Under the pieces are notes generated by a model, which was not told the DNA's origin, ran no database searches, and saw only the letters and a list, made by a program, of their open reading frames with translations. From NCBI GenBank assembly GCA_018823795.1, contig JAHJGZ010000081.1, positions 44,325-108,324 of the forward strand: a stretch of DNA of 64,000 nucleotides. The letters are read 5' to 3'. Of the stretch, positions 1 to 64,000 are shown one piece after another. Source of the stretch: Candidatus Omnitrophota bacterium. GTDB taxonomy: Bacteria > Omnitrophota > Omnitrophia > JAHJGZ01. How positions within the stretch are numbered: position 1 is the first letter of the stretch; each line of letters starts with the position of its first letter. Position numbers and translations under genes: made by a program.

Positions 1-1023
1 GCACCGGTTGTTTCGATTCCGATTGCGATCTGTTTGTTTTTTATGATGTATCCGATTATGGTAAAGATCGATTTTGCCGAGGTTATTAAAGCAGGGAAGT
101 CTCCGAAGCCGGTCGGGTTGACCCTTGTGGTGAATTGGGCGATAAAACCGTTTACCATGTATGCGATAGCCTATCTTTTCCTTGGTGTTTTGTTTAAAAA
201 TTGTATCGGTGCGGATGCCGTTGATTTTGTCAAGCTCCCGCCCGGTGCCGACTGGCTCGTGGGATCGATGCATGGCTCCGGAACAGTTGTTCTGCATGAA
301 GGAATAAAAATGTTACAAGTCCCGCTTTGGCGGAGTTATTTTGCCGGGTGTATTCTTCTGGGGATTGCACCGTGTACGGCAATGGTTCTGGTGTGGGGAT
401 ATTTATCGCGCGGTAATGACGGCCACACGCTTGTGATTGTGGCGATCAATTCACTCACTATGTTATTTCTTTACGGCCCGCTTGGTGGATTTCTTCTTGG
501 CATCGGTCGTATGCCGGTTCCGTGGCAAGCGCTCCTACTTTCGATCTCAATTTATGTTGCCTTACCGCTTGCCGCAGGATATATTTCTCGGTACGTACTT
601 ATTCGCCTGAAAGGGATCGAATGGTTTAATGAGAAGTTTTTACACGTCTTGACGCCGGTTTCAATTATTTCACTCCTTTTTACCCTGGTACTTCTTTTTT
701 CATTTAAAGGAAATGTTATTTTAACGCAGCCGCTTACCATTGTGTGGATTGCAGTGCCGCTTTTTATTCAGACCTGTCTTATTTTCGGTATAACGTATTG
801 GGCAGCCCGCGTATTAAAATTGCGCTATGAAGATGCGGCCCCCTCAGCCATGATCGGCGCCAGCAATCATTTTGAAGTGGCGATTGCAACTTCGACAATA
901 CTTTTCGGCCTTTCATCCGGCGCTTCATTAGCAACGGTCGTTGGGGTGCTTATTGAAGTACCGGTGATGCTGATGCTGGTACGTATCTGTCTTCGTACAC
1001 AGGACAGCTTTCCGCGGGGGTAA
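1..1023 (+). CDS. acr3: ACR3-family arsenite efflux permease, 5-prime end cut by window edge
   Basis: Frame 1 is open from base 1 ([25 protein letters not shown]...). Multi-TM protein with [32 protein letters not shown], typical of ACR3 transporters. Confidence 0.85.
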
Positions 1024-1184
1024 ATAAATCCGCAGCATTTTATAGGGACACGAACCAATAATTCTTCCTCGACAAAATGACTTATTTTTGGTAAAATTTG
1101 CCTCACAATTCACATCTTTCTCCAAACACAATTCACCTCTCCTTGTCGGAGAGTTCGAAAATATAATCAAAAAAGGAATAAACA

Positions 1185-1414
1185 ATGAAAATCGTTATTG
1201 GAATAATTATCGGTGGGGCGATCGGGTTTGCAGTCGGTTACTACGGCAAATGACGGCATTAGTTACTGCCGCGATAGCAAAGTAACTAATTTGCCGAAAT
1301 TTGTCCCTTAAGGCAAAGCCTTATAGGGTCAAATGCGTATCAGGTACGTGCCCGATGACGAGCAACCCGATTGTCAGTACTGCCATCGGCGCACTACAAG
1401 AGCTAATGTTTTAG
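1185..1414 (+). pseudogene. Small C-x4-C membrane peptide gene interrupted by an 83-bp hairpin-module insertion
   Basis: MKIVIGIIIGGAIGFAVGYYGK then TGA at 1251-1253. The ORF resumes at 1334 (CVSGTCPMTSNPIVSTAIGALQELMF, stop 1412-1414). It is colinear with the intact paralog at 4510..4668. Confidence 0.75.
1253..1335. mobile_element. 83-bp MITE-like insert made of two hairpin modules, bounded by a direct AAATG repeat
   Basis: AAATG occurs at 1248-1252 and 1331-1335. The insert contains CGGCATTAGTTACT...AGTAACTAATTTGCCG and a CCCTTAAGGC/GCCTTATAGGG hairpin. It is absent from the paralogous gene at 4510. Confidence 0.7.
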
Positions 1415-1540
1415 AAACAGTGTCCCGACTCGTAACCGAGGGCACAATTTTACAGCGATTGTGCCCTACTCGTCGGGATTAATTCGCGCAAATAATTTAT
1501 GTCGTGCAATACACTCCATAAATTATGCGCTCATTAAAGG
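1415..1540. repeat. Hairpin-module cluster (2 modules) ending in the TCATTAAAGG connector
   Basis: Contains the CCCGACTCGTAA..GGGCACAAT/ATTGTGCCC..CGTCGGG hairpin, a TTAATTC connector, and GCGCAAATAATTTATG/CATAAATTATGCGC. It ends with TCATTAAAGG 18 nt before ATG 1549. Confidence 0.75.
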
Positions 1541-1548
1541 AATAAACA

Positions 1549-1749
1549 ATGGCATGGACTGAAGAATCAAAGAAACAAATGGACGAAGCAGCGGTTCAAG
1601 CGAAGGCTGAGTTAGAGAAACATTTTGCTATATGGTCAGCAAAGGACCTTGCTGGCTGGTGGAAGCGGTGGTATCTCAAAGCCGGGCATAAGCGCCTCGG
1701 CCGACTACTTGTCGGTATGGCAAAGCCGGAAAAAGCAGAAGACAAATGA
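1549..1749 (+). CDS. Hypothetical 66-aa protein
   Basis: ORF preceded by AAAGGAATAAACA-ATG, the same RBS context as the gene at 1185. No recognisable family. Its stop TGA lies in an AAATGA connector. Confidence 0.4.
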   Translation: MAWTEESKKQMDEAAVQAKAELEKHFAIWSAKDLAGWWKRWYLKAGHKRLGRLLVGMAKPEKAEDK

Positions 1750-2190
1750 CGACATACTTTAGCGAGTGATAACGAAGCTAAAGTATAAGTCGGAATTAGT
1801 CCCCGCCGCTTTGCTTCGGTTTGAGAAGCAGGCGGGGATAAATGAGGAGATCCATAAAAAGTATTGCAATCGTTTCGAGACGACATACTTTAGCGAGTGA
1901 TAACGAAGCTAAAGTATAAGTCGGAATTAGTCCCCGCCGTTTTACTACGCTTGTCTGCTCAATAGGTACACAAGCGTAGTAGGCGGGGGCAAATGAAAGA
2001 ATTTTTTGACAGCTTTTCGAAACGGGATACGTGACAGCATACTTTACAGAACGAAGTGATGTAAAATATATGCTGAAACATATCCAGCTCCGCTGGACAA
2101 ATGAAGCGTAGCAGGCGGGGGAGAATGAAGAGAGGGAAAAAGTAGAGCCCCCAGAGACATACTACGTGATCAAGACACGTCATGTGTCCG
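1744..2190. repeat. Hairpin-module cluster (about 8 modules) with an internal 62-bp perfect direct repeat
   Basis: CGACATACTTTAGC..GCTAAAGTATAAGTCG, then GAATTAG, then CCCCGCC..GGCGGGG, then AAATGA. 1748-1809 is identical to 1879-1940. Half-modules follow. Confidence 0.8.
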
Positions 2191-2290
2191 GCAGGCGAAC
2201 ATTCTGCAGATAAGTACGAAAGAAAAGGAGTAGGTGCCATGGAACAATATTCCCGTGTGTATATAAAGAAGGTGAGAGGAAATACCCGCG
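2191..2290 (+). repeat. About 95-bp duplicate of the rlmI-like upstream region plus its first 16 codons
   Basis: Roughly 92 percent identical by eye to 4738-4834, including AAGGAG, the ATG (2239 vs 4786) and MEQYSRVYIKK vs MEHYPRVYIKK. The reading frame decays after that. Confidence 0.7.
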
Positions 2291-2411
2291 AGGTAGACGG
2301 AAAAAAAGACTAACCGGTTATACATACAACCGGCGGCAATCAGATCGAGAAATTCACGTACGCGGCTCTCACACGCCGCTATTATAAAAAGGAGGATAGC
2401 CTGTACCAGGT

Positions 2412-3788
2412 ATGAAAAAGAAAATGCGCCGCTCATCCAAATACCTGTCAGTGAAACTCTTGATCGAGAGTTTTATGCTCCTTATTTTGATCGGTACGGT
2501 ACTGCTCCTTATGCCGTTTTCGACTGATAAAGCGGCCCTTTCTTTTATTGACAGCCTTTTTACCGCGACATCTGCGGTCTGTGTTACCGGCCTTACCGTG
2601 GTCAATACGGGAGACTTCACGTTTTGGGGGCAATTGATCATTTTAATGCTTATACAGCTTGGCGGATTAGGCATTATGGCCTTTGCAACGTTTTTTGTGA
2701 TTTTACTTTCAAAACGGATGTCGTTAAGTGAACGGTTGATTTTTAGGGATATTCTTCCCGAGTTGACGGTCAAAAGTGTCTTTGCGCTTCTCCGTCACAT
2801 ATTCCTTTTTACTCTTCTTGTCGAGTTTCTCGGTGTCCTCGTGCTTGTATTTTTTGTTTTTAATGATTTTACTCACCTCGGAAACGCGGTATGGTATGCC
2901 TGTTTCCACAGTATCTCAGCGTTTTGCAATGCCGGTTTTTCTTTATATCCGGACAGTTTTACCACGTTTCGGTCTCACTCGGCGCTCAATGGTACCATGA
3001 TAGGATTGATCGTCATCGGCGGCATTGGCTTTGTGGTGTATGAAGAAATATATCAGAAAATGAAAAAGCGCATCAAGCGTAAAGAACGGGTACGGCTGAG
3101 TGTTCATAGCAAAATAGTGATCCTGACGTCGGTATTGCTTATCCTCGGCGGTGCATGCTTGTTTTTCGCGCTGGAATACTATAATGCGTGTGAGAAAATG
3201 CCAATCGGTGAAAAAATTCTTACCGCCGTCTTTCAATCGGTGACGACCCGCACGGCGGGATTTAATACCGTAACGGTTGCTGACCTTTCGATTCCCACGA
3301 TCATGGTCATGATGATATGGATGTTTATCGGCGGTGCGCCTGCCTCATGTGCCGGCGGTATCAAGGTCACGACATTTGCGCTTATTGCGTGCCTTGTTGT
3401 AGCGGGATTAAAGGGGAAGGAACACGTTACTGTTTTTAAGCGACGAATTTCTAATGAAATCATAACAAAAGCACTCAGCCTTTTTTTTATCAGCGCATTG
3501 CTCGTCATGATGGCGGTGTACGGTGTTGCGCTCTTAGAAAAGGCGGGGGATTCCTTTCGTGATGTCAGGGGCTCATTCCTCGAGATCGTCTTTGAGTGCA
3601 TATCGGCTTTCGGGACGGTCGGCCTGTCAATGGGAATTACCGGAGCGCTGAGTTTTTTGAGCAAATGGATAATCGTTCTGCTCATGTTTGTCGGCCGGTT
3701 AGGGCCGTTGACCTTAGGAATATTAATTACGGCACAACGAAAAGAAGAGCCGTATGAATACCCAGAAGAAAATGTAATTATCGGATAG
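2412..3788 (+). CDS. trkH: TrkH/KtrB-family potassium uptake membrane subunit
   Basis: 458-aa polytopic protein with TrkH-like repeated pore segments (SAFCNAGFS, TAGFNTV, SAFGTVGLS). It is followed by trkA. Confidence 0.9.
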   Translation: MKKKMRRSSKYLSVKLLIESFMLLILIGTVLLLMPFSTDKAALSFIDSLFTATSAVCVTGLTVVNTGDFTFWGQLIILMLIQLGGLGIMAFATFFVILLSKRMSLSERLIFRDILPELTVKSVFALLRHIFLFTLLVEFLGVLVLVFFVFNDFTHLGNAVWYACFHSISAFCNAGFSLYPDSFTTFRSHSALNGTMIGLIVIGGIGFVVYEEIYQKMKKRIKRKERVRLSVHSKIVILTSVLLILGGACLFFALEYYNACEKMPIGEKILTAVFQSVTTRTAGFNTVTVADLSIPTIMVMMIWMFIGGAPASCAGGIKVTTFALIACLVVAGLKGKEHVTVFKRRISNEIITKALSLFFISALLVMMAVYGVALLEKAGDSFRDVRGSFLEIVFECISAFGTVGLSMGITGALSFLSKWIIVLLMFVGRLGPLTLGILITAQRKEEPYEYPEENVIIG

Positions 3789-3799
3789 GAGAAGACACT

Positions 3800-4462
3800 A
3801 TGAAACAAATTGCGATTATCGGGGCGGGTAATTTCGGAAAAAATTTAGCGCTTAATTTAGCGCGCGAGGGGGCTGAAGTGTTGGTCATCGATATTAATAA
3901 AGCGAAGATCGAAGCGATCAAAGACGAGGTCACGCGGGCTATTATTGCGGATGCGTCAAAAAAGGATGCTCTCAAGGCGATAGGTTTTGCTGATTTTGAT
4001 ATTGTGGTGGTGAGTTTGGGGGAGCGGATCGATGTCAGTGTCATGGCCATTTTATTCTTAAAAGAGCTTGGCATCAAAAAAATCATAGCAAAAGCAAATA
4101 ATGAGGATTATGCAAAAGCAATGAAACTGGTGGGGGCGGATGAGATTATTTTTCCGGAAAAAGACGTTGCCGACCGGTTAGCCCATTTTTTTCTGTATGG
4201 GGACATTGTCGATTATATAACGCTGTCGGAACAATACGGCATCATAGAAATAGCCGTTCCGGAAACATTGTATGGCAAAAGCATACAAGAACTGGACTTT
4301 CGCAAAAAATATTTACTCAACATCATAGCGGTGAAAAACCCCTTGAAAGACAAAATGAATATCGTCCCGCCATCCGATTATCGATTTCAGCCGGACGACA
4401 GCATTGTTGTTTTGGGGGAAGCGGACAATATTAATAAGCTTAAAAAGTTGATAAAAAAGTAA
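3800..4462 (+). CDS. trkA: TrkA/KtrA potassium uptake regulatory subunit (RCK_N plus RCK_C)
   Basis: IAIIGAGNFGKNLALNL Rossmann motif. 220 aa, adjacent to trkH. Confidence 0.9.
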   Translation: MKQIAIIGAGNFGKNLALNLAREGAEVLVIDINKAKIEAIKDEVTRAIIADASKKDALKAIGFADFDIVVVSLGERIDVSVMAILFLKELGIKKIIAKANNEDYAKAMKLVGADEIIFPEKDVADRLAHFFLYGDIVDYITLSEQYGIIEIAVPETLYGKSIQELDFRKKYLLNIIAVKNPLKDKMNIVPPSDYRFQPDDSIVVLGEADNINKLKKLIKK

Positions 4463-4509
4463 ACACACGGCAGAGGGGACCGGGTAAAAAAACACGCGGG
4501 GTATTAATT

Positions 4510-4668
4510 ATGAAGATCATTATCGGTATTATTATCGGCGCAGCGGTCGGATACGGGATCGGGTATTTTGGTAAATGCGCGTCGGGCACCTGCCCGCTGA
4601 CGAGCAACCCGATCGTGAGCACTGTCATCGGCGCCCTCATCGGCGCATTGGTGGCAAAGGGGGGGTAG
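4510..4668 (+). CDS. Small hydrophobic peptide with a C-x4-C motif (52 aa), intact paralog of 1185..1414
   Basis: MKIIIGIIIGAAVGYGIGYFGKCASGTCPLTSNPIVSTVIGALIGALVAKGG. Read from the sequence, as it is below the ORF-track size cutoff. Confidence 0.6.
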   Translation: MKIIIGIIIGAAVGYGIGYFGKCASGTCPLTSNPIVSTVIGALIGALVAKGG

Positions 4669-4785
4669 TATGGAAGAAAAAGAGAGGTTCGAGAATGAGG
4701 AAGAAAGTCCGTATCATCCGATGAATATTTCGCAAATGCAGGCGAACATGCTGCAGATACGTACGAAAGAAAAGGAGTAGGTGCC

Positions 4786-6015
4786 ATGGAACACTATCCC
4801 CGTGTGTATATAAAGAAGGGGAGAGATATCCCTCTTTTTGCAGGCCACCCATGGATTTTTTCAAAAGCGCTTCAGGAGGAATACCGTCTGCCGGCGGGAG
4901 AACTTGTAGCGGTTTATTCCGCTACCAATGAGCCGTTAGGGATTGGGATGTATAATCCCAAGACATCGATTCGTGTGCGCATGCTGGCGCGCGAGACGGC
5001 CGTTTGTATCGATCACGATTTTTTTATCCGCCGGTTCAGCTCTCTTGACGATGATAAACGGCCGCTCCTGCCGCCTGAAACTACCGGCTACCGCCTTGTG
5101 CACGGCGACGCTGATTATTTTCCCGGGCTCATCGTTGACCGGTACGGTGAGGTATGTGTATTTCAGATCCATACGGCAGGTATGGACCGTATGCGTAACG
5201 AAATTATTGAAGCGCTGCGTACTGCCTTCAGCCCGCGCGCAATCGTTGAACGGTCGGATATTGAGGCGCGGAAGCGGGAAGGGCTCGGCGTATTACCCGT
5301 GGCGGTCCACGAGGGGAGTATTGACGGAGTTGTGCCGTTTACCGAGAACGGCCTTCATTTTTTTGCTGACGTCGTGGACGGGCAGAAGACCGGTTTCTAT
5401 CTTGACCAGCGGAATGCGCGGATGCGCGTGGCAGGCCTTGTGCGGGGCAAAAGCGTGTTAAACCTTTTTAGTTATACCGGTGCTTTGAGTGTCTACGCGG
5501 CGCGCGGAGGGGCGGCGGAGATCGTTATGGTCGATAGTTCGAAAGAGGCGCTCTCACTCGCGCAGCGGCATTTTGAGGCCAATGGGTTTTCCTTTTCCGC
5601 GCGGTATCGATGTATGCACGGGAACGTTTTTGATATACTTCCCCGGCTTATAGAGGAGCAGAAAACATATGATTGTGTTGTCTGCGATCCGCCGGCATTC
5701 GCGAAATCACTGGAGAGTGTCGCGCGCGCGAAGACTGCCTATCTGAGCGCGAATCGGCAGTGCTGCATGCTCCTTCGTGAAGGGGGGATACTCGTGACCA
5801 GTTCCTGTTCAGGCCGTCTCACGCTAGATGATTTTTCCGGGATCATACGTGCCGCGGCGTTTCAGGCAGGCCGCGATCTCCACATTATTGATGTGCTCGG
5901 CCATCCGTATGACCATACCGACCGGCTCTCCTTCGCCGAAGGAAGGTATCTTAAGACCCTCATTGCACGAGCGGTCGGCGGGAATGTATCCTCTCGCCGC
6001 TTTGCTTCGGTTTGA
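4786..6015 (+). CDS. Class I SAM-dependent rRNA methyltransferase, RlmI-like (PUA plus MTase)
   Basis: GFYLDQRNARMRV and VVCDPPAFAKS motifs, 409 aa. The last roughly 10 codons and the stop lie inside a CCGCC/GGCGGGG hairpin module. Confidence 0.8.
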   Translation: MEHYPRVYIKKGRDIPLFAGHPWIFSKALQEEYRLPAGELVAVYSATNEPLGIGMYNPKTSIRVRMLARETAVCIDHDFFIRRFSSLDDDKRPLLPPETTGYRLVHGDADYFPGLIVDRYGEVCVFQIHTAGMDRMRNEIIEALRTAFSPRAIVERSDIEARKREGLGVLPVAVHEGSIDGVVPFTENGLHFFADVVDGQKTGFYLDQRNARMRVAGLVRGKSVLNLFSYTGALSVYAARGGAAEIVMVDSSKEALSLAQRHFEANGFSFSARYRCMHGNVFDILPRLIEEQKTYDCVVCDPPAFAKSLESVARAKTAYLSANRQCCMLLREGGILVTSSCSGRLTLDDFSGIIRAAAFQAGRDLHIIDVLGHPYDHTDRLSFAEGRYLKTLIARAVGGNVSSRRFASV

Positions 6016-6151
6016 GTAGCAGGCGGGGATCAATGATGCTGAACATATACTTTGCCAGCTGGCCGGCAAAGTATTAATTCCCTGCCTACCGGCAGGCAGG
6101 CGGCAAATTAGTTATCTTGCTGCCGCGGCGGTAACTAATGCCGTCATTGAA
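5982..6151. repeat. Hairpin-module cluster (4 modules) spanning the rlmI-like 3-prime end to the next RBS
   Basis: Module order: CTCGCCGC..GGCGGGG, ATCAATGA, GAACATA, TACTTTGCCAGC/GCCGGCAAAGTA, TTAATTC, CCTGCCTACCGGCAGGCAGG, CGGCAAATTAGTTA/TAACTAATGCCG, TCATTGAA. Confidence 0.8.
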
Positions 6152-6159
6152 CAAAAGTC

Positions 6160-6507
6160 ATGAGACCAAAGAAGACTTTACTTCTCGATAGAAAGACAAT
6201 AAAAAAATTAGTGAGCCTTATCTTAATAGCTCACTTATTAACAGGCTGTTCTTCAATACATAGCCATAGAACTGATGTTTCTCCGCGAGTATATCCGGGT
6301 GTGAAAGAAGATATGCGGGCGATGAAGGGATTCGCGTGTGACGCTGATGAGTGGGGAGGGTTAGGAAGGTCTTTTGCTATTTGGGGTACCTGTGATATTT
6401 TATTTTCATTTGTGGGAGATACGCTTCTCCTCCCGTATGATATGTATAAAGTGCATAAAGAGAAAGACGAAAAGCGAGACGCGTCGTGCGAGTTTCGTCC
6501 TGCGTAA
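6160..6507 (+). CDS. YceK/YidQ-family (DUF1375-like) lipoprotein
   Basis: Lipobox LLTGCSS. YPGVKEDM and FSFVGDTLLLPYDMY match YceK hallmarks. The C-terminal codons lie in a repeat. Confidence 0.75.
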   Translation: MRPKKTLLLDRKTIKKLVSLILIAHLLTGCSSIHSHRTDVSPRVYPGVKEDMRAMKGFACDADEWGGLGRSFAIWGTCDILFSFVGDTLLLPYDMYKVHKEKDEKRDASCEFRPA

Positions 6508-6873
6508 GGCGACGGGGGACGTGTCCCCGCCTGATTCGATTGTGCACTTATTGAGGAGGTAAGCGAATCAAAGCGGCGAGGATACGTGAAGCCTAAACTT
6601 ACGGAACTATGTGACGTAAGTTTACTGGCTGAACATATACTTTGCATGTTAAAACGGGCAAAGTATTAATTCGCGCAAATGACTTACGTCGTCCTACCGG
6701 ACTCCGTAAAGTATGGCCTCATTTACGAGTTTCGTCCTGCGTGAGGCGACGGGGACGTGTCCCCGCCTGATTCGCTTGTGCACTTATTGAGGAGGTAAGC
6801 GAATCAAAGCGGCGAGGATACATTCCGACAGATACTTTAGCATCGCTACTGCTCGCTAAAGTATGTCGTCATG
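6489..6873. repeat. Hairpin-module cluster with a roughly 96-bp direct repeat
   Basis: 6489-6585 and 6726-6821 are near-identical. Between them lies the GATACGTGA-hairpin-GAACATA-hairpin-TTAATTC composite, plus a chimeric hairpin at 6673-6718. Confidence 0.8.
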
Positions 6874-6962
6874 TAAAAAAAGAAACGTTCCCACACTGTT
6901 ATGTGACCCCTTTTCTACTCCGCTTTTGTGTATTAAAGAGAAAAACTGTTACGTAAAATAGC

Positions 6963-6991
6963 TTGTCTATTAGGAGGAAATTCTATATAAT
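6963..6991 (+). promoter_or_regulatory. Putative sigma70-type promoter upstream of tpsA
   Basis: TTGTCT, 17-nt spacer, TATAAT, about 85 nt upstream of ATG 7075. Confidence 0.4.
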
Positions 6992-7074
6992 TTGTCCGAA
7001 ATCACGGATATCTTTGTGATAAAGATCATTGTATCGCGTGGTTTGTGGTTGGAGTGGTAGAGGGAGGCGGTAAA

Positions 7075-10000
7075 ATGCGGTGGTGTTTCCTGAAAAATAT
7101 TTCAGTTAAGAAGTGTCTTGCCATATGTTCTGCACTCGTTTTTTTCATATTTACCTTGTACCCTTACAATACGTTTGCATTTGATGTGTCGGTGACTGCG
7201 GGGAATGCATCTATCGCCAAAGACGGCGATACTACGACGGTAACGACAGACGGCCGTGCGGTATTGGAAGGTAATACCAGTATTCTTGCAAACGAAATAG
7301 TCAAGGTCGTTGGACCCAATGATGTGCTGTTTCGCGACCTAACGGGCACGCGAACAGATTGGCTCGGAACACTCCTTGCTGAAGGTAGCGTCGTTCTTGT
7401 AAACATGCACGGCGTTTACATCGCCGAGGCAGCGAATATTGATGTCTCTTCACTTATTGCCTCAACGCTTGACATTCAAAACGAACTTTTCCTCACCAAC
7501 ACACTTTCCTTTGAAAAAGTAAAAGGTTTTGATGCGGCAGAAATTTTAAATCAAGCACACATTGATGTTGCGCAAGGGGGGTACTTGATATTGCTTGCTG
7601 ATCGTGTTGTAAACCAGGGAACACTGACTGCCTATCTGGGGAGTGTGGTTCTTGGCTCAGGTGAAAAGATGACGGTGAGTTTTGATGAACGCGGCCTTGT
7701 TAACCTGGTCGTGGACAAAGGGCTTGCTGAGGAACTGAAAAATGCGGACGGCACAACGAAAGATCAGATTGTCAATAGCGGTGAAGTACATGCCTCAGGC
7801 GGCCGCATTGAGATGACGGCGAAACTTCTCAAAACAACATTATCTCAGATCGTCAATAATGAAGGAATTATAGAAGCAGCGCGTGTGGAAAATAATAATG
7901 GTGTTATTGAACTTGTTTCAAGTGGCGGGATAAATCTGGATGGGACATTGCATGCCACGGATGTCAATGTAAAAGCTGAAGGGACACTTACGCTTCAGAA
8001 TGGTGTTGAAATTCGTGCTGAGCGTTCTCACCTCGATGCGCCCCGCGTTGAATTAGTCGGAGAAGGAGATCAATATTTTTGGGGCGACATGACTATCCAT
8101 AATTTATATTATGATGTTGGCGAGCGGGATCTTGAGTCAACGACCTATCCGAAGCGGCTCTTTTTTGAACCGGGACGTACTTTCACATTTCTTGATTCTC
8201 TTCATATTGCAGGCTCAGCCGGAGGGTACAACATTGTGACGTTAGATTCAATCGTCAAAGGAAGTCTTTGGTTTATTGATGTCGTAGTCAACGATCCGTA
8301 TCTGACGATGATCGGGGTTGGAAGTTCAGTAAATATAGGAAGTTCGATCCTGAAGGCAACGCCGAGTTCTAATTTCGGCAATACTATCGGTTGGCTCCTC
8401 AATACCGTCTACTGGACAGGGGCAGTGAATACTTTGTGGTCAAACGCGGGAAACTGGTCCGGCGGTACGCCAGATGACCAGGATGTCGTATTTCGTATCG
8501 ATGAAGGGAAAAATCGCATTTCTAATATGGATGTCGCGGATATTACGGTGGATAGCCTTGATATAGATGATTCGTGGCAAGGGACGATCAATCTTTTTGG
8601 GAACATGACGGTAACGAATGATTTTAATTTAGGAGACGATTCAACCTTCAATGAAACACAATCCTTTGCTGGTGATACCCCCTATACGGTGACGATAGGA
8701 GGAGATGATAACTGGGATGGTACGTACAATGAAGATGTGTATCGTGTAACAACAGCAGATGAGTTGGAAGGTATTCCCGGTAAGGATTTAGCAGGACAGT
8801 ATGTTCTTACGAATGATATTGATGCTTCGGGGATCGTTAATTTTATTCCGATCGGTGAGAATGCTGACGAATTTACCGGTTATTTTGAAGGAGCCGGTTT
8901 TACCATTTCTAATCTGACCATCGATCGGGCTGATGAGCAGAATGTCGGTCTTTTTGGTTTCACTGATGGCGCTTTGATCAGGAATGTTGGTCTCACGAAT
9001 GTGGACATTACGGGAGGTGCAAGCGTTGGTGGTCTTGTGGGGTATCTATGTAATGGTTCTTCTATCGATAATTCGTACGTGAGTGGCGGTACGGTTACGG
9101 GCTCTGACGAGGATGGTGAAAATGGTGAATATGTGGGCGGGCTTGTTGGATTGAGCTACTACTATACAACAATCGATAATTCCTATGCCAATGTTACGGT
9201 CAATGGAATTGAATACATTGGTGGTCTTGTTGGGCTTATGTACTATGCTTCTTCTATTAATAATTCATATACAACCGGTAGCGTTTCAGGGAGCGACAAC
9301 GTTGGTGGTCTTGTGGGGTACACCTATTATTCTACAATTGACAACGCGTATGCGACAGGAACTGTTGATGGTGCTAATAGTGTTGGCGGTCTTGTCGGGT
9401 ATAATTATTGTTATTCAACGATTAATAAGTCATACGCTACGGGGAACGTAACAGGAACTGAAAGCGGTGTTGGCGGGTTGGTAGGGTTTAATGATGACAA
9501 TGCAGAGATCAGAGATTCCTATGCTCACGGAACAGTGACCGGTGAAAGCTACGTTGGCGGTCTTGTCGGGTATAATTATAACTACTCTTCAATCGATAAT
9601 TCATACGCAACCGGTCTTGTGACGAGTGATGATGAGGATACTGCAGGAGGCCTTGTTGGTGTTGATAATAATTCAAATGGAGTCAATAATAGCTTTTGGG
9701 ATACGGAAACGACAGAGCTGGAATACAGTTCTGGCAGTGATGATGAGTATGGGATAACGACAGCTGAAATGAAGCAAATGTATACCTTTATAGATGAAGA
9801 TTGGGAGCCGGGAGATGTTTGGGTGAATCGTGAAGGTGTTGACTATCCATCTCTTTATTGGCAGCATTCATATTGGACAGGCTTGGCGAGTGATGAGAAT
9901 TGGTCAACAGCAGGGAACTGGTCAGGCCGCGTCGTTCCTGATGATACAAAGATCGCGATTTTTAATGGAGAAGGTGCGGAAAATGCTACCATAGATAGTG

Positions 10001-10971
10001 CCGTGCAGGTGGATGCGTTTTGGGTTGGGGAAAATTATGGAGATGACATAACCCAGGAAGCAGGTTTGACGATCGATTACGATTATTACCAAAATGGCGG
10101 GACATTTGATGCTGGTGAGTATTCTATTTTCGTGGGAGGGGATTGGTTAAGTAATGGAACATTTAACGCGGGAGATTCTACCGTCATATTTAACGGTACC
10201 GACCAACGAATTCATACCTCAACGACTTTCTATAATTTATCGAAACTAACGGGAGGCGGCAACACCTTGACGTTTGAGGCAGAAGAGGAACAAGAAGTCG
10301 ATGGTCTCTTAAAACTTGAAGGTACGAGTTCGACGAGTACCTTAGCATTACGTTCTTCAGAAGAAGATACGCAATGGTCGCTCAATTTACAGGGGACCCA
10401 ATCCCTTAAATATCTCGATGTACAAGATTCAGAAGGGACCGGGCTTGCGTTAGAGGCAACGGACAGTGTTGATTCATTAAATAATACTGGTTGGACTATT
10501 ACTGCCCCAACAACGACAACTACTACTGTAACTCCTCAGACGCAGCAAACGATTAAAAGTAATGTCGTACCGGGGGTTGTTGGCACTACCGGCGGAGGTG
10601 GTACTGGCGGCGGCGGTGTTGGAGGTGACGGTGGCAGTGGCAGTGGTGGCGGTGATTCTGGTGATGGTGGTGACGGTGGCAGTGGTGGCGGTGATTCTGG
10701 TGATGTCGGTGACGGTGGCAGTGGTGGCGGTGATTCTGGTGATGGCGGTGACGGTGGCAGTGGTGGCGGTGATTCCGGTGATGTCGGTGACGGTGGCACT
10801 GGTGGTGGATCTGGCGAACAAGGTAATAATAATCGACGAGGAAGAGGACGTACCCGAAGAAGAAGACATACCCAAGGCGCACAAGGGCCTATTTATGGTA
10901 ATAACTTTGGAAACGTTAATAAAGCTGGTCATATAATCCTGCATCCAGGCGGCGTTGAACTTGTGCCGTAA
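7075..10971 (+). CDS. Two-partner-secretion exoprotein (TpsA) with a haemagglutination-type TPS domain and GLUG repeats
   Basis: Signal peptide, then a TPS-like N-terminus (VLEGNTSILANE..LVNMHGVYIAEAANIDVSSLIAST). About 10 VGGLVGY GLUG-type repeats, a Gly/Asp/Ser tandem repeat, and an Arg-rich tail. The ORF opens at GTG 7045; ATG 7075 has a GGAGG upstream. Confidence 0.85.
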   Translation: MRWCFLKNISVKKCLAICSALVFFIFTLYPYNTFAFDVSVTAGNASIAKDGDTTTVTTDGRAVLEGNTSILANEIVKVVGPNDVLFRDLTGTRTDWLGTLLAEGSVVLVNMHGVYIAEAANIDVSSLIASTLDIQNELFLTNTLSFEKVKGFDAAEILNQAHIDVAQGGYLILLADRVVNQGTLTAYLGSVVLGSGEKMTVSFDERGLVNLVVDKGLAEELKNADGTTKDQIVNSGEVHASGGRIEMTAKLLKTTLSQIVNNEGIIEAARVENNNGVIELVSSGGINLDGTLHATDVNVKAEGTLTLQNGVEIRAERSHLDAPRVELVGEGDQYFWGDMTIHNLYYDVGERDLESTTYPKRLFFEPGRTFTFLDSLHIAGSAGGYNIVTLDSIVKGSLWFIDVVVNDPYLTMIGVGSSVNIGSSILKATPSSNFGNTIGWLLNTVYWTGAVNTLWSNAGNWSGGTPDDQDVVFRIDEGKNRISNMDVADITVDSLDIDDSWQGTINLFGNMTVTNDFNLGDDSTFNETQSFAGDTPYTVTIGGDDNWDGTYNEDVYRVTTADELEGIPGKDLAGQYVLTNDIDASGIVNFIPIGENADEFTGYFEGAGFTISNLTIDRADEQNVGLFGFTDGALIRNVGLTNVDITGGASVGGLVGYLCNGSSIDNSYVSGGTVTGSDEDGENGEYVGGLVGLSYYYTTIDNSYANVTVNGIEYIGGLVGLMYYASSINNSYTTGSVSGSDNVGGLVGYTYYSTIDNAYATGTVDGANSVGGLVGYNYCYSTINKSYATGNVTGTESGVGGLVGFNDDNAEIRDSYAHGTVTGESYVGGLVGYNYNYSSIDNSYATGLVTSDDEDTAGGLVGVDNNSNGVNNSFWDTETTELEYSSGSDDEYGITTAEMKQMYTFIDEDWEPGDVWVNREGVDYPSLYWQHSYWTGLASDENWSTAGNWSGRVVPDDTKIAIFNGEGAENATIDSAVQVDAFWVGENYGDDITQEAGLTIDYDYYQNGGTFDAGEYSIFVGGDWLSNGTFNAGDSTVIFNGTDQRIHTSTTFYNLSKLTGGGNTLTFEAEEEQEVDGLLKLEGTSSTSTLALRSSEEDTQWSLNLQGTQSLKYLDVQDSEGTGLALEATDSVDSLNNTGWTITAPTTTTTTVTPQTQQTIKSNVVPGVVGTTGGGGTGGGGVGGDGGSGSGGGDSGDGGDGGSGGGDSGDVGDGGSGGGDSGDGGDGGSGGGDSGDVGDGGTGGGSGEQGNNNRRGRGRTRRRRHTQGAQGPIYGNNFGNVNKAGHIILHPGGVELVP
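10624..10810 (+). repeat. 39-nt (13-aa) tandem repeat, about 4.5 copies, inside tpsA
   Basis: GGTGACGGTGGCAGTGGTGGCGGTGATTCTGGTGATG(G/T)(T/C) units encoding GDGGSGGGDSGD(G/V). Confidence 0.85.
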
Positions 10972-10995
10972 TAATAATAGAAGAGGACATCTTTC

Positions 10996-12729
10996 ATGAA
11001 GTCAACACAGTGTATTTTCCTCTGGTTATTCTTGGTGATTGTAAATCTCTGTTGTGGTGATCTTCTTTTTGCGCAGACATCGTTGGGTGATCGACGAGAA
11101 GAAGTACAGCGGGACATTTCTACACAGACTGATTTACTACAAGAAGAGAAGATCGCTATTGCGGGACGCGAAGGAGCGCCGGTAATTGAAGAAAAAAAAG
11201 CACCTGAGGTAACGGCGGAAGAAGGGCCTACATTTTTTGTTAAGAAGATTGTTATTGAAGGCAACACACTTCTTACGAGTGAAGAACTTCTCACGTACGC
11301 AGCTCCATTTGAGGGGCGGGAACTTTCTTTCCGTGAATTGAAAGCTTTTGCTGATTTGGTAAGCGCAGAGTATCTGCGGAACGGATATACAACAAGCCGT
11401 GCCTATATTCCTCCACAAAAAATTACTGATGGTACTGTTATCGTACAGGTCCTCGAAGGGATTGTAGGGACCATTGAGGTAACCGGCAATCGATGGTTTC
11501 GAGAACAAGTATACCGGGATGCCCTTTCATTTGACACCGGAAATTTTCTAGAGATTGCAGATCTTGAAAATGCACTCCGCGAAATCAATACGTCACCAGA
11601 CCGTTCAGTGCGAGCATATCTTGAGCCGGGTACAGAAACAGGAACAACCGATGTTACGTTAAAAGCTAAGGATAATTTTCCGCTGCACGCGTCATTAGAA
11701 TATAATCGTCGGGGAACAAAATTAACTCACCGTTCCCGGTATTTGCTGCGTTTGACTGATAATAATGTGTTTGGATTCGGGGATCGTTTAAATACCGCTT
11801 TCTCGTTCGCAGAGCAAAGTGCGCTTCTCGGAGGTTCGTTTAGTTATGAATTTCCGTGGCAGAAGACAGGGACTCTGTATCGATTTGATGCTTCAGTCGC
11901 ACGGACGCGGCTTCAGAAAGAGATGCGTGCACGTGGGGTAAACGGTGAACCGTTTAATCTCGGGTTTGGGGTGACACAGAAACTCCTCGAGACACGGCAT
12001 GTGAAATTAGACGGCGCATTTGGTTTAGAATATAAAGATTCTAAGACAACAGTTGGCGGGGACAAACTTTCGTATGATCGTTCGCGTGTATTTGTTGTTG
12101 GACCGCGTGTTACGGTGAATGACCGTTATGGGAGAACATTTGGTGCGAGCGATCTCCACGTGGGCATTCCGCGTATTTTGAATGGTTTAGATCATCATGA
12201 TTCAAAGGCAAGCCGGGTAAAATCAGGCGGAAGATTTCAATATCTCACTCTGAACCTTGCGCGCTTGCAGCGATTGTGTTTCGGCGCGACATTTTTGATG
12301 CAGGCAGGAGGACAATGGAGTCCGTATCCGTTGACGGCGCTTGAGCAATTTTATTTAGGTGGAATGTCGTCAGTGCGCGGGTATCCTGAGAGCGATTCTT
12401 CGGGGGACAGCGGGTATAATTTTTCAACAGAAGTTCGCGTGCCCCCTTATTTTATTCCTAAGACATGGCGGGTCGTCGGGTATGAGGATAAAACGTGGCG
12501 TGATGCAATTTCGTTAATAGGTTTTATTGAAGGCGGTCGTTGTTTTAATTTGAAACGTCAAGAAGCCTTTTCACTAAAAAACCGCACTTTGCTTGCTACC
12601 GGGTTCGGATTACGTTTTTATGTAACGCCAGATACCAATCTTCAGTTCTCAGTGGGGTATCCGTTTGGCGACGAATCAACTGATAAAGACCGCCCGCAGA
12701 TTCAACTTGCTGCCCGTTTTGGATTTTAA
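10996..12729 (+). CDS. ShlB/FhaC/HecB-family TpsB outer-membrane translocator
   Basis: Signal peptide, POTRA-like region (FFVKKIVIEGNTLL), and a beta-barrel ending ...QLAARFGF. Immediately downstream of tpsA. Confidence 0.85.
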   Translation: MKSTQCIFLWLFLVIVNLCCGDLLFAQTSLGDRREEVQRDISTQTDLLQEEKIAIAGREGAPVIEEKKAPEVTAEEGPTFFVKKIVIEGNTLLTSEELLTYAAPFEGRELSFRELKAFADLVSAEYLRNGYTTSRAYIPPQKITDGTVIVQVLEGIVGTIEVTGNRWFREQVYRDALSFDTGNFLEIADLENALREINTSPDRSVRAYLEPGTETGTTDVTLKAKDNFPLHASLEYNRRGTKLTHRSRYLLRLTDNNVFGFGDRLNTAFSFAEQSALLGGSFSYEFPWQKTGTLYRFDASVARTRLQKEMRARGVNGEPFNLGFGVTQKLLETRHVKLDGAFGLEYKDSKTTVGGDKLSYDRSRVFVVGPRVTVNDRYGRTFGASDLHVGIPRILNGLDHHDSKASRVKSGGRFQYLTLNLARLQRLCFGATFLMQAGGQWSPYPLTALEQFYLGGMSSVRGYPESDSSGDSGYNFSTEVRVPPYFIPKTWRVVGYEDKTWRDAISLIGFIEGGRCFNLKRQEAFSLKNRTLLATGFGLRFYVTPDTNLQFSVGYPFGDESTDKDRPQIQLAARFGF

Positions 12730-12940
12730 AAATTGAGATAGCCACGAACGGCACTGACTTACGGAAACCCCATTGTTTTATGCGTTGTTACAATAACGCT
12801 ACCATAAATTTCCACACTATAGTTTCTAGTGTCAAAAAGGTTTATCATTGTTTCTTTTACGTTTACAGTGTTACCTGAGCGGTCGTTGTTTTGCAAGTCT
12901 GTGTCGAATGAGTATACAATAATCATACGGGTGATATGGT

Positions 12941-14314
12941 ATGAAGCAGATGAAAATTTTATTAGTAAGTAGTTTAATTATACTGTTGCCTGTGTTCGTG
13001 TGGGCGTATATTGATCCAGGGACCGGCGGGTACGTTATCAGTCCATTTCCTTTCATTATGCTCGGTGTTTTTTTTCTGATTGCCGCAGCTTTTATACTGT
13101 ATCTCTTCCGTAACACTATTGGTAGACGGCTTTTTTTTCTCTGGAAAAAACTCCGAGTTATTTTTATTACGAGTAGTATACTTATAGTAACCAGTGCGGC
13201 GGTTTTATTGTACCAGCGCTTTCATGAACCCGGCCTTCCACCATTTAATGTGGCATTGTCGGGTGCACATATTCGTGATGCTTCACGGATATGTCCGGGA
13301 TACAATTTGTATGGAGGGAAACTTATTGACAATGAAGGGCGTGTGCTCAAGAAATGGGCAAGCATATCTTTAGGTACCATTGACACGAATGGTGATTATT
13401 ACGCACAAAAATATTATGAGGCACCTGTGTGGGGGAGGTATACATGGGATGATACGATTATCTGGGAAAAACATTTTCCAGTTCATCATGAGATCTTACT
13501 CACCCCACGCAATACGATTATAACGTTTACTAAAGAAGTACACGAATATAACGGCCGTTCTGTTGAGTTCGATGTTATCGTGGAGTTTGACAAAGAGGGG
13601 CGTGAGCTTGAACGTTTTTCATTCTGGGATCATCTCAAAGAGTTTCAAGCATATCATCGTAAGCTTGAGCTCGATATGCCGCCGCATGTTTTAATCCCCG
13701 AAAGTCATCGCAAAGAAAAAAGTATTTGGGGTGGTCATTATGATTATTACCATCTCAATTCATTATCGCTGGTCCCTCAGAATCGAATGGAAAAAAAGCA
13801 TCCCGCATTTCGGCCGGGGAACTGGCTGATCAGTTTTCGTCACGGCAGTATAGTTTTTATTCTTGATCAAGACACTAAAAAAGTGCTTTGGCGCGCCATT
13901 GATAAGCAGGTGTCTGATCGTCTTGAGGGGCCTCACGCGCCGACAATGCTTCCGAATGGCAATATTCTCATTTTTGACAATGGCCGGTACCGGAAATGGT
14001 CACGTGTCATTGAGATTGATCCCGTAACACTCAACGTTGTCTGGGAATACCGTGACAAGAAATTTTATTCTCTTTCACAAGGGTATGTTCAGAACCTCCC
14101 TAATGGGAATAGGTTAGTAACAGAGGCCGAGAAGGGCTATGCGTTTGAAATAACGCCGGATAAGAAAATTGTCTGGGAATATTACCACCCTGACCAGCAA
14201 AATGCATCAAATTCAACGGATAAGAAAAAATGGGGTTTACGCCAAGAAATCTATCGAATGAGGCGTTATGCCCCGGAAATGATCGACCTGTTACTTAAAA
14301 AAAATAGTACGTAG
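12941..14314 (+). CDS. Arylsulfotransferase (ASST)-like beta-propeller protein with N-terminal TM segments
   Basis: YDYYHLNS, GNILIFDNGRYRKWSRVIEIDP and VWEY motifs. Paralog of 29920..31131. Confidence 0.6.
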   Translation: MKQMKILLVSSLIILLPVFVWAYIDPGTGGYVISPFPFIMLGVFFLIAAAFILYLFRNTIGRRLFFLWKKLRVIFITSSILIVTSAAVLLYQRFHEPGLPPFNVALSGAHIRDASRICPGYNLYGGKLIDNEGRVLKKWASISLGTIDTNGDYYAQKYYEAPVWGRYTWDDTIIWEKHFPVHHEILLTPRNTIITFTKEVHEYNGRSVEFDVIVEFDKEGRELERFSFWDHLKEFQAYHRKLELDMPPHVLIPESHRKEKSIWGGHYDYYHLNSLSLVPQNRMEKKHPAFRPGNWLISFRHGSIVFILDQDTKKVLWRAIDKQVSDRLEGPHAPTMLPNGNILIFDNGRYRKWSRVIEIDPVTLNVVWEYRDKKFYSLSQGYVQNLPNGNRLVTEAEKGYAFEITPDKKIVWEYYHPDQQNASNSTDKKKWGLRQEIYRMRRYAPEMIDLLLKKNST

Positions 14315-14441
14315 TTCTTCTAGGGACACAATGCCTAATTGAGATACGTACTGTGGTCCCGGAATTCATACAGAAAGTTACTATGGAGTGGTTATAAAAA
14401 TTCCAACCTCGTACTCTGAAATCGTATATACTACTATAATC

Positions 14442-15764
14442 ATGCCTAAACGTAAAAAAAAACACATTTCAAAAATAAGTCTCGCAACCAGTACGGACAT
14501 CCCCGCCGATTTTGATTTCAATGAAGAATTTAAAGCCGCTTTTTCTTTGATGGAAAATACCAATGAGCATATCTTTATTACCGGAAAAGCCGGGACCGGC
14601 AAGTCGACCTTGCTGCAGTATTTCAAGCTCCATACAGAAAAAAAGATAGTGGTCTTAGCGCCGACGGGGGTTGCAGCGATCAAGGTCCACGGCCAAACGA
14701 TACATTCATTTTTTCATCTGCCGCCCCGTTTTATAAAAAAAGAACATGTAAAGCGATTACGGAAAAGTGAGTTGTTGAAACGTATTAATGCAATTGTCAT
14801 AGACGAGGTTTCTATGGTCCGCGCCGATCTTTTAGACGGTATCGATTATTCCCTTCGGGTGAATAGGGGAAGGCCTGATGAGCCTTTTGGCGGCGTGCAG
14901 ATGATCCTGTTTGGTGATCTCTTTCAACTGGCACCGGTCGTAAATAGAGATAGCAAAGACATACTCGCCTCATCATATGACAGCCCGTATTTTTTTAGTG
15001 CTGCGGTGATGGAAAAAATAGATCTTCGCCATCATGAACTGCATAAAATATACCGCCAAAAAGAGGAAACGTTCATTAATCTGCTCAATAAGGTACGCGT
15101 CAAAAATTGTGATGATGATGATTTGGATGCGCTCAAGCAAAGGGTCTGTTCAGACCTTGAGCATGGCTCCGGCGGTGTCATTACGCTTACGACGACCAAT
15201 AGTGATGCCTATACCATTAACACCGATTGTTTAAAAAGGATCGGTGCCGATGAGTTTCGCTATACGGCTACGATAACGGGAACGTTCGATAAAGGGGCCT
15301 ATCCGACCGAAGAGTGTTTGATCCTCAAAAAGAATGCACAGGTGATGTTAATAAAAAATGATCCTCAGAGACGATGGGTGAACGGAACGCTTGGTGAAAT
15401 TGAAGCCTTGAATGAATATTCTATTATGGTAAAAATAAAAGATACGACCTATGAAGTAGAGAAAGTACAATGGGAGAAGATCGCCTATATATTTAATCAT
15501 CATAAACAAAAAGTGGAGGAAAAAGTTGTCGGCTCATTTGAACAATATCCTTTAAAGTTGGCATGGGCGATAACTATCCATAAAAGCCAGGGACAAACGT
15601 TTGATAATGTTATCATTGATATGGGGTACGGAGCGTTTACCCATGGGCAGACCTATGTGGCATTAAGCCGGTGCACCAGTTTTAAAGGGGTTCGATTAAA
15701 GAAGCCGGTCATTTTTAGTGATATTATTTTTGACAACCGTATTTATGAATACTGCAATAAATGA
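14442..15764 (+). CDS. pif1: Pif1/RecD-like SF1B DNA helicase
   Basis: FITGKAGTGKST (Walker A), IVIDEVSMV, FGDLFQLAPV, ITIHKSQGQTFD, YVALSRC. The ORF opens at 14388 and ATG 14442 was chosen. The stop TGA lies in an AAATGA connector. Confidence 0.85.
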   Translation: MPKRKKKHISKISLATSTDIPADFDFNEEFKAAFSLMENTNEHIFITGKAGTGKSTLLQYFKLHTEKKIVVLAPTGVAAIKVHGQTIHSFFHLPPRFIKKEHVKRLRKSELLKRINAIVIDEVSMVRADLLDGIDYSLRVNRGRPDEPFGGVQMILFGDLFQLAPVVNRDSKDILASSYDSPYFFSAAVMEKIDLRHHELHKIYRQKEETFINLLNKVRVKNCDDDDLDALKQRVCSDLEHGSGGVITLTTTNSDAYTINTDCLKRIGADEFRYTATITGTFDKGAYPTEECLILKKNAQVMLIKNDPQRRWVNGTLGEIEALNEYSIMVKIKDTTYEVEKVQWEKIAYIFNHHKQKVEEKVVGSFEQYPLKLAWAITIHKSQGQTFDNVIIDMGYGAFTHGQTYVALSRCTSFKGVRLKKPVIFSDIIFDNRIYEYCNK

Positions 15765-15937
15765 GGCCATACTTTATGGAGTCCTATAGGACGACATAAA
15801 GTATAGGGCCGAATTTATCCTCGCCGCTTTGCTACGCTTGTCTGTCTAAGACGCACACAAGCGTAGCTGGCGGGGATAAATGAAAAGACTTTTGCCGCCG
15901 CTTTGCTTCGGTTTGAGAAGCTGGCGGGGGCAAATGA
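15758..15937. repeat. Hairpin-module cluster (3 modules)
   Basis: Module order: AAATGA, GGCCATACTTTATGG..CATAAAGTATAGGGCC, GAATTTA, two CGCCGC..GGCGGGG hairpins, CAAATGA. Confidence 0.8.
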
Positions 15938-15962
15938 AATGAGAAAATAGGAACAATCGAGG

Positions 15963-16220
15963 ATGAAGAAGACGCCTTCCATGCCCGCCCGCAATGATAC
16001 TAAGGCTAAAAAAAATAAAGACCCGTTGCATGGAGTTACGCTCGAGTGTATGGTGAAGCGTTTACAAGAATTGTATGGCTGGGAGGAGTTAGGGCGAAGA
16101 ATAAAAATAAACTGTTTTAATCATGATCCCAGTATACAGTCGAGCCTCACATTCTTACGAAGGACTCCGTGGGCCCGGAAAAAAGTAGAAAGGTTGTATG
16201 TAAATGAAGACACAACTTAG
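15963..16220 (+). CDS. VF530/DUF2132-family small DNA-binding-fold protein
   Basis: [61 protein letters not shown]. The last 5 codons are read from a hairpin module. Confidence 0.7.
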
Positions 16221-16607
16221 CGAACGAAGTGAAGCTAAGTTGTGTGTCTGAATTTACCCAGCACCCAGCAGAACAAATATGTATTATGTTTATGTTTTAA
16301 AAAATATTAAAGATAAAAATCTTTATTATTGATATACGCGTGATTTAAGTCGTCGTCATAAAGAACATAATACGAATAAAAAAAGTGGGAGTTGGTTTAT
16401 TGCGAAGCGCATAAATTAGAAATCGACGCTCGGAAGAGAGAAAAAAGATTAAAACAATATGGCCAAGCACGCAGTGGTCTTAAATCACACATTAAGGAAT
16501 CGCTGAGATAGTACAACTGGGTGCTGGGTTAATTCCTGCCTGCCGGCAGGCACACAGTAACTTATGTCGTTCATCCTGAACTTCCATAAGTTACGTGTTC
16601 ATTAAAG
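16201..16607. repeat. Hairpin-module cluster in which one module carries a GIY-YIG pseudogene as its loop
   Basis: Module order: AAATGA, GACACAACTTAGC/GCTAAGTTGTGTGTC, GAATTTA, CCCAGCACCCAG (16257-16268), the ORF, CTGGGTGCTGGG (16517-16528), TTAATTC, CCTGCCTGCCGGCAGG, ACAGTAACTTATG/CATAAGTTACGTGT, TCATTAAAG. Confidence 0.8.
16279..16511 (+). pseudogene. Degraded GIY-YIG (URI-domain, COG2827-like) nuclease gene
   Basis: MYYVYVLKNIKDKNLYY, then TGA at 16330, then YTRDLSRRHKEHNTNKKSGSW. After a 1-nt frame change near 16395 it reads VYCEAHKLEIDARKREKRLKQYGQARSGLKSHIKESLR and ends at 16511. Confidence 0.75.
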
Positions 16608-16618
16608 AGAGTATTCTT

Positions 16619-17575
16619 ATGCGGGTAATCGTTAGAAATAGTTTATTTGCTGTAATCATATTGATACTTTTTTTCTTCGGCCTGGAAGTAATAAGTAGAT
16701 TGCTACCTTTCGATTATAGGGAAGTTCATAACGGTTATACGTTAAATGATCCGTATTTGTTTTGGAAACCACATTATTTTAATGATTTGCTGAATGAAGA
16801 AAGTAAACAAGCAAACGAATACAGGATTGTAGCGTTAGGAGATTCCTGCACAGCTGGTGAAGGATGTGACGGAGAAACCTATGTTTACCTTTTAAAGAAG
16901 TTGTTACAGGAGCATATGCCGAGAAAGAATTTTAAAACGTACAACTTAGGAGTTGTCGGGTATTCGAGTTTTCAAGCACTACGGACACATAAGAGATATG
17001 GCACCTATTTGAAACCGAATGTAATCATCATATATGTAGCCTGGAATGATATATGGAGAAGTTATATAAGTGATAAACAATTGAGTAAACATTTATCGAG
17101 GTTTCATATTCTCAATAAACTGCATATTATTAAACTGATGAGGAAATGCCTGACAAAAGTTAAGCCGTATCCGAACTTTCCACTTGTTCATCGTGTCACA
17201 CGGGAAGAGATGCGAAAGAACATATTAGAAATGATTCAGATAGCGCACAATCAAAATGCACATACGATAATTATTGTTCCGCCGTTTTTATATGATCAAG
17301 AAGGAAATAAACCGTATAAAGATGACATAAAACCTTATTTAGACACTATTCGTTCTATTCGTACAGATAATAACGTAACTCTACTTGACCTGCAGGGATA
17401 CTTTGCTAACAAGACGGATATGTTTGCTATTAACCACGAAGAAGATTATATCTACAGCACAAAAGATGGGGTAGATACGATTCATCCAAGTGCAAAAGGG
17501 CATCGATGTATAGCGAATGAATTATACAAGGTCGTTTGTAGTATATTGCCGCCTGCTGGCAGGCAGGCGAAGTGA
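16619..17575 (+). CDS. SGNH/GDSL-family hydrolase with an N-terminal membrane anchor
   Basis: VALGDSCTAGEG (block I) and DTIHPSAKGH (block V). ATG 16619 was chosen because upstream codons belong to a repeat. The C-terminal PPAGRQAK and stop lie in a CCTGC..GGCAGG module. Confidence 0.75.
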   Translation: MRVIVRNSLFAVIILILFFFGLEVISRLLPFDYREVHNGYTLNDPYLFWKPHYFNDLLNEESKQANEYRIVALGDSCTAGEGCDGETYVYLLKKLLQEHMPRKNFKTYNLGVVGYSSFQALRTHKRYGTYLKPNVIIIYVAWNDIWRSYISDKQLSKHLSRFHILNKLHIIKLMRKCLTKVKPYPNFPLVHRVTREEMRKNILEMIQIAHNQNAHTIIIVPPFLYDQEGNKPYKDDIKPYLDTIRSIRTDNNVTLLDLQGYFANKTDMFAINHEEDYIYSTKDGVDTIHPSAKGHRCIANELYKVVCSILPPAGRQAK

Positions 17576-17776
17576 TGTAAAGCATAAGTATGAACATATA
17601 TTTTTCCAGCTAGCTGGCAGAGAAGTCAGAGTGGACAAAATTAATATTCGTTTCATTTACCCCGTCTCGAAAGCGGCGGCAAAGCCCTTTCAGGGATTTG
17701 CCGCCCTCGACGGGATTAATTCGCGCAAATGACTTACGTCGTCTGACGACTTCCGTAAGTCATGCGCTCATTAAAG
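17549..17776. repeat. Hairpin-module cluster (4-5 modules, some degraded)
   Basis: Module order: CCGCCTGCTGGCAGGCAGGCG, AAGTGA, a degraded TACTTT..CAGC palindrome, TCATTTA, CCCCGTCTCG..CGACGGG (17660-17714), ATTAATTC, GCGCAAATGACTTACG/CGTAAGTCATGCGC, TCATTAAAG. Confidence 0.8.
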
Positions 17777-17787
17777 TGATCTAACAT

Positions 17788-18156
17788 ATGAGTCCATGTC
17801 GAAAATGTACCGCAGAATGCTGTCGCTATATTGCTCAGCAAATTGATGCACCACGGAGTAAGGAAGCGTTCGAACATATACGGTGGTTTCTTGCGCATAA
17901 ACACGTTTCTGTGTATATCGAGAAACGAAAATGGTACTTAGAGTTTAAAACTGATTGTAAGTATATGGGGCCGGATCACACCTGTACGATTTATGCGAAA
18001 CGTCCCCAGATATGCCGTGAGCATAAGATCAGTGAATGCGAATACCACCCGGGGGCTTTTGACCATGAGGTCGTGTTTACCACACTCGAATCATTTGATA
18101 CATACCTTAAAAAACGTTTTCCCTCAAAGAAGAAAAAACGTATTAGACGTACCTAG
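17788..18156 (+). CDS. YkgJ-family (UPF0153) cysteine-cluster protein
   Basis: N-terminal CRKCTAECC motif plus downstream Cys residues, 122 aa. Confidence 0.7.
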   Translation: MSPCRKCTAECCRYIAQQIDAPRSKEAFEHIRWFLAHKHVSVYIEKRKWYLEFKTDCKYMGPDHTCTIYAKRPQICREHKISECEYHPGAFDHEVVFTTLESFDTYLKKRFPSKKKKRIRRT

Positions 18157-18226
18157 AAAATCTGCTATAATCTTCTTACCAAGGGAACTAAAGTTTACGT
18201 TTTTCAGTCTAATCATAATGTGATAT

Positions 18227-18344
18227 AAATGACGACATGAATTACGGAATATAATGACGTAATTCATCTGTCGGAATTTATCCCATCTCGAGTTGCAAAT
18301 CCTTGAAAAGGTTTTGCAACCGCTTTACGAGATGGGATACATGA
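18227..18344. repeat. Hairpin-module cluster (2 modules), an inverted counterpart of 17653-17776
   Basis: Module order: AAATGA, CGACATGAATTACG/CGTAATTCATCTGTCG, GAATTTA, TCCCATCTCG..CGAGATGGGA (18281-18337), TACATGA. Confidence 0.8.
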
Positions 18345-18371
18345 ATTAAAAAAACCACTCCACAAAGGATT

Positions 18372-21300
18372 GTGACCACTATGTGGGAAAAGATAATAAC
18401 CTATTTTGCCCGGCGGCATCTTTTGATCAATTTTATGTTTGTCGCTGTCTTTATCGGTGGTGTTTTTGCCTGGCAGCATACGAATAAAGAGGAGATGCCG
18501 GATATTACTTTTGATCGCGTCCGCATCACTGTGCGCTATCCGGGGGCGCCGGCAGAAGACGTCGAATATTTTGTCACCAAGCCGATCGAAGAAGAGCTTC
18601 GCGGCATTGACGGGGTGTACCGGGTGACGAGCACCTCAAGCGTTGGTTCGTCGAATATTTCGGTCGAGCTTGAGCCGAATTACCCGAATAAAGACGAGGC
18701 GATCACTGAAATCCGCAATGGGGTATTGGACGTAGACCTGCCGGATGATGTCATTGATGATCCATCGGTGCGGGTTTTTAAAACCTCAAAGAAAGCGATC
18801 ATTGATATCGCGCTGATGTACAAAGACGTGCATCTTCTCGATGTCGAATCACGCCGCATTTTACAAAAATATGCTTTCTCCCTAGAAAACCAGCTCCTGA
18901 ATCTTTCCGAAGTAAACAGCATTAACAAAACAGGGTACCTGCAGGAAGAGATCCAGATCAAAGTCTATCCGGAGAAATTGCGCGAATTTAATATTCCGTT
19001 TAATACCGTTATGCAGGAGACAAAAGCGAACCATCTGCGCCAGCCTGCCGGCACAATTGAAAGCCCGCAGGAACCGAAAGTGACCCTCCTTTCCGAACTC
19101 AATACGACCGAGAAATTAAGTAACCTGGTCATTCAGGGGGGCTTTGAAGGACGGCTCATCCGCCTGGGTGAGGTTGCTGATATCAGGAGCGCGTATGAAA
19201 AAAACAATGAAGTCATGAAGATAAACGGCCACGAAGGGATAATACTCAACGTGGTCAAGAGCAGTTCATACGGCATCCTTGATGCAATCGATGTGGTCGA
19301 GCGGGTCGTTGAGGAATTTAAGAAAAATAATCTTGAAGGCACATCGATAGACCTTCAGCTTCTTGATGATGAATCGCTCGATGTCAGGAACCGTCTTTCC
19401 ATTGTCGGTATGAATGCCGCGATCGGGTTCAGTTTGATCATTCTTATTTTATTTACATTCCTTACCGTACAGTCAGGATTGTGGGTGGCTATGGGGATCC
19501 CGTTTACTTTCTGTTTTACCATGATCTGCGCATCCTTCATGGGCTATACCATCAACAATACCACCTTAGCGGCGGTCATCATTGTGATGGGGATGATCGT
19601 CGACGATGCGATCGTGGTTGCTGAAAACATCACCCGCTTTTCCCAGCAGGGGATGGGGCGTGAGGAGGCGGTGGTGAAAGGGACCACCTATGTGCTGCTT
19701 CCTATTATTGCGAGTATTGTCACCACCTGCGTGGCGTTTATCCCGCTTTTTTTCTTTAGCGGTCATTTCGGAAAGTTTGTCCAGTTTATTCCGCCGATCA
19801 TATTCCTTATGCTCGGTGCAAGCCTTCTTGAATCGATCTTAATTTTGCCGGGGCATATGAATTTTAAACTCCCTTTTGGGAATGAGACCTCGTCACGGCG
19901 GACACACTGGTTTCAGAAAATCGAAGACGGATATGGCTGGCTGCTCGAGCGGCTCCTGCCGGGTAAATGGATTATTTTTATTTTTTTTCTGGGGTTACTT
20001 GTTTTTTCCGGCTCTATTGCACATACCACCATGAAGTTTGTCATGTTTCCGCGCGAAGAGACGCAAAACGTTTCGATTACCGGAATTGTCCACGATGATG
20101 CAAAACGCTACGATACGGCGCGGCTCACCACACAGGTCGAAGACGTGCTCACGCCGTATATCGGCAAAGAGGTTATCGGGTTCCGTACCGACATCGCGCG
20201 CAGCCGCCGCGGCGGTGCGGTCGAAGAAAACCGGTTCCACATACAAGTCGAGATCGTGCCGAAGGAAAAGCGAAAGAAAAGTGCCGATGCTTTGATCAAA
20301 GAATGGAATGCCGCATTTGAGGGTTTGAACGGATTTAATAAACTGACGATTCAAAAAAGCCATTGGGGACAGGAATCCGGTACCCCGATCGAGATCCTTG
20401 TTCAGGAGAATAAGGATCCGGTACGTGCGGCACTCGTTGCTGAACTTGCCGCTGCCATGAAGGATCATGCAGCCCTCACGAATGTGGAAATCGAAGAAGG
20501 GTTGCGGGTGCCTGAATATAAGGTGGATATCGATCATGATAAAATAAAACGCCTCTCTATTAATCCGGCCGACATTGCTTCGACCTTTCGCGCTGCGCTT
20601 GAAGGGACCGTGCTCTATGACTTTTCGAACGGGTATGAAGACATTGATGTGCGGTTTACGATTATTGATGAGGCAAAAGGTGACATTAATAAAGTACTCA
20701 GCCTGCCGGTTGAAAATAAAGGGGATTATTTAGTGCCGCTCGGAGATATTGTACGGGTGAGCGAGGTGGTTTCCCCGAATGCTATCGAGCGGCAGGACCT
20801 GAAACGTACCACTATGCTCGATGCCGCTATTAAAAAGGGGGCAGGAAAAACGCCGCTTGAAATTGCCGCGGATTTTGAAACGCGTATTTTCCCCCGTCTT
20901 GTTTCCCGTTTTCCGACCGCGGTCATGTCCTTTGCCGGGGAAGTGAAAGATACGCGGGAGTCGAAGAGCGATCTTACGAACGCGATCACTTTGGCGGTCT
21001 TCCTTATCTATATTATTTTAGCGGTGCTTTTTAATTCGCTCGTCAAGCCGCTCATTATTATGCTCGCCATTCCCTTCGGAGTGGTGGGGATTATAATCGC
21101 CTTCTGGCTGCACGGTAAAACCCTTTTTGGATTTTATGCCGCGATCGGTGCGCTTGGGCTTGCCGGTGTGGTGGTGAACGATTCGATCATCATGCTCGTG
21201 AAATTGGAAAAAGAATATGACCGCGCGCACGACGCACACGACGCAAATCATCAAATCGCACAGATTGCAAAAACGCGGCTTCGTGCTATAATACTCACGA

Positions 21301-21479
21301 CCATTACGACTGTTGCGGGGGTTCTACCGACCGCGTATGGATTTGCAGGCTATGACGCGATGCTGGCTGAGATGATGTTGGCGCTCGCATGGGGGCTTAT
21401 GTTTGGCACGGTGATCACCCTGATATTGATTCCGTGCGTCTATAGTTTAGGAAAAAAGAGGAGGCTGCAAACGGCATGA
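18372..21479 (+). CDS. RND-family efflux transporter permease (AcrB-like)
   Basis: 1035 aa, 12-TM architecture with two large periplasmic loops. Typical N-terminus FARRHLLINFMFVAVFIGG. Confidence 0.9.
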   Translation: MTTMWEKIITYFARRHLLINFMFVAVFIGGVFAWQHTNKEEMPDITFDRVRITVRYPGAPAEDVEYFVTKPIEEELRGIDGVYRVTSTSSVGSSNISVELEPNYPNKDEAITEIRNGVLDVDLPDDVIDDPSVRVFKTSKKAIIDIALMYKDVHLLDVESRRILQKYAFSLENQLLNLSEVNSINKTGYLQEEIQIKVYPEKLREFNIPFNTVMQETKANHLRQPAGTIESPQEPKVTLLSELNTTEKLSNLVIQGGFEGRLIRLGEVADIRSAYEKNNEVMKINGHEGIILNVVKSSSYGILDAIDVVERVVEEFKKNNLEGTSIDLQLLDDESLDVRNRLSIVGMNAAIGFSLIILILFTFLTVQSGLWVAMGIPFTFCFTMICASFMGYTINNTTLAAVIIVMGMIVDDAIVVAENITRFSQQGMGREEAVVKGTTYVLLPIIASIVTTCVAFIPLFFFSGHFGKFVQFIPPIIFLMLGASLLESILILPGHMNFKLPFGNETSSRRTHWFQKIEDGYGWLLERLLPGKWIIFIFFLGLLVFSGSIAHTTMKFVMFPREETQNVSITGIVHDDAKRYDTARLTTQVEDVLTPYIGKEVIGFRTDIARSRRGGAVEENRFHIQVEIVPKEKRKKSADALIKEWNAAFEGLNGFNKLTIQKSHWGQESGTPIEILVQENKDPVRAALVAELAAAMKDHAALTNVEIEEGLRVPEYKVDIDHDKIKRLSINPADIASTFRAALEGTVLYDFSNGYEDIDVRFTIIDEAKGDINKVLSLPVENKGDYLVPLGDIVRVSEVVSPNAIERQDLKRTTMLDAAIKKGAGKTPLEIAADFETRIFPRLVSRFPTAVMSFAGEVKDTRESKSDLTNAITLAVFLIYIILAVLFNSLVKPLIIMLAIPFGVVGIIIAFWLHGKTLFGFYAAIGALGLAGVVVNDSIIMLVKLEKEYDRAHDAHDANHQIAQIAKTRLRAIILTTITTVAGVLPTAYGFAGYDAMLAEMMLALAWGLMFGTVITLILIPCVYSLGKKRRLQTA

Positions 21480-22939
21480 AATATATTTTACGTACGATCA
21501 TAATCGGTATCCTGTGTGTTGCGCTGGCGGCGACTGCACCGCACGCGAATGCGCAGAATGAGGGGAAGCAGAGCCGAGTGATTTCTCTTGAGGAATTTAT
21601 TCGGCTTGCAACAGAGCATGATACGGCGTTTGAGAAGATTCTCATTGATGAATTATCTCTTCAGTATTTGAAAGATATAAATCTTCCGGCCCGTGATATT
21701 ATCTTAGCAATTAAAGAAGAATACGATATGATCCTGAACCAGGAGCGGGAGGAGGAGGAGACAAGCATTTCTCTAAGTAAATTGTTTCCGTACACCGGAA
21801 CCGAAATTTCTGCCGCGTATGAAACGACTCCGTCCTATACCGCTTCGCAGAATAGCTCTGATGCGACCCTTTCCATTACGCAGCCGATCGCCCGCAATGC
21901 GTTTGGCCGTGCGACGCGGCTGCATGATAAAATTATCGGTCTTGAAATCGATGTTGCGAAACATCAGATCGTTGAGGCGTATGAAGATTATCTTGCAACC
22001 ATCGTTACTGCGTATTACACCTGGTGGGAGGCGTATCAGAATATGCTCATCAGTGAATCATCCTATACAGAAAACCTGAAGCTTCTCGATAACATGAAAG
22101 AGCGGCAGAAGAGTAAGATCGCCCTGCCGATCGATGTGAATAAAACCCACTTGCAGGTTTTGGCAAAAAAAGAAAAATTGATTGCTTTGCGCGATGCGTA
22201 TGATGAGGCATGCACCGTTATTACTACCGCCATGCGGTATGATACGGAAGCGCTCCCGCATCGTGGTGAAGTGTTGCTGCCGGTTGAGCCGCATCAGTAT
22301 GAACGGGTGAACGTGTTGTTCGATGAGGATTTTAAAAAACTGACGGATGAAGGCCGCACCTTTCAGGTACTAAAACTTCTTGAAGAAAAAAGTTCACTTG
22401 ATGTGGCAAAAAATGCGGACGATCTGCTCCCCTCGATCGATCTTGTCTTTGCGTATAACATCAAAGGAGGCGACTATACGTTTAAAGACGGAGAAAATAT
22501 GTTCTACGGTGCGATTTCAATCGAATATCCGTTCCCTGATCAGGTCGATAGGGCAGAATATGAAACCTCAAAAATAACCGAAAAAAAGACAAAACTTTCC
22601 ACCGATAATGTGTATCACCAGTTGTATCGGGACCTGAGGAATGTATCGTTTGCCATTACACGTGAAAAAAACCTCCTTGCGATTGCGGATGAAAAAATCG
22701 CTTTAGCGCAGGATGTGCTCGACGCTGAAATCGAAAATTATACCTACGGAAAAGTAACCCTCAATGATTATATCGCCGCCGTGAATAACGTTGATACCCA
22801 GAGTTTCAATAAAATCACCCGCGCGACCCAGCTCAAAAAACTCACCATCGAATGGCTGCGATTGACGGATAGACTAATCGCGAGGAATGAGATTCGCGAA
22901 CCGAAAGCAGCAACCCCATCCACCGCACCGGTTGCATAA
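21476..22939 (+). CDS. TolC-like outer-membrane efflux protein
   Basis: Signal peptide, 487-aa coiled/barrel repeat organisation. Overlaps the RND gene stop by 4 nt. Confidence 0.75.
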   Translation: MKYILRTIIIGILCVALAATAPHANAQNEGKQSRVISLEEFIRLATEHDTAFEKILIDELSLQYLKDINLPARDIILAIKEEYDMILNQEREEEETSISLSKLFPYTGTEISAAYETTPSYTASQNSSDATLSITQPIARNAFGRATRLHDKIIGLEIDVAKHQIVEAYEDYLATIVTAYYTWWEAYQNMLISESSYTENLKLLDNMKERQKSKIALPIDVNKTHLQVLAKKEKLIALRDAYDEACTVITTAMRYDTEALPHRGEVLLPVEPHQYERVNVLFDEDFKKLTDEGRTFQVLKLLEEKSSLDVAKNADDLLPSIDLVFAYNIKGGDYTFKDGENMFYGAISIEYPFPDQVDRAEYETSKITEKKTKLSTDNVYHQLYRDLRNVSFAITREKNLLAIADEKIALAQDVLDAEIENYTYGKVTLNDYIAAVNNVDTQSFNKITRATQLKKLTIEWLRLTDRLIARNEIREPKAATPSTAPVA

Positions 22940-23110
22940 GGGGTAGACAATGCGTATTTGGGATTGTATTCCGAAAAAATTGTTCAGTAAGAATATCGGT
23001 GGCTGCGGGGCATATGTTTTCTGATTGTGTCTGTCATGGGCGGTTATTTCAAGTGAAAAAAATGACTGTACATTTTTTTAACGATAGCAGATGACGATGG
23101 GAAACAGACT

Positions 23111-23905
23111 ATGCACGTGACCTTCAGTGATATTCGCATATGGTTTGCATTGCTTGGCATCGTAACCGCTTTTATTGTGTCGGTCCGCGGGTTGAGGACC
23201 GTTGCCAAAGATTTGTTTGTTCGTTCGCTTATGCCGTTATTGTGTCTTCTCGGTGTCTTGCTTTTATTCATACAAAATGTCCCGCGTGCTGTTATAAATG
23301 GGACCGCTGTTGCGTTGATCGGCATTGTTACAAGTATCGTTTTCAGTGATATTGTACGGGAGTTTTTTCTACGCATCAAGAGCAGTTTATTTTCACAGGA
23401 CTATTTTATGAAAGCGCTTCCCGTGTATGCACAAGAAATCTGCCGCGCTCTGGAATTGTTAACACAGCGGCACACAGGTGGCCTTGTCGTTATCGAGCGG
23501 ATGCATGCGGTGCGGGAACATCTGGGAGCTTCTACCCCTTTTAATGCTGATATTAAAGCCGATGTCCTTGTCGCGTTATTTGCCACCACCTCACCGCTTC
23601 ATGACGGCGCGGTCGTCGTTAAAAATGGTCGCATTTGCCGCGTGAAGGCGGTATTGCCTCTGTGCACCAAAGACAATGTTCCGTTGGGAATCGGTACGCG
23701 CCATCGTTCGGCGATCGGCATTACGGAAAAAACGGATGCTATTGCGCTGGTGGCATCCGAGGAACGGGGAGAACTCAGCATTGCATTCAGGGGAACGTTA
23801 ATCAAGGGATGCTCGCCGAAAGAACTTCCGAAACTTCTGCACGGTGCTCTTAAAGGGAAAATGACGCAAGCTGCGGCACGGCAAGCCGCTAAAAAAAATG
23901 TATGA
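23111..23905 (+). CDS. Membrane-anchored DAC-domain protein (divergent diadenylate cyclase, CdaA-like)
   Basis: [47 protein letters not shown] (DGA and RHR motifs) after N-terminal TM helices. Confidence 0.8.
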
Positions 23906-24966
23906 AACACATAATAAACCGAATCAGTATTACCTATATTCTTCTTACTCTTATGGTGCTTATGGGACAGAATCATTCGTATGCAAACGAAACGGTTGAA
24001 ACCGCGATCTTTGCCGGCGGTTGTTTCTGGTGCGGGGAGCAGGCGTTTGAAGAACGAGACGGCGTTATCAGTGTGGTGGCAGGATATACGGGCGGGCGCA
24101 CGGAAAACCCTACCTATAAAGAGGTCTCAGACGGCAGGACCGGACATCGGGAAGCGGTCAAGATCACCTATGATCCGTCGCGCGTCAGTTACCGCGAACT
24201 GCTCGACCTTTTTTGGCAGAATATAGATCCGACCGATGCCGGCGGCCAGTTTGCCGATCGGGGGCCGCAATACCAGACCGTTATTTTTTACGCGAATGAG
24301 GAACAAAAACGCGAAGCGTTCGCGTCAAAAAAAGAGCTCGACACATCAGGTACGTTTAAGAGGCGGATCGTGACCAAAATCCTGAAGGCTGCCCCTTTTT
24401 ACAAAGCAGAGGAAGACCACCAGGATTATTATAAAAAATGTCCCTTGCCGTATAAAAGATATAAAACACGTTCGGGCAGGGAAGGGTTCCTTAAAAAGAC
24501 GTGGGGGGAAGGAAAAAAAGTGAGTCAGAAAAAATATGAAAAACCGCAGCGCGGGGAGATCAAGAAAAGTCTTACTCCTCTCCAGTTTGAGGTGACGCAA
24601 CAGTGCGGGACTGAGGATCCTTTTAACAATGCCTATTGGAATAATGAACAGGAAGGTATTTATGTTGATGTGGTATCGGGTGAGCCGCTTTTTAGCTCCC
24701 GCGATAAATTCCACTCAGGGACCGGCTGGCCGAGTTTTACTAAACCGATCGATGCGGGAAATATCGTGGAAAAAGATGACACGAGCGTATCGATGAAGCG
24801 GACCGAAGTAAGAAGCGCGCACGGCGATTCACATCTCGGACATCTCTTTAATGACGGCCCCGGGCCGGATGGATTACGCTATTGTATCAATTCTGCTTCC
24901 TTACGGTTTATTCCGAAGGAGGATTTGGAAAAGGAAGGATATGGCGCATATGCAGAGAGTGAGTAA
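23902..24966 (+). CDS. msrAB: Secreted bifunctional methionine sulfoxide reductase MsrA-MsrB
   Basis: [12 protein letters not shown] (MsrA); GTGWPSF and [11 protein letters not shown] (MsrB). N-terminal signal sequence. Confidence 0.9.
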
Positions 24967-25495
24967 TACACCAAAAATTTTTAAAGAAGTAAACGGGCTC
25001 TATAAAATAATTCCGCTCATACCATTTCGAAAGACCGTCGGCGTTTCGTTTGATATCGTACCGAAAAATATTCTTTCTCATGTAGACGGCCTTGACCGGG
25101 TTATTCACCGTGGCGGGGCCCTTTCACCGGGGTCGTTGGGAGCAGTTAAAAGACCGTGGTATATGCACCCGCATCAGGAAGATCATTTGCTGGTCTTAGT
25201 CGGTATCCGGTATACCGATCTGTATACCCCGACACATGGCAGGATCGAGCGGTTTGAAGTTTCGGCCGATTGCATTAAGAAGAATGGTAAGGTTGTTTTC
25301 AAAGGGGCGGCGATTTTGTCATGGCCGCCTCATGTGTTTCACCGGATTCGAAGCAGTAAAAAATACGGTTCTGCATCACTCAACATTGCCCGGCGCTCAA
25401 AAGGGTTTGATATTAAAACAAACTTTAGTATTTATGACGTGAATACTAAAAATAAGACCTATCACGTCATCCGGGCGGGATATCTAGATCAGTGA
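24941..25495 (+). CDS. Hypothetical protein, possibly cupin-fold
   Basis: [16 protein letters not shown] resembles a cupin core. The start is uncertain because the ORF opens at 24851 inside msrAB. The stop TGA lies in a CAGTGA connector. Confidence 0.4.
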
Positions 25496-25591
25496 CGACA
25501 TATTTTAGCGAGTGATAACAAAGCTAAAATATAAGTCGGAACTTATCCTCGCCGCTTTGCTTCGGTTTGAGAAGCAGGCGGGGATCAGTGA
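25489..25591. repeat. Hairpin-module cluster (2 modules)
   Basis: Module order: CAGTGA, CGACATATTTTAGC/GCTAAAATATAAGTCG, GAACTTA, CTCGCCGC..GGCGGGG, ATCAGTGA. Confidence 0.8.
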
Positions 25592-25927
25592 CGTACCGAT
25601 AGCCTAAAATCTTAAATTTTTAGGGGGGATAGCTGACGTTATTATGCTTCGGGCGGGTGAATTAGCACGAAATTTTTGCTGCGGGTGTTTTTCCTTTCTC
25701 TCTTTCTGTCATATCTCGTTATATCAAGCAGAACCAATAGTTTCAGTTTTCGGCGTCAATTTTCGTTATGAGTTAAGGAATAACGAAAAGAAAATTGTCG
25801 CAATGAGATAAGTCAGGACTGACGAATCGAATGTAGCACACAAGACTATTGGTGATGTTTACACAACTTGTCATTCTTTTACCTTAATGTGTCTAATAGC
25901 TGTATGATATAATAATACTCACGTATA

Positions 25928-26287
25928 TTAATTCGTGTCAGTTGTCCCGACTCGTAAACGAGGGCACAATTTTACAGCGATTATGCCCTACTCGTCGGGA
26001 TACGTGAAGACATATTTTACAGAACGAAATGATGTAAAATATAAGTCTGAACATATACTTTGCCAGATATCTGGCAAAGTGTTAATTCGTTTCATTGCCC
26101 CCGCCAGCTACGCTTGTGTGCCTATTGGACAGGCAAGCGTAGCAAAGCGGCGGGGATTAATTCCCTGCCTACCGGCAGGCAGGCGGCAAATTAGTTACCT
26201 TGTTGGCACGGCGGTAACTAATGCTGTCATTGAAGGCGGGGATCAATGAAAATATTTTGCAACAGTTTTTCGAGACGGAAAACATGA
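25928..26287. repeat. Hairpin-module cluster (about 8 modules plus half-modules)
   Basis: Contains ATTAATTC, the CCCGACTCG../..CGTCGGG hairpin, the GATACGTGA-hairpin-GAACATA-TACTTTGCCAG palindrome-TTAATTC composite (25999-26088), an inverted CCCCGCC module, CCTGCCTACCGGCAGG, CGGCAAATTAGTTA/TAACTAATGCTG, and TCATTGAA. Confidence 0.8.
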
Positions 26288-27451
26288 TTAAGTCTGAATC
26301 AATTTCTTTGAAGTGCCAATTGGGGTGGGATACTTCAGTACCACCAGGTAACTTGAGATAATCAGAGTGAAAATAGTAATCAGCTGGATTAATTGTGATG
26401 CACCGTTTGAGATATGGCCTAACTGAAAGGCTAAGAGTGCAATGAGGAGTGAAAATTCACTCAACTGCCCGAGTCGCAGGCCGGTTTCCTGAGCAAACGG
26501 CGTTTTTTCACCTGCAGCCTCAAACATCTTCCAAAAAAGAAGCGGTTTCAAAACGACAAACAGTGCGGCAAAAACTATTGCCGGCAGCAAAATATCCTTC
26601 ATAACGAGAAAATTAAGTTTTGCTCCCAACGTAAAGAAAAAAAGCACGAGGAAAAAATCACGGAGCGGCTTTAATCGTTCAGAAATAAATAATGAAACCG
26701 GATGGCGTGCTAATACGACGCCGGCAAAAAAAGCACCGGTCTCATAAAAAAGCCCCATATGATTCGAAACGCTTGCAATACCAAAGCACCATGCTAAGCC
26801 CAAAACGAACAGCACCTCATGTAAACGGTCGACGTAGCGCATGATCTTACGAAGAATAAATTGTTCAAATACCACTAAGAGTGCAATAAGAAACACCAAT
26901 TTAATAAACAGCAGGCCAAAGCTTATGAGGGCACCCTGCGGCGTACCGATACAGCGCACAAAAGCGAGCACCGCGATGGCCAGCAAATCTTCCATAATCA
27001 AAACACTAATACAGATTGCTCCCATACGTTCATGGTGTAAGCGGGTCGTCGGCAAAAGTTTTATCGTTAATATGGTACTTGAAAACATCAGGGCAAGGCC
27101 GATCAGAAGGCTATCGATTTTTGTAAAACCAAAAAGCAGTGCAACTGAAAAAGCCACGACAAATGAGACGCAACAGTTTCCGAGGGTGACGAGTGACGTT
27201 TTCTTAAATAAACGGAGCAGTTTCTGCGGATGAAGACACAGGCCGGCTAAAAAGAGCAGCAAAGTGATGCCGAGATGGGAGATTGTTTCTATGAAAGCAG
27301 CATGCTTGATCCATCCGATACCCCACGGCCCGATAAGTACTCCGCAGAGAATGTAGGCGATGATAATGGGTTGTTTGGTGAGAACGGCAAGGAATGACAG
27401 TATGGCTGAGCCGACGAGAATGATACTAAGATCGAATATAAATTCTTCCAT
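26288..27451 (-). CDS. Cation:proton antiporter (CPA2/Kef-type membrane domain)
   Basis: 387 aa, about 12 TM helices. The N-terminus MEEFIFDLSIILVGSAILSF is typical of Na+/H+-exchanger family proteins. Confidence 0.85.
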   Translation of the reverse strand: MEEFIFDLSIILVGSAILSFLAVLTKQPIIIAYILCGVLIGPWGIGWIKHAAFIETISHLGITLLLFLAGLCLHPQKLLRLFKKTSLVTLGNCCVSFVVAFSVALLFGFTKIDSLLIGLALMFSSTILTIKLLPTTRLHHERMGAICISVLIMEDLLAIAVLAFVRCIGTPQGALISFGLLFIKLVFLIALLVVFEQFILRKIMRYVDRLHEVLFVLGLAWCFGIASVSNHMGLFYETGAFFAGVVLARHPVSLFISERLKPLRDFFLVLFFFTLGAKLNFLVMKDILLPAIVFAALFVVLKPLLFWKMFEAAGEKTPFAQETGLRLGQLSEFSLLIALLAFQLGHISNGASQLIQLITIFTLIISSYLVVLKYPTPIGTSKKLIQT

Positions 27452-27470
27452 TTTTAAAAAAAATTTAATA

Positions 27471-27536
27471 GGGCCATGACTTACGGAGCGGAGCGAACGT
27501 AAGTCATATGGCCAAGTTTATCCAGCTCCGCTGGGT
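27471..27536. repeat. Hairpin-module cluster (2 modules)
   Basis: GGGCCATGACTTACG/CGTAAGTCATATGGCC, then AAGTTTA, then TCCAGCTCCGCTGGG. Confidence 0.7.
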
Positions 27537-27554
27537 AAATTCTTCCATGTTTCT

Positions 27555-27998
27555 TCACTCTGCCTGAGGTTTTTTGAAACCTTTGAAGAATAGTTCGAGC
27601 AAACCTGCTTTTGATTTCGTCGTACGTTCGAGGCGATCGATTTCGGTCGAATCAAGCCACAACCCGCCGCATTTTTCACACATATCAACAGTCATATTTT
27701 TATCTTGTGGGGCAGGTGTTTTTTTCAGTTCGATCTGACACCGTGGACATTTCCCCTTTTTTTCATCGAGTTTCCTGTCAAGCCCGCCGCCTAAAGCAGG
27801 GGAGTCAACGATCGTTATTTCTTCGGTCAAATACTTATCCAGCTCTCCTTTATCAAACCACACGCCGCCGCAGACAAAACATTTATCGAGTTCAAGTGTG
27901 TAAGAAATCGCGGCACCTTTTAATTCTTCGATGCCATGAACCCGGTCCATTGATAGTTCTGTTTTTTGTAATCTTCCGACACATTTTGGACAATCCAT
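27555..27998 (-). CDS. Double zf-TFIIB-type zinc-ribbon protein
   Basis: Two copies of CPKC/CPRC ... C-x2-C-GG(V/L)W(F/L)D-x-(G/T)E(L/I)D. Paralog of the adjacent gene. Confidence 0.65.
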   Translation of the reverse strand: MDCPKCVGRLQKTELSMDRVHGIEELKGAAISYTLELDKCFVCGGVWFDKGELDKYLTEEITIVDSPALGGGLDRKLDEKKGKCPRCQIELKKTPAPQDKNMTVDMCEKCGGLWLDSTEIDRLERTTKSKAGLLELFFKGFKKPQAE

Positions 27999-28000
27999 AA

Positions 28001-28447
28001 TTAGTCCCCTTTGTTAAAAAATAGTTCCTTGAAATTACGAAAGACCACAGCATGTTTTTCACCGGTCGACCAGTTCTTTTCTTCAAGCTTATCGATCTCG
28101 GTACTATCAAGCCAGACACCCTGACATTTTTCACATACATCGATCGCAAAGCCGGCCCCTTTCGGTGCAGGCTTTTTGACCATGGTGAGGTTACAGCGCG
28201 GGCAGGGGCCATCTTTTTTATTCAGATATTTTTGCTGCTTTACTTTCGGTGAATTTAGGATTATTAATTTTTCTGCTAAGTATTGATCTAATTCATTGAC
28301 GTCAAACCAGACCCCATTGCATGATAAACATTGATCTAATTCGATCTCGCCTGTTTGTTCTGCGTCCTGCAGGACGTCAGCACCATATTCCGGCCGTGTT
28401 TTGATTTTTACTTTATTCAGTTGGCTATCACATTTGGGACATTTCAT
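28001..28447 (-). CDS. Double zf-TFIIB-type zinc-ribbon protein
   Basis: Same architecture as 27555..27998 (CPKCDSQL..CLSCNGVWFDVNELDQYL; CPRCNL..CEKCQGVWLDSTEIDKL). The two genes are separated by 2 nt. Confidence 0.65.
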   Translation of the reverse strand: MKCPKCDSQLNKVKIKTRPEYGADVLQDAEQTGEIELDQCLSCNGVWFDVNELDQYLAEKLIILNSPKVKQQKYLNKKDGPCPRCNLTMVKKPAPKGAGFAIDVCEKCQGVWLDSTEIDKLEEKNWSTGEKHAVVFRNFKELFFNKGD

Positions 28448-28557
28448 ACCTATTTACTCCATTGTTATGAAACGTTAAGGGCATTTCAGCGGCGTGTAAT
28501 AATACAATACTTTACCATACAATAGAAAGCAATGAAAGAGGTGTATAATCGAGACAC

Positions 28558-28722
28558 TTACCCTGACCAATCCCCGATAATTATTTGCTCTCCTACCAGC
28601 CGGATAGTTTTCTTTTCACCTTTTCTCCACCCCAACTCTTTGATCATCGATTGGGGTATCGTAAGATAATAAGTGGTCCCGCCGGTAATAGTGAGTTTTC
28701 GAACATCTTGTAGTACTTTCAT
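28558..28722 (-). CDS. AbrB/MazE/SpoVT-type small DNA-binding protein (54 aa)
   Basis: Hand-translated as MKVLQDVRKLTITGGTTYYLTIPQSMIKELGWRKGEKKTIRLVGEQIIIGDWSG. The looped-hinge motif TIPQSMIKELGW is present. Below the ORF-track cutoff. Confidence 0.55.
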   Translation of the reverse strand: MKVLQDVRKLTITGGTTYYLTIPQSMIKELGWRKGEKKTIRLVGEQIIIGDWSG

Positions 28723-28740
28723 AAATGACCTCTTGAATTA

Positions 28741-28830
28741 AAAAAGGATAAAGGATAAATGAAAAAAGATGAAGTAATTGCTTTTGACCATACGAGAAGC
28801 CGTTACTTTGTATTTTTATCTTTTATCTTT
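28741..28830. repeat. Second repeat family: AAGGATAAAGGATAAA / TTTATCTTTTATCTTT arms around a GCTTTTGACC core (copy 1)
   Basis: Purine-rich and pyrimidine-rich arms pair if G-T wobble is allowed. The second copy lies at 36031-36120. Confidence 0.6.
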
Positions 28831-28856
28831 GTCTCATTAGCCAAATTGGTAGCTTT

Positions 28857-28885
28857 ATTGTACTACGTAGTCACTACGTAGTACA
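28857..28885. promoter_or_regulatory. Perfect 13-bp-arm palindrome (possible operator)
   Basis: TTGTACTACGTAG-TCA-CTACGTAGTACAA, in the divergent intergenic region. Confidence 0.5.
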
Positions 28886-28959
28886 ATTTTAATATTTTCT
28901 AAATAATTTCTAACTTCGCTATTAAAGTCCCCTTACAACACAGGCGTGTTCGATTTTGC

Positions 28960-28988
28960 TTTACACTGAACTGAAACATTGATACAAT
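28960..28988 (+). promoter_or_regulatory. Putative sigma70-type promoter for the DUF1016N-SNase gene
   Basis: TTTACA, 17-nt spacer, TACAAT. The same GATACAATA -10 context is seen upstream of hisG and tkt. Confidence 0.5.
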
Positions 28989-28991
28989 AGG

Positions 28992-29029
28992 TACTGCCAC
29001 GACTGCCACATGTGGCAGTCGTGGCAGTA
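28992..29029. promoter_or_regulatory. 38-bp perfect palindrome immediately downstream of the -10 box (operator or 5-prime-UTR hairpin)
   Basis: TACTGCCACGACTGCCACA|TGTGGCAGTCGTGGCAGTA. Each arm contains a CTGCCAC-GA-CTGCCAC direct repeat. Confidence 0.6.
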
Positions 29030-29051
29030 GATGTAAAATAAGGGGGTTACA

Positions 29052-29885
29052 TTGCCAGAATTAGCAAAAAGAATTTATTCAAAACTCATTGCTGATCTTA
29101 AGGTTATTCGAAAAGAAACCGAACAGCGTACACGTTTTGTGGTAAATATGACTGTCCTCACCGGCTATTGGAAAATGGGAAAGCGGATGAGTGAGGAGAA
29201 GTTACCGGATGATGTTGCCAGTCGGCGCGTATTACTTGAACGTCTTGCGACCGATCTTGACCTTGAATACTCGTTTCTTACCCGTTGCATGAAGTTTCAT
29301 CGTCTCTGGCCGAAAAAGTGCCCGGCAGGAGAATTCCCGCACGTGGGGTGGAGCCAATACAAAGCGATATTTTCACTTCCTGAAAATAAGCGATCTTTTT
29401 ACCTTTCGCAGGCAGATGAGCAGCAATGGAATACGCGCGAACTTTTATGCAACATTAAACATGACTACTTCTCGCAATTCGGGAAAGGGAAAAAGAAAGC
29501 AGTGGTAGGTGTGGCAACTTTGAAACGGCGGGAGGAGGCGCTCCACATCTACGCCGGACGTCTCGAGCGCATTATTGACGGGGATACGTTTATCATTGCC
29601 ATTGACCTTGGGTTTACGGTCTGGACCCATCGCCGCATCCGATTGCGCGGCATTGATACGCCGGAGGCTGGTACGCCGGAAGGGGAAGCGGCGCGGCAGT
29701 TTGTTACTGACCGTCTCTTTGAAGCGTCGCGAGTAGTCCTTCAGACATTTAAAATAGATATTTACGGGCGTTACGTGTGCGATCTTTTTTACTTACCGGG
29801 TGAGACCGATACGGAAAAGATTTTCCGCGACGGACATTTCCTTAATCAGGAACTTCTTGACCAAAAGATTGCAACTGTTCTCTAG
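29052..29885 (+). CDS. Fusion of a DUF1016 (YhcG-type) N-terminal domain and a staphylococcal-nuclease (SNase/thermonuclease) domain
   Basis: N-terminus: YWKMGKRM..., GWSQYKAIFSLPENKRSFYLSQADEQQWNTRELL (YhcG_N pattern). C-terminus: DGDTFIIAI...IRLRGIDTPE...IYGRYVCDL (SNase). TTG start after AAGGGGG. Confidence 0.65.
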   Translation: MPELAKRIYSKLIADLKVIRKETEQRTRFVVNMTVLTGYWKMGKRMSEEKLPDDVASRRVLLERLATDLDLEYSFLTRCMKFHRLWPKKCPAGEFPHVGWSQYKAIFSLPENKRSFYLSQADEQQWNTRELLCNIKHDYFSQFGKGKKKAVVGVATLKRREEALHIYAGRLERIIDGDTFIIAIDLGFTVWTHRRIRLRGIDTPEAGTPEGEAARQFVTDRLFEASRVVLQTFKIDIYGRYVCDLFYLPGETDTEKIFRDGHFLNQELLDQKIATVL

Positions 29886-29919
29886 GTCTGTCGGACTCGA
29901 GAGTGTAATACAAAAAGAA

Positions 29920-31131
29920 ATGACCATGAAGTATCGTACAAAACGAATTGTTATTTTTTTATTATTGGGTTGTGTTCTTGCGGTGGTCGGAGTATGTATT
30001 GTTATTCGGATGCACGGCAGGAGCATTGATTACGGTAGCGATGAGATACGATTAAAAAGACTCAAGAGTTTACCGTATGCATTCTTTACCAAGGATAAAG
30101 CTGATGCGAATAAAAAGGGGGTCACACGGTATGAAAAAGGGAGGGCCTGTGAAGGCTACAATAGATATCATGGCCGCATTTACACGATGGAAGGACAACT
30201 TTTGTATGATTCGGGCGCATCATATTTGATTCCTTTAAAGGATGAGACAGTGATCCTTGCGTATTACGATAAACCGCTTATTGGAAGATATCGAAGGGGA
30301 GACAATAAACCACTGTGGGAACGAAATGATTTCCTTATGCATCATTGTATTACCCTATCTGACAGAAATACGGTATTGCTGATAACGAAAGAAACACATC
30401 GTTACCGAGGCCGGCGTGTTGAATGGGATGTCATCGTAGAGCTTTCACTTGATGATGGTACGCTCCTGTCACGGTGGTCGACATTTGATCATCGTAATAC
30501 ACTTAAAAAATTTCATGACCCTCATCCACTTGATATTGCGCCTGATGGGACGGAGAACCAGGAAGAGCCGTATGATTATTACCATCTGAATTGGATCAAC
30601 GTGCTTCCTGAGACAAAGTTGGGTCATGACGATTACCGTTTTCAGAAAGGGCACTGGTTGATTAGCTTACCACACGTTAACAGCATTATGATTTTAGATC
30701 GTGAAACGAAGGATGTTCTCTGGGCATGGGGGCCCGGTGAGGTGGAGTTTCAACACACGCCCGAAATGATGGCAAACGGCAATCTGCTCATCTTTGATAA
30801 TGGAATACAGCGGAAGTATTCACGGGTGATTGAACTTGATCCGTCTCGTAAAGAAATCAAATGGAATTATTGCCCTGGAGAAGAATTTTATTCTAAGGAG
30901 TGGGGAGCGGCAGAGCGATTACCCAACGGTAATACGCTTATTACCGATTCTGAGAAAGGACGTGCTGTTGAAGTAACACACGATGGGGATGTTGTATGGG
31001 AATACTACTGTCCGTACATTAATCGTCATGGTAAGCGAGCAAAAATTTATCGTATGCACCGAATCACCGACAAAAACATCACTCGAATTTTAAGCAAACT
31101 CAAACTCAATAAGCAGGCTGAAAGCGGTTGA
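29920..31131 (+). CDS. Arylsulfotransferase (ASST)-like beta-propeller protein with an N-terminal TM anchor
   Basis: YDYYHLNW, GNLLIFDNGIQRKYSRVIELDP and VVWEYYCP motifs. Paralog of 12941..14314. ATG 29920 was chosen; the ORF opens at 29800 overlapping the upstream gene. Confidence 0.6.
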   Translation: MTMKYRTKRIVIFLLLGCVLAVVGVCIVIRMHGRSIDYGSDEIRLKRLKSLPYAFFTKDKADANKKGVTRYEKGRACEGYNRYHGRIYTMEGQLLYDSGASYLIPLKDETVILAYYDKPLIGRYRRGDNKPLWERNDFLMHHCITLSDRNTVLLITKETHRYRGRRVEWDVIVELSLDDGTLLSRWSTFDHRNTLKKFHDPHPLDIAPDGTENQEEPYDYYHLNWINVLPETKLGHDDYRFQKGHWLISLPHVNSIMILDRETKDVLWAWGPGEVEFQHTPEMMANGNLLIFDNGIQRKYSRVIELDPSRKEIKWNYCPGEEFYSKEWGAAERLPNGNTLITDSEKGRAVEVTHDGDVVWEYYCPYINRHGKRAKIYRMHRITDKNITRILSKLKLNKQAESG

Positions 31132-31156
31132 CAGGAAAGACGTTAGCCGATACAAT
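31128..31156 (+). promoter_or_regulatory. Putative sigma70-type promoter for hisG
   Basis: TTGACA, 17-nt spacer, TACAAT, 62 nt upstream of ATG 31218. Confidence 0.6.
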
Positions 31157-31217
31157 ACGAGCAAAATAAGAGTCCTTTGACGGGCTCAGGGTTACGTAGA
31201 AAAAAGGAAGGTAGAAA

Positions 31218-32096
31218 ATGAAAAAGAAAAAGCTAAAATTTGGATTGCCGAAGGGAAGCCTGGAAGAGGCAACGTACCGGCTTTTTAAAAAGGCAGGGTT
31301 TGAAATAACCGTGCGTTCACGTTCCTATTATCCAACGGTCAATGATGATGAGCTGGAGTTCGTTCTCTTTCGTCCGCAGGAGATGCCGCGTTACGTTGAA
31401 GACGGAGTTGTTGATGCGGCCCTTACCGGTTACGACTGGATCGTTGAGAATGGTTCACAGGTCGAGGAGGTGTGTGACTTGACCTATTCAAAAGCAACAC
31501 GCCAGAAAGTCAAATGGGTATTGGCCGTAAAAAACGATTCCCGGTTTAAAACAGTAAAAGATTTACAGGGAAAAAAGATTGCAACCGAACTCGTAAATGT
31601 AACAAAAAAATATCTTGAGAAAAAGGGTGTCAAAGCAGAGGTCGAATTTTCCTGGGGGGCGACTGAGGTGAAGCCGCCGCTCATGGCCGATGCAATCGTT
31701 GATGTTACTGAAACCGGATCGAGTTTGCGGGCGAATAATCTGCGGGTGATCGACACCATTTTAGAGTCATCGACCAAGTTGATCGCAAACCAAAAAAGTA
31801 TGAAGGATGCGTGGAAGCGAGAAAAGATCGAAAATATTGCGCTTCTGCTCAATGGTGCGATCCAGGCGGAAGATAAAGTCGGTTTGAAAATGAATGTGCT
31901 CAAAACAGATCTCAAAAAGATTCTTGCAGTTCTTCCGGCCCTGCAGAAGCCAACCGTATCACAATTGAGTGACCACACGTGGCTTGACGTTGACACGATC
32001 ATTGATGAAGCAGTCGTGCGGAAAATTATTCCTGAGCTCAAAAAAGCCGGCGCATCCGGAATAATCGAATATCCGTTGAATAAAGTTATCTATTAA
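31218..32096 (+). CDS. hisG: ATP phosphoribosyltransferase, long form
   Basis: [24 protein letters not shown]-terminus, 292 aa with a C-terminal regulatory domain. Confidence 0.9.
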
Positions 32097-32397
32097 TGAG
32101 GCCATATTTTATGGAGTCCTTTGGGACGACATAAAATATTTGGCCGAATTAACCCTCGCCGCTTTGTTTCGCTTTACGAAGCAAAGCGAAACAGGCGGGG
32201 GCTAATGAAACAAACTTGAAAACATAGTCGAATTAATACTTTGCCAGCCAGCTGGCAAAGTATAAGTTCAGCCAACAAACTTACGTCACGATATTCCGTA
32301 AGTTTGGGCTTCACGTACCCTCGCCGCTTTGTTTCGCTTTACGAAGCAAAGCGAAACAGGCGGGGGCTAATGAAACAAACTTGAAATATTAACATAC
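32094..32397. repeat. Hairpin-module cluster (5 modules) with a 69-bp perfect direct repeat
   Basis: TAATGA, then GGCCATATTTTATGG..CATAAAATATTTGGCC, then GAATTAA. 32153-32221 is identical to 32318-32386. An inverted copy of the TTAATTC..GAACATA..GATACGTGA composite lies at 32230-32319. Confidence 0.8.
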
Positions 32398-32421
32398 AAC
32401 TCTTAACCAGCGAGGTAAACC

Positions 32422-32517
32422 ATGCCATGCGGACGAAAACGTAAAAAGAAGAAGATGAACAAGCACAAACGGAAAAAAAAGTTACGACTCAATAGACACA
32501 AAAAGAAACTTAGATAA
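32422..32517 (+). CDS. Very basic 31-aa peptide, bS22/AURKAIP1-like
   Basis: Hand-translated as MPCGRKRKKKKMNKHKRKKKLRLNRHKKKLR. The KMNKHKRKK..R..RHKK pattern is typical of this small ribosome-associated family. GAGG lies 8 nt upstream. Confidence 0.5.
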   Translation: MPCGRKRKKKKMNKHKRKKKLRLNRHKKKLR

Positions 32518-32646
32518 GCATTGTACTAAAAACACATTCCAATGTGGACTCGTAACCGCACCGAGTCATGCGTGTCGGTGTAAACAGAGCCATCCGGTAG
32601 GGGGGGGGTATGAACTACCCCTACTACACATATCATTATTTATTGA

Positions 32647-34152
32647 ATGAAAAATAAGCCGGTCTTGTTATTATTAGGACTCGTCCTGACCGTCGCGCTT
32701 GGTGTGTCTTCGGCTTGTGCAATGGGGGGACGCCTGCCGCCGGTGAGTTTAATCAATGAAAAGCAAGACAAAGCATTAGAGTATTTTGTCAAAGGGCTCC
32801 TGTATAAAAATTTTGACCATCCTGAACATGCGCTGAAAGCATTACAAAAATCATCAAACTTGGCGGGCGGCGAGAATGCTTCGATCCATCTTCATTTAGG
32901 TGTTTCCTACCTGCAGCTTGCAGACGTTGAAAAGGCAAAAAAACATTTATGGCGCGCGTCCACGCTCAACCCGCGTGACGGCAGTTCAAAATTTATTTTA
33001 GCGTATCAGTTAGTCTCTGAAGGAAAAAAAGAAGAAGCAAAAAAACTTTTGCGCGAAATCTTAGACAATGACTCACACGATATTCCGGCCCTCACCATGC
33101 TGGCCGAGTTGTATTTAAGTGAGGAGAACGTTGCGGAAGCGCAGAAACTGTATGAAACGATCGTTGACCTCGGGCAGGGGCAACTCAGAGATCATTACAA
33201 TCTCGGCGTTATTCAGTTACAACTGAAAAAATTCGCTGCGGCAGCGGAAAATTTCAAAAAGGTGACGGACCGGCATCCGGAAGACATTAAATCACATTTT
33301 GCATTGGCGTCGATTTACGACAAGCTGAAAGATGATAAAGGAATCATTGAAGAACTTGAAGCGATCTGTTCATTAAGTCCGGAGAATAAACTTATCTGCT
33401 TTAATCTTGCCTCACTCTACGAACGGAATGAGAATTTTGATAAGGCGGTGAAAACGTTGCAAAAAGTCGTCGATGTCGATCCGGCTGATGTGAGCGTCTA
33501 CGTCGGTTTAGGCATCCTCTATTTACGCATGGGAAAGTATGAGAAGGCGCGTGATGAGCTTGAGCGGGCGGAACGGTTAGCGCCGGCGAAACATGAAATA
33601 CTTTTTTATCTCGGGCTTGCGTATGAGGCGACCGGTAACGATGAACAAGCCATTGCACAATACGAGAAGGCAGCCCCGTTTCTTAAGGACAACGAGACTG
33701 TTTTTTTTCATTTAGGCGTGTTGTATGAAAAGACCGGTCGATTTGATGATGCGGTGAAAGAATTCCGTAAAGCGATCAAGATTAATCCCGAAAACCACGA
33801 AGCACTTAATTTTCTGGGTTACATGTTCGCGGAACGAGGGATCAATTTAGATGAAGCGCAGGAACTTATTCAAAAGGCGGTCGAGCTGAAGCCGAATGTC
33901 GGGGCGTACGTGGATAGCTTCGGATGGGTCCTCTATCAAAAAAAAGATTACCGGGGAGCACGTGAGCATTTAGAGCGGGCCATCCGGCTTGAGGGAAATG
34001 ATGCGGTCATCTCAGAACACCTCAGTGATGTGTGTTGGATTCTTGACGAGCGGGAAGAGTCGGTTAAATATTTACAAAAAGCATTGGCGCTCGATATTGA
34101 CAATAAAAAGTTGCAGGAGAAGCTGAAAGAGCGGCAAGGAATAAATAAGTAA
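32647..34152 (+). CDS. TPR-repeat lipoprotein
   Basis: Signal peptide and lipobox (GVSSAC), with more than 10 TPR-like repeats. Confidence 0.8.
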   Translation: MKNKPVLLLLGLVLTVALGVSSACAMGGRLPPVSLINEKQDKALEYFVKGLLYKNFDHPEHALKALQKSSNLAGGENASIHLHLGVSYLQLADVEKAKKHLWRASTLNPRDGSSKFILAYQLVSEGKKEEAKKLLREILDNDSHDIPALTMLAELYLSEENVAEAQKLYETIVDLGQGQLRDHYNLGVIQLQLKKFAAAAENFKKVTDRHPEDIKSHFALASIYDKLKDDKGIIEELEAICSLSPENKLICFNLASLYERNENFDKAVKTLQKVVDVDPADVSVYVGLGILYLRMGKYEKARDELERAERLAPAKHEILFYLGLAYEATGNDEQAIAQYEKAAPFLKDNETVFFHLGVLYEKTGRFDDAVKEFRKAIKINPENHEALNFLGYMFAERGINLDEAQELIQKAVELKPNVGAYVDSFGWVLYQKKDYRGAREHLERAIRLEGNDAVISEHLSDVCWILDEREESVKYLQKALALDIDNKKLQEKLKERQGINK

Positions 34153-34180
34153 AAAAAGCTCTCTTTTTTTGAATTAATGC

Positions 34181-34208
34181 TTGCACTTATTGCCGAAATC
34201 GATACAAT
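34181..34208 (+). promoter_or_regulatory. Putative sigma70-type promoter for the split transketolase operon
   Basis: TTGCAC, 16-nt spacer, TACAAT, about 50 nt upstream of ATG 34259. Confidence 0.45.
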
Positions 34209-34258
34209 ACTCCACGTTACGCACACAGAAGATACATTTTTTTAATAATGAGATACGT

Positions 34259-35092
34259 ATGATGACGAAAAAAAAATATTCGGTTGACGAGTTAAAAAAA
34301 ATCGCGCAAGACATTCGTATTCAAGTCATTCAGATGTTGAGTAAAGCAAAGTCAGGGCATCCGGGTGGCTCACTCTCCATGGTTGACATTTTAGTCGCCC
34401 TCTTTTTTGATGTGATGACCTTTGATCCGCACAATAAAACCGGTAATGATCGTGACCGGTTTCATCTTTCAAAAGGACATGGGTGTCCGACATTGTATGC
34501 AATTTTAGCCCGCTTAGATTTTTTTCCTCAAGCAGAATGTGATCGCCTGCGTCAACTGGGTGGCCTCCTGCAAGGACATCCGCATCCAAAAACACCGGGG
34601 ATTGAAGTGGCCAGTGGATCTCTGGGGCAGGGGCTTTCAATTGCCTGCGGTATGGCGCTCGCGCAGCGGCTTGACCGGAAAAAAGGATGCGTTTTCACCG
34701 TTCTCGGTGACGGAGAACTTCAGGAAGGCCAGGTCTGGGAGGCGGCACTTTTTGCCGCACATCGCAAACTTGATAATCTCATTGTTATTATTGATTGCAA
34801 TGGGATGCAAATAGACGGCAAGATCGAAGACATTATTAATCTAGGCCCGCTTGAAAAAAAATGGGAAGCGTTTGGTTTTACCGTGCATGAATGTGACGGG
34901 CACAATATTACAACATTGATTGAGACAATGACAAAGGCGCGTACTGCCGAAGGAAAACCGCACGTTATTATTGCAAAGACCGTGAAAGGCAAAGGGGTGT
35001 CATTCATGGAAGGCAATTTGGATTTTCACGGAAAATCCCCTACGACCGAAGAAACCGAGCAAGCATTGGGAGAACTGAAAAAACAATCATGA
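34259..35092 (+). CDS. tkt: Transketolase, N-terminal (TPP-binding) subunit
   Basis: SGHPGGSLSMVDIL, SKGHGCPTLYA, GSLGQGLS, GDGELQEG. 4-nt overlap with the C-terminal subunit gene. Confidence 0.9.
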   Translation: MMTKKKYSVDELKKIAQDIRIQVIQMLSKAKSGHPGGSLSMVDILVALFFDVMTFDPHNKTGNDRDRFHLSKGHGCPTLYAILARLDFFPQAECDRLRQLGGLLQGHPHPKTPGIEVASGSLGQGLSIACGMALAQRLDRKKGCVFTVLGDGELQEGQVWEAALFAAHRKLDNLIVIIDCNGMQIDGKIEDIINLGPLEKKWEAFGFTVHECDGHNITTLIETMTKARTAEGKPHVIIAKTVKGKGVSFMEGNLDFHGKSPTTEETEQALGELKKQS

Positions 35093-36030
35093 GTATTCGT
35101 GAAATGAAAATGGCGCGTGAGGCATATGGGGATGTATTAGTTGAACTCGGTTCGGCTGATAAGCGTATCGTTGTCCTCGATGCCGATCTTTCTGCGTCAA
35201 CGAAGACGATTAAATTTGGCCGCAAATTTCCAGAGCGATTTTTTAACTGCGGGATTGCAGAACAAAACATGGTCGGGATTGCCGCCGGACTAGCGGCGAG
35301 CGGGAAAATTCCTTTTATCAGCACCTTTTCGATTTTTGCATCAGGCCGCGCCTGGGAGCAGATTCGTAATACGGTTGCGGTGTGTGGTCTTAATGTAAAG
35401 ATTGTCGTCACGCATGGCGGTATTTCAGTCGGGCCGGATGGGGTATCCCATCAATCGCTGGAAGATATTACCTTGATGCGTGCGATTCCTAAAATGGTGG
35501 TCATTGTTCCCTGTGATGCGCCGGAAGCGGTTGCTGCGGTGAAAGCGGCGGTTGCGTACAAGGGGCCGGTTTTTATTCGCCTGGGAAGGCCGAAGGTGCC
35601 GACGATTTGGACCGGAGAAGAATTTACTATTGGAAAATCTGATGTCGTCCGGGAAGGGACCGACATTACTATTGCCGCATGCGGTATCATGGTTGAAGAG
35701 GCGCTGAAGGCATGCGAACTGTTAGAGCAAAAAAACATTCGAGCAGAAGTTATTAATATGTCGAGCATCAAGCCGCTTGATGGTGAGACGCTTGAGAAGT
35801 CGGTGAGAAAGACCGGACGTATTGTGAGTTGCGAAGAACACAGCATCATTGGCGGCTTGGGAAGTGCGGTTGCCGAGTATTTGAGCACGCACTATCCGGT
35901 CCCCCAAAAATTTATCGGCGTACTCGATCGTTTCGGCCAGTCCGGAGATCCGAAGGATCTCATGGTCGAATATGAATTGTCCGCCACGTCAATTGCCAAA
36001 GCAGCAGAAGAACTCATAAAAAGCAAGTAA
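35089..36030 (+). CDS. tkt: Transketolase, C-terminal (pyrimidine-binding) subunit
   Basis: FFNCGIAEQNMVGIAAGLA, THGGISVGPDGVSHQ. Confidence 0.9.
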   Translation: MSIREMKMAREAYGDVLVELGSADKRIVVLDADLSASTKTIKFGRKFPERFFNCGIAEQNMVGIAAGLAASGKIPFISTFSIFASGRAWEQIRNTVAVCGLNVKIVVTHGGISVGPDGVSHQSLEDITLMRAIPKMVVIVPCDAPEAVAAVKAAVAYKGPVFIRLGRPKVPTIWTGEEFTIGKSDVVREGTDITIAACGIMVEEALKACELLEQKNIRAEVINMSSIKPLDGETLEKSVRKTGRIVSCEEHSIIGGLGSAVAEYLSTHYPVPQKFIGVLDRFGQSGDPKDLMVEYELSATSIAKAAEELIKSK

Positions 36031-36120
36031 CAAGGAAAAAGGAAAAAGGAAAAAATAGTCGCTTTTGACCCAAAGCATACACTTTCCCCTTTTTACTTTA
36101 TCTTTTATCCTTTATCCTTT
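36031..36120. repeat. Second repeat family, copy 2 (AAGGAAAAAGG.. / ..CTTTATCCTTTATCCTTT arms around GCTTTTGACC)
   Basis: Shares the GCTTTTGACC core and the TTTATC(C/T)TT arm with 28741-28830. Confidence 0.55.
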
Positions 36121-36143
36121 CACTGTGAAAAGCGGATGATTCT

Positions 36144-37019
36144 ATGAATTCACTTACCGTTAATGTTCCTGCCAAAATTAACCTGTATTTGCGGCTTACC
36201 GGAAAGAGAAAAGACGGCTACAATAGTCTGTGTACGATATTTCAAAAAATTAATCTCTACGATCGTCTTACCTTAAAAAAAGCAAAAGGGTTTCGTCTGA
36301 TTATTGACGGGATTACGCCGTGTTCAGTCAAAGAAAACACCATTTACAAAGCATACCGGCTTCTTAAAAGTTCCACCCGTTTCAAAGGGGCTCTTCACGT
36401 TCATCTTACTAAACGCATTCCGGCTGGGTCTGGCCTTGGCGGTGCCTCAGCTGATGCGGCCTACACCCTTTTGGGGATGAATAGATTATTTAAATTGGGG
36501 CTTAACCAATTTCAACTGTTAGAGTTAGGTAAAAAAATCGGGGCTGATGTACCATTTTTTCTGCATAAATATCCGGTTGCACTGGGGGTTGAAAGAGGGG
36601 ATCTTCTTATTAATCTGCCCGTAAGACGTAAGTATTGGATTCTATTGGTGATTTATGAGAAAAAGCTTTCGACCAAAAAGGTTTACAAAGCATTTAATTA
36701 TCTGGCCGGATTTCGAATGAGCTTGACAAAACTAAGTCGTGAAGTTACAATACTTTCTCTCAATTTTAAGCAAGGGAAACTTGTGTCCCTGGGGAAGGCG
36801 TTGAAGAATGATTTGACGTCGGTTGCATGTTCTTTAATGCCAGAAGTTAAGGATATTCTACGTTCGATAAAAGAGTGTGGCGCGTCTGCCTGTGCAATGA
36901 CCGGCAGTGGGCCGACCGTATTTGCGCTGTTCAAGAATAAAAGAGAAGTACAAGCAGCTCGTGAGCGGCTTTTAGAACATAGAGGATTCAAGACAATTGT
37001 TTGTCAAACGTTACACTAA
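36144..37019 (+). CDS. ispE: 4-diphosphocytidyl-2-C-methyl-D-erythritol kinase
   Basis: VPAKINLYLRLTGKRKDGYN, PAGSGLGGASADAA (GHMP kinase motif). Confidence 0.9.
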   Translation: MNSLTVNVPAKINLYLRLTGKRKDGYNSLCTIFQKINLYDRLTLKKAKGFRLIIDGITPCSVKENTIYKAYRLLKSSTRFKGALHVHLTKRIPAGSGLGGASADAAYTLLGMNRLFKLGLNQFQLLELGKKIGADVPFFLHKYPVALGVERGDLLINLPVRRKYWILLVIYEKKLSTKKVYKAFNYLAGFRMSLTKLSREVTILSLNFKQGKLVSLGKALKNDLTSVACSLMPEVKDILRSIKECGASACAMTGSGPTVFALFKNKREVQAARERLLEHRGFKTIVCQTLH

Positions 37020-37047
37020 CAACAGTGAAAAGTAAGGAGTACACACC

Positions 37048-37488
37048 GTGGATATCACAGAGGTGAAAATCTTCAGGAAAGACACAAGTGATAAGAAATT
37101 AAAAGCGTTTGCAACAGTAACTTTTGATGATTGCTTTGTTGTGCGCGATCTCAAAGTTATTGACGGAACTAAAGGACCGTTCGTTGCAATGCCCTCACGC
37201 CGAATGAAAGAGCCATGCCAGGGTTGCGGGCATCGTAATGTCGTACGGAGTAAGCATTGTAACAATTGTGGCAAAACTTTAGAAGTGCGGACGAATGTTT
37301 CACGACAGGATGAACATAAAGACATTGCCCATCCTATTACGTTAGCATTTCGGGAAGTTATCCAAAAGGCTGTGCTCGATGCGTATGATTCTGGGAGCAA
37401 CTACACTCATACGAAAAATCCGTCTTCTGATAAGCCTTCTGATGCCGGCTCAGGCGGTCATGTTCCTCCAGTGGATGATGCGTTCTAA
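37048..37488 (+). CDS. spoVG: SpoVG-family protein with an inserted CxxC..CxxC zinc ribbon
   Basis: ITEVKIFRK..KLKAFATVTFDDCFVVRDLKVIDG..GPFVAMPSRR and DIAHPIT flank the insertion CQGCGHRNVVRSKHCNNCG. GTG start. Confidence 0.85.
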   Translation: MDITEVKIFRKDTSDKKLKAFATVTFDDCFVVRDLKVIDGTKGPFVAMPSRRMKEPCQGCGHRNVVRSKHCNNCGKTLEVRTNVSRQDEHKDIAHPITLAFREVIQKAVLDAYDSGSNYTHTKNPSSDKPSDAGSGGHVPPVDDAF

Positions 37489-37530
37489 AAGAATACTGCT
37501 GAGCGAGACAAGGTTTCCTCTTATTTTTAT

Positions 37531-37604
37531 TGCCCGGTAGTGTAATGGTAACACAACGGCTTTTGGAGCCGTCTTTCGTGGTTCGAATCCACGCCGGGCA
37601 GCCA
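37531..37604 (+). tRNA. tRNA-Gln (anticodon TTG) with encoded CCA
   Basis: Cloverleaf read by hand: acceptor TGCCCGG/CCGGGCA, anticodon stem ACGGC/GCCGT with loop TTTTGGA, T-arm GTGGTTCGAATCCAC, 3-prime GCCA. Confidence 0.9.
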
Positions 37605-37754
37605 ATAAAGTTGGGGTCAACACAGAGCTTGATTTTTAAATAGAACACGTGCGTATGTGCCAACGACCGCCTATCATGATGAAAAGGTCATCGGTAGGCG
37701 TTTCATAATTAGGGCACAGGATAAAAAACTTTTCATAATAAGGAATAATGACTT

Positions 37755-39011
37755 ATGACGGAACGATGTTCATTTTGCGGACGAGATAAGAAAAAAGAAA
37801 TAAAAAAGATTTTTGCAGGCCCCGGGGTCTACATTTGCGATATTTGTGTTGCTATTTGCTACGAAATCCTTGAAAAAGAGACCGGCAAAAAGAAAGGGAC
37901 GGACACCCCCCCGGAGCTGCACATTCCAAAACCACGCACCATAAAAGAGCAGCTCGATAAATATGTCATCGGGCAGGAACGGGCGAAAAAGCAACTTGCG
38001 GTCGGCGTTCACAATCATTACAAAAGGATCATGAGCGAGGCGACCATCGATGATGTCGAACTTGAGAAGAGTAATATTCTTCTCATCGGGCCGACCGGTT
38101 GCGGAAAAACGCTTCTGGCACGGACTCTGGCGAAACTGCTTGATGTGCCCCTTGCCATTTGTGATGCAACAACCCTGACTGAAGCGGGCTATGTTGGTGA
38201 AGATGTCGAAAATGTTTTGCTCAGACTTCTGCAGACCGCCAATTTTGATGCTCGTCGAGCACGGATGGGTATTGTCTACATTGATGAAATAGATAAAATT
38301 GCAAAGACATCTGATAATGTTTCAATTACGCGTGATGTGTCAGGCGAAGGGGTGCAACAGGCGCTCCTGAAGATTTTAGAAGGTACGACGAGTAATGTTC
38401 CTCCGCAGGGCGGACGCAAACATCCGCAGCAGGAATACATTCAGATCGATACGAAAAATATTCTTTTTATTTGCGGCGGCGCGTTCTCAAATCTCGATAA
38501 ACTTATTGAACGAAGAAGTGCCAAAAAAACCATGGGTTTTGGTTCTGAGGCGATCAGCAAAAAAGATAAAAATATCGGTGATGTTCTTCGCCATGTCGAA
38601 ACAGAAGATCTTCTCAAATATGGCTTTATTCCTGAATTTATCGGACGGTTTCCCATCATAACGACGTTCGACAGCCTTTCGGAGGAGGATTTAGTGCAGG
38701 TTTTGACGAAACCGAAAAATGCATTAATAAAGCAGTACGCGCAGTATTTTAAAATGGAAAATGTTGCCCTAAACTTTACCGAAGACGCGCTCCAAGAGAT
38801 TGCGCGAGCCGCGCTTAAGAAAAAAACCGGGGCACGGGCACTGCGTTCCATTTTGGAAGATATTATGTTGGACGTCATGTACAACTTACCATCTGAAGAG
38901 CAGGTGGTTGAATGTATCATTGATGAAGACACCGTAAAGAAAAAAAAGGAACCAAAACTTATTCGGGCAAAAGATGTGAGCGATGATGAGAAAAAAGAAA
39001 AAACTGCCTGA
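37755..39011 (+). CDS. clpX: ATP-dependent Clp protease ATP-binding subunit ClpX
   Basis: N-terminal zinc finger [19 protein letters not shown] Walker [10 protein letters not shown]. Confidence 0.95.
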
Positions 39012-39024
39012 AAAAAGCGAGTAG

Positions 39025-39942
39025 GTGCGGGGAATGAAAGGGATCAAATTAAGCGCAACAGCAAAAGAGACGTTGGGTGGATACGCATTTTTGCTTCCTA
39101 ATTTTTTGGGGTTTCTTGTGTTTACCTCGATTCCGGTAATTGTTTCTTTCGGGCTTGCTTTTTACCAATGGGATTTACTCACGCCTGCCCATTTTGTCGG
39201 GCTGGAAAATTTCGTCAAGCTCATTCAGGATAAAGAATTTTGGTATTATTGTTACAATACGGTCTTTCTCATGCTTGCTATTCCGGTGAGTATTTTCGCC
39301 TCCCTCGGACTGGCGGTTATGTTAAACAAAAGTATTCGGGGAATAGTCTTTTACCGGACGATTTATTTTCTCCCCACCATTAGCTCAGGTGTTGCTATTT
39401 TTGTTCTGTGGCGTTGGATTTACAATACCGATATCGGACTTTTAAACACCATAATTCGCCAATTTGGCGATCTCATTCATGTCAATCTACAAGGGGTTCC
39501 GTGGCTCACGAATGAGAAATGGGCTAAACCGGCGTTGGTCATTATGGGCATCTGGCAGACGGTGGGAGGTCCCAATATGATTCTGTATTTGGCAGCACTC
39601 CAGGGGGTGCCCCGTGCGCTGTACGAAGCGGCGGATATTGACGGAGCGAACGGCTGGCAGAAATTTTGGCATATTACGTGGCCTATGATTTCACCGACCA
39701 CTTTTTTTATTATGATTATGAGTATTATCGGCGGTTTTCAATCAGGATTCGATGCAGCTTACATCATGACCGGTGGCGGACCGAATCATGCAACGACGAC
39801 CATTATGTTTTACATTTATGAAAATGCGTTCAGCTGGCATTACATGGGATATGCGGCGGCGATTTCGTGGGTGTTATTTATTATTATTCTGATATTTACG
39901 CTCCTTAACTGGCGGGCGGGAGGCAAACGTGTTCACTATTAA
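39025..39942 (+). CDS. Carbohydrate ABC transporter permease (MalF/UgpA-like)
   Basis: 6-TM protein with the EAA loop YEAADIDGANGWQKFWHITWP. Confidence 0.85.
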   Translation: MRGMKGIKLSATAKETLGGYAFLLPNFLGFLVFTSIPVIVSFGLAFYQWDLLTPAHFVGLENFVKLIQDKEFWYYCYNTVFLMLAIPVSIFASLGLAVMLNKSIRGIVFYRTIYFLPTISSGVAIFVLWRWIYNTDIGLLNTIIRQFGDLIHVNLQGVPWLTNEKWAKPALVIMGIWQTVGGPNMILYLAALQGVPRALYEAADIDGANGWQKFWHITWPMISPTTFFIMIMSIIGGFQSGFDAAYIMTGGGPNHATTTIMFYIYENAFSWHYMGYAAAISWVLFIIILIFTLLNWRAGGKRVHY

Positions 39943-40831
39943 TAATCAGCAACGGATAGACAATGGTGCCATGGCACGTGCGCACCGACAAAAAAAAGAG
40001 CGTGTGAAAAAGATAATCAGATACGCCTTAATCTCGCTCGGTGCACTGGTGATGCTGTATCCTTTTATCTGGATGATTAATACTTCTCTTTCACCGCTCC
40101 GTGATCTGTGGCAAGAGAAGGAACACTGGTGGCAGTACTGGGCGCCGAGTGGATTCGAAATCGGGAATTATGTGAATGTGTGGACGCAACGGGTGTTACC
40201 GTTTGGTCGTGCGTATCTCAATAGCATTTTTGTTTCTGTGTTAACGACTGTCGGCGTGTTGCTGACGAGTTCACTTGCCGGGTATTCATTTGCACGGCTT
40301 CATTTTAAAGGCAGAGATAAAATCTTTTTTGTGTATCTGGCGACGATGATGATACCGGGGGCGGTAACGATGATACCGGTCTACATCCTCTTGCGGACGA
40401 TGGGGTGGGTCGATACGTACAAAGCGGTGATTATCCCGGGAATTTTTACCGCGTATGGTACCTTTATGTTGCGGCAGTTTTTTATGACGTTGCCGGCAGA
40501 TTTAGAAGATGCTGCCAAAATAGACGGGTGTTCTCTTTTGGGGATTTATTGGCGGATTATTCTTCCCCTGTCAAAACCAGCGCTCGCAACGTTAGGGACG
40601 TTTACGTTTATGGGAGCATGGATGAATTTCATGTGGCCGCTCATCGTTCTTAATTCGCAGGAGAAATACACGTTGCCGGTCCTGTTGTCGTATTTTCAGT
40701 CGCAGTATCATACGAATTACACCATGCTCATGGCTGCCTCCGCAATGTATGTGCTGCCGATTATTGTGGTTTTTTTATTCTGCCAACGCTTTTTTGTGGA
40801 AGGTATTAAACTTTCAGGAATTAAAGGATAG
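39929..40831 (+). CDS. Carbohydrate ABC transporter permease (MalG/UgpE-like)
   Basis: EAA loop EDAAKIDGCSLLGIYWRIILP. GTG start preceded by GGGAGG. Overlaps the upstream permease gene. Confidence 0.85.
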   Translation: MFTINNQQRIDNGAMARAHRQKKERVKKIIRYALISLGALVMLYPFIWMINTSLSPLRDLWQEKEHWWQYWAPSGFEIGNYVNVWTQRVLPFGRAYLNSIFVSVLTTVGVLLTSSLAGYSFARLHFKGRDKIFFVYLATMMIPGAVTMIPVYILLRTMGWVDTYKAVIIPGIFTAYGTFMLRQFFMTLPADLEDAAKIDGCSLLGIYWRIILPLSKPALATLGTFTFMGAWMNFMWPLIVLNSQEKYTLPVLLSYFQSQYHTNYTMLMAASAMYVLPIIVVFLFCQRFFVEGIKLSGIKG

Positions 40832-40838
40832 TTTTTTT

Positions 40839-42089
40839 ATGAAAGATATTGCAGCAGTCATATTAGCAGCAGGTAAGGGGACGCGGATGAAATCGGCGCT
40901 GCCAAAAGTAGTGCACAAAGTCTGCGGCGTGCCGCTTATTCTTCATGTGGTGCGGCAGGTAAAACGGGCAGGGATAAAAAAAATAGTTGTGGTAGCGGGC
41001 TACCGAAAAGATCTGGTGGTGGATTGTTTAAAAAATGAGCGTGTTGAGATTGTTGAACAGGCGCGACAACTGGGCACGGGGCACGCACTGTTAGTCAGTG
41101 CGCAAAAATTACGCTCCTTTAACGGCGACATTTTGGTATTGGACGGTGATGTGTTTTTTGAAGATAAAACCGTTCTGAGGCAATTTTTCACGTTTCATGC
41201 AAAACGTTGCGTTGAGATGAGTATCCTGACGACCACTTTGGACAACCCCTTTGGGTATGGACGCATTGTACGGGAGTCCAACGAAAAGGTTGTTGCGATT
41301 CGCGAAGAGCTTGATGCAACGCCGAGTGAGCGGAAAATAAAGGAAATCAATACCGGCATTTACCTTTTTAAGAGCAAAAATCTTTTTTCATACTTAAAAG
41401 GGGTGAAGAAGAATAATAGAAAAAAGGAATACTATTTAACATCCGTTGTCGATATGTATCTTCAGAAACAAAAAAATGTCGGTTGTTTTAATATCGACGG
41501 CACGCATGCAATTTTAGGGGTCAACGACCGTGTGCAGCTCTCAGCAATTCAAAAGAGTCTCCAGGCCGTGATTATCCGTGAACATCAAAGAAAGGGCGTG
41601 ACCGTTGTCGATCCGGCAAATACTTACATTGAAGATGGGGTAGCGATTGGGCGTGATACCTGTATTTATCCGTACACCTACATTGAAAAAAATGTCCGTA
41701 TTGGTGCAGGGTGTACCATCGGCCCGTTTTGTAAAATTTGTTCCCATTCGTTCATCAAGGATGATGCTCATATCGGATCGTTCGTTGAAATTGTACGGTC
41801 TCGTATTGGACAGAAAACGAGGATTAAACATTTAAGTTACATCGGTGATGCGACCATCGGTCGTCAGGTCAATATTGGGGCGGGTACGATTACGGCAAAC
41901 TATGACGGCATAAAGAAACATAAAACAAAGATTGGTGATAAGGCATTTATTGGTTCTGATACGATTTTAGTCGCACCGCTTACTGTTGGTAAAGAGGCAA
42001 AGACCGGTGCGGGGACCGTTGTTCCAAAGGGGAGAAACATACCGCGACGGAGGACCGCTGTTGGTATTCCGGCCCGCATTATTAAATAA
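40839..42089 (+). CDS. glmU: Bifunctional GlcNAc-1-P uridyltransferase / GlcN-1-P acetyltransferase
   Basis: ILAAGKGTRMKS N-terminus and C-terminal left-handed beta-helix hexapeptide repeats. Confidence 0.9.
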   Translation: MKDIAAVILAAGKGTRMKSALPKVVHKVCGVPLILHVVRQVKRAGIKKIVVVAGYRKDLVVDCLKNERVEIVEQARQLGTGHALLVSAQKLRSFNGDILVLDGDVFFEDKTVLRQFFTFHAKRCVEMSILTTTLDNPFGYGRIVRESNEKVVAIREELDATPSERKIKEINTGIYLFKSKNLFSYLKGVKKNNRKKEYYLTSVVDMYLQKQKNVGCFNIDGTHAILGVNDRVQLSAIQKSLQAVIIREHQRKGVTVVDPANTYIEDGVAIGRDTCIYPYTYIEKNVRIGAGCTIGPFCKICSHSFIKDDAHIGSFVEIVRSRIGQKTRIKHLSYIGDATIGRQVNIGAGTITANYDGIKKHKTKIGDKAFIGSDTILVAPLTVGKEAKTGAGTVVPKGRNIPRRRTAVGIPARIIK

Positions 42090-42140
42090 AGAGTGTTGTT
42101 AACAGAGCTAAAAAAGAAAAAGAAAAAGAGGGTGCTGCCA

Positions 42141-43097
42141 ATGAAAAATTCATTAACCATTTTGAGTGGTAATGCAAATCGCTCGTTAAGTGGATCGATA
42201 TGTAAAGAATTAGGGGTGCCGTTAGGAAAATCAGTGATCGGACGGTTTCCTGAGGGGGAAATTAAGGTACAACTCAAAGAAAATATCCGCGGACGCGATA
42301 TCTTTATTATTCAGTCTATGTGTACGCCGGTTAATGATCATTTAATGGAACTTTTCTGCTTGATCGATGCGGCCAAACGGGCATCGGCTGAGCGCATCAC
42401 GGCAGTGTTGCCCTATTACGCTTATGCACGGCAGGATCGAAAAGATCGGCCGCGGGTTCCGATTACGGCAAAGTTAATCGCGAATCTTTTGGTGACCGCC
42501 GGTGCGAACAGAATATTGACGATGGATCTGCATGCCGGCCAGATTCAGGGATTCTTTGATATTCCGGTGGATCATTTGTATTCCATTAAGGTTCTTATTG
42601 GCTACCTCAGATCGAAAAAAATAAAGAATCTTGTTGTGGTGACCCCCGATGTGGGCGGGATTAAAATGGCGCGTGCGTATTCAAATATGTTGAAGGCGCC
42701 GCTGGCCATTATTGATAAGCGGCGGGAAGATGAACATTCGGTCAAGGTAATGAATTTAATTGGTGAAGTAAAAGATAAGAATGTCATTCTCGTCGATGAT
42801 TTAGTTTCAACGGGTGGATCGTTGGTCGAAGCGGCATCTGCGTTGAAAAAATTTGGGGCACACGATATTTATGCGGCAGTCGTTCATCCGGTATTAGCCG
42901 GGCCTGCTGCTGTGCGGTTGAAATCAAGCGTCATAAAGGAATTTATTACGTCGGATACCATTCCGATTTCAAACGAGAAAAGATCAAAAAAAATAACAGT
43001 ACTTTCGGTAGCACCACTTCTTGCCGAGGCAATTAAACGCATTCATGAAAATACATCGGTGAGTTCGTTATTTGCTCGTGCGTCGGTGGAGGCATAA
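42141..43097 (+). CDS. prs: Ribose-phosphate pyrophosphokinase
   Basis: RFPEGEIKV, YYAYARQDRK, DLHAGQIQGFF, VDDLVSTGGS. Confidence 0.95.
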   Translation: MKNSLTILSGNANRSLSGSICKELGVPLGKSVIGRFPEGEIKVQLKENIRGRDIFIIQSMCTPVNDHLMELFCLIDAAKRASAERITAVLPYYAYARQDRKDRPRVPITAKLIANLLVTAGANRILTMDLHAGQIQGFFDIPVDHLYSIKVLIGYLRSKKIKNLVVVTPDVGGIKMARAYSNMLKAPLAIIDKRREDEHSVKVMNLIGEVKDKNVILVDDLVSTGGSLVEAASALKKFGAHDIYAAVVHPVLAGPAAVRLKSSVIKEFITSDTIPISNEKRSKKITVLSVAPLLAEAIKRIHENTSVSSLFARASVEA

Positions 43098-43138
43098 AAG
43101 GTACAACTAACATTCGTTAAGAAGAGAGGAGCAGTATC

Positions 43139-43831
43139 ATGGCAACAATAGATTTACAGGCAAAAGTGCGGTCGATTATCGGAGGCCGTCATCCCAAACG
43201 ATTACGAAAGAAAGAAATTATCCCTGCTATTGTGTATGGACGCGGGACAACGGCAACGTCTATTCAAGTGGCACGCGGTGAACTAGAACACGCGTTGCAT
43301 ACGAGCGCCGGTGAGAATATTCTCATACAGTTGAAGTTTGCCGACGATGCGAGTAAAGACACGACGGTTATTATTAAAGACGTACAACACTCGATAATTA
43401 CTGATCAGATTGACCACGTCGATTTCAGCGTTATTTCCTTAACAGAAAAAGTGCGTGTTCGTGTACACATACACACAAAAGGGGAAGCTGAAGGGACGAA
43501 GGAGGGCGGTATTCTTGATGTCGTCCGCCGGGAAGTTGAGGTTGAATGTCTTCCCACAAAAATTCCGGACCGTATTGATGTTTCTGTCGAAGCCCTTAAA
43601 ATTAATGACAGTATTCATGTGAAGGAATTGGTTTTCCCTGAAGGGGTGGAATGTTTAGAAGACCCTGAGGCGACGGTGATCGTTGTTCTGACGCCGAAAA
43701 CTGAGGTTGAAGCAGTTCCTACAGAAGGTGAAGCTGTTGAAGGTGCTGAAGGGACGGTTCAGGAACCTGAAGTTATTAAAAAGGGTAAAGCAGAACCCGA
43801 GGGTGAAGCAGCAGCAGCAGCAGCAGAATAA
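43139..43831 (+). CDS. rplY: 50S ribosomal protein bL25 (Ctc form)
   Basis: RKKEIIPAIVYG N-terminus and an acidic C-terminal extension. Followed by pth. Confidence 0.9.
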   Translation: MATIDLQAKVRSIIGGRHPKRLRKKEIIPAIVYGRGTTATSIQVARGELEHALHTSAGENILIQLKFADDASKDTTVIIKDVQHSIITDQIDHVDFSVISLTEKVRVRVHIHTKGEAEGTKEGGILDVVRREVEVECLPTKIPDRIDVSVEALKINDSIHVKELVFPEGVECLEDPEATVIVVLTPKTEVEAVPTEGEAVEGAEGTVQEPEVIKKGKAEPEGEAAAAAAE

Positions 43832-43873
43832 AATGTGTGTGATAGTGGAGCGCTCTGGCGCTTGTGTATTGTT

Positions 43874-44422
43874 ATGAAATTAATCGTTGGGTTAGGTAAT
43901 CCGGGAAGAACGTACAAGAAGAATCGTCACAATCTCGGCTTTTTAGCATTAGATAGTGTAGCGCATCATTGTAAGGTCAAAATTGCGAAGCGAAAATTTA
44001 ATGCGTTGCATACCGTCGTTACGTTGGGTGGCGAACAGATCGTATTAGTGAAACCGCTTACCTTTATGAATTTAAGCGGAAAAGCGGTTCGTTCATTTAT
44101 TGATTATTACGATATCGATTTTCAGCATGATCTTTTAGTGATTGTTGATGATGTTCATCTTTCTTTTGGAAAGATGCGCATCCGTAAGCAAGGCAGTGCT
44201 GGCGGGCATAATGGTTTGCATTCCATTATTGTTTCGTTAGAAACTCCCCTGTTTGCGCGGTTACGCGTGGGTATTGATAAACCCTTGCACGAGGGTTGCT
44301 TAACGTCACATGTCCTCGGTAATTTTTCTAAAGAAGAAGCAGGACAAGTTCCCGAGATATTAGAGGCGGTTAAAGAGGTCATTGTGCGCTGGTGTGAAAA
44401 GGGAACTGCCGCATGTATGTAG
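43874..44422 (+). CDS. pth: Peptidyl-tRNA hydrolase
   Basis: MKLIVGLGNPG..Y..NRHNLGF, GGHNGL. Confidence 0.9.
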   Translation: MKLIVGLGNPGRTYKKNRHNLGFLALDSVAHHCKVKIAKRKFNALHTVVTLGGEQIVLVKPLTFMNLSGKAVRSFIDYYDIDFQHDLLVIVDDVHLSFGKMRIRKQGSAGGHNGLHSIIVSLETPLFARLRVGIDKPLHEGCLTSHVLGNFSKEEAGQVPEILEAVKEVIVRWCEKGTAACM

Positions 44423-44491
44423 CAGTTTAAGGCATAGAATAAAAGAAGGGTTGGTTATCCTAACCCATTGCTGCGGAAGCTATTAAATTTC

Positions 44492-44520
44492 TTGATATCA
44501 CAAAAACTATGTGTTAGAAT
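44492..44520 (+). promoter_or_regulatory. Putative sigma70-type promoter for the rpsF-ssb-rpsR-rplI operon
   Basis: TTGATA, 17-nt spacer, TAGAAT, about 87 nt upstream of ATG 44607. Confidence 0.5.
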
Positions 44521-44606
44521 ACCGCACTTTGAGCACGATAAAAGAGGGGCTGATTGAGTAAATAAACAGGTACAATAGTACAAGAAATGGGGGATGGGTA
44601 AAACCA

Positions 44607-44912
44607 ATGGTAAGACAGTATGAATGCATATTAATTTTTGATCCGACGTTAGATGAAACGGTGTTGACGCAAGAGATAAAAACGGCCGAAGATTTCATTA
44701 AGAATAATGGAGGTAACGTAAGCAATAAATCTGTTCCTAAAAAAACAGTTCTGGGGTATCGAATCAAAAGGAGAAAAGAAGGACACTACATTATTCTTGA
44801 TTTTACGCTTGATACGACCAAGGTAAAAGAATTCAATAATGTGTTAAACCTTAAGGAAACGCTATTACGGTTTAATCTTATTGTAAAAAAGGAAAAAGCA
44901 GCGGTTGCATAA
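44607..44912 (+). CDS. rpsF: 30S ribosomal protein bS6
   Basis: RQYECILIFDP N-terminus and operon context. Confidence 0.9.
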   Translation: MVRQYECILIFDPTLDETVLTQEIKTAEDFIKNNGGNVSNKSVPKKTVLGYRIKRRKEGHYIILDFTLDTTKVKEFNNVLNLKETLLRFNLIVKKEKAAVA

Positions 44913-44929
44913 TAAAGGAGTCCGAAACC

Positions 44930-45412
44930 ATGGCAGCGAATTTAAATAAGGTTTTTGTTATTGGTAATTTGACCCGTGATCCGGAATTGCGGTATGTCCC
45001 CTCAGGACAGGCTGTTACATCATTCACCGTCGCGGTGAACAGGGTGTACAAAGATCAAGCGGGAGAAAAAAAGGAAGAAGCAACTTTCCTGAGAGTGGTT
45101 ACTTGGGGAAAACGGGCTGAAGTGTGCAATGAATATTTGAAAAAGGGAAGTTCTGTTTTTGTTGAAGGGCGATTACAGAGCCGCAATTGGCAAGCACAAG
45201 ACGGTTCAAAACGAACAACGATGGAAATTGTTGCACAAAGTGTTCAGTTTTTGGCCCGCAGTGGCAGTGGGCGAAAAGAGGCACCGCACACGCCTGCGAA
45301 AAGCAGCAAAGAAGAGATGATCGTTGATGATTCATTTGCAGCGGGTGATGAAGGACAGTCTATTAATATTACCCCCAATGAATTGTCTCCTGATGATGAA
45401 GTTCCTTTTTAA
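44930..45412 (+). CDS. ssb: Single-stranded DNA-binding protein
   Basis: NKVFVIGNLTRDPELRY OB-fold N-terminus and C-terminal acidic tip DDEVPF. Confidence 0.9.
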   Translation: MAANLNKVFVIGNLTRDPELRYVPSGQAVTSFTVAVNRVYKDQAGEKKEEATFLRVVTWGKRAEVCNEYLKKGSSVFVEGRLQSRNWQAQDGSKRTTMEIVAQSVQFLARSGSGRKEAPHTPAKSSKEEMIVDDSFAAGDEGQSINITPNELSPDDEVPF

Positions 45413-45482
45413 TGAATAGCGACAGCGTTTTGCAATAAAAAGTAGCATTTAAAATGAGTAATAACATACGTAAGGAGAGAGA

Positions 45483-45725
45483 ATGTTTGAAGACAAGTTT
45501 GAGAAATCATGGAGAAGTCCCAAAGCGGGGCCTTGTAAATTTTGTAAAAAAACAAGTAGTGGTATCGATTACAAAGATGTAGCATTCCTGCAGACCTTTA
45601 CGACTGAACGGGGGAAAATTCTTCCGCAACGAATGACCGGATGTTGTTCAAAACATCAGCGAATGGTAGCACGTGCGATAAAATGTGCCCGCCATTCTGC
45701 GCTGATGCCCTTTCAGACGGGCTAA
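45483..45725 (+). CDS. rpsR: 30S ribosomal protein bS18
   Basis: IDYKDVAFLQTFTTERGKILPQRMTG..KHQR. Confidence 0.9.
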   Translation: MFEDKFEKSWRSPKAGPCKFCKKTSSGIDYKDVAFLQTFTTERGKILPQRMTGCCSKHQRMVARAIKCARHSALMPFQTG

Positions 45726-45769
45726 AGGATGATGATAGTCGTTACTGATAAAAGAGAGGATTAAAAACG

Positions 45770-46213
45770 ATGGAAATAATTTTATTAGCGGATGTTGAAA
45801 AGGTAGGTAAAACCGGCGATGTTGTCAAGGTGAAAGACGGTTATCTGCGTAATTACCTTATGCCGCGTAAGCTGGCAGTGCTGTGTACAAAAAATAATCG
45901 TAAAATAGTAGAAGATCAGATACGTTTAGCCGATCGCCGCAGAGAGAAAGAAAAACAAAGTTTCGTCCAGCTTGCAGAAAAAATCGAAAAAATGTCATGT
46001 ACTATTAGCGTTCAAGCAGGCGAAGAAGATAAATTGTATGGCACCGTAACAAATGTTGATATTCAAAAAGCATTAGCACTCGAAGGTGTTGAGATCGATA
46101 AGCGAAAAATCAGTTTTGAAGAGCCAATCAAAAAACTTGGCATTTACACCGTTACGGTGGAGCTCCACCCCGACGTTAAAACATCACTAAAAGTGTGGGT
46201 CGTCAAGGAATAA
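45770..46213 (+). CDS. rplI: 50S ribosomal protein bL9
   Basis: MEIILLADVEKVGKTGDVVKVKDGYLRNYLMP. Confidence 0.9.
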   Translation: MEIILLADVEKVGKTGDVVKVKDGYLRNYLMPRKLAVLCTKNNRKIVEDQIRLADRRREKEKQSFVQLAEKIEKMSCTISVQAGEEDKLYGTVTNVDIQKALALEGVEIDKRKISFEEPIKKLGIYTVTVELHPDVKTSLKVWVVKE

Positions 46214-46289
46214 TGCTTGGCAGTAGATTGATCTTTCATTTGAGATAAGCCCGCAACGCGTCATCTTTTTAGAAAGAGTATACTAACCT

Positions 46290-47639
46290 ATGGTTGTTAC
46301 TGAAAAGCTGCCCCCACAAAATATCGAAGCAGAAGCCGGTGTTTTAGGCGCCATTCTTTGTGCTCCCGATTCAATTAATAAAGTTATTGAAATGCTCCGT
46401 CCGGACTATTTCTATCTCGAATCTCATCAAAAATTATTTCGTGTGATGTTTGATCTTTTTGATAAAGGACGTCCGGTCGATTTGATCACGGTTACCGAAG
46501 GCCTCAAGGCACGCAAAGAGTTAGATGTGGTGCAGGGGGGAGCCTATCTTTCAGAACTGACGAATATGGTTTCTACCTCGGCGCATATCATGCAACATGC
46601 GCAGATCGTTAAAGAAAAGTTTTTCCTCCGCTCATTAATTGCTGCAGCAACACAGATCGTTGAAGAATCCTATGACCCCAGCGGTGATGTCGATACGGTA
46701 TTGGATGCAGCGGAAAATCGAATTTTTCAGATTAGCGGACAAAAGGTGGAGGGACAAGTTCTTTGTATTAAGGATTTGATCAAAGATAGCATTGAAACGA
46801 TCGATTCGTTGTATCAGCGCAAAGAGCTGGTGACCGGGATTCCCACGGGGTTTTTTAAACTTGATGAAATGACATCCGGATTTCATAAAGCGGATTTAGT
46901 TATTGTTGCCGGCCGTCCATCGATGGGGAAATCCGCACTTGCCTTATCAATATGTGAACACGTTGCCGTTGATAATAAAATTCCGGTTGCCTATTTTTCT
47001 CTCGAAATGAGCAGAGAGCAGTTAGTGCAACGCCTTTTATGTTCACGCGCCCGGGTCAATGCACAGCATGTGCGCACCGGCTTTCTTTCTACCAAAGATT
47101 GGCCGAAATTAACCAGTGCGGCGGGGAAACTGTCTGAGGCGCCTATTTACATTGATGATTCACCGTCGATGACGGCGTTTGAAATCAGGGCAAAAGCGCG
47201 ACGGCTTAAGTCGAAACACGATATTCAACTTATTGTTATTGATTATTTACAATTAATGCATAGTGGCGGGCGGGTAGAAAATAGGCAGCAATAAATTACT
47301 GAAATTTCACGGCGTCTTAAAGCACTTGCGCGTGAGATTAAAGTTCCGGTGATTGCGGTGAGTCAGCTTTCTCGTGCTGTTGAGGCTCGTCAAGAGAAAC
47401 GGCCGCAGCTTTCTGACCTCAGAGAGTCAGGGTCGATTGAACAAGATGCAGACGTGGTGCTTCTCTTAATACGGGAAGAATATTACAACCCCACACCGGA
47501 AAATAAAGGCAAGGCAGAAATTATTATTGCAAAGCAACGCAATGGACCGGTGGGATCAATCCAGTTAGCATTTTTAAAAGAACTGACTCGTTTTGAAAAT
47601 TTGTCTATGCGCGATGACGATAATGAGTATAATTATTAA
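46290..47639 (+). pseudogene. dnaB: Replicative DNA helicase DnaB with a single in-frame TAA (47292-47294)
   Basis: The two ORF-track pieces (46290..47294 and 47349..47639) share one frame. Read through, the sequence is ...[32 protein letters not shown]..., where the stop replaces the conserved Glu of the NRQQE(V/I)SEISR motif. Confidence 0.85.
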
Positions 47640-47660
47640 TGGAGTAAAAAATATTTTTTA

Positions 47661-50039
47661 ATGTTTCAAAACAGGATGTTACACACTATGGGAAAAAGGG
47701 AAAAGAAAAAAATATTGTACATCATCGGCTTTGCCATCGTATGCATGGGTGCATATCTTTGTATGGGCAGTAACGTATGTGCACAACAGACGGAAGAGTC
47801 GGAGCAGGAAGATTACCTGCCGGAAGAGGACTATCTACCCTATGTGTCTGACGTGGTGGTTACGGGAAACTACATTGTCAGTTCAAACACTATTATCAAT
47901 AAGATCCAAACGCAAAAAGGTAATGAATTATCCCACGATGTTATTAATGAGGATATCAAACGGCTGTATGGTACCGGCTATTTTCAAGATGTACGATTTG
48001 ATTTAATCCCTGACGGCACTAATTTTAGCGTGGTTGTTGTGGTTGATGAAAAGTCGGTAGTGGAAAAAATTATTATTCAGGGAAATGAGACAATTAAAGA
48101 GACTACTTTACAGAAAGTGCTGGGAAGTAAGGAAGGACAAATTTTAGATCCTCATGTCTTAAAAGGAGATATTGCGAAGATTCGGAAAAAATATCTTGAT
48201 AAAGGCTTTAAATTTGTATCGATAGATTCGGATATCCAGGTCGACAAACGCACCAAAGCAGCGACGGTGACTATCATTATTGATGAAGGACAAAAATTTA
48301 AGATTACCGACATTCGTTTTGATGGGGCAACTGCCTTTAAGACGCACTTCTTGAAAAAACGGATGAAGACCAAAAAGAGGGCTCTGTGGCTTTGGCGTAC
48401 AGGTGTTTTTAAAGAGAAAAACTTTCAAGCTGACATAGAACGTCTTACCTACCTCTATCAAAAGGAAGGATATTTAGACGTTGCCATGGCGCCGGAATAT
48501 GAGTATGCCAAAAAAGATAATACAATGGTTATTGTCATTGTTGTTGATGAAGGGAAACAGTACATTACCGGGGATGTTCAAATTGTGGGGAATAGAATCT
48601 TTGTCGAAAGTGAAATTTGGGGAAAGCTTGAAATGCTTCCTGGTGAAGTCTACAGTCAAGTGCGCATGCAAAATGAACTTGATTCCTTGCGCCGGTTTTA
48701 TTTTGAGCGTGGGTACATTAATGCACGTATTGATCCTGAGACAAATTTGAATAAGGCAACTGGCCGGGTCGATATTAAGTATAAAATTATCGAAGGTGAT
48801 TTGTATTTTGTTGACAAGGTGAGCATACGCGGAAATACAAAAACAAAAGATACGGTGATACGACGCGAATTGCGTGTGCGTCCCGGAGAACAATTTGATG
48901 GTGAAAAACTTGAGTATTCAAAGACGCGTTTAAATAATTTGGGATTTTTTGAAGAAGTTTCCTATGAGACAGAACCGGGCACTGCCGCTGATAAACGCGA
49001 TGTTGTTTTTAATGTGACAGAAAAACAGACCGGGGAACTATCCTTTGGCGCGGGGATTAGTTCAATCGACCAATTTATGGGATTTTCAGAAATTGCGCAA
49101 CGCAATTTTGATATTATGAAGTGGCCACGCTTAACCGGCGGGGGGCAGAGTGTGTCGTTGAAGGCCAGAGTGGGAAGCGTTACCCGTGATCTCGATTTTA
49201 CTTTTGTTGAACCGTACATTTTAAATAAGCCGGTGTCTATGGGAATTAACGTGTACAACTGGGAACGCGAAGGGAATAATTTAGATTTTGATACCCGGCG
49301 GCGTGGTATCGGCCTTACCTTTGGGAAAAACTTTTCAGATCGCGTGAAAGGATTTGTTGGCTACACCATTGAAAGTGTCAAATTAACTGATATCTCCGCT
49401 GATGCACATGCTGATGTACTAGCATCAGGAGAGGAAAATACGTTGAGTCGGGTAAAAACAGGGATTGTGTATGACAGCCGTGATAATGTCTTTACGCCGA
49501 CTGCAGGATGGTATCTGAGTTCGTCAGCGGAAATGATCGGCGGCGTTGTCGGTGGGGATCAGGATTATTACAATCTCCAAGCCGGTGCAACAAAATTTTA
49601 CAGTTTCAAAAAAGATCATGTTTTTGAATTCAGGAATAGAGTTGGTTTTACGAATGACTTTGGCGATTCCTCTCAGGTTCCGGTGTTTGACCGTTTTTTT
49701 GCTGGCGGTTTGGGAACCGTGCGCGGGTACAATTACCGGCGTGTTGGACCAACGGGGGGTGGTGATCCTATCGGTGGAGAATCCCTCTTTTTAAGTAGTC
49801 TTGAATACGTTTTTCCACTTATTGAAAATTTTAAAGGTACGGCATTTATCGATGTAGGACATGTTAATTATGAATTTTTTAAGATGGATACAGGTGATAT
49901 TGCCGTCAGTATTGGTCCGGGACTGCGGGTGAATACACCCCTGGGGCCGATAACGTTTTATTACGGATTTCCCGTTGCTAATAAAGATGATAAAGACAAA
50001 AATGGGAGATTTGAATTTAATTTGAGCCGTGGATTCTAA
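47661..50039 (+). CDS. bamA: Outer-membrane protein assembly factor BamA (Omp85)
   Basis: Five POTRA-like repeats and a C-terminal barrel ending FEFNLSRGF. Followed by skp. Confidence 0.9.
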   Translation: MFQNRMLHTMGKREKKKILYIIGFAIVCMGAYLCMGSNVCAQQTEESEQEDYLPEEDYLPYVSDVVVTGNYIVSSNTIINKIQTQKGNELSHDVINEDIKRLYGTGYFQDVRFDLIPDGTNFSVVVVVDEKSVVEKIIIQGNETIKETTLQKVLGSKEGQILDPHVLKGDIAKIRKKYLDKGFKFVSIDSDIQVDKRTKAATVTIIIDEGQKFKITDIRFDGATAFKTHFLKKRMKTKKRALWLWRTGVFKEKNFQADIERLTYLYQKEGYLDVAMAPEYEYAKKDNTMVIVIVVDEGKQYITGDVQIVGNRIFVESEIWGKLEMLPGEVYSQVRMQNELDSLRRFYFERGYINARIDPETNLNKATGRVDIKYKIIEGDLYFVDKVSIRGNTKTKDTVIRRELRVRPGEQFDGEKLEYSKTRLNNLGFFEEVSYETEPGTAADKRDVVFNVTEKQTGELSFGAGISSIDQFMGFSEIAQRNFDIMKWPRLTGGGQSVSLKARVGSVTRDLDFTFVEPYILNKPVSMGINVYNWEREGNNLDFDTRRRGIGLTFGKNFSDRVKGFVGYTIESVKLTDISADAHADVLASGEENTLSRVKTGIVYDSRDNVFTPTAGWYLSSSAEMIGGVVGGDQDYYNLQAGATKFYSFKKDHVFEFRNRVGFTNDFGDSSQVPVFDRFFAGGLGTVRGYNYRRVGPTGGGDPIGGESLFLSSLEYVFPLIENFKGTAFIDVGHVNYEFFKMDTGDIAVSIGPGLRVNTPLGPITFYYGFPVANKDDKDKNGRFEFNLSRGF

Positions 50040-50422
50040 ATGAGGCCATACTTTATGGAGTCATTGGGGACGACATAAAGTATATGGCCGAATTTATACT
50101 TTGCCAGCTAGCTGGCAAAGTATTTAATCGCGTGGCTCGGTTGAATCCAGCACAGCTGGATAAATGTATCCCCACACTAATTGTATGAAAAGAGATTTAC
50201 AAGAATTGGTGTGGGGGTACATGTCTGTATACACCAAAACCCGATTAGACAATGTTTTTGTATGCTGTTTAACGGGATACGTGAAGCCCAAATTTACGGA
50301 GCAGAATGCGACGTAAGTTTGTTGGCTGAACATATACTTTGCCAGCTGACTGGCAAAGTATTAATTCGACCATATCACTTACGTTGTCATCGTGACACCG
50401 TAAGTAATGGTCTCATTAAAGG
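50037..50422. repeat. Hairpin-module cluster (about 8 modules) filling the entire bamA-skp spacer
   Basis: TAAATGA, then GGCCATACTTTATGG.., GAATTTA, the perfect palindrome TACTTTGCCAGCTAGCTGGCAAAGTA, and CCCCACAC(T)AATTG/CAATTGGTGTGGGG. The GATACGTGA composite follows (50276-50367), then GACCAT..ACTTACG/CGTAAGTAATGGTC and TCATTAAAGG. Confidence 0.85.
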
Positions 50423-50432
50423 AGAGCGTACC

Positions 50433-50957
50433 ATGAATCGACAAGTGAGAAAGTATGGCGTAATCGGTGTTGTAGCAGTGTGTTGTATCTTTCTTTTTTC
50501 AGGCATTAGTGTAGCAGGAGAAAAAACGGGATACGTTAATATGGAAGTATTATTTGATAGTTATGAAAAGACAAAAGATGCCGATGCCGCGATTACTCAA
50601 TTAGCGAATGCAAAACAAATCGAACGTGATGCATTGGTTGAAAATATTCGCCGCATGAAAGATGAAATGGTCGTTCTTGCAGAGGAAGGCGAAGCGCGAC
50701 GAAAAAAGCAAGAGGACATAGATCGGCAAATAAAAGATTTACAGGCATTTGATGAAGAGACGAGAAAAGACTTGCGAGGGGTACGCGATGAGAGGGTAAA
50801 GGAAATATTTGATGATCTCGATGCGGCGATCAAAACGTATGGGCAGAAAAAAGGATATGATTTAATCTTTAATAACCGTGCGCTTGCTTACAGCAGTGAC
50901 GATTTTGATGTGACCGATGCTATTTTAAAAGACCTTAATAGTAATTATAAAAAATAA
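50433..50957 (+). CDS. skp: OmpH/Skp-family periplasmic chaperone
   Basis: Signal peptide then a coiled-coil, located between bamA and the lpx genes. ATG 50433 was chosen because upstream codons of the track ORF are repeat DNA. Confidence 0.75.
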   Translation: MNRQVRKYGVIGVVAVCCIFLFSGISVAGEKTGYVNMEVLFDSYEKTKDADAAITQLANAKQIERDALVENIRRMKDEMVVLAEEGEARRKKQEDIDRQIKDLQAFDEETRKDLRGVRDERVKEIFDDLDAAIKTYGQKKGYDLIFNNRALAYSSDDFDVTDAILKDLNSNYKK

Positions 50958-50976
50958 TTCGAAAGAGTGTTGAACA

Positions 50977-52290
50977 ATGGGAAAACAAAAGACCTTAAAA
51001 AGTTCCTTTTCCATAAAAGGTGTGGGGTTGCATACGGGGAAAGCGGTTACCGTTACCGCAGAGCCAGCGCCGCCCGGAAGCGGTATTGTTTTTAAATATG
51101 TTGATGATGCAGAGACGCACGAGGTGCGAGCTACCGTTGATAACATCATTATTGGAGGAAGGCAAACAGCACTGAGATGTGGCGCCAAGCAAATCCAGAC
51201 TATTGAGCATCTCATGGCAAGTCTGAATGCATTCGGTATTACAAACGCGATTATCAAAATAGATAATAGTGAATTACCCGCTCTTGATGGTAGTGCGCTC
51301 TCCTATGCACGTGAAATTGAAGACGTTGGTACTCAAGAGCAGGCGGCCGAGCAGAACGTTGTAGAGGTTACTGAACCGGTTTACTTGGAAACAGAGACGA
51401 CATCGACGGTTGTTTTGCCTCATCCGGAACTGCGCATTTCATATACCCTAAGTTACAACCATCCGGCACTGTCTGATCAGTTTGTTACCTACACCGTTGA
51501 TGAGAAGACCTTTGTTAATGAACTGGCTCCTGCGCGGACCTTTTGTTTAAAAGAAGAGGCAGACGCATTACTCGCACAGGGGTATGGGAAAGGTGCGAAT
51601 TATCAAAACACCTTAGTTTTTGATGATAATGTTCCTGTTGACAATACGCTCCGTTTTCCCGATGAAGCAGCCCGTCATAAGGTGGTTGATTTAATCGGTG
51701 ATCTGTATTTATTAGGATGTCCGTTAAAAGGACATATTATTACGTGCCGCACGGGACACGTTCAGAATGTTGAACTCGTTAAAAGATTATCTGCCTTAAA
51801 GAAAAAGGCCACTCGTGCGGACAATAAAGAAGGAGTGCTTGACATGATAAACAAACGGCAATTTGACATTAACGACATTCAAAAAATCCTGCCACACCGG
51901 TATCCGTTTCTTTTAATTGACAGAGTCATTAGCCTTGAACCGGGGAAACGTATCATTGCGATAAAAAATGTGACTATTAATGAGCCATTCTTTCAAGGGC
52001 ATTTTGAGGGACATCCGATTATGCCGGGGGTATTAATTATTGAGGCAATGGCTCAGGCTGGCGGCATTCTTACTATGTTAAAAGAAGAAAATCAGGGTGA
52101 TAAGGTTGCCTATTTCATGAGTATTGATAAAGCAAAATTTCGTTCTCCCGTTGTGCCGGGCGACCAACTTCGTTTTGATATTACTATGATTCGCGCAAAA
52201 GGAAGAATTGGCATTTGTGCGTGTAAAGCTTATGTTGAAGAAAAACTTGTGTGTGAGGCGGAAGTTAAATTTACGGTCATGGATAGATAA
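50977..52290 (+). CDS. lpxC-fabZ: Bifunctional LpxC deacetylase / FabZ dehydratase fusion
   Basis: N-terminal LpxC (GVGLHTGK, HKVVDLIGDL) and C-terminal FabZ (LPHRYPFLLIDRV, FFQGHFEGHPIMPGVL). Confidence 0.9.
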   Translation: MGKQKTLKSSFSIKGVGLHTGKAVTVTAEPAPPGSGIVFKYVDDAETHEVRATVDNIIIGGRQTALRCGAKQIQTIEHLMASLNAFGITNAIIKIDNSELPALDGSALSYAREIEDVGTQEQAAEQNVVEVTEPVYLETETTSTVVLPHPELRISYTLSYNHPALSDQFVTYTVDEKTFVNELAPARTFCLKEEADALLAQGYGKGANYQNTLVFDDNVPVDNTLRFPDEAARHKVVDLIGDLYLLGCPLKGHIITCRTGHVQNVELVKRLSALKKKATRADNKEGVLDMINKRQFDINDIQKILPHRYPFLLIDRVISLEPGKRIIAIKNVTINEPFFQGHFEGHPIMPGVLIIEAMAQAGGILTMLKEENQGDKVAYFMSIDKAKFRSPVVPGDQLRFDITMIRAKGRIGICACKAYVEEKLVCEAEVKFTVMDR

Positions 52291-52303
52291 TGGATACAGT
52301 ATT

Positions 52304-53095
52304 ATGAGTGAAACTATGGAAAAAATAAAAATTCATCCGACTGCTATTCTAGAACAAGGGGCGCAATTGGCAAGCGGCGTTGAGGTCGGGCCTTTTTCTA
52401 TTATTAAGAAAAATGTTACCATTGGGGAGCGTACAAAAGTCGGCGATCGGGTGACGATTGAAGGATGGACAACGATTGGTGAAGACTGTGAAATCTTTAC
52501 CGGTGCTGTCATCGGTAGTATTACGCAGGATAAAAAGTTTAAAGGGGGAAAAAGTTATCTCCGCATTGGCAACAGAAATAAGATCAGAGAATACGTGACG
52601 ATGAATCCGGGTACGGGTGATGGCACCGAGACGGTTGTCGGTGATGATAATCTTTTAATGGCATACAGCCATGTAGCACATGATTGTACCATACATAATA
52701 ATGCGACCTTAGCGAACGTGGCAACATTGGCAGGGCATGTCATTGTTGAGGATAGAGCGATTATTGGAGGATTAAGTGCGGTTCATCAGTTTGTACGCAT
52801 TGGAACTCTTTCTATTGTTGGTGGGTGTTCAAAGGTTGTTCAAGATATTCCGCCCTACATAATGACTGACGGACATCCGGTTCGGGCGTATGGCCTCAAT
52901 TCAGTTGGGTTAGAAAGAGCACATATACCGAAAGAAGAAAGAACTGAACTGAAAAAAGCTTTTAAAATTATTTTTAAGTCCAAACTTACCTTGAAAAATG
53001 CTATTCTAAAAATTGAGCAGGACGTACAAAAAACCCCTACCATTAATACTCTCCTTGTGTTTTTAAAAAAATCTGAAAGAGGTATTTGTAAATAA
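52304..53095 (+). CDS. lpxA: Acyl-ACP--UDP-GlcNAc O-acyltransferase
   Basis: IHPTAILEQGAQLASGVEVGPFSII hexapeptide repeats and a C-terminal helical domain. Confidence 0.9.
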   Translation: MSETMEKIKIHPTAILEQGAQLASGVEVGPFSIIKKNVTIGERTKVGDRVTIEGWTTIGEDCEIFTGAVIGSITQDKKFKGGKSYLRIGNRNKIREYVTMNPGTGDGTETVVGDDNLLMAYSHVAHDCTIHNNATLANVATLAGHVIVEDRAIIGGLSAVHQFVRIGTLSIVGGCSKVVQDIPPYIMTDGHPVRAYGLNSVGLERAHIPKEERTELKKAFKIIFKSKLTLKNAILKIEQDVQKTPTINTLLVFLKKSERGICK

Positions 53096-53122
53096 GCGCT
53101 ATCAGAAAGAGTATTTTTATTT

Positions 53123-53926
53123 ATGAAAAAAGTTGGCATCATTGCCGGAAATGGCAGATTACCGTTCATTGCTTCCGCGGCAGCTCGCCAGAGAGGCCAT
53201 GAGGTTTTTGTCGGTGCTATTAAAGGAGAGGCAGCTGAAGAGATCGGTTTCTCTGCAACAGAGATTGCGTGGGTTAAATTAGGTGAGCTTAAGAAGCTTG
53301 CTCATTTTTTTAAGCAACATTCTGTGGAAAATATTTGTTTTGAGGGAAAAATCACCAAAACAAATATTTTTTCCGGTCATATTAAGCCTGATGTGGACAT
53401 GATGCTACTTTTTATGCGCCTTAAGAATAAACAGGATGATACTATTCTCAGTGCTCTTTGTAACTATTTTGAAGGGAAGGGGATCCATGTGTTGCATTCA
53501 ACGTCTTTTCTTGAGGATTGCTTACCCGGACGAGGATGTTTAACAAAAAAGAAGCCGACAAAATCACAGAATGAGGATATTCAATTTGGGTGGTCACTCG
53601 CAAAAGAAAGTGCGCGTTTAGATATTGGACAATCGGTTGTGGTAAAAGAAAAAGCAGTGTTAGCTATTGAAGCGATTGAGGGAACTGATGAGGCAATTAA
53701 ACGTGGTGGCACACTCGGTCATGGCGGCGTCGTTGTGGTGAAAGTCGCAAAGCCAAACCAAGATATGCGTTTTGATGTTCCAACTATTGGGCCGATGACG
53801 ATTCAATCTTTAATTCAGGCGCAGGCTTCTGTTTTAGCATTTGAAGCAGGGAAAACCATATTAGTTGAACAAGACACGGTCGTAACAATGGCGAATAAAA
53901 ACGGTATTGTTCTGATGGGCGTGTAA
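53123..53926 (+). CDS. lpxI: UDP-2,3-diacylglucosamine pyrophosphatase LpxI (DUF1009)
   Basis: GIIAGNGRLPF N-terminus, DIGQSVVVKEKAVLAIEAIEGTDEAIKRGG, FDVPTIGPMT. Confidence 0.8.
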   Translation: MKKVGIIAGNGRLPFIASAAARQRGHEVFVGAIKGEAAEEIGFSATEIAWVKLGELKKLAHFFKQHSVENICFEGKITKTNIFSGHIKPDVDMMLLFMRLKNKQDDTILSALCNYFEGKGIHVLHSTSFLEDCLPGRGCLTKKKPTKSQNEDIQFGWSLAKESARLDIGQSVVVKEKAVLAIEAIEGTDEAIKRGGTLGHGGVVVVKVAKPNQDMRFDVPTIGPMTIQSLIQAQASVLAFEAGKTILVEQDTVVTMANKNGIVLMGV

Positions 53927-53946
53927 TACATACGAGAGGTTCAATA

Positions 53947-54135
53947 ATGCTGCGGATATTTCTTTTACGCATTTTAAGCATTGGACTTGTTGTGTACATC
54001 GTATACTTTCTTTCCCAGTTCTTGATTACCAAACAAAAATTGTTATGGCAGAAGAAAACGATGCGTGATTTAGAAAAGGCCGATTACGATAAGAAAGAAT
54101 GGGAAAAAATTAAGGACGAACTTAAAAAGAAGTAA
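53947..54135 (+). CDS. Hypothetical small membrane protein
   Basis: One TM helix then a Lys/Glu-rich tail. No recognised family. Confidence 0.35.
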   Translation: MLRIFLLRILSIGLVVYIVYFLSQFLITKQKLLWQKKTMRDLEKADYDKKEWEKIKDELKKK

Positions 54136-54148
54136 CTATTTTTTCATT

Positions 54149-54865
54149 ATGCAGAGTACGAAACGTGTTGTCGCGGCTGTATGTATGGGGGTGATACTGA
54201 TTACTACTCCTTCCTATGCTGATACTGATGAGTATCAAAAATACCGTGAGGCAATGGTTACCAAACAAATTATTCGCCGGGGAATTAAGAGTCCGCAGGT
54301 GTTAGCTGCGCTCAAAAAAGTTCCGCGGCATGAATTTGTTCCTTCTGAAGAACAAAGACGTGCGTATGAAGATTATCCGCTCCCGATAGGTTTTGGACAA
54401 ACAATTTCGCAGCCCTTTATTGTTGCACTCATGACTGAACGGGCCCGGCTTAAGGAAGACGATGTTGTTTTAGAAATCGGGACAGGATCGGGATATCAAG
54501 CAGCCATTTTAGGTGAATGCGTCAGCACCGTTTATACCATTGAAATTATTCCGGAACTTGCGTATCGAGCAAAGAATGTCTTGCAGCAATTAGGCTATTC
54601 AAATATTCATGTTAAAGTCGGCGATGGCTATCTCGGATGGGAAGAACACGCTCCGTTTGATGTTATTATCATTACTGCTGCGGCACACGATATTCCGCCA
54701 CCGTTAGTCGAGCAACTGAAAGTTGGTGGTCATATGGTGTTGCCGGTTGATGAAGGACCGGGCTATCAAATGCTTAAGATCGTGCGTAAACATGATGATG
54801 GAAGTATTCGCGAAGAAAATATTATTCCGGTTCGATTTGTTCCGTTAGTGCGGGACAAACGTTGA
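54149..54865 (+). CDS. pcm: Protein-L-isoaspartate O-methyltransferase (with signal peptide)
   Basis: VPRHEFVP, GQTISQPFIVALM, VLEIGTGSGYQAA. Confidence 0.9.
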   Translation: MQSTKRVVAAVCMGVILITTPSYADTDEYQKYREAMVTKQIIRRGIKSPQVLAALKKVPRHEFVPSEEQRRAYEDYPLPIGFGQTISQPFIVALMTERARLKEDDVVLEIGTGSGYQAAILGECVSTVYTIEIIPELAYRAKNVLQQLGYSNIHVKVGDGYLGWEEHAPFDVIIITAAAHDIPPPLVEQLKVGGHMVLPVDEGPGYQMLKIVRKHDDGSIREENIIPVRFVPLVRDKR

Positions 54866-55239
54866 ATACCGTGTACAGTCGCCTACCATCTCCCTACCAC
54901 GTGAGCGTTTTTATCCAACAGCATGCTTTTTATGCGATAACGGAAAGGGACGAAGATTTTTTTCAAGGAGTTGCAACTCTTTTAACGTAAAAGTATTTTT
55001 TGTAATAAATGAGTTTAAGGACAGTTTAAGATTTTTCTGCAATCTCAATTTTGACGTTTTTATGCCTGCCATGATATGACTCCTTTCATGTATTCCTCTC
55101 TATACTTACGGCATAATCAGCGTGTAACTTTAGGCAAGGCATTCTCTTATCGTATAAAACGCCTCCCACAAGTATGCTGAGTGGATTATTTCTGAAATGA
55201 CCGTTAGGTATACGAAGTATCCTTATGAAGAGTATTGCA

Positions 55240-56076
55240 TTAGCGGTGAACAGCCTGAATCTCTTGCGCTTTGTTACGGAATTCATCTGCTTTATCTATG
55301 TTACCGAGCGTGGAATAAATCTTTGCCACATTCAGTAAGAGCAGTCTATCTGAAGGGGTGAATTCAAGGAGGGTTTTATATTCGATAAGAGCATTTTTTA
55401 GATTACCTGATTGATAATATGCTTCAGCCAAAAGATTCCTTATTTTCGTATCAAAATGGTGCCCGTTAAGATAGTTTTTAAAATAGGTAACCGCCATCTC
55501 AGTGTTTCCTAACAAGTAATATGAATATGCTAAATATCGTGTTGTTTCAAGATCGAGGGGATTATGTTCAAGAACTATTGTTAATTCAGCAATAGCTTTT
55601 TCGTATTCTTTTACATAAAAGTGAGACAAACCTAATTTATAGCGAGTTTCGAAATCATCAGGATTATTTTTAATGGTTTTTTTAAATTTTTCAAATGATT
55701 CAAGAAATGCATCGTGGCTACCAAAAAAGTTAATAAAGTATGACATTTCGGCGTCAGTATCAACATCTCCATAGGACATTGCATGAGATGAAGTTTTTTT
55801 TGAAGGTACTGCTTTTTCTTTTTTCTCCTCACGTGTATCTGGCACATCGTCAAGTTCTTCTTCAAAAGAAAAAGAAGGGATAATAGATTTAATTTCGCTT
55901 TTTTGAAAAGGTAACGTTCCCCCTTGAAACTGTATCGTAACGGTTGTATCAGTTTCTTTGATAATTTTTCCTTCCATGCTGTCGCCGTTGGTAAATTCTA
56001 TTTTCTCTCCATAGACAGTGGCTATGCTCCCGAAACATATGATGATAAAAATAGTAAAATAAAAATATTTCTTCAT
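55240..56076 (-). CDS. Secreted TPR-repeat protein
   Basis: Signal peptide and C-terminal TPR repeats. Confidence 0.7.
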   Translation of the reverse strand: MKKYFYFTIFIIICFGSIATVYGEKIEFTNGDSMEGKIIKETDTTVTIQFQGGTLPFQKSEIKSIIPSFSFEEELDDVPDTREEKKEKAVPSKKTSSHAMSYGDVDTDAEMSYFINFFGSHDAFLESFEKFKKTIKNNPDDFETRYKLGLSHFYVKEYEKAIAELTIVLEHNPLDLETTRYLAYSYYLLGNTEMAVTYFKNYLNGHHFDTKIRNLLAEAYYQSGNLKNALIEYKTLLEFTPSDRLLLLNVAKIYSTLGNIDKADEFRNKAQEIQAVHR

Positions 56077-56258
56077 ATCGTTATCCTTCTATGTATGAGT
56101 TTCGATTACAATAATTTCACTCTATTATACCATGCACGCTCTCCTCAGAGACTCTTTTTCTTGCGATGAGAACCATTGCGCATAGCTCGAATGGCTTTCC
56201 AAGGCCGTGCGGATTTAGTATAATAGTAATGAAAATTATAACAATATGAGAGGGGAGT

Positions 56259-56453
56259 ATGAATAAAAAAGTAAAATTTTTATGTATAACGGTTAGTGTT
56301 GTAATACTCGTTATCTGCACACAGACCTTTGTTTTTCAAACAAGGAACTTAGTCGATATTCCGGTATTGTTTCTGCTTGCAATTGTTGGCGTTCTTTTCG
56401 TCATGTGGTTTCGCGGTTTGAAGAAGAAAGACAAAGATAAAGGCATGATGTAA
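56259..56453 (+). CDS. Hypothetical two-TM small protein
   Basis: ORF with two hydrophobic segments. No recognised family. Confidence 0.3.
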   Translation: MNKKVKFLCITVSVVILVICTQTFVFQTRNLVDIPVLFLLAIVGVLFVMWFRGLKKKDKDKGMM

Positions 56454-56934
56454 TTTTTGAGCATACTGCACTCAAGAAGTTGAAAATTTATTGTTTTTCC
56501 CTCCCATGTCTCAGCTCAATTCGGAAAACACCTCAGAAGATTTTTAACTTAATTATTTACAATAAGATAGGTTAAAACGTGACAATGCAAAGTGGAGGAA
56601 GTATGTGTCTTACCAGTCATTGTATTATTGACCAAACACCAATCGTCATATTATTATAAGATGTTTATCGACAATAAGTTAAATGCACTATTGAGCGTTT
56701 ATTAAGATATTCTCTTAAAAAGATAAATAAAATAAAATTAACAACTTGTTAACAAGAGAGAACTTATGCTATAATTCATTCCTTATATGATGCTCAATTT
56801 ATAGTGAGTCTTATAACCTATAGCTATTAAAAGCGTTATGATAGGTTGTACTGCTCCTAAGAATAAATTATAGCAGTTAAATAAAGGGCTGCGAATTGAG
56901 ATAAAAAAGCGTGTTGGAGGAGGAGTGTGTGTCT

Positions 56935-58968
56935 ATGAGCGATGAGCAAAAACAATCTGATGATAAAAAGAATCAAGAGTCCCAAAAGCCTAGTTTTTTC
57001 GGCAAATACAATAAAACGGAAAAGGATCGCAATAAGATAATTTTCTTTGCGTTACTGATTGTTTCCGCATTAATTGTCATGCAACTTTTCCTTGCTCCGG
57101 AAATTGTCATAAAAAAACTATCGTACAGTGAGTTTTACAATATTGTCGCACGCAATAGAGAAACAGGAAAAATCGAGTCGTGTGAATTAGTGGAAAATCA
57201 AATCCGCGGGAAATTTCAATCCGGTGTTTACTTTCAAGTGAACGTTGCCCCTGGAGATTTAGAACTTATTCCTTTGCTACGGGAAAACATTCCCGAATTT
57301 ACGGTTAATCCGCCAAAGATTTTTTGGCGCAATATGCTCTATTCACTTCTTCCCGTCCTCTTTTTAATTGCTTTTTTCTATTTTTTTATTTATCGGGGAG
57401 CCCAAAAAGGGGGCGGTGGCCTTCTTTCATTTGGTAAATCACGGGCCCGCCAGTTAGCGGCAGATAAAAATCGCATAACCTTTAAGGATGTTGCGGGCGT
57501 TGATGAAGCCAAAGAAGAATTGCAAGAAATAATCGAATTTTTAAAAGATCCCCATAGGTTTCAAAAATTAGGAGGAAGAATTCCAAAAGGGGTTTTGTTA
57601 ATGGGACATCCTGGAACGGGAAAAACCCTTTTAGCAAAGGCGGTTGCTGGGGAAGCGGAAGTGCCGTTTTTTTCTATTAGCGGTTCTGATTTTGTTGAAA
57701 TGTTTGTTGGCGTTGGTGCCTCTCGCGTGCGGGATCTTTTTGAAAAGGCAAAAAAATGTGCGAAGACGTCTGGTAAAGGATCGATTATCTTTATTGATGA
57801 AATTGATGCTGTTGGACGGCAGCGTTTTGCAGGTGTTGGTGGTGGCCATGATGAACGAGAACAAACATTAAATGCGCTCCTTTCTGAAATGGATGGTTTT
57901 GATACACAAGAAGGGGTCATCCTGATTGGTGCTACGAATAGACCCGATGTGCTTGATTCTGCCCTTATGCGTCCCGGTCGATTTGATCGGCAAATAGTGG
58001 TTGATCGGCCGGATATTAATGGACGCGAAGCAATCTTGAAGGTGCATGTACGGAATGTAACCTTGGCAAAAGATATGGATTTTAAAAGGATTGCACAGCA
58101 GACATCCGGTTTCTCAGGGGCTGATTTGGCAAACTTAGTGAACGAGGCAGCGCTCCTTGCCGCTCGTTTTAATAAAGAGACAGTCGGCCAAGATGAAATG
58201 GAGACATCGATTGAAAAGGTTATGGCGGGACCGGAACGAAAAAGTAGAGTGATCTCAAAAGGGGAAAAGAAAATTACTGCATATCATGAATCAGGACACG
58301 CCTTAATAGGACTTCTTTTAAAAGACGAAAATCCATTACATAAAGTCACCATAATTCCACGAGGTCGGGCAATGGGGTATACCATGCAGCTTCCTTTTGA
58401 AGATAGATATTTAAAAACGAAAAAGGAATTAATAAAAGCAATCACTATTTTATTAGGAGGACGAGTTGCCGAAGAAGTCGCGCTCAATGATATCTCATCG
58501 GGAGCGCTTGATGATATTGATCGTGCGACCGACTGTGCAAAAATGATGGTATGCGTGTATGGCATGAGTGAAAGAATGGGAAGTATTAAATTTGGAAGAC
58601 GGGATAGAGAAATATTTCTCGGCAGAGACATGTTTGCTGAACGTGATTACTCCGAGCAAACGGCAATTACAATTGACGAAGAAGTTAAACGTATTATTGA
58701 TGAGTGTAAAAAAAATGCAACGGAGTTACTTGCCGAACATCGGGATAAATTGGACACATTAGCAAAAGCATTGCTTGAGCGGGAAGTGTTGGATGGTGAT
58801 GAAGTTCGAAAGATAGTCGGTGTCCCGCTCGAAGAGGATAGCGACATATACGATAAAAAGAAAACAAAACAGGTAAAAAAGACACAAAAACAGCAAAATA
58901 AAGAAAACAAGCAATTGGATTTTCACCAAGGCGACACTAACGGTAATAATGGAATAGAAAAAGAGTAA
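56935..58968 (+). CDS. ftsH: ATP-dependent zinc metalloprotease FtsH
   Basis: [34 protein letters not shown] zinc motif. ATG 56935 follows GGAGGAGG. Confidence 0.95.
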
Positions 58969-58980
58969 TGGTCTTTTAAC

Positions 58981-59871
58981 GTGTTGTTTAAGGCTCGACG
59001 ATATCGAATTGATTTTTCAAAAAAAAACAAAGTCCTCATTGTGGGGATTTTAAATATCACTCCGGATTCTTTCTCAGAAGGGAAGCGTTATTTTAAGAAA
59101 AACGCTGCGTACCGACGAGCGCTTGAGATTGAAGCTGAAGGGGCAGCTATTATTGATATCGGTGCTGAATCGACGCGTCCTGGTTCAGCAGGCATATCAG
59201 CATCTGAAGAACTAAAAAGAATTATTCCTGTTTTAGACAAAGTGGTGCGTAAAATCAAAATTCCGATTTCGATTGATACGACCAAATCAGATGTTGCATA
59301 TGAATGTCTCCGGAGAGGCGCCGCAATTATTAATGACATAAGCGGGCTTACGAAAGACCCTGCGATGGCATCAGTGGTTAAAAAGTTTAAGGCTGGCCTC
59401 GTCATCATGCATATGCGCGGAGAACCAGCAACAATGCAGAAGTATACGGCATATAAAGACTGTGTCAGAGAGGTGATCAAGGAATTGAGGGGCCGCATGC
59501 AGATTGCACGTTCTGCGGGAGTGGCATTTGATCACATTATTGTTGATCCCGGCATTGGGTTTTCGAAGACGGTAAAACAAAATTTAGAGATTATTAGGAA
59601 TATAAAAAAGTTTCATGTTTTGAAAAGGCCTCTTCTTATTGGGCCTTCACGGAAATCGTTTATTGGAAAAGTTTTGAATCGTACGGTGAACGAGCGTTTG
59701 GCAGGGACCTTAGCGTCGGTGGCAGGTGCTGTTGATGGTGGTGCCGAGATGATACGCGTACACGATGTACGGGAAACGAACGATTTTTTAACGATGAGAA
59801 AAACAATAAATGAAGCCAAAAGTTGCGGAACCTGCCTGCCGGTAGGTAGGCGAAGTGATCGTAACTTTTAG
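58981..59871 (+). CDS. folP: Dihydropteroate synthase
   Basis: GILNITPDSFS, IIDIGAESTRPG, DPGIGF, RVHDV. The last roughly 14 codons read through a CCTGCCTGCCGG module. Confidence 0.9.
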   Translation: MLFKARRYRIDFSKKNKVLIVGILNITPDSFSEGKRYFKKNAAYRRALEIEAEGAAIIDIGAESTRPGSAGISASEELKRIIPVLDKVVRKIKIPISIDTTKSDVAYECLRRGAAIINDISGLTKDPAMASVVKKFKAGLVIMHMRGEPATMQKYTAYKDCVREVIKELRGRMQIARSAGVAFDHIIVDPGIGFSKTVKQNLEIIRNIKKFHVLKRPLLIGPSRKSFIGKVLNRTVNERLAGTLASVAGAVDGGAEMIRVHDVRETNDFLTMRKTINEAKSCGTCLPVGRRSDRNF

Positions 59872-59991
59872 GGCTGAATTTATCCCCACACCAATTGTGT
59901 GAGGGATATTTACGCAGAATTTGAAATAATTGGTGTGGGGATTTAATTCGCACATATGGTTTATGTCGTAAAAGGCACGTGCAGCATGTGC
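59831..59991. repeat. Hairpin-module cluster (3-4 modules)
   Basis: Module order: CCTGCCTGCCGGTAGGTAGG, CGAAGTGA, GAATTTA, TCCCCACACCAATTG/CAATTGGTGTGGGGA (59883-59941), TTTAATTC, GCACAT..ATGTGC. Confidence 0.75.
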
Positions 59992-60146
59992 GAAACGAGC
60001 CCCGTTAGAGATGTGGTGGCGGCAAGATAAACGTAGTATAGGTTAATTTCAAAAGACATAAAATTATTACGATGATATAAAAATACGGAAACGTTTCGTA
60101 CAAGAATGCTGCGTTTCCTATCTCTAACGGGGTAAAGGAGTTTTAC

Positions 60147-60893
60147 ATGTCAGGACATTCACGATGGAGTAGCATAAAACATAAAAAAGGGGCAGCCGAT
60201 GCTAAACGGGGTAAGTTATTTACAAAACTTATCAAGGCTATTACCGTTGCGGCCCGTCAAAGTGGTGGAGATCCGAATGCAAATCCGGCGTTACGGACTG
60301 CTATCACCTCAGCAAAAAATGCAAATATGCCAAATGATAATATTGACCGGGCAATAAAGAAGGGAACCGGTGAGTTAGAAGGGATTACCTATGAAGAAGT
60401 GTTTTATGAAGGATATGGTCCTAAAGGCGTGGCCATTTACGTTCAATGTTTGACCGATAATAAAAATAGAACGACGGCTGAGGTGCGAAACCTTTTTTCT
60501 AAAAATAACGGGAATATGGCTGGTGTTGGCTGTGTAGCATGGCTTTTTGAATCAAAAGGGTTAATTGTCGTTACAGCGGATGAGATAAAGGAAGATAGAT
60601 TGATGGAAATCGCTATTGATGCAGGGGCAGAGGATTTTAGTAAAGATAAAGACGTTTTTGAAATCATTACTGCACCGCAGGATTTTGAAAATATTAGAAA
60701 GACAATAGCTGATAATGCTATTCCGATACAATCGTCAGATTTAACGTATATTCCAAAAAATGAAATACCGCTTACCGTGGATGAAGCGAAACGGGTTCTT
60801 AAATTAGTAGAAATACTTGAAGATCATGAAGATATACAAAATGTGTATGCGAATTTTGAGATTCCTGATGAAGTGATGAACGATATTGAATAG
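60147..60893 (+). CDS. yebC: YebC/PmpR-family transcriptional regulator
   Basis: MSGHSRWSSIKHKKGAADAKRGKLFTKL. Upstream of ruvCAB. Confidence 0.9.
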   Translation: MSGHSRWSSIKHKKGAADAKRGKLFTKLIKAITVAARQSGGDPNANPALRTAITSAKNANMPNDNIDRAIKKGTGELEGITYEEVFYEGYGPKGVAIYVQCLTDNKNRTTAEVRNLFSKNNGNMAGVGCVAWLFESKGLIVVTADEIKEDRLMEIAIDAGAEDFSKDKDVFEIITAPQDFENIRKTIADNAIPIQSSDLTYIPKNEIPLTVDEAKRVLKLVEILEDHEDIQNVYANFEIPDEVMNDIE

Positions 60894-60916
60894 TATAACA
60901 AGAGAGGGTATATACC

Positions 60917-61234
60917 ATGAATAAGGAAATGATTATTGCAAAAATACAACGATGGCAGGCAGAACTGTCTGAAATAGTAGCGACCCTGAATGGGGAGCAA
61001 AAAAGTGGTCCGATCCTTGATATTTTAAAAGAGCGGGCAGGCGATATTAATCACCTGATTGAGGCTATACAAGATAAAAGTTTTATTACACCCGGGGATG
61101 TTAAATTTGAACCGCAACCCGTTCTTGATGAGATTGAGGAGAAAGTGAAGAAAGTTAAAGCAGGGGTTAAAAAGATCAAGAAACTTTCAAAGGAAAAGAA
61201 AAGAATTATTAGGGATCTCGAGGAATATATATAA
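60917..61234 (+). CDS. Hypothetical coiled-coil protein
   Basis: ORF with a good RBS (GAGAGGG). No recognised family. Confidence 0.4.
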   Translation: MNKEMIIAKIQRWQAELSEIVATLNGEQKSGPILDILKERAGDINHLIEAIQDKSFITPGDVKFEPQPVLDEIEEKVKKVKAGVKKIKKLSKEKKRIIRDLEEYI

Positions 61235-61290
61235 ATGAAGCTGTGATTTATGTCGCTCTGTAAGCTCCATAAATCATGCGCTTATTAATC
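61231..61290. repeat. Single hairpin module spanning a stop codon to the ruvC RBS
   Basis: Module order: TAAATGA, AGCTGTGATTTATG/CATAAATCATGCGC, TTATTAATC. GTG 61302 lies 20 nt after the start of the last connector. Confidence 0.7.
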
Positions 61291-61301
61291 GGGAGGGAAC
61301 A

Positions 61302-61784
61302 GTGAGTGTTAAAGTAATGGGCATTGATCCGGGAACCTTTAAAATGGGGATTGGGCTCATTGAAAGAAAGAAGGATACGCTCGAAGCTCTTTTCTATAAG
61401 ACGGTTACTATTAATAGAAAGCTCTCCTTACATAAAAAGCTGCAAAGAATACAGAATGAAGCATTACACATATTTGAGACCTGGCAGCCTGATGTCGTAG
61501 CCTTAGAAGATGTTTTCTTTGGTGTGAGTTTTAAATCAGCAATACGCATCGGCGAAGCACGATGTTCAGTTATTCTCGCGGCAATGCAACAGAATATTGC
61601 GGTTTTTGAATATCCGCCAACACGAGTAAAAAATGCCGTATGCGGTTTTGGCAGAGCAGCTAAAATTCAAGTTCAGAGTATGGTGAAACAGATTTTACAT
61701 TTAAAGGAACTTCCCCCACCTGATGCAGCAGATGCACTGGCGTTGGCAATATGTCACATTAATAATATGTGTGTAACGCGTTAA
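61302..61784 (+). CDS. ruvC: Holliday junction resolvase RuvC
   Basis: VMGIDPG, VALEDVFF and AADALALAICH motifs. GTG start. Confidence 0.9.
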   Translation: MSVKVMGIDPGTFKMGIGLIERKKDTLEALFYKTVTINRKLSLHKKLQRIQNEALHIFETWQPDVVALEDVFFGVSFKSAIRIGEARCSVILAAMQQNIAVFEYPPTRVKNAVCGFGRAAKIQVQSMVKQILHLKELPPPDAADALALAICHINNMCVTR

Positions 61785-61793
61785 AGAGGTACC

Positions 61794-62399
61794 ATGTTTG
61801 CTTTTTTAGAAGGCACCCTTATTGAAAAACATCCGACCGTTGCAGTAGTAGCGGTCGATGGTATTGGCTATGAGCTTTTAATACCGCTTTCGACCTATTC
61901 AAAACTTCCTGAAGTTAATCAGACAGTAAAAGTGCTTACGCATTTACATGTACGAGAAGATGCGTGGCAGCTTTTTGGGTTTTGGACCGTAGAAGAAAAG
62001 GAATTGTTCAAACTGCTTATTACTATTTCCGGTATCGGCCCTAAATTAGGGCTCACCATTCTTTCAGGAATCGGGGTTACTAATTTTAAACAGGCGGTTA
62101 TTAATAAAGATAACACCACACTTACTGCAGTGTCTGGAATTGGCAAGAAAACAGCTGAACGAATTATTGTCGAACTCAAGGAAAAGATTAAACTTGATGA
62201 AGAGACCCTGGGGAGGCTGTCCCCCGCAACAGCATTTTCTACAGAAGATGCGCTAACGGAGGATTCGTTAACGGCACTTATTTCATTAGGCTATAAGCGA
62301 CATGAAGCACAGGCGGCAGTTAAAAAAGTAATAGCAAAAGAAGGCAGCGATAACCTTTCTGTTGAAAAACTGATACGAAAAGCATTAACCTTTATGTAA
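61794..62399 (+). CDS. ruvA: Holliday junction branch-migration protein RuvA
   Basis: [18 protein letters not shown], HhH motifs ISGIGPKLG and [12 protein letters not shown]. Confidence 0.9.
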
Positions 62400-62412
62400 C
62401 GGTCTTTGTGTT

Positions 62413-63429
62413 ATGGAAAAAAGAATCATATCCCAAAGTTTAAAAGAAGAAGATGTAGCGTTTGATAGCTCCCTGAGGCCTTCGCGCTTCGATGAATTTA
62501 TCGGACAAAGAAGCGTGAAAGAAAAACTTCAAGTTTTTCTTTCTGCTGCTAAAAAGAGAGAAGAGGTTGTCGACCATATACTTTTCTTTGGCCCGCCGGG
62601 ATTAGGGAAGACGACCCTTGCTCATATTGTTGCACGGGAAATGAATACGAATATTAAAACAACATCAGGTCCGGTTCTTGAAAAACCAGGTGATTTAGCA
62701 GGTCTTCTCACCAATTTACAAGAGGGGGATGTTTTCTTTGTCGATGAAATTCACCGGCTTAATAAGACTGTTGAAGAATATTTGTATCCTGCGATGGAAG
62801 ATTATTTTCTTGATATCATGATTGATAAAGGTCCCAACGCGCGTTCTATCAAGATAAATCTGTGTCGTTATACACTGATAGGTGCTACCACGCGGAGCGG
62901 TCTTCTAACGTCTCCGTTTCGAGCTCGGTTTGGCATTGTACTGCGTATCGGATTTTATATGCCGGAAGAATTAGTTCAAATTGTTAAACGATCTGCCAAA
63001 ATTTTGAATATTACTATTGAACAAGAAGGGGCGGAGGAAATAGCACGCCGTTCTCGCGGGACCCCTCGTATTGCGAATAGATTACTCAGAAGAGTTCGTG
63101 ATTATGCACAGGTAAAAGCGAAAGGCGTTATCACCCTTGATGTCGCACATGCGGCATTAGCAATGCTTGATATCGATGAAACGGGGCTGGATGAAATGGA
63201 TCGACGCATTTTAAGTGTTATCGTTCATGAATTCAGTGGCGGGCCTGTCGGATTAAAAAATCTTTCTATTGCCGTTGGAGAGGAAGCAGAGACGATCGAA
63301 GAAATTTATGAGCCGTATCTTATTCAGAAAGGTTTGATTAAACGAACCTCAACCGGTCGTGTTGCCACAAAGCTTGGTTATGAGCATTTAGGCAAAGAAG
63401 TCCCGCCGTCACAAAAGACGTTATTGTAA
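62413..63429 (+). CDS. ruvB: Holliday junction DNA helicase RuvB
   Basis: [47 protein letters not shown]. Confidence 0.95.
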
Positions 63430-63439
63430 GGATTGTTTT

Positions 63440-63661
63440 ATGCAGGTATCATTAATTGCAAAGGCGATTATTATCAGCGGAGCAGTACTTCTTATCGTCG
63501 GTTTTTTCCTTAGCCTTGTTGATAAAATACCAGGTATTAGCAAGCTGCCAGGCGATATTTTTGTAATAAAGGGTAATTTTTCTTTTTATTTTCCGATAAT
63601 GACGTGTCTTGTATTAAGTGTTATTATATCTATTATAGTGAATATTTTTTTTAAACAATAA
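63440..63661 (+). CDS. DUF2905-family small membrane protein
   Basis: KLPGDIFVIKGNFSFYFPIMTCLVLSVIISI is the family hallmark. Confidence 0.7.
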   Translation: MQVSLIAKAIIISGAVLLIVGFFLSLVDKIPGISKLPGDIFVIKGNFSFYFPIMTCLVLSVIISIIVNIFFKQ

Positions 63662-63678
63662 TTATAAGAGGAATACTG

Positions 63679-64000
63679 ATGGGGAGTTATATTGGTTCTA
63701 TGCTTAGTTTATGGAAACCAATTTTAGAAATTGCCATTATTTGGTATGTGCTCTATCGTGTGTTGGTTTTTATTCAAGGGACACGAACGGTTCAAGTTGT
63801 TATTGGCCTTATTATGCTTATGCTTATTGCTGCCCTTTCTCGTTTTTTTCAACTCGCGTCAATTAATTGGATTTTAACAAAGTTATTTGCCATTGGTATT
63901 ATTGCGTTTTTTATTATTTTTCAACCTGAACTGCGCCGTGCCTTAGCACGCATTGGGCAAAATGCTGCATTTCGCACTTTTGTGAAAAAGGGAGGACTTT
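63679..64000 (+). CDS. cdaA: Diadenylate cyclase CdaA, N-terminal part (runs off the window)
   Basis: LEIAIIWYVLYRVLVFIQGTRTVQVVIGL...IIFQPELRRALARIG is the canonical CdaA TM region and linker. Confidence 0.8.
   Translation, partial: MGSYIGSMLSLWKPILEIAIIWYVLYRVLVFIQGTRTVQVVIGLIMLMLIAALSRFFQLASINWILTKLFAIGIIAFFIIFQPELRRALARIGQNAAFRTFVKKGGL

Follow-up and report, generated by a model that had tools for sequence, protein, structure and literature searches.

Intergenic hairpin chains in an Omnitrophota genome were analysed in a window of 64,000 nt, i.e. the whole stretch of DNA under study, and are real, lineage-specific insertions. With a probability of roughly 60%, these mosaics are piled-up short non-autonomous palindromic DNA elements of one family of minimal IS-like units, namely ORF-less relatives of a unit of about 0.4 kb that carries a GIY-YIG nuclease gene within a hairpin.

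Hairpin clusters of the window

Allowing one mismatch at most, a search for stems of ≥10 bp returned 53 hairpins in the window compared to 8-12 in dinucleotide shuffles and 14-18 per 64 kb in three syntenic relatives, which bears out the BIME-like modular mosaic described in an earlier note on this DNA. Self-BLAST of the window gave 16 repeated intervals, almost all non-coding, with a total length of about 2.3-2.4 kb. Together with modules recognised by structure alone, 17 clusters were counted (Table 1). They comprise about 3.4 kb, equivalent to 5.4% of the window and about one third of its non-coding part (9.7 kb), close to the earlier estimate of at least 16 clusters and about 3.5 kb. The clusters are chains of hairpins that are stable as ssDNA (fold z-scores of -6 to -7.4). 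The covariance model of the T1 module matched 25 copies in the window, 15 in plus and 10 in minus orientation relative to transcription; no match was obtained between 32318 and 50036, in line with the reported absence of clusters from the housekeeping block.

Table 1. Positions of hairpin clusters and associated genes in the window
Feature	Position	Strand	Modules and context
Disrupted DUF6132 paralog	1185-1414	+	N-terminal part 1185-1251; resumes at 1331, ends at 1414
Cluster 1, doublet	1246-1335	+	T1-type hairpin 1246-1304, class-II hairpin T6 1304-1328; CAAATG on each side; inserted in DUF6132 paralog
Cluster 2, doublet	1424-1540	-	Class-II T7 1424-1477, ATTAATTC, T1 1478-1538, TCATTAAAG
Cluster 3	1742-2122	+	T1 1742-1800, T2 1801-1837; T1 1873-1927, long T2 1932-1989; T1 2027-2083, T8 CCAGCTCCGCTGG 2083-2097, T2 3' fragment
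Intact DUF6132 gene (52 aa)	4510-4668	+	PF19628; 'empty site' GGTAAATGCG
Cluster 4	5993-6151	.	T2 5993-6028, T3 palindrome 6048-6073, T4 6081-6096, T1-type hairpin 6093-6151 (-)
Cluster 5	6489-6876	.	Class-II hairpins 6489-6581 and 6726-6817 (a 97-nt repeat); between them ORF-less composite of T1 6582-6638 (+), T3 6638-6665, chimeric T1 6665-6726 (-); T1 6818-6876 (-)
Cluster 6	15757-15937	+	Doublet T1 15757-15818, T2 15819-15875, ATAAATGA on both sides; solo T2 15895-15930
Cluster 7, full-length IS-like composite	16200-16603	+	AAATGA, T1 16200-16257 (+), GAATTTA, left arm CCCAGCACCCAG 16257-16268, GIY-YIG pseudogene, right arm CTGGGTGCTGGG 16517-16528, TTAATTC, T4 16535-16550, T1 16550-16600 (-), TCATTAAAG
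GIY-YIG (Ssn-like) nuclease pseudogene	16279-16511	+	Three-frame translation, PF01541, tblastn
Clusters 8 and 9	17548-17778	.	T4 17551-17564, T3-like palindrome 17599-17624, class-II T9 17660-17714, ATTAATTC, T1 17715-17775 (-), TCATTAAAG
Cluster 10, doublet	18225-18345	+	T1 18225-18281, T9 18282-18336; flanks ATAAATGA and ATACATGA
Cluster 11, doublet	25485-25593	+	T1 25488-25546, T2 25547-25583; identical flanks GATCAGTGACG at 25487-25497 and 25583-25593
Cluster 12	25946-26250	.	T7 25946-25999, T1 26000-26056 (+), T3 26056-26081, reversed T2 26098-26155, T4 26164-26179, T1-type hairpin 26176-26234 (-), T2 fragment
Cluster 13	27464-27545	+	T1 27464-27521, T8 CCAGCTCCGCTGG 27521-27535, TAAATTC
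Cluster 14	32092-32386	.	Doublet T1 32092-32153 (+), T2 32154-32201; T3 32237-32262, T1 32262-32318 (-), T2 32319-32366
Cluster 15, between bamA and skp	50036-50420	.	T1 50036-50097 (+), T3 50097-50122, T8 50146-50160, T10 CCCCACAC… 50170-50217; ORF-less composite of T1 50277-50335 (+), T3 50335-50360, T1 50360-50420 (-)
Cluster 16	59806-59965	.	T4/T1-like module 59806-59883, overlapping folP 3' end; T10 CCCCACACCAATTG… 59884-59940, TTTAATTC, truncated T1
Cluster 17, 5' of ruvC	61230-61292	.	Divergent solo T1 hairpin (25.3 bits, E=0.002); also in Logan contig L033

Architecture of the modules

T1 has a fixed layout. Its 4-bp outer stem and 10-bp inner stem are separated by a 2-nt 3' bulge and closed by a G…A loop, with TGA as one flank of the hairpin and GAATTTA as the other. 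The view that paired stem changes reflect constraint on structure rather than sequence was substantiated by 22 aligned copies, in which 93.2% of the cells pair (67.8% in shuffles, 26-35% in slid controls), 15 of 20 pairs are changed on both sides, and 101 cells are doubly changed against 27.6 expected, a value reached by none of 500 shuffles. For the 14 stem pairs of T1, 83 compensatory changes stand against 6 non-pairing or wobble cells. With its fixed asymmetric bulge and several invariant positions, T1 was taken as the signature of a protein-recognised DNA hairpin and counted in favour of the IS-like reading. The presence of T1 in both orientations relative to transcription argues for a role at the DNA rather than the RNA level.

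All stem families named earlier are present at their reported places, but their number has to be revised, as by architecture the eight families fall into two classes, the T1-type hairpins and the CCC…GGG hairpins, the latter variable in their inner part. In T3 and T8 the apex reads CCAGC-N2-4-GCTGG (6 occurrences, 0.08 expected), identical to the core of the arms around each ORF nested in a hairpin. The conserved order GATACGTGA, hairpin, GAACATA, TACTTTGCC palindrome and TTAATTC was recovered at 6582-6672, 26000-26088 and 50277-50367, and inverted at 32230-32318. The proposed recombination between modules is backed by the chimeric module at 6665-6726 (37.6 bits, about 66 bits in typical T1 copies) and by an indel of one 131-nt module unit between the window and the NCBI record, which lacks this unit in the place of cluster 3. 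The interpretation of the connectors as an independent linker vocabulary requires correction: the basal stem of T1, which the connectors can form, has ATAAAT-GA on one side and GA-ATTTAT on the other, and the AAATGA-type connector is at least in part duplicated target sequence.

Insertion sites

A 79-nt doublet, which supplies an in-frame TGA, interrupts the DUF6132 paralog of position 1185 at AAATG, and the unbroken copy at 4510 represents the empty site. In relatives with 62-69% BamA identity the gene order is kept and the clusters are absent, as comparison with related genomes revealed: the bamA-skp spacer has 33-136 nt compared to 393 nt in the window, and elsewhere 30 nt stand against 275 nt. 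The two flanks of a doublet resemble each other more than the flanks of other doublets (permutation p of about 0.025). In cluster 11 the identical 11-mer flank pair is deviant, and its left copy holds the native stop codon of the upstream ORF. Flank duplication rests on few cases, and 3 of 12 doublets lack a second AAATGA-like flank. Many hairpins are located exactly at stop codons or just 5' of ribosome-binding sites; the stop of gene 4786-6015 comes from the T2 of cluster 4, and the T4 of clusters 8 and 9 sits in the 3' end of gene 16595-17575. Mobility of the modules is supported.

A GIY-YIG gene nested in a hairpin

The statement that no transposase or RAYT gene is present holds for the window, but a gene of mobile-element type was found there: a GIY-YIG pseudogene within one CCC…GGG hairpin and between T1(+) and T1(-). 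It is bracketed by perfect 12-bp inverted repeats (CCCAGC…GCTGGG). Its reading frame is interrupted by one TGA at the position of the YIG-motif Gly and by one frameshift; the reconstituted protein of 80 aa matches PF01541 (E=1.2e-10, 41.9 bits), and two frames were matched by tblastn (E=3e-18 and 1e-11). Homologues have 71-89 aa. In about 81 kb of the MAG this pseudogene is the only nuclease copy seen, no close intact paralog (>63% identity) is on record, and the window plus 17 kb of flanks contain no other mobile-element genes.

The modules are recurrently linked to the GIY-YIG gene. CCCAGC…GCTGGG arms surround four intact homologues of 76-78 aa from three further independent and unrelated metagenomic sources. 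Outside the arms, AAATGA-T1-GAATTT(T)A is present in L037/L038 (two genes) and L042, so that T1 accompanies the gene in three cases from two unrelated sources; the T1 covariance model matches these three loci and nothing in about 109 kb of control loci. In L039-41 the arms are preceded by GAACACTTA, and the homologue in L036, one of five independent homologue loci, has neither CCCAGC arms nor T1. The GIY-YIG units occur in Omnitrophota and Patescibacteria.

Proposed unit and its spread

The full-length unit would comprise (A/T)AATGA, a T1 hairpin, GAATTTA and a CCCAGC… arm on the left, a gene for a 76-aa single-domain GIY-YIG (Ssn-like) nuclease in the centre, and a …GCTGGG arm, TAAATTC, an inverted T1 hairpin and TCATT on the right. 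The window would accordingly hold one decayed full-length unit (16200-16603), ORF-less T1-T3-T1 versions, fragments, and many doublets of T1 and a CCC…GGG hairpin; the T3 apex CCAGC-nn-GCTGG may be the remnant at the place of the gene in ORF-less versions. The inference covers the nuclease as mobilising enzyme, ssDNA as its substrate and the position of the cut. Hairpins would be extruded in single-stranded DNA, recognised by shape and a few fixed bases (TGA flank, TTA/TAA in the stem, G…A loop ends) and nicked at the conserved TGA-containing flank. The unit would then be copied by host replication or repair into AT-rich TGA-containing sites such as stop codons and connectors of resident modules; in this way chains would grow with the same 6-8-nt words at every junction. 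The reaction of GIY-YIG enzymes is hydrolysis of DNA without strand transfer, and insertion must therefore depend on host functions. Alternatively, the nuclease gene could home into pre-existing hairpins.

Alternative explanations

The latter idea belongs to an unlikely explanation in which REP/BIME-type repeats owe their movement to a RAYT (Y1/HUH transposase) with its gene elsewhere in the genome, and an unrelated selfish homing-type GIY-YIG gene invades CCAGC…GCTGG hairpin loops, T3 and T8 being empty targets instead of deletion derivatives. It agrees with the BIME-like layout of inverted hairpins and fixed linkers, with stem arms that differ from locus to locus and with ORF starts and stops that abut them, and the transposase could lie beyond the roughly 81 kb covered. 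Against it, window and flanks contain no Y1 transposase, T1 lacks the 5' GT[AG]G that marks REPs, and T1 itself, beyond the invaded hairpin, accompanies GIY-YIG genes. Equally improbable as the main cause, although compatible with the IS-like reading, is maintenance of hairpins of any origin by selection for host function, as 3'-end mRNA stabilisers or terminators, or as sites at which incoming or recombining ssDNA is restricted by an Ssn-type nuclease, the role proposed for NTS in Neisseria (PMC11893778). Near-perfect hairpins despite diverged sequences, their positions at stop codons and ribosome-binding sites and the Neisseria precedent fit this, whereas syntenic relatives do without the hairpins, both orientations occur, one doublet destroyed a gene copy, the T-run of intrinsic terminators is absent and the nuclease gene in the window is defunct.

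If an IS elsewhere in the genome mobilised ordinary MITEs through its DDE transposase in trans, 6-9-bp target duplications like the direct repeats around doublets would result. This is very improbable: doublets start with NNNC ATAC… and finish with …GGCGGGG without terminal inverted repeats, the 81 kb contain no IS, blastn gave no match of the modules to plasmids or phages, and the covarying T1 architecture and the GIY-YIG linkage would be left unexplained. That the modules stem from faulty assembly, as considered in the earlier note, or from chimerism of the MAG is refuted. Short-read contigs do break within clusters (L027 ends in the bamA cluster) and the 131-nt unit differs between records, but independent Logan contigs of SRR2544004 carry the same modules at 99.8-100% identity and the same grammar recurs in unrelated samples.

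Comparison with known systems

Pneumococcal BOX elements and nested cyanobacterial small dispersed repeats are likewise modular, built of few units, with repeats inserted in or beside repeats; to our knowledge neither has a linked nuclease gene. In IS200/IS605 the subterminal hairpins are recognised as ssDNA. These elements and their ORF-less PATEs share insertion beside a short specific word, tiny size and non-autonomous hairpin-only derivatives, whereas the present units lack a Y1 TnpA, have ends that are inverted copies of each other, and show apparent target duplication, which IS200/IS605 does not produce. REP/BIME/REPIN elements with RAYT resemble them in extragenic imperfect palindromes under structural constraint, in inverted pairs and fixed linkers forming mosaics, and in a single gene that looks domesticated and has its repeats on either side; they differ in the 5' tetranucleotide, in the RAYT, for which no counterpart was found, in a HUH transposase instead of a GIY-YIG hydrolase, and in the flank duplications seen here.

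The closest known system appears to be that of the Ssn GIY-YIG ssDNA nucleases with SRM/NTS repeats, with REP/BIME as a looser analogue. Single-domain Ssn nucleases bind the hairpin repeats in ssDNA form and cleave immediately upstream of them (PMC11893778), and their genes have SRM/NTS repeats on either side, a layout called 'IS-like' (Chenal et al., Nat Commun 2025, PMC11893778). Since this analogous system is published, the earlier judgement that the element is undescribed applies to the particular variant only. A Shinella Ssn-type gene with four flanking SRM matches is 39% identical to the GIY-YIG family of the window; the published SRM motif has 0 matches here. Common to both are a very small single-domain GIY-YIG gene with inverted hairpin repeats on both sides, amplification of the repeats in intergenic DNA, the IS-like layout, and a repeat made of a conserved oriented 5' word plus hairpin. 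In contrast to Ssn, the protein has 76 instead of 94 aa, with no …NPDWRDL tail at its C-terminus, a single hairpin encloses the ORF between its two arms, several families of repeats are combined in mosaics, and the hosts are Omnitrophota and Patescibacteria. Mobility of Ssn repeats has been hypothesised only (PMC11893778), whereas an empty/filled site pair and duplicated flanks were observed here, and the GIY-YIG-linked hairpin unit points to how nuclease-associated repeats may spread.

Genomic setting and reality of the hairpin modules

The host is a diderm bacterium, and the window has a G+C content of about 44%, a positive GC skew throughout and genes lying nearly all on the plus strand. 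The window was read with an extension of 7.7 kb on its upstream and 9.4 kb on its downstream side (about 17 kb of flanks, 81 kb in all) and was compared with contig JBDRLM010000049.1 of NCBI record GCA_043813055.1, in which BamA is 100% identical. Strict hairpins numbered 53 in the window, compared with 8-12 in shuffled sequences; per 64 kb of sequence, three syntenic relatives had 14-18. Self-BLAST of the window gave 16 repeated intervals, nearly all of them non-coding, and 17 clusters with a span of about 3.4 kb were obtained once modules detected by structure only had been added. The ssDNA fold z-scores of single modules were -6 to -7.4. The hairpin mosaic described in an earlier note made without database searches is therefore real, and its recurrent module order with an inverted copy, its chimeric module and the module-free block at 33-50 kb were all found as claimed. 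The possibility of an assembly artefact, named there as a condition that would refute the reading, did not hold, as independently assembled Logan contigs (SRR2544004) are 99.8-100% identical to the window, modules included. Since one of these contigs terminates within the cluster after bamA, the repeats are not only real but also break short-read assemblies. At the gathering score, no Rfam family was matched in the window except for a tRNA at 37531-37601.

The window has one module unit of 131 nt more than the NCBI record (at about 1748-1878, equivalently 1813-1943); the unit consists of T1, a short T2 and a 35-nt spacer, with an exact repeat of 65 nt at its borders. A coding tandem repeat of a GLUG-motif gene (about 10630-10805) is shorter by 39 nt in the window, and a few SNPs were seen. 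These differences represent either population polymorphism or repeat collapse in one of the assemblies.

Other features of the window were recorded as well. A repeat with no relation to the T1/T2 modules occurs in two intergenic regions (28742-28835 and 36031-36125), where runs rich in purines, AAAGGA(T)AAAGGA, and the complementary TTTATC(T/C)TTTATC surround a common GCTTTTGACC core. A DUF1016/nuclease-like gene at 29052 is preceded by two long, perfect palindromes that resemble operators (ATTGTACTACGTAG… at 28857-28887 and TACTGCCACGACTGCCACATGTGGCAGTCGTGGCAGTA at 28992-29029; stem lengths 14 and 17 bp). A tiny, extremely basic ORF (MPCGRKRKKKKMNKHKRKKKLRLNRHKKKLR, 32423-32520) directly follows the cluster at 32.1-32.4 kb.

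Two architectural classes of hairpins

The stem families listed in the earlier note are present, and the module families collapse into two architectural classes. Class I, the main hairpin module T1, takes in the GACATACTTTAGC, GGCCATACTTTATGG, GCGCAAATGACTTACG and CGGCAAATTAGTTA families. A covariance model trained on 20 copies found 25 T1 copies in the window (15 plus, 10 minus) and two more in the flanks, with zero matches across about 109 kb of control loci. In 22 copies, 93.2% of the T1 cells were paired, well above the 67.8% of shuffled copies and the 26-35% obtained with slid partners, and 15 of 20 pairs showed changes on both sides, in line with the paired stem changes reported in the earlier note; the initial copies came from a structural scan that favours paired copies, a bias that is small as only five imperfect copies were added by the covariance model. 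Over the 14 T1 hairpin pairs, 83 cells were doubly changed and 6 were wobble or unpaired. As the different stem variants number about nine or ten, the covariation count reflects several independent lineages and not one. In the predicted minimum-energy fold, the apparent connectors ATAAAT-GA and GA-ATTTAT form a 6-bp basal stem with a GA/GA internal loop. Covariation of the connector variants ACGTGA/GAACATA was rejected as proof of pairing, because it may represent one subfamily copied along with its flanks.

In class II, CC(C) begins directly after GAATTTAT and GG(G) ends before ATAAAT; the outer stems are conserved and the inner content is variable. The apex of the T3 palindrome is formed by the T8 core, and CCAGC-N2-4-GCTGG was observed 6 times against 0.08 expected. 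A scan of genome_contigs with the T3 palindrome TACTTTGCCAGNNNNCTGGCAAAGT gave two chance matches only, and that of metagenome_contigs an unrelated long palindromic repeat of other samples; in blastn searches against plasmids and phages the modules were unmatched. The loci L003-L024 (JGI metagenomes Ga0209628/9 and JGI20166J26741) hold the 25-nt T3 core coincidentally in the centre of an unrelated palindromic element, which is long, highly repeated, located at contig ends and resembles a transposon of another organism.

When the full unit (T1 hairpins and CCCAGC/GCTGGG arms around a GIY-YIG gene) is taken as key, the clusters can be broken down into pieces of four kinds, (a) to (d) in the table, and the conserved order of the earlier note corresponds to the ORF-less T1(+)-T3-T1(-) composites.

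Make-up of the hairpin modules and module-built pieces, their overlaps with genes, and the context of GIY-YIG genes
Feature	Position or locus	Make-up
T1 5′ flank		(A/T)AATGA or ACGTGA
T1 outer stem		4 bp
T1 inner stem		10 bp, TTA invariant
T1 loop		11-16 nt, first base G, last base A
T1 bulge		2 nt, 3′ side only, between return strands of inner and outer stem
T1 3′ flank		GAA(T/C)(T/A)TA
T2, class II		CCYCGCC-GCTTT-(one of four inner hairpins)-GGCGGGG
T4 and T6, class II		
T7 and T9, class II		CCCnnCTCG…
T8, class II		CCAGC-nnn-GCTGG
T10, class II		CCCCACAC…
T3		TACTTTG-CCAGC-nn-GCTGG-CAAAGTA
(a) Decayed full unit	16200-16603	T1(+) 16200-16257, CCCAGCACCCAG, decayed ORF, CTGGGTGCTGGG, T1(-) 16550-16600
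(b) ORF-less composites, complete	6582-6726, 50277-50420	T1(+)-T3-T1(-)
(b) ORF-less composites, partial	26000-26090, 32237-32318	
(c) Doublets		T1 + class II; nine plus-oriented, three minus-oriented
(d) Fragments and solo hairpins		
Overlap with methyltransferase 3′ end	5993-6028	gene 4786-6015
Overlap with GDSL lipase 3′ end	17551-17575	gene 16595-17575
Overlap with folP 3′ end	59806-59871	
GIY-YIG gene 1	L037, same locus as L038 (two ENA samples)	GAATTTTA, CCCCACACCCAGC, ORF, GCTGGGTGTGGGG, TTCAATTC, T1(-), TCATTGA
GIY-YIG gene 2	L037	AAATGA, T1(+), GAATTTGA, CCCAGCCCTAATTT, ORF, AAATTAGGGCTGGG, TTTAATTC
GIY-YIG gene	L042 (a different run)	full arrangement, T1 on both sides
GIY-YIG gene	L039-41 (one locus, three runs)	GAACACTTA, CCCAGCACTTATTTT, ORF, AAAATAAGTGCTGGG; arms only
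GIY-YIG gene	L036	no arm or T1 context

A GIY-YIG gene nested in the hairpins

The ORF enclosed by the arms of the full unit is decayed; joined over one frameshift and one in-frame TGA, it encodes an 80-aa GIY-YIG protein (PF01541, E=1.2e-10). Tblastn with homologues matched the pseudogene in two frames (E=3e-18 and 1e-11), and GIY-YIG homologues had no further tblastn match anywhere in the 81 kb. The earlier statement that the window holds no transposase or RAYT stands in so far as none was found, but it had overlooked this nuclease pseudogene. The homologues have 71-89 aa with the Y, Y-G, R, H and E residues intact, and none on record is above 63% identity. CCCAGC…GCTGGG arms bracket five of the six GIY-YIG genes (pseudogene counted), and T1 adjoins four of the six with model scores of 23-70 bits.

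The nuclease family is large: grouping at 50% identity (E ≤ 1e-3) yields 14,243 clusters, and some of its matches, which number at least 7,732, bear the name Candidatus Omnitrophota or Patescibacteria; many members are located on contigs of 0.5-1.5 kb. Scanning viral_contigs with the nuclease alignment gave N-terminal matches only, in larger phage proteins. NCBIfam holds no model for the nuclease, and the PDB gave by sequence only weak UPF0213 matches (E=0.004).

The in-frame TGA of the pseudogene (16330-16332) occupies the exact glycine position of the YIG motif and would be read as Gly in genetic code 25. Such a code was rejected and the codon was treated as decay, since other genes here stop at TGA and the ORF also carries a frameshift; its position could hint at transfer from a lineage with UGA as Gly. 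A PIF1-like helicase gene (14388-15764, PF05970, E=8e-32) lies directly upstream of the GIY-YIG cluster, which is probably a coincidence as the genes in L037 and L042 are not accompanied by such a helicase.

Evidence for insertion

A segmental duplication (1185-2278 versus 4510-4825) provides an empty and a filled site in two DUF6132 genes, of which the copy at 4510 is intact and the one at 1185 is interrupted by a doublet of 79 nt, that is, T1 followed by a class II hairpin. The filled copy reads GGCAAATG/A…GGGTC/AAATGCG and the intact copy GGTAAATGCG. The duplication also spans the leader and the first 40 nt of the methyltransferase gene (2191-2278 versus 4738-4825, 94% identity), and its upstream copy has been filled with modules of about 780 nt and an ORF of 66 aa (1550-1747) that belongs to no known family.

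Gene order is kept in relatives with 62-69% BamA identity, in which the bamA-skp spacer measures 33-136 nt versus 393 nt here and the spacer after folP about 30 nt versus 275 nt here. Three genes end within modules, which supply their final codons and stop; one of them, folP, exceeds its counterparts in relatives by about 10 residues. Duplicated flanks around doublets are suggestive, although the cases are few: ATAAATGA is found on either side of 15757-15875, and a deviant GATCAGTGACG on either side of 25496-25583, where the left copy contains the stop codon of the upstream gene. Across 12 doublets, the match between a doublet's own flanks averaged 4.9/8 versus 4.3/8 for the flanks of others (permutation p of about 0.025). 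A strand bias of doublets (7/7 before) became 9 versus 3 with minus-oriented doublets counted and was dropped as evidence for an ssDNA mechanism.

Discussion

The modules are interpreted as mobile hairpin elements of a GIY-YIG-bearing unit, to which a probability of about 0.6 is assigned; confidence in the enzymology of their spread is far lower. In the proposed mechanism, hairpin units would spread via ssDNA with assistance of the nuclease, which would recognise T1 by its shape and a few fixed bases and nick at the TGA word, and host replication or repair would copy the unit into AT-rich, TGA-containing sites. Stop codons and all resident connectors would be such sites, so that chains would grow and the junction words would be all alike. 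Selection for recognition could account for the upkeep of the perfect stems, as could templated correction inside the hairpin. Against nuclease-assisted spread it has to be considered that the local GIY-YIG gene is dead with no close intact copy on record, that a hydrolase by itself cannot integrate DNA, and that flank duplications are scarce; the GIY-YIG gene could also be a separate parasite of the hairpins.

A further-reaching proposal appears rather unlikely at present, namely that the arrays are footprints of unrecognised minimal transposable elements of Omnitrophota and Patescibacteria (about 0.4 kb autonomous, 60-145 nt non-autonomous), mobilised not by a transposase but by a hairpin-nested 76-aa Ssn-like GIY-YIG ssDNA nuclease and inserted at TGA words with a 6-11-bp duplication, with targets possibly chosen by ATTTAT tail/ATAAAT pairing. 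If true, direct genomic evidence for transposition of Ssn/SRM-type systems would be given for the first time. The locus is compact and open to dissection and stems from an uncultured phylum; in it, a full-length unit, ORF-less derivatives, an empty/filled pair and duplicated flanks occur within 64 kb, and the intact enzyme genes in other samples make synthesis and testing on defined T1 oligonucleotides possible. As the family is large and its members are often on very short contigs, such elements may frequently be what breaks assemblies of Omnitrophota and Patescibacteria genomes, a cause overlooked so far. New hairpin/enzyme pairs would widen the set of site-specific ssDNA nucleases.

Comparison with known systems

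Several classes of elements share single traits with the modules. The many short extragenic imperfect palindromes with alternating orientation and fixed linkers resemble REP/BIME, but T1 has (A/T)AATGA or ACGTGA as 5′ flank and its consensus is without GT[AG]G (GTAG/GTGG), and a search of the ORFs from 120 aa upwards in the window and of the genes called in the 17 kb of flanks found no RAYT (Y1 transposase). With regard to MITEs of DDE-type IS, the flank duplications are suggestive, whereas the doublets are without terminal inverted repeats and no IS is present in the 81 kb. IS200/IS605 and PATE elements have a Y1 TnpA and subterminal hairpins without target site duplication; here the search gave no TnpA, and duplicated flanks are seen. 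Integron attC sites were rejected because the T1 consensus is without RYYYAAC / GTTRRRY cores and the neighbours are syntenic housekeeping genes, and a SECIS-like combination of TGA and hairpin because, after bamA, the TGA is not in frame and because hairpins of either orientation occur.

The one directly relevant system from the literature search is that of the Ssn nucleases, first described in 2025 as single-domain GIY-YIG proteins of about 94 aa that bind NTS/SRM hairpin repeats solely as ssDNA and cut at a conserved oriented word just upstream of the hairpin (PMC11893778). The ssn genes are flanked by SRM in a layout that the authors called identical to IS, with mobility left as a hypothesis (PMC11893778). 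Here, too, the product is a single-domain GIY-YIG protein within about 70-100 aa, and multi-copy hairpin repeats flank the gene on both sides in the full unit, both L037 genes and L042. The claim of the earlier note that the architecture is not a described element has to be narrowed to this particular variant in view of such a closely analogous system. The published SRM motif, HGTCWYN(0-2)YYVSBRHN(0-5)WNVSBRGN(0-2)RNCYNB (PMC11893778), had 0 matches in the window (0.2 expected), 0 in L037 and 4 in the Shinella positive control. This control (L043, plasmid pShin-01 of Shinella sp. HZN7, 595.3-596.0 kb) is a textbook SRM-ssn-SRM unit with a 94-aa GIY-YIG gene amid two inverted pairs of CGTCATCCTCGGGCTTGACCCGAGGATCCAT. 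The protein P0123 is 39% identical to the SRM-flanked Shinella protein over 67 aa (pairwise E=2e-12, database-wide tblastn E=3e-4), which served as proxy for placement in CDD cd10448 or a tblastn match (E<1e-10) of N. meningitidis SsnA; the family here is without the C-terminal tail of the Shinella Ssn-type protein. By its arrangement, an oriented word and hairpin outside the gene on both sides, T1 is the analogue of an SRM, unlike the published SRM definition in motif, and REP/BIME is a looser analogue than Ssn. New in the present case are the repeat family with its two-class grammar, the ORF nested between two arms of a single hairpin, the occurrence in Omnitrophota and Patescibacteria, and the genomic insertion evidence.

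Follow-up and report, generated by a model that had tools for sequence, protein, structure and literature searches.

A two-hairpin unit of a tagged repeat family interrupts a small DUF6132 gene in an Omnitrophota genome

Near the start of the window, by which we mean the whole 64,000-nt stretch of contig JAHJGZ010000081.1 analyzed here, a small gene lying downstream of an ACR3 gene is split in two (Table 1). Its 5′ part reads MKIVIGIIIGGAIGFAVGYYGK and then meets a premature TGA, and the frame that ends at 1414 reads ..KCVSGTCPMTSNPIVSTAIGALQELMF before its stop codon. Removal of the 83 nt between them joins 1185–1252 to 1336–1414 and yields a 48-aa protein with a Pfam match to DUF6132, a small membrane-protein gene (E = 2.3e-11); the match spans residues 2–33 and thus crosses the junction at 22/23. 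The remainder of the gene therefore does resume 83 bp downstream, as a first-pass annotation made from the sequence alone had proposed.

That annotation had also taken the intact paralogue, DUF6132b, to predict the uninterrupted sequence, and a MAFFT alignment of 1185–1414 with 4510–4668 agrees, showing a single clean gap of 83 nt that falls exactly between the Lys and Cys codons of a Gly-Lys-Cys motif. All 22 database homologues (50–66 aa, most of them 52–56) are uninterrupted and lack the segment, with the Gly-Lys-Cys invariant. At the DNA level the site, including its AAATG, is contiguous in the two other paralogues of the same genome (b and c) and in the closest foreign homologue, which is not syntenic; the codons there are GGT AAA TGC, GGT AAA TGT, and GGA AAA TGC. 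Paralogue b is 75% identical to DUF6132a in nucleotides, with dS ~1.8; it is an old paralogue and serves as a proxy for the empty site, not as an empty allele. A precise empty site of DUF6132a would read TACGGCAAATGCGTATCAGG. A database of 5.8 billion proteins held no uninterrupted DUF6132a allele and no homologue above 88% identity. The region 1185–2300 was also considered as a simple duplicate of 4510–4830 and rejected: the 94% identity is confined to an 88-nt piece of the rlmI 5′ end, outside which the two segments are not colinear.

Table 1. Features of the split gene, its insert, and related elements in the window.
Feature	Position	Strand	Description
DUF6132a, 5′ half	1185..1253	+	22 codons, then premature TGA
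Left AAATG	1248..1252	+	Native gene sequence: Lys22 codon and first two bases of the Cys23 codon; presumed target
Inserted unit	1253..1335	+	83 nt, in the register "inserted 3′ of AAATG"
hpA	1254..1296	+	Two-tier hairpin with tag AAATGA directly 5′; covariance model score 60.5 bits
Connector	1297..1304	+	8 nt, AAATTTGT; family consensus GAATTTAT
hpB	1305..1328	+	Short CCC...GGG hairpin in the B slot; sequence unique in the window
Right end/tail	1329..1335	+	TCAAATG; holds the right AAATG copy (1331–1335)
DUF6132a, 3′ half	1336..1414	+	Cys23 to Phe48, then TAG
Inverted A-B unit	1423..1537	-	Directly downstream of the split gene; 68.8 bits
DUF6132b	4510..4668	+	Intact paralogue; proxy for the uninterrupted sequence
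Full-length family member	16200..16606	+	tag-hpA-arm-GIY-YIG pseudogene-arm-hpA′-tag′

It is barely credible that the 83 nt represent an assembly artefact or an ancestral feature of the gene rather than an insertion. The source is a repeat-rich metagenome-assembled genome whose two assemblies do differ in repeat clusters, but the split gene is 100% identical in the second assembly, GCA_043813055.1, although that assembly differs from the window elsewhere, which makes an artefact very unlikely; moreover, an overlap of 5 nt cannot misjoin k-mer graphs. As for an ancestral feature, the segment is absent from all homologues, contains an in-frame stop codon, and shifts the frame. Contigs from SRR2544004 are identical to the window; those retrieved do not reach the split gene, and some of them end inside repeats.

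The insert consists of two hairpin modules, hpA and hpB, much as first described, and its predicted fold is markedly stable (dG = -23.7 kcal/mol, z = -4.9; 0/200 shuffles as good). hpA is built of a 4-bp outer stem (CGGC/GCCG), a 10-bp inner stem, a 13-nt loop, and a 2-nt 3′ bulge. In the tail, CAAAT pairs with ATTTG of the connector to give a longer hpB stem, and the homologous unit on another contig (L038) ends in ACAGATGA. The insert has neither an ORF nor a second, inverted hpA′ and is in this respect a half-unit; its ends (ACGGCATT.. and ..TAGGGTC) are not inverted repeats. Searches with blastn of 1240–1545 against a phage collection gave no match, and Rfam at gathering thresholds returned one tRNA only, with no match at E <= 1 over 1100–2200.

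The direct AAATG repeat reported to bound the insert is present, and because the register is ambiguous within these 5 nt, the coordinates 1248–1330 fit the insert equally well. The junctions read AAATG/A-hairpin on the left and ..CAAATG/C on the right (slashes mark the joints), so that the unit integrated between G1252 and C1336 of the native Gly-Lys-Cys codons GGC AAA TG/C, at an AAATG identical to the family's own tag and tail. These junctions are compatible with insertion without duplication, and a 5-nt duplication fits equally well; the first-pass annotation had offered a duplication or a target/right-end identity, and both fit a single junction that cannot separate them. The locus nevertheless defines, to the base, where a tagged hairpin repeat integrated, on a pentamer that matches the repeat's own tag exactly, and indicates that the element moved as an hpA-plus-hpB piece.

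DUF6132a was functional until recently, because its dN/dS relative to paralogue b is 0.06 and the family-invariant residues are all kept in both halves. It was inactivated by the insertion, since the first inserted base turns TGC into TGA, of which it forms the final A, and the 83 nt shift the frame. The gene is damaged at a second place as well: beyond 1395 it is no longer homologous to the paralogues, and its last ~10 codons, including the end of the second transmembrane helix, have been replaced by sequence that adjoins the inverted unit and ends in a tail, QELMF, that is not family-like. The earlier description of an insertion "caught in the act" is therefore overstated, given that the 3′ tail is also lost and both assemblies carry the insertion.

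The kept residues would also be expected if one protein were still made by programmed translational bypassing, with take-off at AAA (1248–1250) and landing at AAA (1331–1333), as in phage T4 gene 60 and the yeast mitochondrial "byps". Take-off and landing codons match, the stop codon lies right after the take-off codon and is followed at once by a stable hairpin, a G-rich stretch precedes the landing codon, and bypass cassettes are themselves mobile elements (bioRxiv 10.1101/2022.08.31.505936). However, insertion at a repeated pentamer yields matched codons automatically, the 83-nt gap compares with 50 nt in gene 60, the 3′ tail is replaced, and two intact paralogues would make loss of the gene tolerable. 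We consider bypassing highly improbable, and the results support a two-hairpin unit of the window's repeat family lying inside a once-intact DUF6132 gene.

That family is defined by hpA. A covariance model finds 25 matches in the window, 3 in L038, and 4 in L043, a locus of another Omnitrophota genome (GCA_042570265.1), with 0 in two other Omnitrophota loci (36 kb) and 0 in 316 kb of viral contigs; a motif finder recovers ~24 copies in the window against 0–1 in shuffles. Stem cells are paired in 96.8% of cases, 10 of the 14 pairs change on both sides, and compensated stem cells number 81 compared with 21 in shuffles. Essentially all copies have the 2-nt 3′ bulge between outer and inner stems. 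TGA stands directly 5′ of 27 of 30 copies (background 1.9%), AATGA of 18 of 30 (background frequency 0.19%), and CGTGA of 5. The structure of hpA is accordingly constrained across the family, and its TGA tag is conserved; AAATG(A) is, as had been proposed, the most frequent connector at cluster edges, and the idea that this connector is the insertion target accords with the native AAATG being equal to the family's flanking motif. The inserted hpA is identical at 41/43 positions to L038 10919–10961, which also shares the connector and the start of hpB (..CTTGTCCCTT), at 38/43 to 6101–6143, and at 36/43 to 26184–26226.

All hpA copies in the window lie in intergenic clusters or at gene ends, at ~0.4 gene-less copies per kb, 15 on the plus and 10 on the minus strand of a window in which almost every gene runs the same way. 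Besides hpA and hpB the clusters contain two more hairpin types, and the tags face outward to the flanking genes. In the inverted unit beyond the split gene, for example, hpB′ (1423–1479), a connector, and hpA′ (1486–1530) are followed by the tag′ TCATTAA, immediately beside the Shine-Dalgarno sequence of the following gene. That the hairpins might be integron attC sites or intrinsic terminators was considered and rejected, as the flanks are not mutually complementary in the R′′/R′ manner and there are no T-runs. The exact hpA pattern GCATTAGTTAC-N14-16-TAACTAATTTGCC had 0 matches in 185,579 species genomes, a collection from which the window's genome is absent. The hpB pattern CGCCGCTTTG-N10-40-GGCGGGGNNNAATGA gave 12 single matches in genomes and 14 in JGI metagenomes, all of them chance or a conserved Acidobacteria gene; the window's genome is absent from both collections. 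We found no description of such repeats in Omnitrophota in the literature.

One family member in the window is full-length. Its left part comprises, in order, tag, hpA, GAATTTAC, the arm CCAGCACCCAG, and a GIY-YIG nuclease pseudogene (~16279–16508); its right part comprises the arm CTGGGTGCTGG, GTTAATTC, a small hairpin, hpA′ on the minus strand, and TCATTAA. Only this full tag-hpA...hpA′-tag′ form is bounded by inverted structures. The pseudogene contains one in-frame TGA and a +2 frameshift. In phmmer searches of 1.8 billion representatives it gave 10 matches (E = 5e-6 to 7e-4); 8 of these were scanned with Pfam, 7 of the 8 match PF01541, and 5 score above the cut-off. The whole GIY-YIG protein is covered in two frames by tblastn, and a repaired 79-aa query retrieved 53 homologues (best E = 4e-20), some of them named Omnitrophota proteins; no intact copy from the window's genome was among the homologues found. 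In GCA_042570265.1, by contrast with the decayed copy, an intact 77-aa GIY-YIG gene (PF01541; protein MFC1709339.1; L043 10001–10234) is surrounded by the same arms (CCAGCAC..GTGCTGG), the same connectors (GAATTTAC, GTTCAATTC), and inverted hpA copies of 68.5 and 54.6 bits, among host genes that differ from those of the window. The same architecture thus encloses a GIY-YIG gene at unrelated loci of two genomes, with near-identical non-coding motifs although the proteins are only ~60% identical, and this small nuclease is the only gene found nested in it. A 15-mer from an arm of the element matched 36 viral contigs, none with hpA; these matches were set down to chance and also served as the negative control of the covariance model. 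The literature yielded no GIY-YIG genes nested in palindromic repeats.

The closest known kind of repeat is the REP/BIME element, from which the family differs in its tag and associated gene. Like the REP, BIME, and REPIN repeats that accompany RAYT (TnpAREP) in E. coli, Pseudomonas, and Stenotrophomonas, hpA is a short imperfect palindrome of very high copy number and extragenic location, with a stem that keeps a conserved bulge and a conserved, unpaired tag immediately before the hairpin on its 5′ side; both occur as mosaic clusters in which hairpin types are mixed and orientations alternate, and in both the tag is often the stop codon of the upstream ORF and occasional copies lie inside genes (PMC3733652; PMC8266576; PMC3116915). 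Whereas one end of a REP carries an unpaired tetranucleotide, GTAG or CGTC (PMC3733652), the hpA tag is (A/T)AATGA or ACGTGA. Unlike REPs, hpA is two-tiered (4 bp plus 10 bp, with the 2-nt 3′ bulge) and recurs as a heterodimer in which hpB follows it in direct order, joined by fixed connectors; the hosts belong to the phylum Omnitrophota, and the nested gene encodes a 77-aa GIY-YIG nuclease, with no RAYT in the ~82 kb plus 11 kb examined. How REP-like repeats themselves spread is not yet well understood (PMC8266576), and for one large REP super-family no transposase is known (PMC3733652).

The first-pass annotation had pointed to Y1 transposition. In such a "peel and paste" route, a RAYT or IS200/IS605-type TnpA of the Y1 (HUH) class encoded elsewhere would recognize the folded hairpins, cleave 3′ of AAATG at the left flank and the right end of the donor, and insert a single-stranded circle 3′ of the target AAATG without duplication. 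The junction geometry is an exact fit, and the unpaired tag 5′ of a bulged imperfect palindrome resembles the GTAG-plus-bulge required by TnpAREP, for which a conserved stem bulge or mismatch is needed for recognition (PMC8266576); GTAG REP termini likewise supply stop codons, and REPs occur inside genes (PMC3733652). In addition, the tail CAAAT, which pairs with the connector and has a homologous counterpart in the L038 tail, appears to be part of the element; this favors right-end identity over duplication. Despite this fit we think a Y1 route unlikely, and the annotation's suggestion is not borne out nearby: neither a Y1_Tnp gene nor any other transposase gene was found in ~82 kb around the locus (the window plus 8–9 kb on each side) or in the 11 kb examined of another contig from this genome, the tag differs from both GTAG and CGTC, the only nested gene is the GIY-YIG nuclease, and the strand distribution of hpA shows no lagging-strand bias of the IS608 type (PMC5027513).

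IS200/IS605 elements and their gene-less derivatives (palindrome-associated transposable elements) do resemble the 83-nt unit in having two different hairpins, one towards each end, and its junction is compatible with their seamless insertion, without target duplication, beside a specific 4–5-nt sequence (PMC3597680; PMC5934647; PMC5027513). On the other hand, neither tnpA nor tnpB was found in the ~82 kb plus 11 kb, and the hpA family has no orientation bias. In IS608 the tag lies ~10–19 nt from the hairpin and the target and right-end sequences differ, whereas the hpA tag abuts its hairpin and the target pentamer is the right end of the 83-nt unit. Classical MITEs (Correia/NEMIS, RUP, ERIC) are likewise non-coding, intergenic units of ~80–400 bp that can supply translation signals to neighbors, but the 83-nt unit has no terminal inverted repeats, no fixed target duplication, and no DDE transposase partner in the same ~82 kb plus 11 kb. 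Flank identity within units ranges from 0 to 8 of 8 positions and its length varies from unit to unit, which argues against a fixed duplication; identity of flanking octamers is only modestly higher within than between units (permutation p = 0.013); covariation of the connector-to-tail pairing is not significant (p = 0.075). The unit at 25490, with ATCAGTGA on both sides, was set aside as proof of a target duplication, its left flank resembling the remnant of an earlier hpB tail.

The unit might also have arrived with no dedicated enzyme, by template switching or microhomology-mediated repair, in which a nascent ..AAATG would anneal to a donor tag, copy hpA-hpB as far as the tail AAATG, and switch back. 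Donor units carry AAATG(A) on both sides and so offer 5-nt microhomologies at both switches, and the clusters have dynamics of a recombination type, with module groups flanked by direct duplications of 65–97 nt and a 131-bp module-cluster indel between 65-nt repeats separating the two assemblies. We judge this route improbable, slightly more so than Y1 transposition: it leaves unexplained why tag, bulge, and stem geometry are kept through many compensatory changes, why cis motifs are near-identical despite the divergence of the GIY-YIG proteins, and why the complete structure recurs at unrelated loci of two genomes.

Our preferred reading, to which we give about an even chance, is that the repeats form a hairpin-bracketed mobile-element family, that the 83 nt are its gene-less derivative, and that the GIY-YIG nuclease is the best candidate for the mobilizer. 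The insert would be a one-sided derivative (tag, hpA, connector, hpB, tail) of a family present in two Omnitrophota lineages, whose complete form would be tag-hpA-connector-arm-(77-aa GIY-YIG nuclease gene)-arm-connector-hpA′ (inverted)-tag′. Units would be moved in trans by a nuclease that recognizes structure and tag, most plausibly the element's own GIY-YIG protein, which would nick the tag beside hpA in the donor and a tag-like (A/T)AATG in the target, with host replication or repair perhaps finishing the joining or copying. Since we know of no strand-transfer activity for a 77-aa GIY-YIG domain, the joining step is one that we infer entirely. As a counterpoint, only two GIY-YIG-containing copies were found, the one in the window's genome is dead, the inserted unit has no second hpA′, and the nuclease gene might have invaded hairpin B instead of mobilizing the repeats. 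The modest excess of flank identity within units and the non-significant connector-to-tail covariation also count against this reading, and the family sample is small, given the empty exact-pattern searches.

Genes for GIY-YIG homing endonucleases, whether free-standing or intron-borne (for example T4 seg genes and I-TevI), provide a partial parallel to the full-length element, in that a small nuclease gene is the only ORF of a selfish segment between host genes of the same orientation. The element differs in that its protein is a bare catalytic domain (~77 aa) that lacks a DNA-binding domain and its gene lies between structured hairpins in inverted orientation that carry conserved tags; its family differs in having gene-less derivatives at the density given above, multi-copy non-autonomous derivatives being, to our knowledge, no feature of homing endonuclease genes. 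A more tentative reading, and one we think less likely than not, is that the modules belong to a class of bacterial mobile element not described before, as its cis-acting ends and its offspring without a gene. The sole gene would lie in the hairpin-B loop and encode a ~77-aa GIY-YIG nuclease acting at the TGA tag by hpA, and the element would home to (A/T)AATG(A), motifs found at stop codons and gene junctions. If this were true, a REP/BIME-like system would be driven by a nuclease family not known to mobilize bacterial repeats, and the DUF6132a insertion would be the first mapped integration junction of such an element. The family in any case offers a concrete and easily tested candidate enzyme, the 77-aa nuclease, where a Y1 transposase had been expected, in a phylum that lacks a cultured model for such work.

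Palindromic repeats inside protein-coding genes are also known as Rickettsia palindromic elements and intragenic REPs, but those are in frame and leave the ORF functional (PMC3733652), whereas the 83-nt insert brings a TGA and shifts the frame. Under the reading we prefer, tolerated copies would pile up on stop codons and gene junctions because the motif contains TAA and TGA, and the copy in DUF6132a would be a hit within a gene, able to persist because two paralogues are left. The tag is indeed often the stop codon of the upstream gene: six genes, BamA and HisG among them, have their stop codon inside a tag, and in L043 the TAA of pfkB lies in TAAATGA. The repeats thereby remodel a compact genome, supplying stop codons to BamA and HisG, both full-length by Pfam, destroying a redundant paralogue, and replacing the C-termini of FolP, RlmI, and a GDSL lipase.

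The small membrane-protein gene DUF6132a, which lies in a metagenome-assembled genome of Candidatus Omnitrophota whose proteins carry the accession series MBU18629xx (locus tags KKH94_) and MFH13845xx, is split into two frames: an ORF at 1185..1253 with the product MKIVIGIIIGGAIGFAVGYYGK, followed by TGA, and a second frame, ending at 1414, that encodes ..KCVSGTCPMTSNPIVSTAIGALQELMF. Alignment with the intact 52-aa paralogue DUF6132b (4510-4668) leaves one 83-nt gap precisely at Gly-Lys|Cys, and fusion of 1185-1252 with 1336-1414 yields a 48-aa protein matching Pfam DUF6132 over residues 2-33, junction included (E = 2.3e-11). Among 5.8 billion proteins searched, all 22 homologues are uninterrupted with GKC invariant, the codons being GGT AAA TGC and GGT AAA TGT in the two other paralogues of the genome and GGA AAA TGC in the closest foreign homologue. 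The interruption is real, because a second assembly, GCA_043813055.1, matches the split locus base for base and yet differs from the window elsewhere (a 131-bp indel at ~1813-1943 and a 39-bp repeat-length difference). The first-pass annotation had proposed that a mobile two-hairpin unit, bounded by a direct AAATG repeat, had inserted at its own flanking motif; AAATG is indeed present at both 1248-1252 and 1331-1335, and the uninterrupted homologues and the native AAATG of the paralogues support the proposal.

The 83-nt insert folds into two hairpins, hpA and hpB (dG = -23.7 kcal/mol, z = -4.9). The native AAATG|C is now a left junction AAATG|A-hpA and a right junction ..CAAATG|C, and this single junction fits three models: an element ending in AAATG would have entered 3' of a target AAATG, an element beginning with AAATGA would have entered 5' of AAATGC, or five nucleotides of the target would have been duplicated. 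We lean towards an element-borne tail and a native left AAATG, because the tail base-pairs with the connector and shares homology with that of a near-identical unit (ACAGATGA) in L038, an 11-kb stretch of a different contig from the same genome. The insert, with its matched AAA codons, UGA and hairpin, also reproduces the geometry of a translational bypass cassette. However, insertion produces such geometry automatically, and the damaged 3' end of DUF6132a is evidence against the gene being maintained: paralogues b and c are homologous only up to 1395, and the last ~10 codons are unrelated replacement sequence abutting an inverted A-B unit at 1423-1537. DUF6132a therefore carries two module-associated lesions. 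Its dN/dS of 0.06 against paralogue b (dS saturated) and the retention of all family-invariant residues across both halves indicate that it was under selection until recently; two intact DUF6132 paralogues are left in the genome. An identical 16-mer, AAAGGAATAAACAATG, comprising a Shine-Dalgarno sequence and start codon, precedes both DUF6132a (1172-1187) and the next gene (1536-1551; 66 aa, no known family), and its copies bracket the split gene and the inverted unit.

Positions and organization of the insert, related elements and hpA copies
Feature	Source	Position	Organization or count
hpA of insert	window	1254-1296	4-bp outer stem, 10-bp inner stem, 13-nt loop, 2-nt 3' bulge; AAATGA directly 5'
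Connector of insert	window		AAATTTGT, after hpA
hpB of insert	window	1305-1328	short CCC..GGG hairpin; no second copy in window
Tail of insert	window		TCAAATG, with CAAAT paired to the ATTTG in the connector
Full-length element	window	16200-16606	tag, hpA, arm, GIY-YIG pseudogene, arm, inverted hpA', tag'
Full-length element with intact GIY-YIG gene	L043 (GCA_042570265.1)	9926-10308	gene of 77 aa
Gene-less version	L043	7425-7594	tag-hpA-GAATTTAC-hpB-GTTCAATTC-hpA'-tag'
hpA covariance-model matches	window		25 (15 plus strand, 10 minus strand)
hpA covariance-model matches	L038		3
hpA covariance-model matches	upstream flank of window		1
hpA covariance-model matches	downstream flank of window		1
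hpA covariance-model matches	L043		4
Read-through gene ends	window	5993-6036, 16200-16220, 17538-17575, 59806-59871	
Inverted-hpA tag/Shine-Dalgarno sites	window	1531-1548, 16599-16620, 17768-17790, 50413-50435	
Inverted-hpA tag/Shine-Dalgarno sites	L043	7590-7606, 10302-10313	
Inverted-hpA tag/Shine-Dalgarno site	L038	6624-6645	

The insert is a member of a large, structure-constrained hairpin family. A simple two-tier-hairpin finder detects ~24 hpA copies in the window vs 0-1 in shuffled sequence, and when 23 copies are aligned, 96.8% of stem cells are paired, 10 of the 14 stem pairs have changes on both sides, and 81 cells are compensated vs 21 in shuffles; sliding the stem partners by 1-3 columns lowers pairing to 25-41%. 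A covariance model built from this alignment finds further copies in another Omnitrophota genome (L043), with no matches in two others (L039 and L040) or across 316 kb of viral contigs. The insert hpA is identical to the copy at L038 10919-10961 at 41/43 positions, with the connector and hpB start shared as well (..CTTGTCCCTT); in the window, the copy at 6101 is identical to the insert hpA at 38/43 positions and the one at 26184 at 36/43.

The short tag directly 5' of hpA contains TGA in 27 of 30 copies (background 1.9%) and AATGA in 18 (background 0.19%), in agreement with the earlier suggestion that AAATG(A) is the commonest connector at cluster edges; five of the remaining copies carry ATACGTGA, and the 3' flank is mostly GAAyWWrT. 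Most of the recurrent units take the form tag-hpA-connector-hpB-(AT)AAATGA, so AAATG(A) flanks them on both sides. Flanking octamers are somewhat more alike within than between units (permutation p = 0.013), and connector and tail pair at a mean of 4.6 of 6 positions, with non-significant covariation (p = 0.075). Six genes end inside the tag, with TGA at 1749, 15764 and 25495 and TAA at 32096, 50039 and 61234; Pfam matches show BamA and HisG to be full-length, so the tag coincides exactly with native gene ends. In its third reading frame the tag has no stop and translation continues into the module, which encodes 19 extra codons of FolP; the last 4-19 codons and the stop codon are module-derived in four genes (RlmI, VF530, GDSL lipase and FolP). 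Where hpA is inverted, its tag (TCATTAA, TCATTGA or TTATTGA) abuts a downstream Shine-Dalgarno sequence (AAGGA, AGGAG or GGGAG) and start codon. L038 75-103, TTAATGA-CGGGGGGG-ATAAATGA, resembles a unit stripped of hairpins, and the ATG within its tail is the annotated start of a PEGA-domain gene.

The full-length element of the window has a long hpB, with the remains of a small GIY-YIG gene between its arms, GAATTTAC-CCAGCACCCAG ... CTGGGTGCTGG-GTTAATTC. The C-terminal ORF fragment of this pseudogene has 10 protein matches among 1.8 billion representatives (E = 5e-6 to 7e-4), with PF01541 in seven of the eight scanned with Pfam, five above the curated cut-off. A ~78-aa GIY-YIG protein aligns over its full length to the window in two frames (tblastn), the lesions being an in-frame TGA at the YIG-motif glycine and a +2 frameshift in an A-run; once repaired, the sequence has 53 homologues (best E = 4e-20), including "GIY-YIG nuclease family protein" of Candidatus Omnitrophota and Candidatus Velamenicoccus archaeovorus. 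In L043, pfkB ... TAA-ATGA is followed by hpA (68.5 bits), GAATTTAC, the arm CCAGCAC and the intact ORF, and then by the arm GTGCTGG, GTTCAATTC, inverted hpA' (54.6 bits), TCATTGA and AAG ATG, the murI start. The flanking host genes differ between the two genomes, so the entire structure must have moved together. Its non-coding motifs are nearly identical between them, the proteins just ~60%. From this shared architecture, we take the hairpin modules to be the cis-acting sites of a GIY-YIG-encoding element, together with derivatives of it that lack the gene. L043 19262-19640 contains another small GIY-YIG gene, of 90 aa and different from the first, and after it, where the contig ends, ~59-nt tandem copies of a repeat that includes the hairpin GGGGGCGTGCCCC.

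Among known systems, the modules work most like REP/BIME elements and REPINs, with which they share a tagged bulged palindrome, mosaic clusters, provision of stop codons and occasional intragenic copies. The unpaired GTAG tag of REPs is the closest parallel to the hpA tag, but the defining GTAG or CGTC is not matched. The junction is compatible with the seamless, sequence-directed insertion of IS200/IS605 elements, whose orientation bias is however absent. Pfam tables of all called genes in the window, in the 8-9 kb flanking it on each side and in 11 kb from a second contig show no recombinase of the Y1, DDE, serine or tyrosine type, nor is a RAYT gene in evidence there, so the Y1-type single-stranded transposition suggested earlier is not supported. 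A GIY-YIG-based mechanism is favoured, though unproven, with the nuclease as the best candidate for the mobilizing activity. These hairpin repeats are a variant on REP/BIME elements, and their candidate enzyme can be tested. The literature searched holds no account of such repeats in Omnitrophota or of GIY-YIG genes nested in palindromic repeats.

The 131 bp absent from GCA_043813055.1 comprise a single copy of a direct repeat of 65 nt (hpA, connector and hpB start) and inter-copy sequence; either an indel has really occurred within a module cluster, or one assembly is collapsed here. The Glug-domain gene at 7045-10971 contains tandem coding repeats at ~10551-10808 (periods 9, 15 and 24 nt); in the other assembly the gene has 39 nt (13 codons) more (1311 vs ~1298 aa). 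An 88-nt direct repeat (2191-2278 and 4738-4825; 94% identity) duplicates the rlmI upstream region and first codons on either side of trkH-trkA-DUF6132b, its left copy leaving a truncated rlmI' ORF (MEQYSRVYIKK...). Long direct duplications of 70-97 nt, each consisting of hpB with some flank, bracket groups of other modules (6489-6585 / 6726-6821; ~32153-32222 / 32318-32387; L038 ~10838-10910 / 10966-11037), a pattern not accounted for by short target duplications of fixed length; one of these long duplications also covers the final 19 nt of a gene.

Follow-up and report, generated by a model that had tools for sequence, protein, structure and literature searches.

Clusters that run from stop codon to ribosome-binding site in an Omnitrophota contig are arrays of a hairpin-built mobile element family

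In a 64,000-nt stretch of a Candidatus Omnitrophota contig (hereafter the window), hairpin-rich repeat clusters run from the stop codon of one gene to the ribosome-binding site (RBS) of the next. A self-BLAST repeat map placed cluster starts at 1249, 1746, 15758, 17568, 25493, 32093 and 50037, all seven at stop codons, raising the question of what these clusters are and how they come to fit so closely between translation signals. We conclude that they are arrays of a family of hairpin-built, probably selfish mobile elements with two or three hairpins per element. The complete unit consists of (T)AA-RTGA at the left end, hairpin h1, GAAYTTA, a GC-rich hairpin h2, TTAATTC, hairpin h1′ (K) and TCAT-TAA at the right end. 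The full-length element carries a small GIY-YIG nuclease gene within the h2 loop, and two- or one-hairpin derivatives make up the majority of copies. Searching metagenomes with the K 5′ arm gave 51 loci with the same three-hairpin layout. An intact GIY-YIG ORF is present in h2 of locus L023 (Pfam 3.4e-16), and the window holds a pseudogene copy (Pfam E = 2.4e-05 on the read-through pseudogene). The clusters and modules are as follows.

1245..1341, + strand: 83-nt two-hairpin unit within a small DUF6132-type gene, with CAAATG duplicated on either side and a premature TGA at 1251
1421..1539, + strand: V hairpin, TTAATTC, K hairpin and TCATTAAAG (1531-1539), the last 18 nt ahead of the start at 1549
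1741..2129, + strand: cluster starting CAAATGA, with TGA 1747-1749 closing a 66-aa ORF; two D-GC two-hairpin units and further modules; repeat families D3, D17
5982..6151, + strand: cluster filling the rlmI-like/yceK-like spacer; GAATGTAT and a GC-hairpin 5′ arm code for the RlmI tail NVSSRRFASV, with the stop (6013-6015) in the loop; right end TCATTGAA, 16 nt ahead of ATG 6160
15758..15764, + strand: junction heptamer TAAATGA, in which TGA 15762-15764 is the pif1 stop
15765..15937, + strand: pif1-DUF2132 array, ordered h1 (Y, 15765-15810), GAATTTAT, GC-rich h2 (15819-15876), TAAATGA, h1 remnant and second h2, AAATGA (15932-15937); repeat families D4, D8, D9, D17; DUF2132 starts 26 nt beyond its end
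15877-15883, + strand: second copy of the heptamer TAAATGA, flanking the first two-hairpin unit on the right
16200..16607, + strand: degenerate full-length element occupying the entire DUF2132-SGNH spacer: GTAAATGA, h1, GAATTTAC, arms CCCAGCACCCAG/CTGGGTGCTGGG around the GIY-YIG pseudogene (~16279-16510), TTAATTC, nested palindrome, K hairpin (16553-16598), TCATTAAAG (16599-16607)
17548..17776, + strand: SGNH 3′ cluster, from within the 3′ end of SGNH up to a point 11 nt ahead of the ykgJ-like start: nested palindrome (17548-17568), h1 loop AAGTGA with the stop (17573-17575), h1 3′ arm, P-like hairpin, TCATTTA (17653-17659), h2, TTAATTC, K hairpin, TCATTAAAG (17768-17776); repeat families D2, D10, D13, D15, D19
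25487..25591, + strand: D-GC two-hairpin unit with TCAGTGA at both flanks, the left copy containing the stop 25493-25495
27471..27545, - strand: cluster between two minus-strand genes: GAATTTAC, small hairpin, K hairpin (27476-27507), CTATTAAAT at 27471
32094..32386, + strand: hisG cluster adjoining the hisG TAA: TAATGA, h1 (Y), h2, TAATGA and further modules, including a 165-nt tandem duplication
50037..50421, + strand: bamA-skp spacer cluster, from TAAATGA (TAA being the bamA stop) through TCATTAAAG (50413-50421)
59806..59970, + strand: element beginning inside folP: ATAAATGA (59806-59813), h1 (59814-59875) with a nested palindrome at 59831-59850 and the FolP stop (59869-59871) in its 3′ arm, GAATTTAT, W hairpin, TTAATTC, degenerate K
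61232..61290, + strand: single h1/K hairpin between the TAA of a 105-aa gene (TAAATGA) and TTATTAATC, 20 nt ahead of the ruvC GTG

Element density is patchy along the same contig, with only ~3 hairpins in 27 kb flanking the window.

A sequence-only reading of the window had listed eight stop codons at cluster edges, all of which are where it placed them, and its gene identities were borne out by Pfam (PIF1, HisG, BamA, DHPS, GDSL, VF530 and RlmI show the pattern). TGA lies within the junction motif at 1251-1253, 1747-1749, 15762-15764 (pif1), 17573-17575 (GDSL/SGNH) and 25493-25495, the last closing a frame open from 24967; TAA is overlapped by TAATGA or TAAATGA at 32094-32096 (hisG), 50037-50039 (bamA) and 61232-61234. 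The AAGTGA at 17570, taken for a first connector, is actually the loop of an h1-type hairpin with a nested CCTGCC..GGCAGG palindrome. The further proposal that elements contribute stops holds for FolP, RlmI and DUF2132, where they landed in the last codons, but not for bamA, hisG and the 105-aa gene. These stops are native, because orthologues without elements terminate at the identical residue. In all element-free syntenic relatives (those with no module matches), BamA finishes ..FEFNLSRGF*, and its Omp85 Pfam coverage extends to the last residue; the HisG orthologue in element-free relative L067 has the same length and the same terminal residue; and the orthologue of the 105-aa protein in L061 is of equal length and followed by a 33-nt spacer. 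The junction was exactly the native stop codon in 3/3 testable cases. Inspection by eye, rather than by script, showed that in at least 17 of ~42 elements the left end contains or abuts the upstream stop. It lay in the heptamer at L012, L017, L019, L023, L034, L036, L041 and L031, and read-through tails of 2-12 aa were seen at L013, L015, L029, L048 and L055; a stop falls within the 7 nt preceding a random position in 1.2% of cases.

Five genes had been proposed to have module-coded C-terminal tails. The FolP of the window has 296 aa, and its counterpart in relative L061 has 281 aa and an unrelated ending. The window's FolP tail is element-coded as proposed, although it runs for ~19 aa from after the heptamer at 59806-59813 rather than for 12 aa. 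The RlmI tail was found in none of 13 aligned homologues and, judged against these, is element-coded as well. Translation of DUF2132 continues past the heptamer to a TAG in h1, giving ..YVNEDTT*; on sequence grounds, its tail and that of SGNH can be assigned to module DNA. The yceK-like case is ambiguous: its tail is also present in a homologue that is 83% identical, leaving a module origin unproven.

At the other edge, the six start distances previously reported are all correct. TCATTAAAG occurs four times on the + strand (1531, 16599, 17768 and 50413) versus ~1 copy expected by chance on both strands, and every copy lies 18-20 nt ahead of a start codon; the variants at 61282 and 6144 lie 20 and 16 nt ahead, respectively. 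A further 20-nt case was found on the minus strand (CTATTAAAT at 27471, ATG 27451). Across the 51 metagenome loci, a gene start follows 5-31 nt downstream of 28/42 non-redundant K copies, compared with 6.4% of random positions in the same loci (p about 8e-24); inspection put the count at 31/42. The distance is bimodal across relatives, at 7-10 or 15-25 nt, and not near-constant at 20 nt. The longer class has a Shine-Dalgarno (SD) sequence immediately after TCATTAA, and in the shorter class ATG follows immediately, without an SD. About 1/4 of K copies precede SD-less genes, as with TCATTAAATG before dnaJ, glmS, hisF and ruvC.

The skp SD had been attributed to the connector. Connector and SD share AAG, but AAAGGAGA occupies -15..-8 whether or not an element is present, its spacing from the ATG being unchanged in element-free relatives, and is therefore not connector-provided. 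The bamA-skp gap measures 393 nt here versus 31 nt in a relative (31-33 nt across element-free relatives), whereas at other junctions the lengths are similar. The 20-nt distance corresponds to the terminal heptamer, the native SD and the SD-AUG spacing. The suggestion that the hairpins are probable terminators fared less well. No U-tract was found following any module, and several modules lie within conserved operons such as bamA-skp-lpxC; they are therefore not intrinsic terminators, and a terminator role is unlikely.

Why should the elements lie between stop and RBS? The choice framed earlier, between targeting of this neighborhood and filling of selection-free space, is a sound one, and the evidence has elements of both. 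The explanation we favor, and consider probable, is that the elements are selfish DNA preferring A-rich AARTG(A)-type insertion sites and that selection has filtered them to the stop/RBS gap. An intact paralog at 4519-4666, called DUF6132 by Pfam, has the empty site GGTAAATGCGC, versus CAAATG-unit-CAAATG around the 83-nt unit in the filled copy. In five two-hairpin units the flanking repeats match variant for variant (TAAATGA x2, TAATGA x2, TCAGTGA x2, (C/T)AAATGA x2), and L041 has AAGTGA on both sides, the left providing an in-frame TGA stop and the right a GTG start.

We infer the target preference, the selective filter and a role for the GIY-YIG protein. The element would insert into, and duplicate, short A-rich AARTG(A)-like sites. 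In compact genomes such sites would be concentrated at operon punctuation (TAA/TGA stops, TAAATG or GTGA overlaps, and TAA(A) just 5′ of the SD), and purifying selection would retain only copies between the last sense codon and the SD/AUG. With a pre-insertion gap of only ~0-35 nt, a surviving element would necessarily span stop to RBS. Translation reaching the left end meets TAA or TGA in two frames and, in the third, a TAA/TAG inside h1, so that insertion into the last codons costs no more than a tail of 4-19 aa. The right end halts short of the SD/AUG and, as no U-tract follows the hairpins, operon transcription should continue.

Several observations fit this scheme poorly. Proof of target duplication comes from a single site. 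Among three-hairpin elements, the right-hand TAA hardly varies, including where the left triplet reads CAA or GAA, and so resembles a terminus of the element itself more than it does a duplicated target. A window-wide search showed no enrichment of WAARTGA (57 found versus 64 expected). Elements also lie flush with a tRNA 5′ end (0 nt) and beside promoter-like and terminator-like sites, which targeting of translational punctuation fails to explain, and ~17-22 nt of the relatives' spacer is absent at bamA-skp and 105aa-ruvC, which simple insertion does not predict.

The non-coding boundaries and the missing native spacer are accommodated by survivorship without targeting, in which insertion into transcribed spacers is near-random, deletion bias strips slack DNA and elements that can be lost harmlessly, and the survivors are wedged between essential signals where most deletions are lethal. 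Many modules are partial or truncated, and the heptamer frame relative to the upstream ORF is about even (~10:6:8 by our own tally), as this explanation would also have it. We regard it as possible but unlikely: it does not account for the specific CAAATG duplication in the empty-site pair, the variant-matched flanks of the five units, or junctions exactly at, and not just near, native stops. Moreover, element-free junctions of relatives retain 30-nt spacers, so compaction alone is not that strong.

Host-kept RNA modules, acting as mRNA stabilizers, processing sites or translation modulators, would account for fixed positions and for retention at the same junctions across species. The 3′ hairpin would protect the upstream cistron, and the 5′ hairpin, lying just beyond the ribosome footprint, would shield the RBS that follows. 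The hairpins begin 0-4 nt past stops and finish ~20 nt ahead of AUGs, with predicted energies of -22 to -26 kcal/mol (h1 hairpin Y, -26.5 kcal/mol, z = -6.1) and the RBS left unpaired by the K fold; elements recur at the same junctions in different species (porD-porA in L013 and L015, hisF in L038 and L058, and L034, L050 and L051), and the SD-less genes behind K copies also suit such a role. We nevertheless find domestication quite improbable, as close syntenic relatives have no element at the same junctions, copies break a gene (1251) and append arbitrary tails, nuclease genes and pseudogenes are carried within elements, and density along the contig is patchy. That ORF calls merely end wherever AT-rich repeats give stops would suit some small flanking ORFs without a Pfam match (1549-1749, the frame ending at 25495, and 60917-61234), but is refuted for practical purposes by orthologue-confirmed termini, the RlmI homologues, the Pfam-confirmed genes named above and placement statistics from an independent metagenome sample (p about 1e-23).

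Among known systems, the family resembles the REP/BIME elements and REPINs found with RAYT transposases in E. coli, Pseudomonas and Stenotrophomonas, which are likewise abundant short extragenic palindromes forming mosaics with short linker motifs (PMC2817692, PMC3733652). Both occupy co-transcribed spacers and positions past gene ends, and both are thought to be mobilized by a single-copy enzyme gene with repeats on both sides. Liang and Deutscher reportedly found in 2015 that E. coli REPs near a stop codon can stall terminating ribosomes. Unlike REPs, the element described here lacks a GTAG or CGTC tag and ends in RTGA and TCAT; its associated ORF is a GIY-YIG nuclease of ~90-120 aa rather than a Y1 (HUH) transposase; each unit combines two or three hairpins, the outer ones inverted; and it fits against stop and SD far more tightly than has been described for BIMEs.

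Coxiella burnetii QMITE1 and QMITE2 are also MITE-like palindromic repeats with copies that extend 1-50 bp into the 3′ ends of functional genes, and can supply C-terminal residues and stop codons, as in the EnhC extension of the Dugway strain (PMC5896051). They belong to another organism and, by description, another sequence family, with unique direct repeats and no associated nuclease gene; stop-to-RBS filling or a constant relation to starts is unreported for them (PMC5896051). Neisseria Correia elements (CREE/NEMIS) and pneumococcal RUP and BOX share small size, terminal inverted repeats, short A/T-rich targets near genes, co-transcription, mRNA hairpins and, often, stops in all frames (PMC2229807). 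In contrast to the present family, they use TA targets and DDE-type parental IS elements, and Correia elements have promoter boxes and an IHF site at their ends (PMC2229807), where the ends here mimic stop or pre-RBS sequence; no parental IS was seen for our element. Rickettsia RPEs and in-frame enterobacterial RU/ERIC repeats are palindromes that likewise join coding sequence and add peptide segments (PMC2759123). RPEs, however, lie in frame within genes (PMC2759123), whereas here the coding contribution goes no further than short C-terminal tails, since the element ends translation in every frame.

Placement of the repeat element was tested on three samples: independent metagenome loci carrying the same element, syntenic relatives free of it, and 27 kb more of the same contig. 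The 5′ arm of K (the right outer hairpin of the element), without its outer connector, was used as a query on public metagenome contigs and yielded 51 loci, whose source is probably Omnitrophota and their relatives. Three syntenic relatives (Skp 42-59% identical) carried no element modules across ~40 kb, and the P-hairpin pattern gave only 5 matches in the genome-contig collection, by chance, in unrelated MAGs. The flanking 27 kb of the contig (L069 1-7720 and L068 2350-21740) contained ~3 hairpins, compared with 17 clusters in the 64-kb window; density is therefore patchy, and the window is unrepresentative of the genome. The window is matched at 100% identity by Logan contigs of run SRR2544004 and at 99.93% identity by JBDRLM010000049.1 (111 kb, NCBI assembly GCA_043813055.1), and its RlmI-like protein has its nearest named homologues in "Candidatus Omnitrophica" MAGs. 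Over window positions 14400-18400, the depth of the Logan contigs across the modules was that of multi-copy DNA; clean empty-site joints and RNA runs were sought in the same interval and none was found.

The clusters are composed of recurring hairpin families linked by a few connectors. Almost all of the 51 loci share one layout: upstream stop, (T)AA-RTGA, the left outer hairpin h1, GAAYTTA, the GC-rich inner hairpin h2, TTAATTC, K, TCAT-TAA, and then an SD or ATG. Hairpins are flanked by RTGA and TCAT, with GAATTTAT and TTAATTC as inner connectors. This layout indicates that a cluster is one or several units set end to end, often truncated, and that the connectors are unit ends and inner linkers. 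The two outer hairpins, h1 and K, are copies of one another in opposite orientation, and the inversion is imperfect at the end heptamers (TAARTGA and TCATTAA). Since the Y hairpin at hisG matches the K search pattern on the opposite strand, the hairpins that a sequence-only reading had separated as "first" (Y, D, S, J) and "last" (K) form one superfamily in two orientations.

At metagenome locus L023, an intact GIY-YIG ORF lies within the h2 loop (Pfam PF01541, E = 3.4e-16), and in the window copy at 16200-16607 the equivalent place is taken by a GIY-YIG pseudogene (Pfam PF01541, E = 2.4e-05). The ORF is ~90-120 aa long and, according to Pfam, comprises the catalytic domain only. Apart from these two, no ORFs were found inside elements, no RAYT was seen there, and no transposase was observed either within the window or beside elements in the fetched loci. 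At L023 (~3680-4100) the TAA of the upstream gene is followed directly by the ATG of the left heptamer, and the frame is open through h1 into the GIY-YIG ORF; this may be a coincidence, or the nuclease may be translationally coupled to the host gene. A start at the left-heptamer ATG was rejected for the ORF in general, as it is in frame in L023 but other copies have their own ATG, and an in-frame TGA intervenes in the window copy.

The h1 loops of several copies (folP, SGNH, L013, L022) contain a nested palindrome, CCTGCCTGCCGGCAGGCAGG. It acts like a separate small insert, often within the h1 loop or directly after TTAATTC. Its locations are:
6081-6100, window
16536-16552, window
17548-17568, window
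26164-26183, window
59831-59850, window
L013 and L022, metagenome loci

Stop and start coordinates reported earlier for the window were all correct on checking, and Pfam confirmed the flanking genes: PIF1 helicase, VF530/DUF2132, GDSL/SGNH hydrolase, CxxCxxCC (ykgJ-like), HisG, BamA, DHPS (folP), RlmI-like methyltransferase and DUF1375 (yceK-like). In a self-BLAST repeat map of the window, 7 cluster starts fell exactly on stop codons. Clusters occupy the entire stop-to-RBS interval at eight co-directional junctions:
small-gene remnant to 1549
rlmI to yceK
pif1 to DUF2132
DUF2132 to SGNH
SGNH to ykgJ
27555 to 27451, minus strand
bamA to skp
105-aa gene to ruvC
Five clusters are flush at the stop side only (1749, 6507, 25495, hisG and folP), and the cluster at 18227-18344 is flush on neither side.

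On the start side, the last connector had been described as lying a near-constant ~20 nt before the next start codon. TCATTAAAG occurs in 5 copies in the window (~1 expected), and all 4 plus-strand copies are located 18-20 nt 5′ of a start. A further 20-nt case is found on the minus strand, where the K hairpin at 27476-27507 is accompanied by CTATTAAAT at 27471 and an ATG at 27451. Among non-redundant, assessable metagenome copies of K, an ORF of at least 60 aa started 5-31 nt 3′ of K on the same strand in 28/42 by script and 31/42 by inspection, as opposed to 6.4% at random positions in the same loci under a null requiring an in-frame stop within 100 nt upstream (binomial p = 8e-24); a looser null for a start within 31 nt, counting internal codons, gave 18%. 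The window distances are correct, but across the metagenome loci they resolve into two groups, 15-25 nt and 7-10 nt. In the first, a GGAG-type SD directly follows TCATTAA(A). In the second, the start codon is immediate, as in TCATTAAATG, with no SD, and the genes have unmistakable N-termini (DnaJ, MAAKRDYYEVLGV; GlmS, MCGIIGYIG; HisF, MLSKRIIPCLDIKD; RuvC, MRILGVDPALT). The 20 nt of the window can therefore be broken down into the 7-nt element end, an abutting SD and normal SD-AUG spacing. The remaining K copies face a convergent stop or terminator, a promoter-like TTGACA..TATAAT, a tandem element (TCATTAAGTGA), or nothing recognisable.

The connector had also been credited with supplying the SD of skp. 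In two element-free relatives, the bamA-skp spacer reads:
L061: TAG-TTACTATTATGAACTTAAAAGGAGAAAAACA-ATG
L063: TAA-ATAACTTTTATCAATGTGAAAGGAGAAAATCAT-ATG
In these relatives AAAGGAGA is present at -15 to -8, exactly as in the window (TCATTAAAGGAGAGCGTACC-ATG). The skp SD is ancestral, and the element ends just 5′ of it. At unoccupied window junctions, AAAGGAG or AAAGAG is also found at the equivalent position.

A similar picture was obtained at the stop side. BamA ends in ..FEFNLSRGF in all relatives compared, and the Omp85 Pfam model covers it up to the final residue; HisG ends in ..NKVI(Y/D), with its length unchanged in relatives; and the 105-aa protein is equally long in relatives. In 3/3 testable cases, therefore, the TAA overlapping the heptamer is native to the gene, and the element directly adjoins this stop codon, at 0 nt. 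Matched direct repeats flank two-hairpin units as TAAATGA (15758 and 15877), TAATGA (32094 and 32200), TCAGTGA (25489 and 25585) and (C/T)AAATGA (1743 and 1839), and two-hairpin units with 6-7 nt of matching flank number five, variant matching variant. CAAATG stands on either side of the 83-nt unit inserted in the small gene; with the empty site GGTAAATGCGC in the intact paralog, this gives one empty/filled pair. On comparison of these sequences, the flanks and the empty site resemble the outcome of duplicating an AARTG(A) target word over 5-7 bp, in which case the left copy and its stop would be native. At metagenome locus L041 the element lies between two copies of AAGTGA; the upstream gene (taken here to be nusB) ends in frame at the TGA within the left copy, and the following gene starts at the GTG within the right one. 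The simplest ancestor is a pre-existing GTGA stop/start overlap. By our own tally, the left and right flanks of three-hairpin elements show no covariation; the right TAA is nearly invariant. A 3-bp TAA target duplication for these elements was rejected as unproven, since the right TAA persists opposite a left CAA or GAA; in L041 it would fuse two genes in frame, and at least 6 nt (AAGTGA) are needed. Elsewhere in the window, the ssb stop at 45410-45416 is followed by TGA (TTTAATGAATAG), a TAATGA word without an element and hence an unoccupied candidate site.

C-terminal tails encoded by module DNA had been read in several window genes. FolP is 281 aa long and ends in ..DFLKMVDLLQSPDKNIV in an element-free relative, as compared with 296 aa and ..DFLTMRKTIN-EAKSCGTCLPVGRRSDRNF in the window. 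The break is at the heptamer ATAAATGA (59806), with the remainder translated from h1 and the nested palindrome, such that the element encodes ~19 aa and the native terminus has been lost. The RlmI-like protein has gained NVSSRRFASV via GAATGTAT and one arm of a GC hairpin, whose loop contains the stop; this tail is absent from all 13 homologues, which end 0-9 aa past ..YLKTxILEV. For DUF2132, the Pfam model stops at residue 80 of 85. Translation continues through the heptamer as AAT GAA and ends at a TAG in h1 (..NEDTT), so that the final residues come from the heptamer and h1. Comparable read-through tails occur at metagenome loci L013 (..MVNEDKT, on a gene that is presumably porD), L015 (..MINES), L029 (..PEKT, presumably rpsS), L048 (..SENISYGAQSAT) and L055 (..NEGRTYGAKRT). 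The last 8-9 codons of the SGNH hydrolase likewise cross the nested palindrome and h1 loop; a homologue search with this protein returned only the query itself. The yceK-like gene is ambiguous: its last six codons recur 236 nt downstream, right after a TCATTTA connector, which fits a module origin, but an 83% identical homologue also ends in ..ASCEFRPA. By our own tally the heptamer is found in each of the three reading frames of the upstream ORF (~10:6:8), and the left end therefore halts translation either at TAA or TGA or within a few codons of entering h1.

The hairpins had been proposed as probable terminators. No terminator-like sites coincided with modules in 15500-18500, K hairpins are followed directly by UCAUUAAAG and lack the U-tract of an intrinsic terminator, and several clusters lie inside conserved operons, all of which makes a terminator role unlikely. 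The hairpins (-22 to -26 kcal/mol) begin 0-4 nt past the stop and end ~20 nt 5′ of the AUG, with the RBS unpaired. In E. coli, terminating ribosomes stall at REPs that lie within ~15 nt of a stop codon, and by analogy the hairpins described here may do so as well. Overall, the pattern noted in the sequence-only reading is real and wider in scope than had been thought, although two of its three functional attributions, the SD and the terminator, fail.

That reading had offered an either/or, in which elements target the stop/RBS neighbourhood or fill DNA that selection leaves free. Targeting is indicated by the empty site, the matched flank variants and the exact coincidence with native stops. 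Packing is indicated by an element flush with a tRNA gene, by others abutting promoters or terminators, and by spacer missing beside window elements, where ~17-22 nt of the relatives' spacer is absent. The tRNA case lies ~3.5 kb beyond the window end (L068 ~5860-5975), where a unit of h2, TAAATTC, K and TCATTTA is flush (0 nt) with the first base of the gene, showing that elements pack against RNA-gene boundaries too. As there is evidence for both, a combination is favoured. Insertion would prefer an A-rich AARTG(A)-type word that is coincidentally spelled by operon punctuation, and strong purifying selection together with deletional trimming would leave only those copies wedged between essential signals.

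It is also conceivable, and we suggest this only tentatively, that the element is specialised for punctuation, recognising A-rich stop/start words (TAAATG, ATGA/GTGA overlaps, and the TAA that borders an extended SD on its 5′ side), duplicating them, and parting neighbouring or overlapping cistrons without polar damage. The left word copy would then stay the upstream stop and the right copy would serve as downstream start or pre-SD, and in the SD-less class the element end itself might act as an initiation leader. If true, the target and the termini of this mobile element would both mimic translational signals, and the element could represent a general means to uncouple translationally coupled genes; punctuation targeting, if it holds, would constitute a new insertion-site logic. 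Several junctions are occupied by diverged element copies in different organisms: L013/L015 (presumably porD-porA), L038/L058 (LysM protein to hisF) and L034/L050/L051 (dehydrogenase to small gene). This points to either long retention or repeated insertion at one site.

As a mosaic of abundant, short, extragenic imperfect palindromes joined by linkers, the element resembles REP/BIME, but the conserved GTAG or CGTC tetranucleotide found at one end of REP palindromes (PMC3733652) is absent from module ends here. In REPIN-RAYT systems a Y1/HUH RAYT gene is flanked by repeats; among ORFs inside elements of the window and the fetched loci, only GIY-YIG was found. Terminal inverted repeats are shared with bacterial MITEs; a classical MITE, however, has a parental IS with a DDE or other known transposase, and full-length copies here have only GIY-YIG. 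Free-standing GIY-YIG homing genes have the same catalytic domain, but they bear NUMOD/IENR1-type C-terminal modules and are associated with the cognate allele of one conserved gene, in contrast to a catalytic domain alone and copies at dozens of unrelated junctions. Repeats that overlap gene ends are already known (REP, QMITE, ERIC, RPE), as documented for Coxiella QMITEs (PMC5896051), and a full-text literature search found no description of this element. What differs here is the nucleotide-exact placement across 51 loci, with one end on the stop and the other directly on the SD or AUG, and the link to a GIY-YIG nuclease in place of a known transposase.

For annotation, these elements imply repeat-coded C-terminal tails of up to ~19 aa (FolP, RlmI, DUF2132, GDSL hydrolase) and intergenic lengths inflated ~ten-fold at some operon junctions, and the TCATTAA end can anchor start-codon calls beside K hairpins. 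They also raise the questions of how selfish DNA persists in streamlined genomes and whether strong hairpins 0-4 nt past stops and ~20 nt 5′ of starts affect termination, mRNA decay or translational coupling.

Other features were noted in the same DNA. A second, unrelated inverted-repeat element with AAGGA(T)AAA-type arms and a GCTTTTGACC core is present at 28747-28827 and 36032-36120, and the tktC-ispE spacer is 113 nt with this second element and 8 nt in a relative. An 88-nt direct repeat (2191-2278 and 4738-4825, 94% identical) spans the rlmI-like gene's RBS and initial codons; 3′ of a repeat cluster, the copy at 2239 looks like a truncated duplicate of the 5′ end of that gene. A tiny, extremely basic ORF (MPCGRKRKKKKMNKHKRKKKLRLNRHKKKLR) 3′ of hisG is conserved between the window (~32423-32518) and the element-free relative L067 (~1590-1680). 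Relative to the NCBI assembly of the same organism, the window has TAA for GAA in dnaB at 47292, which splits the gene into 46290-47294 and 47349-47639, a second substitution at 47383, and an AGC repeat in the L25 gene (43807-43815) that differs in length by 9 nt; these are probably strain or assembly variants.
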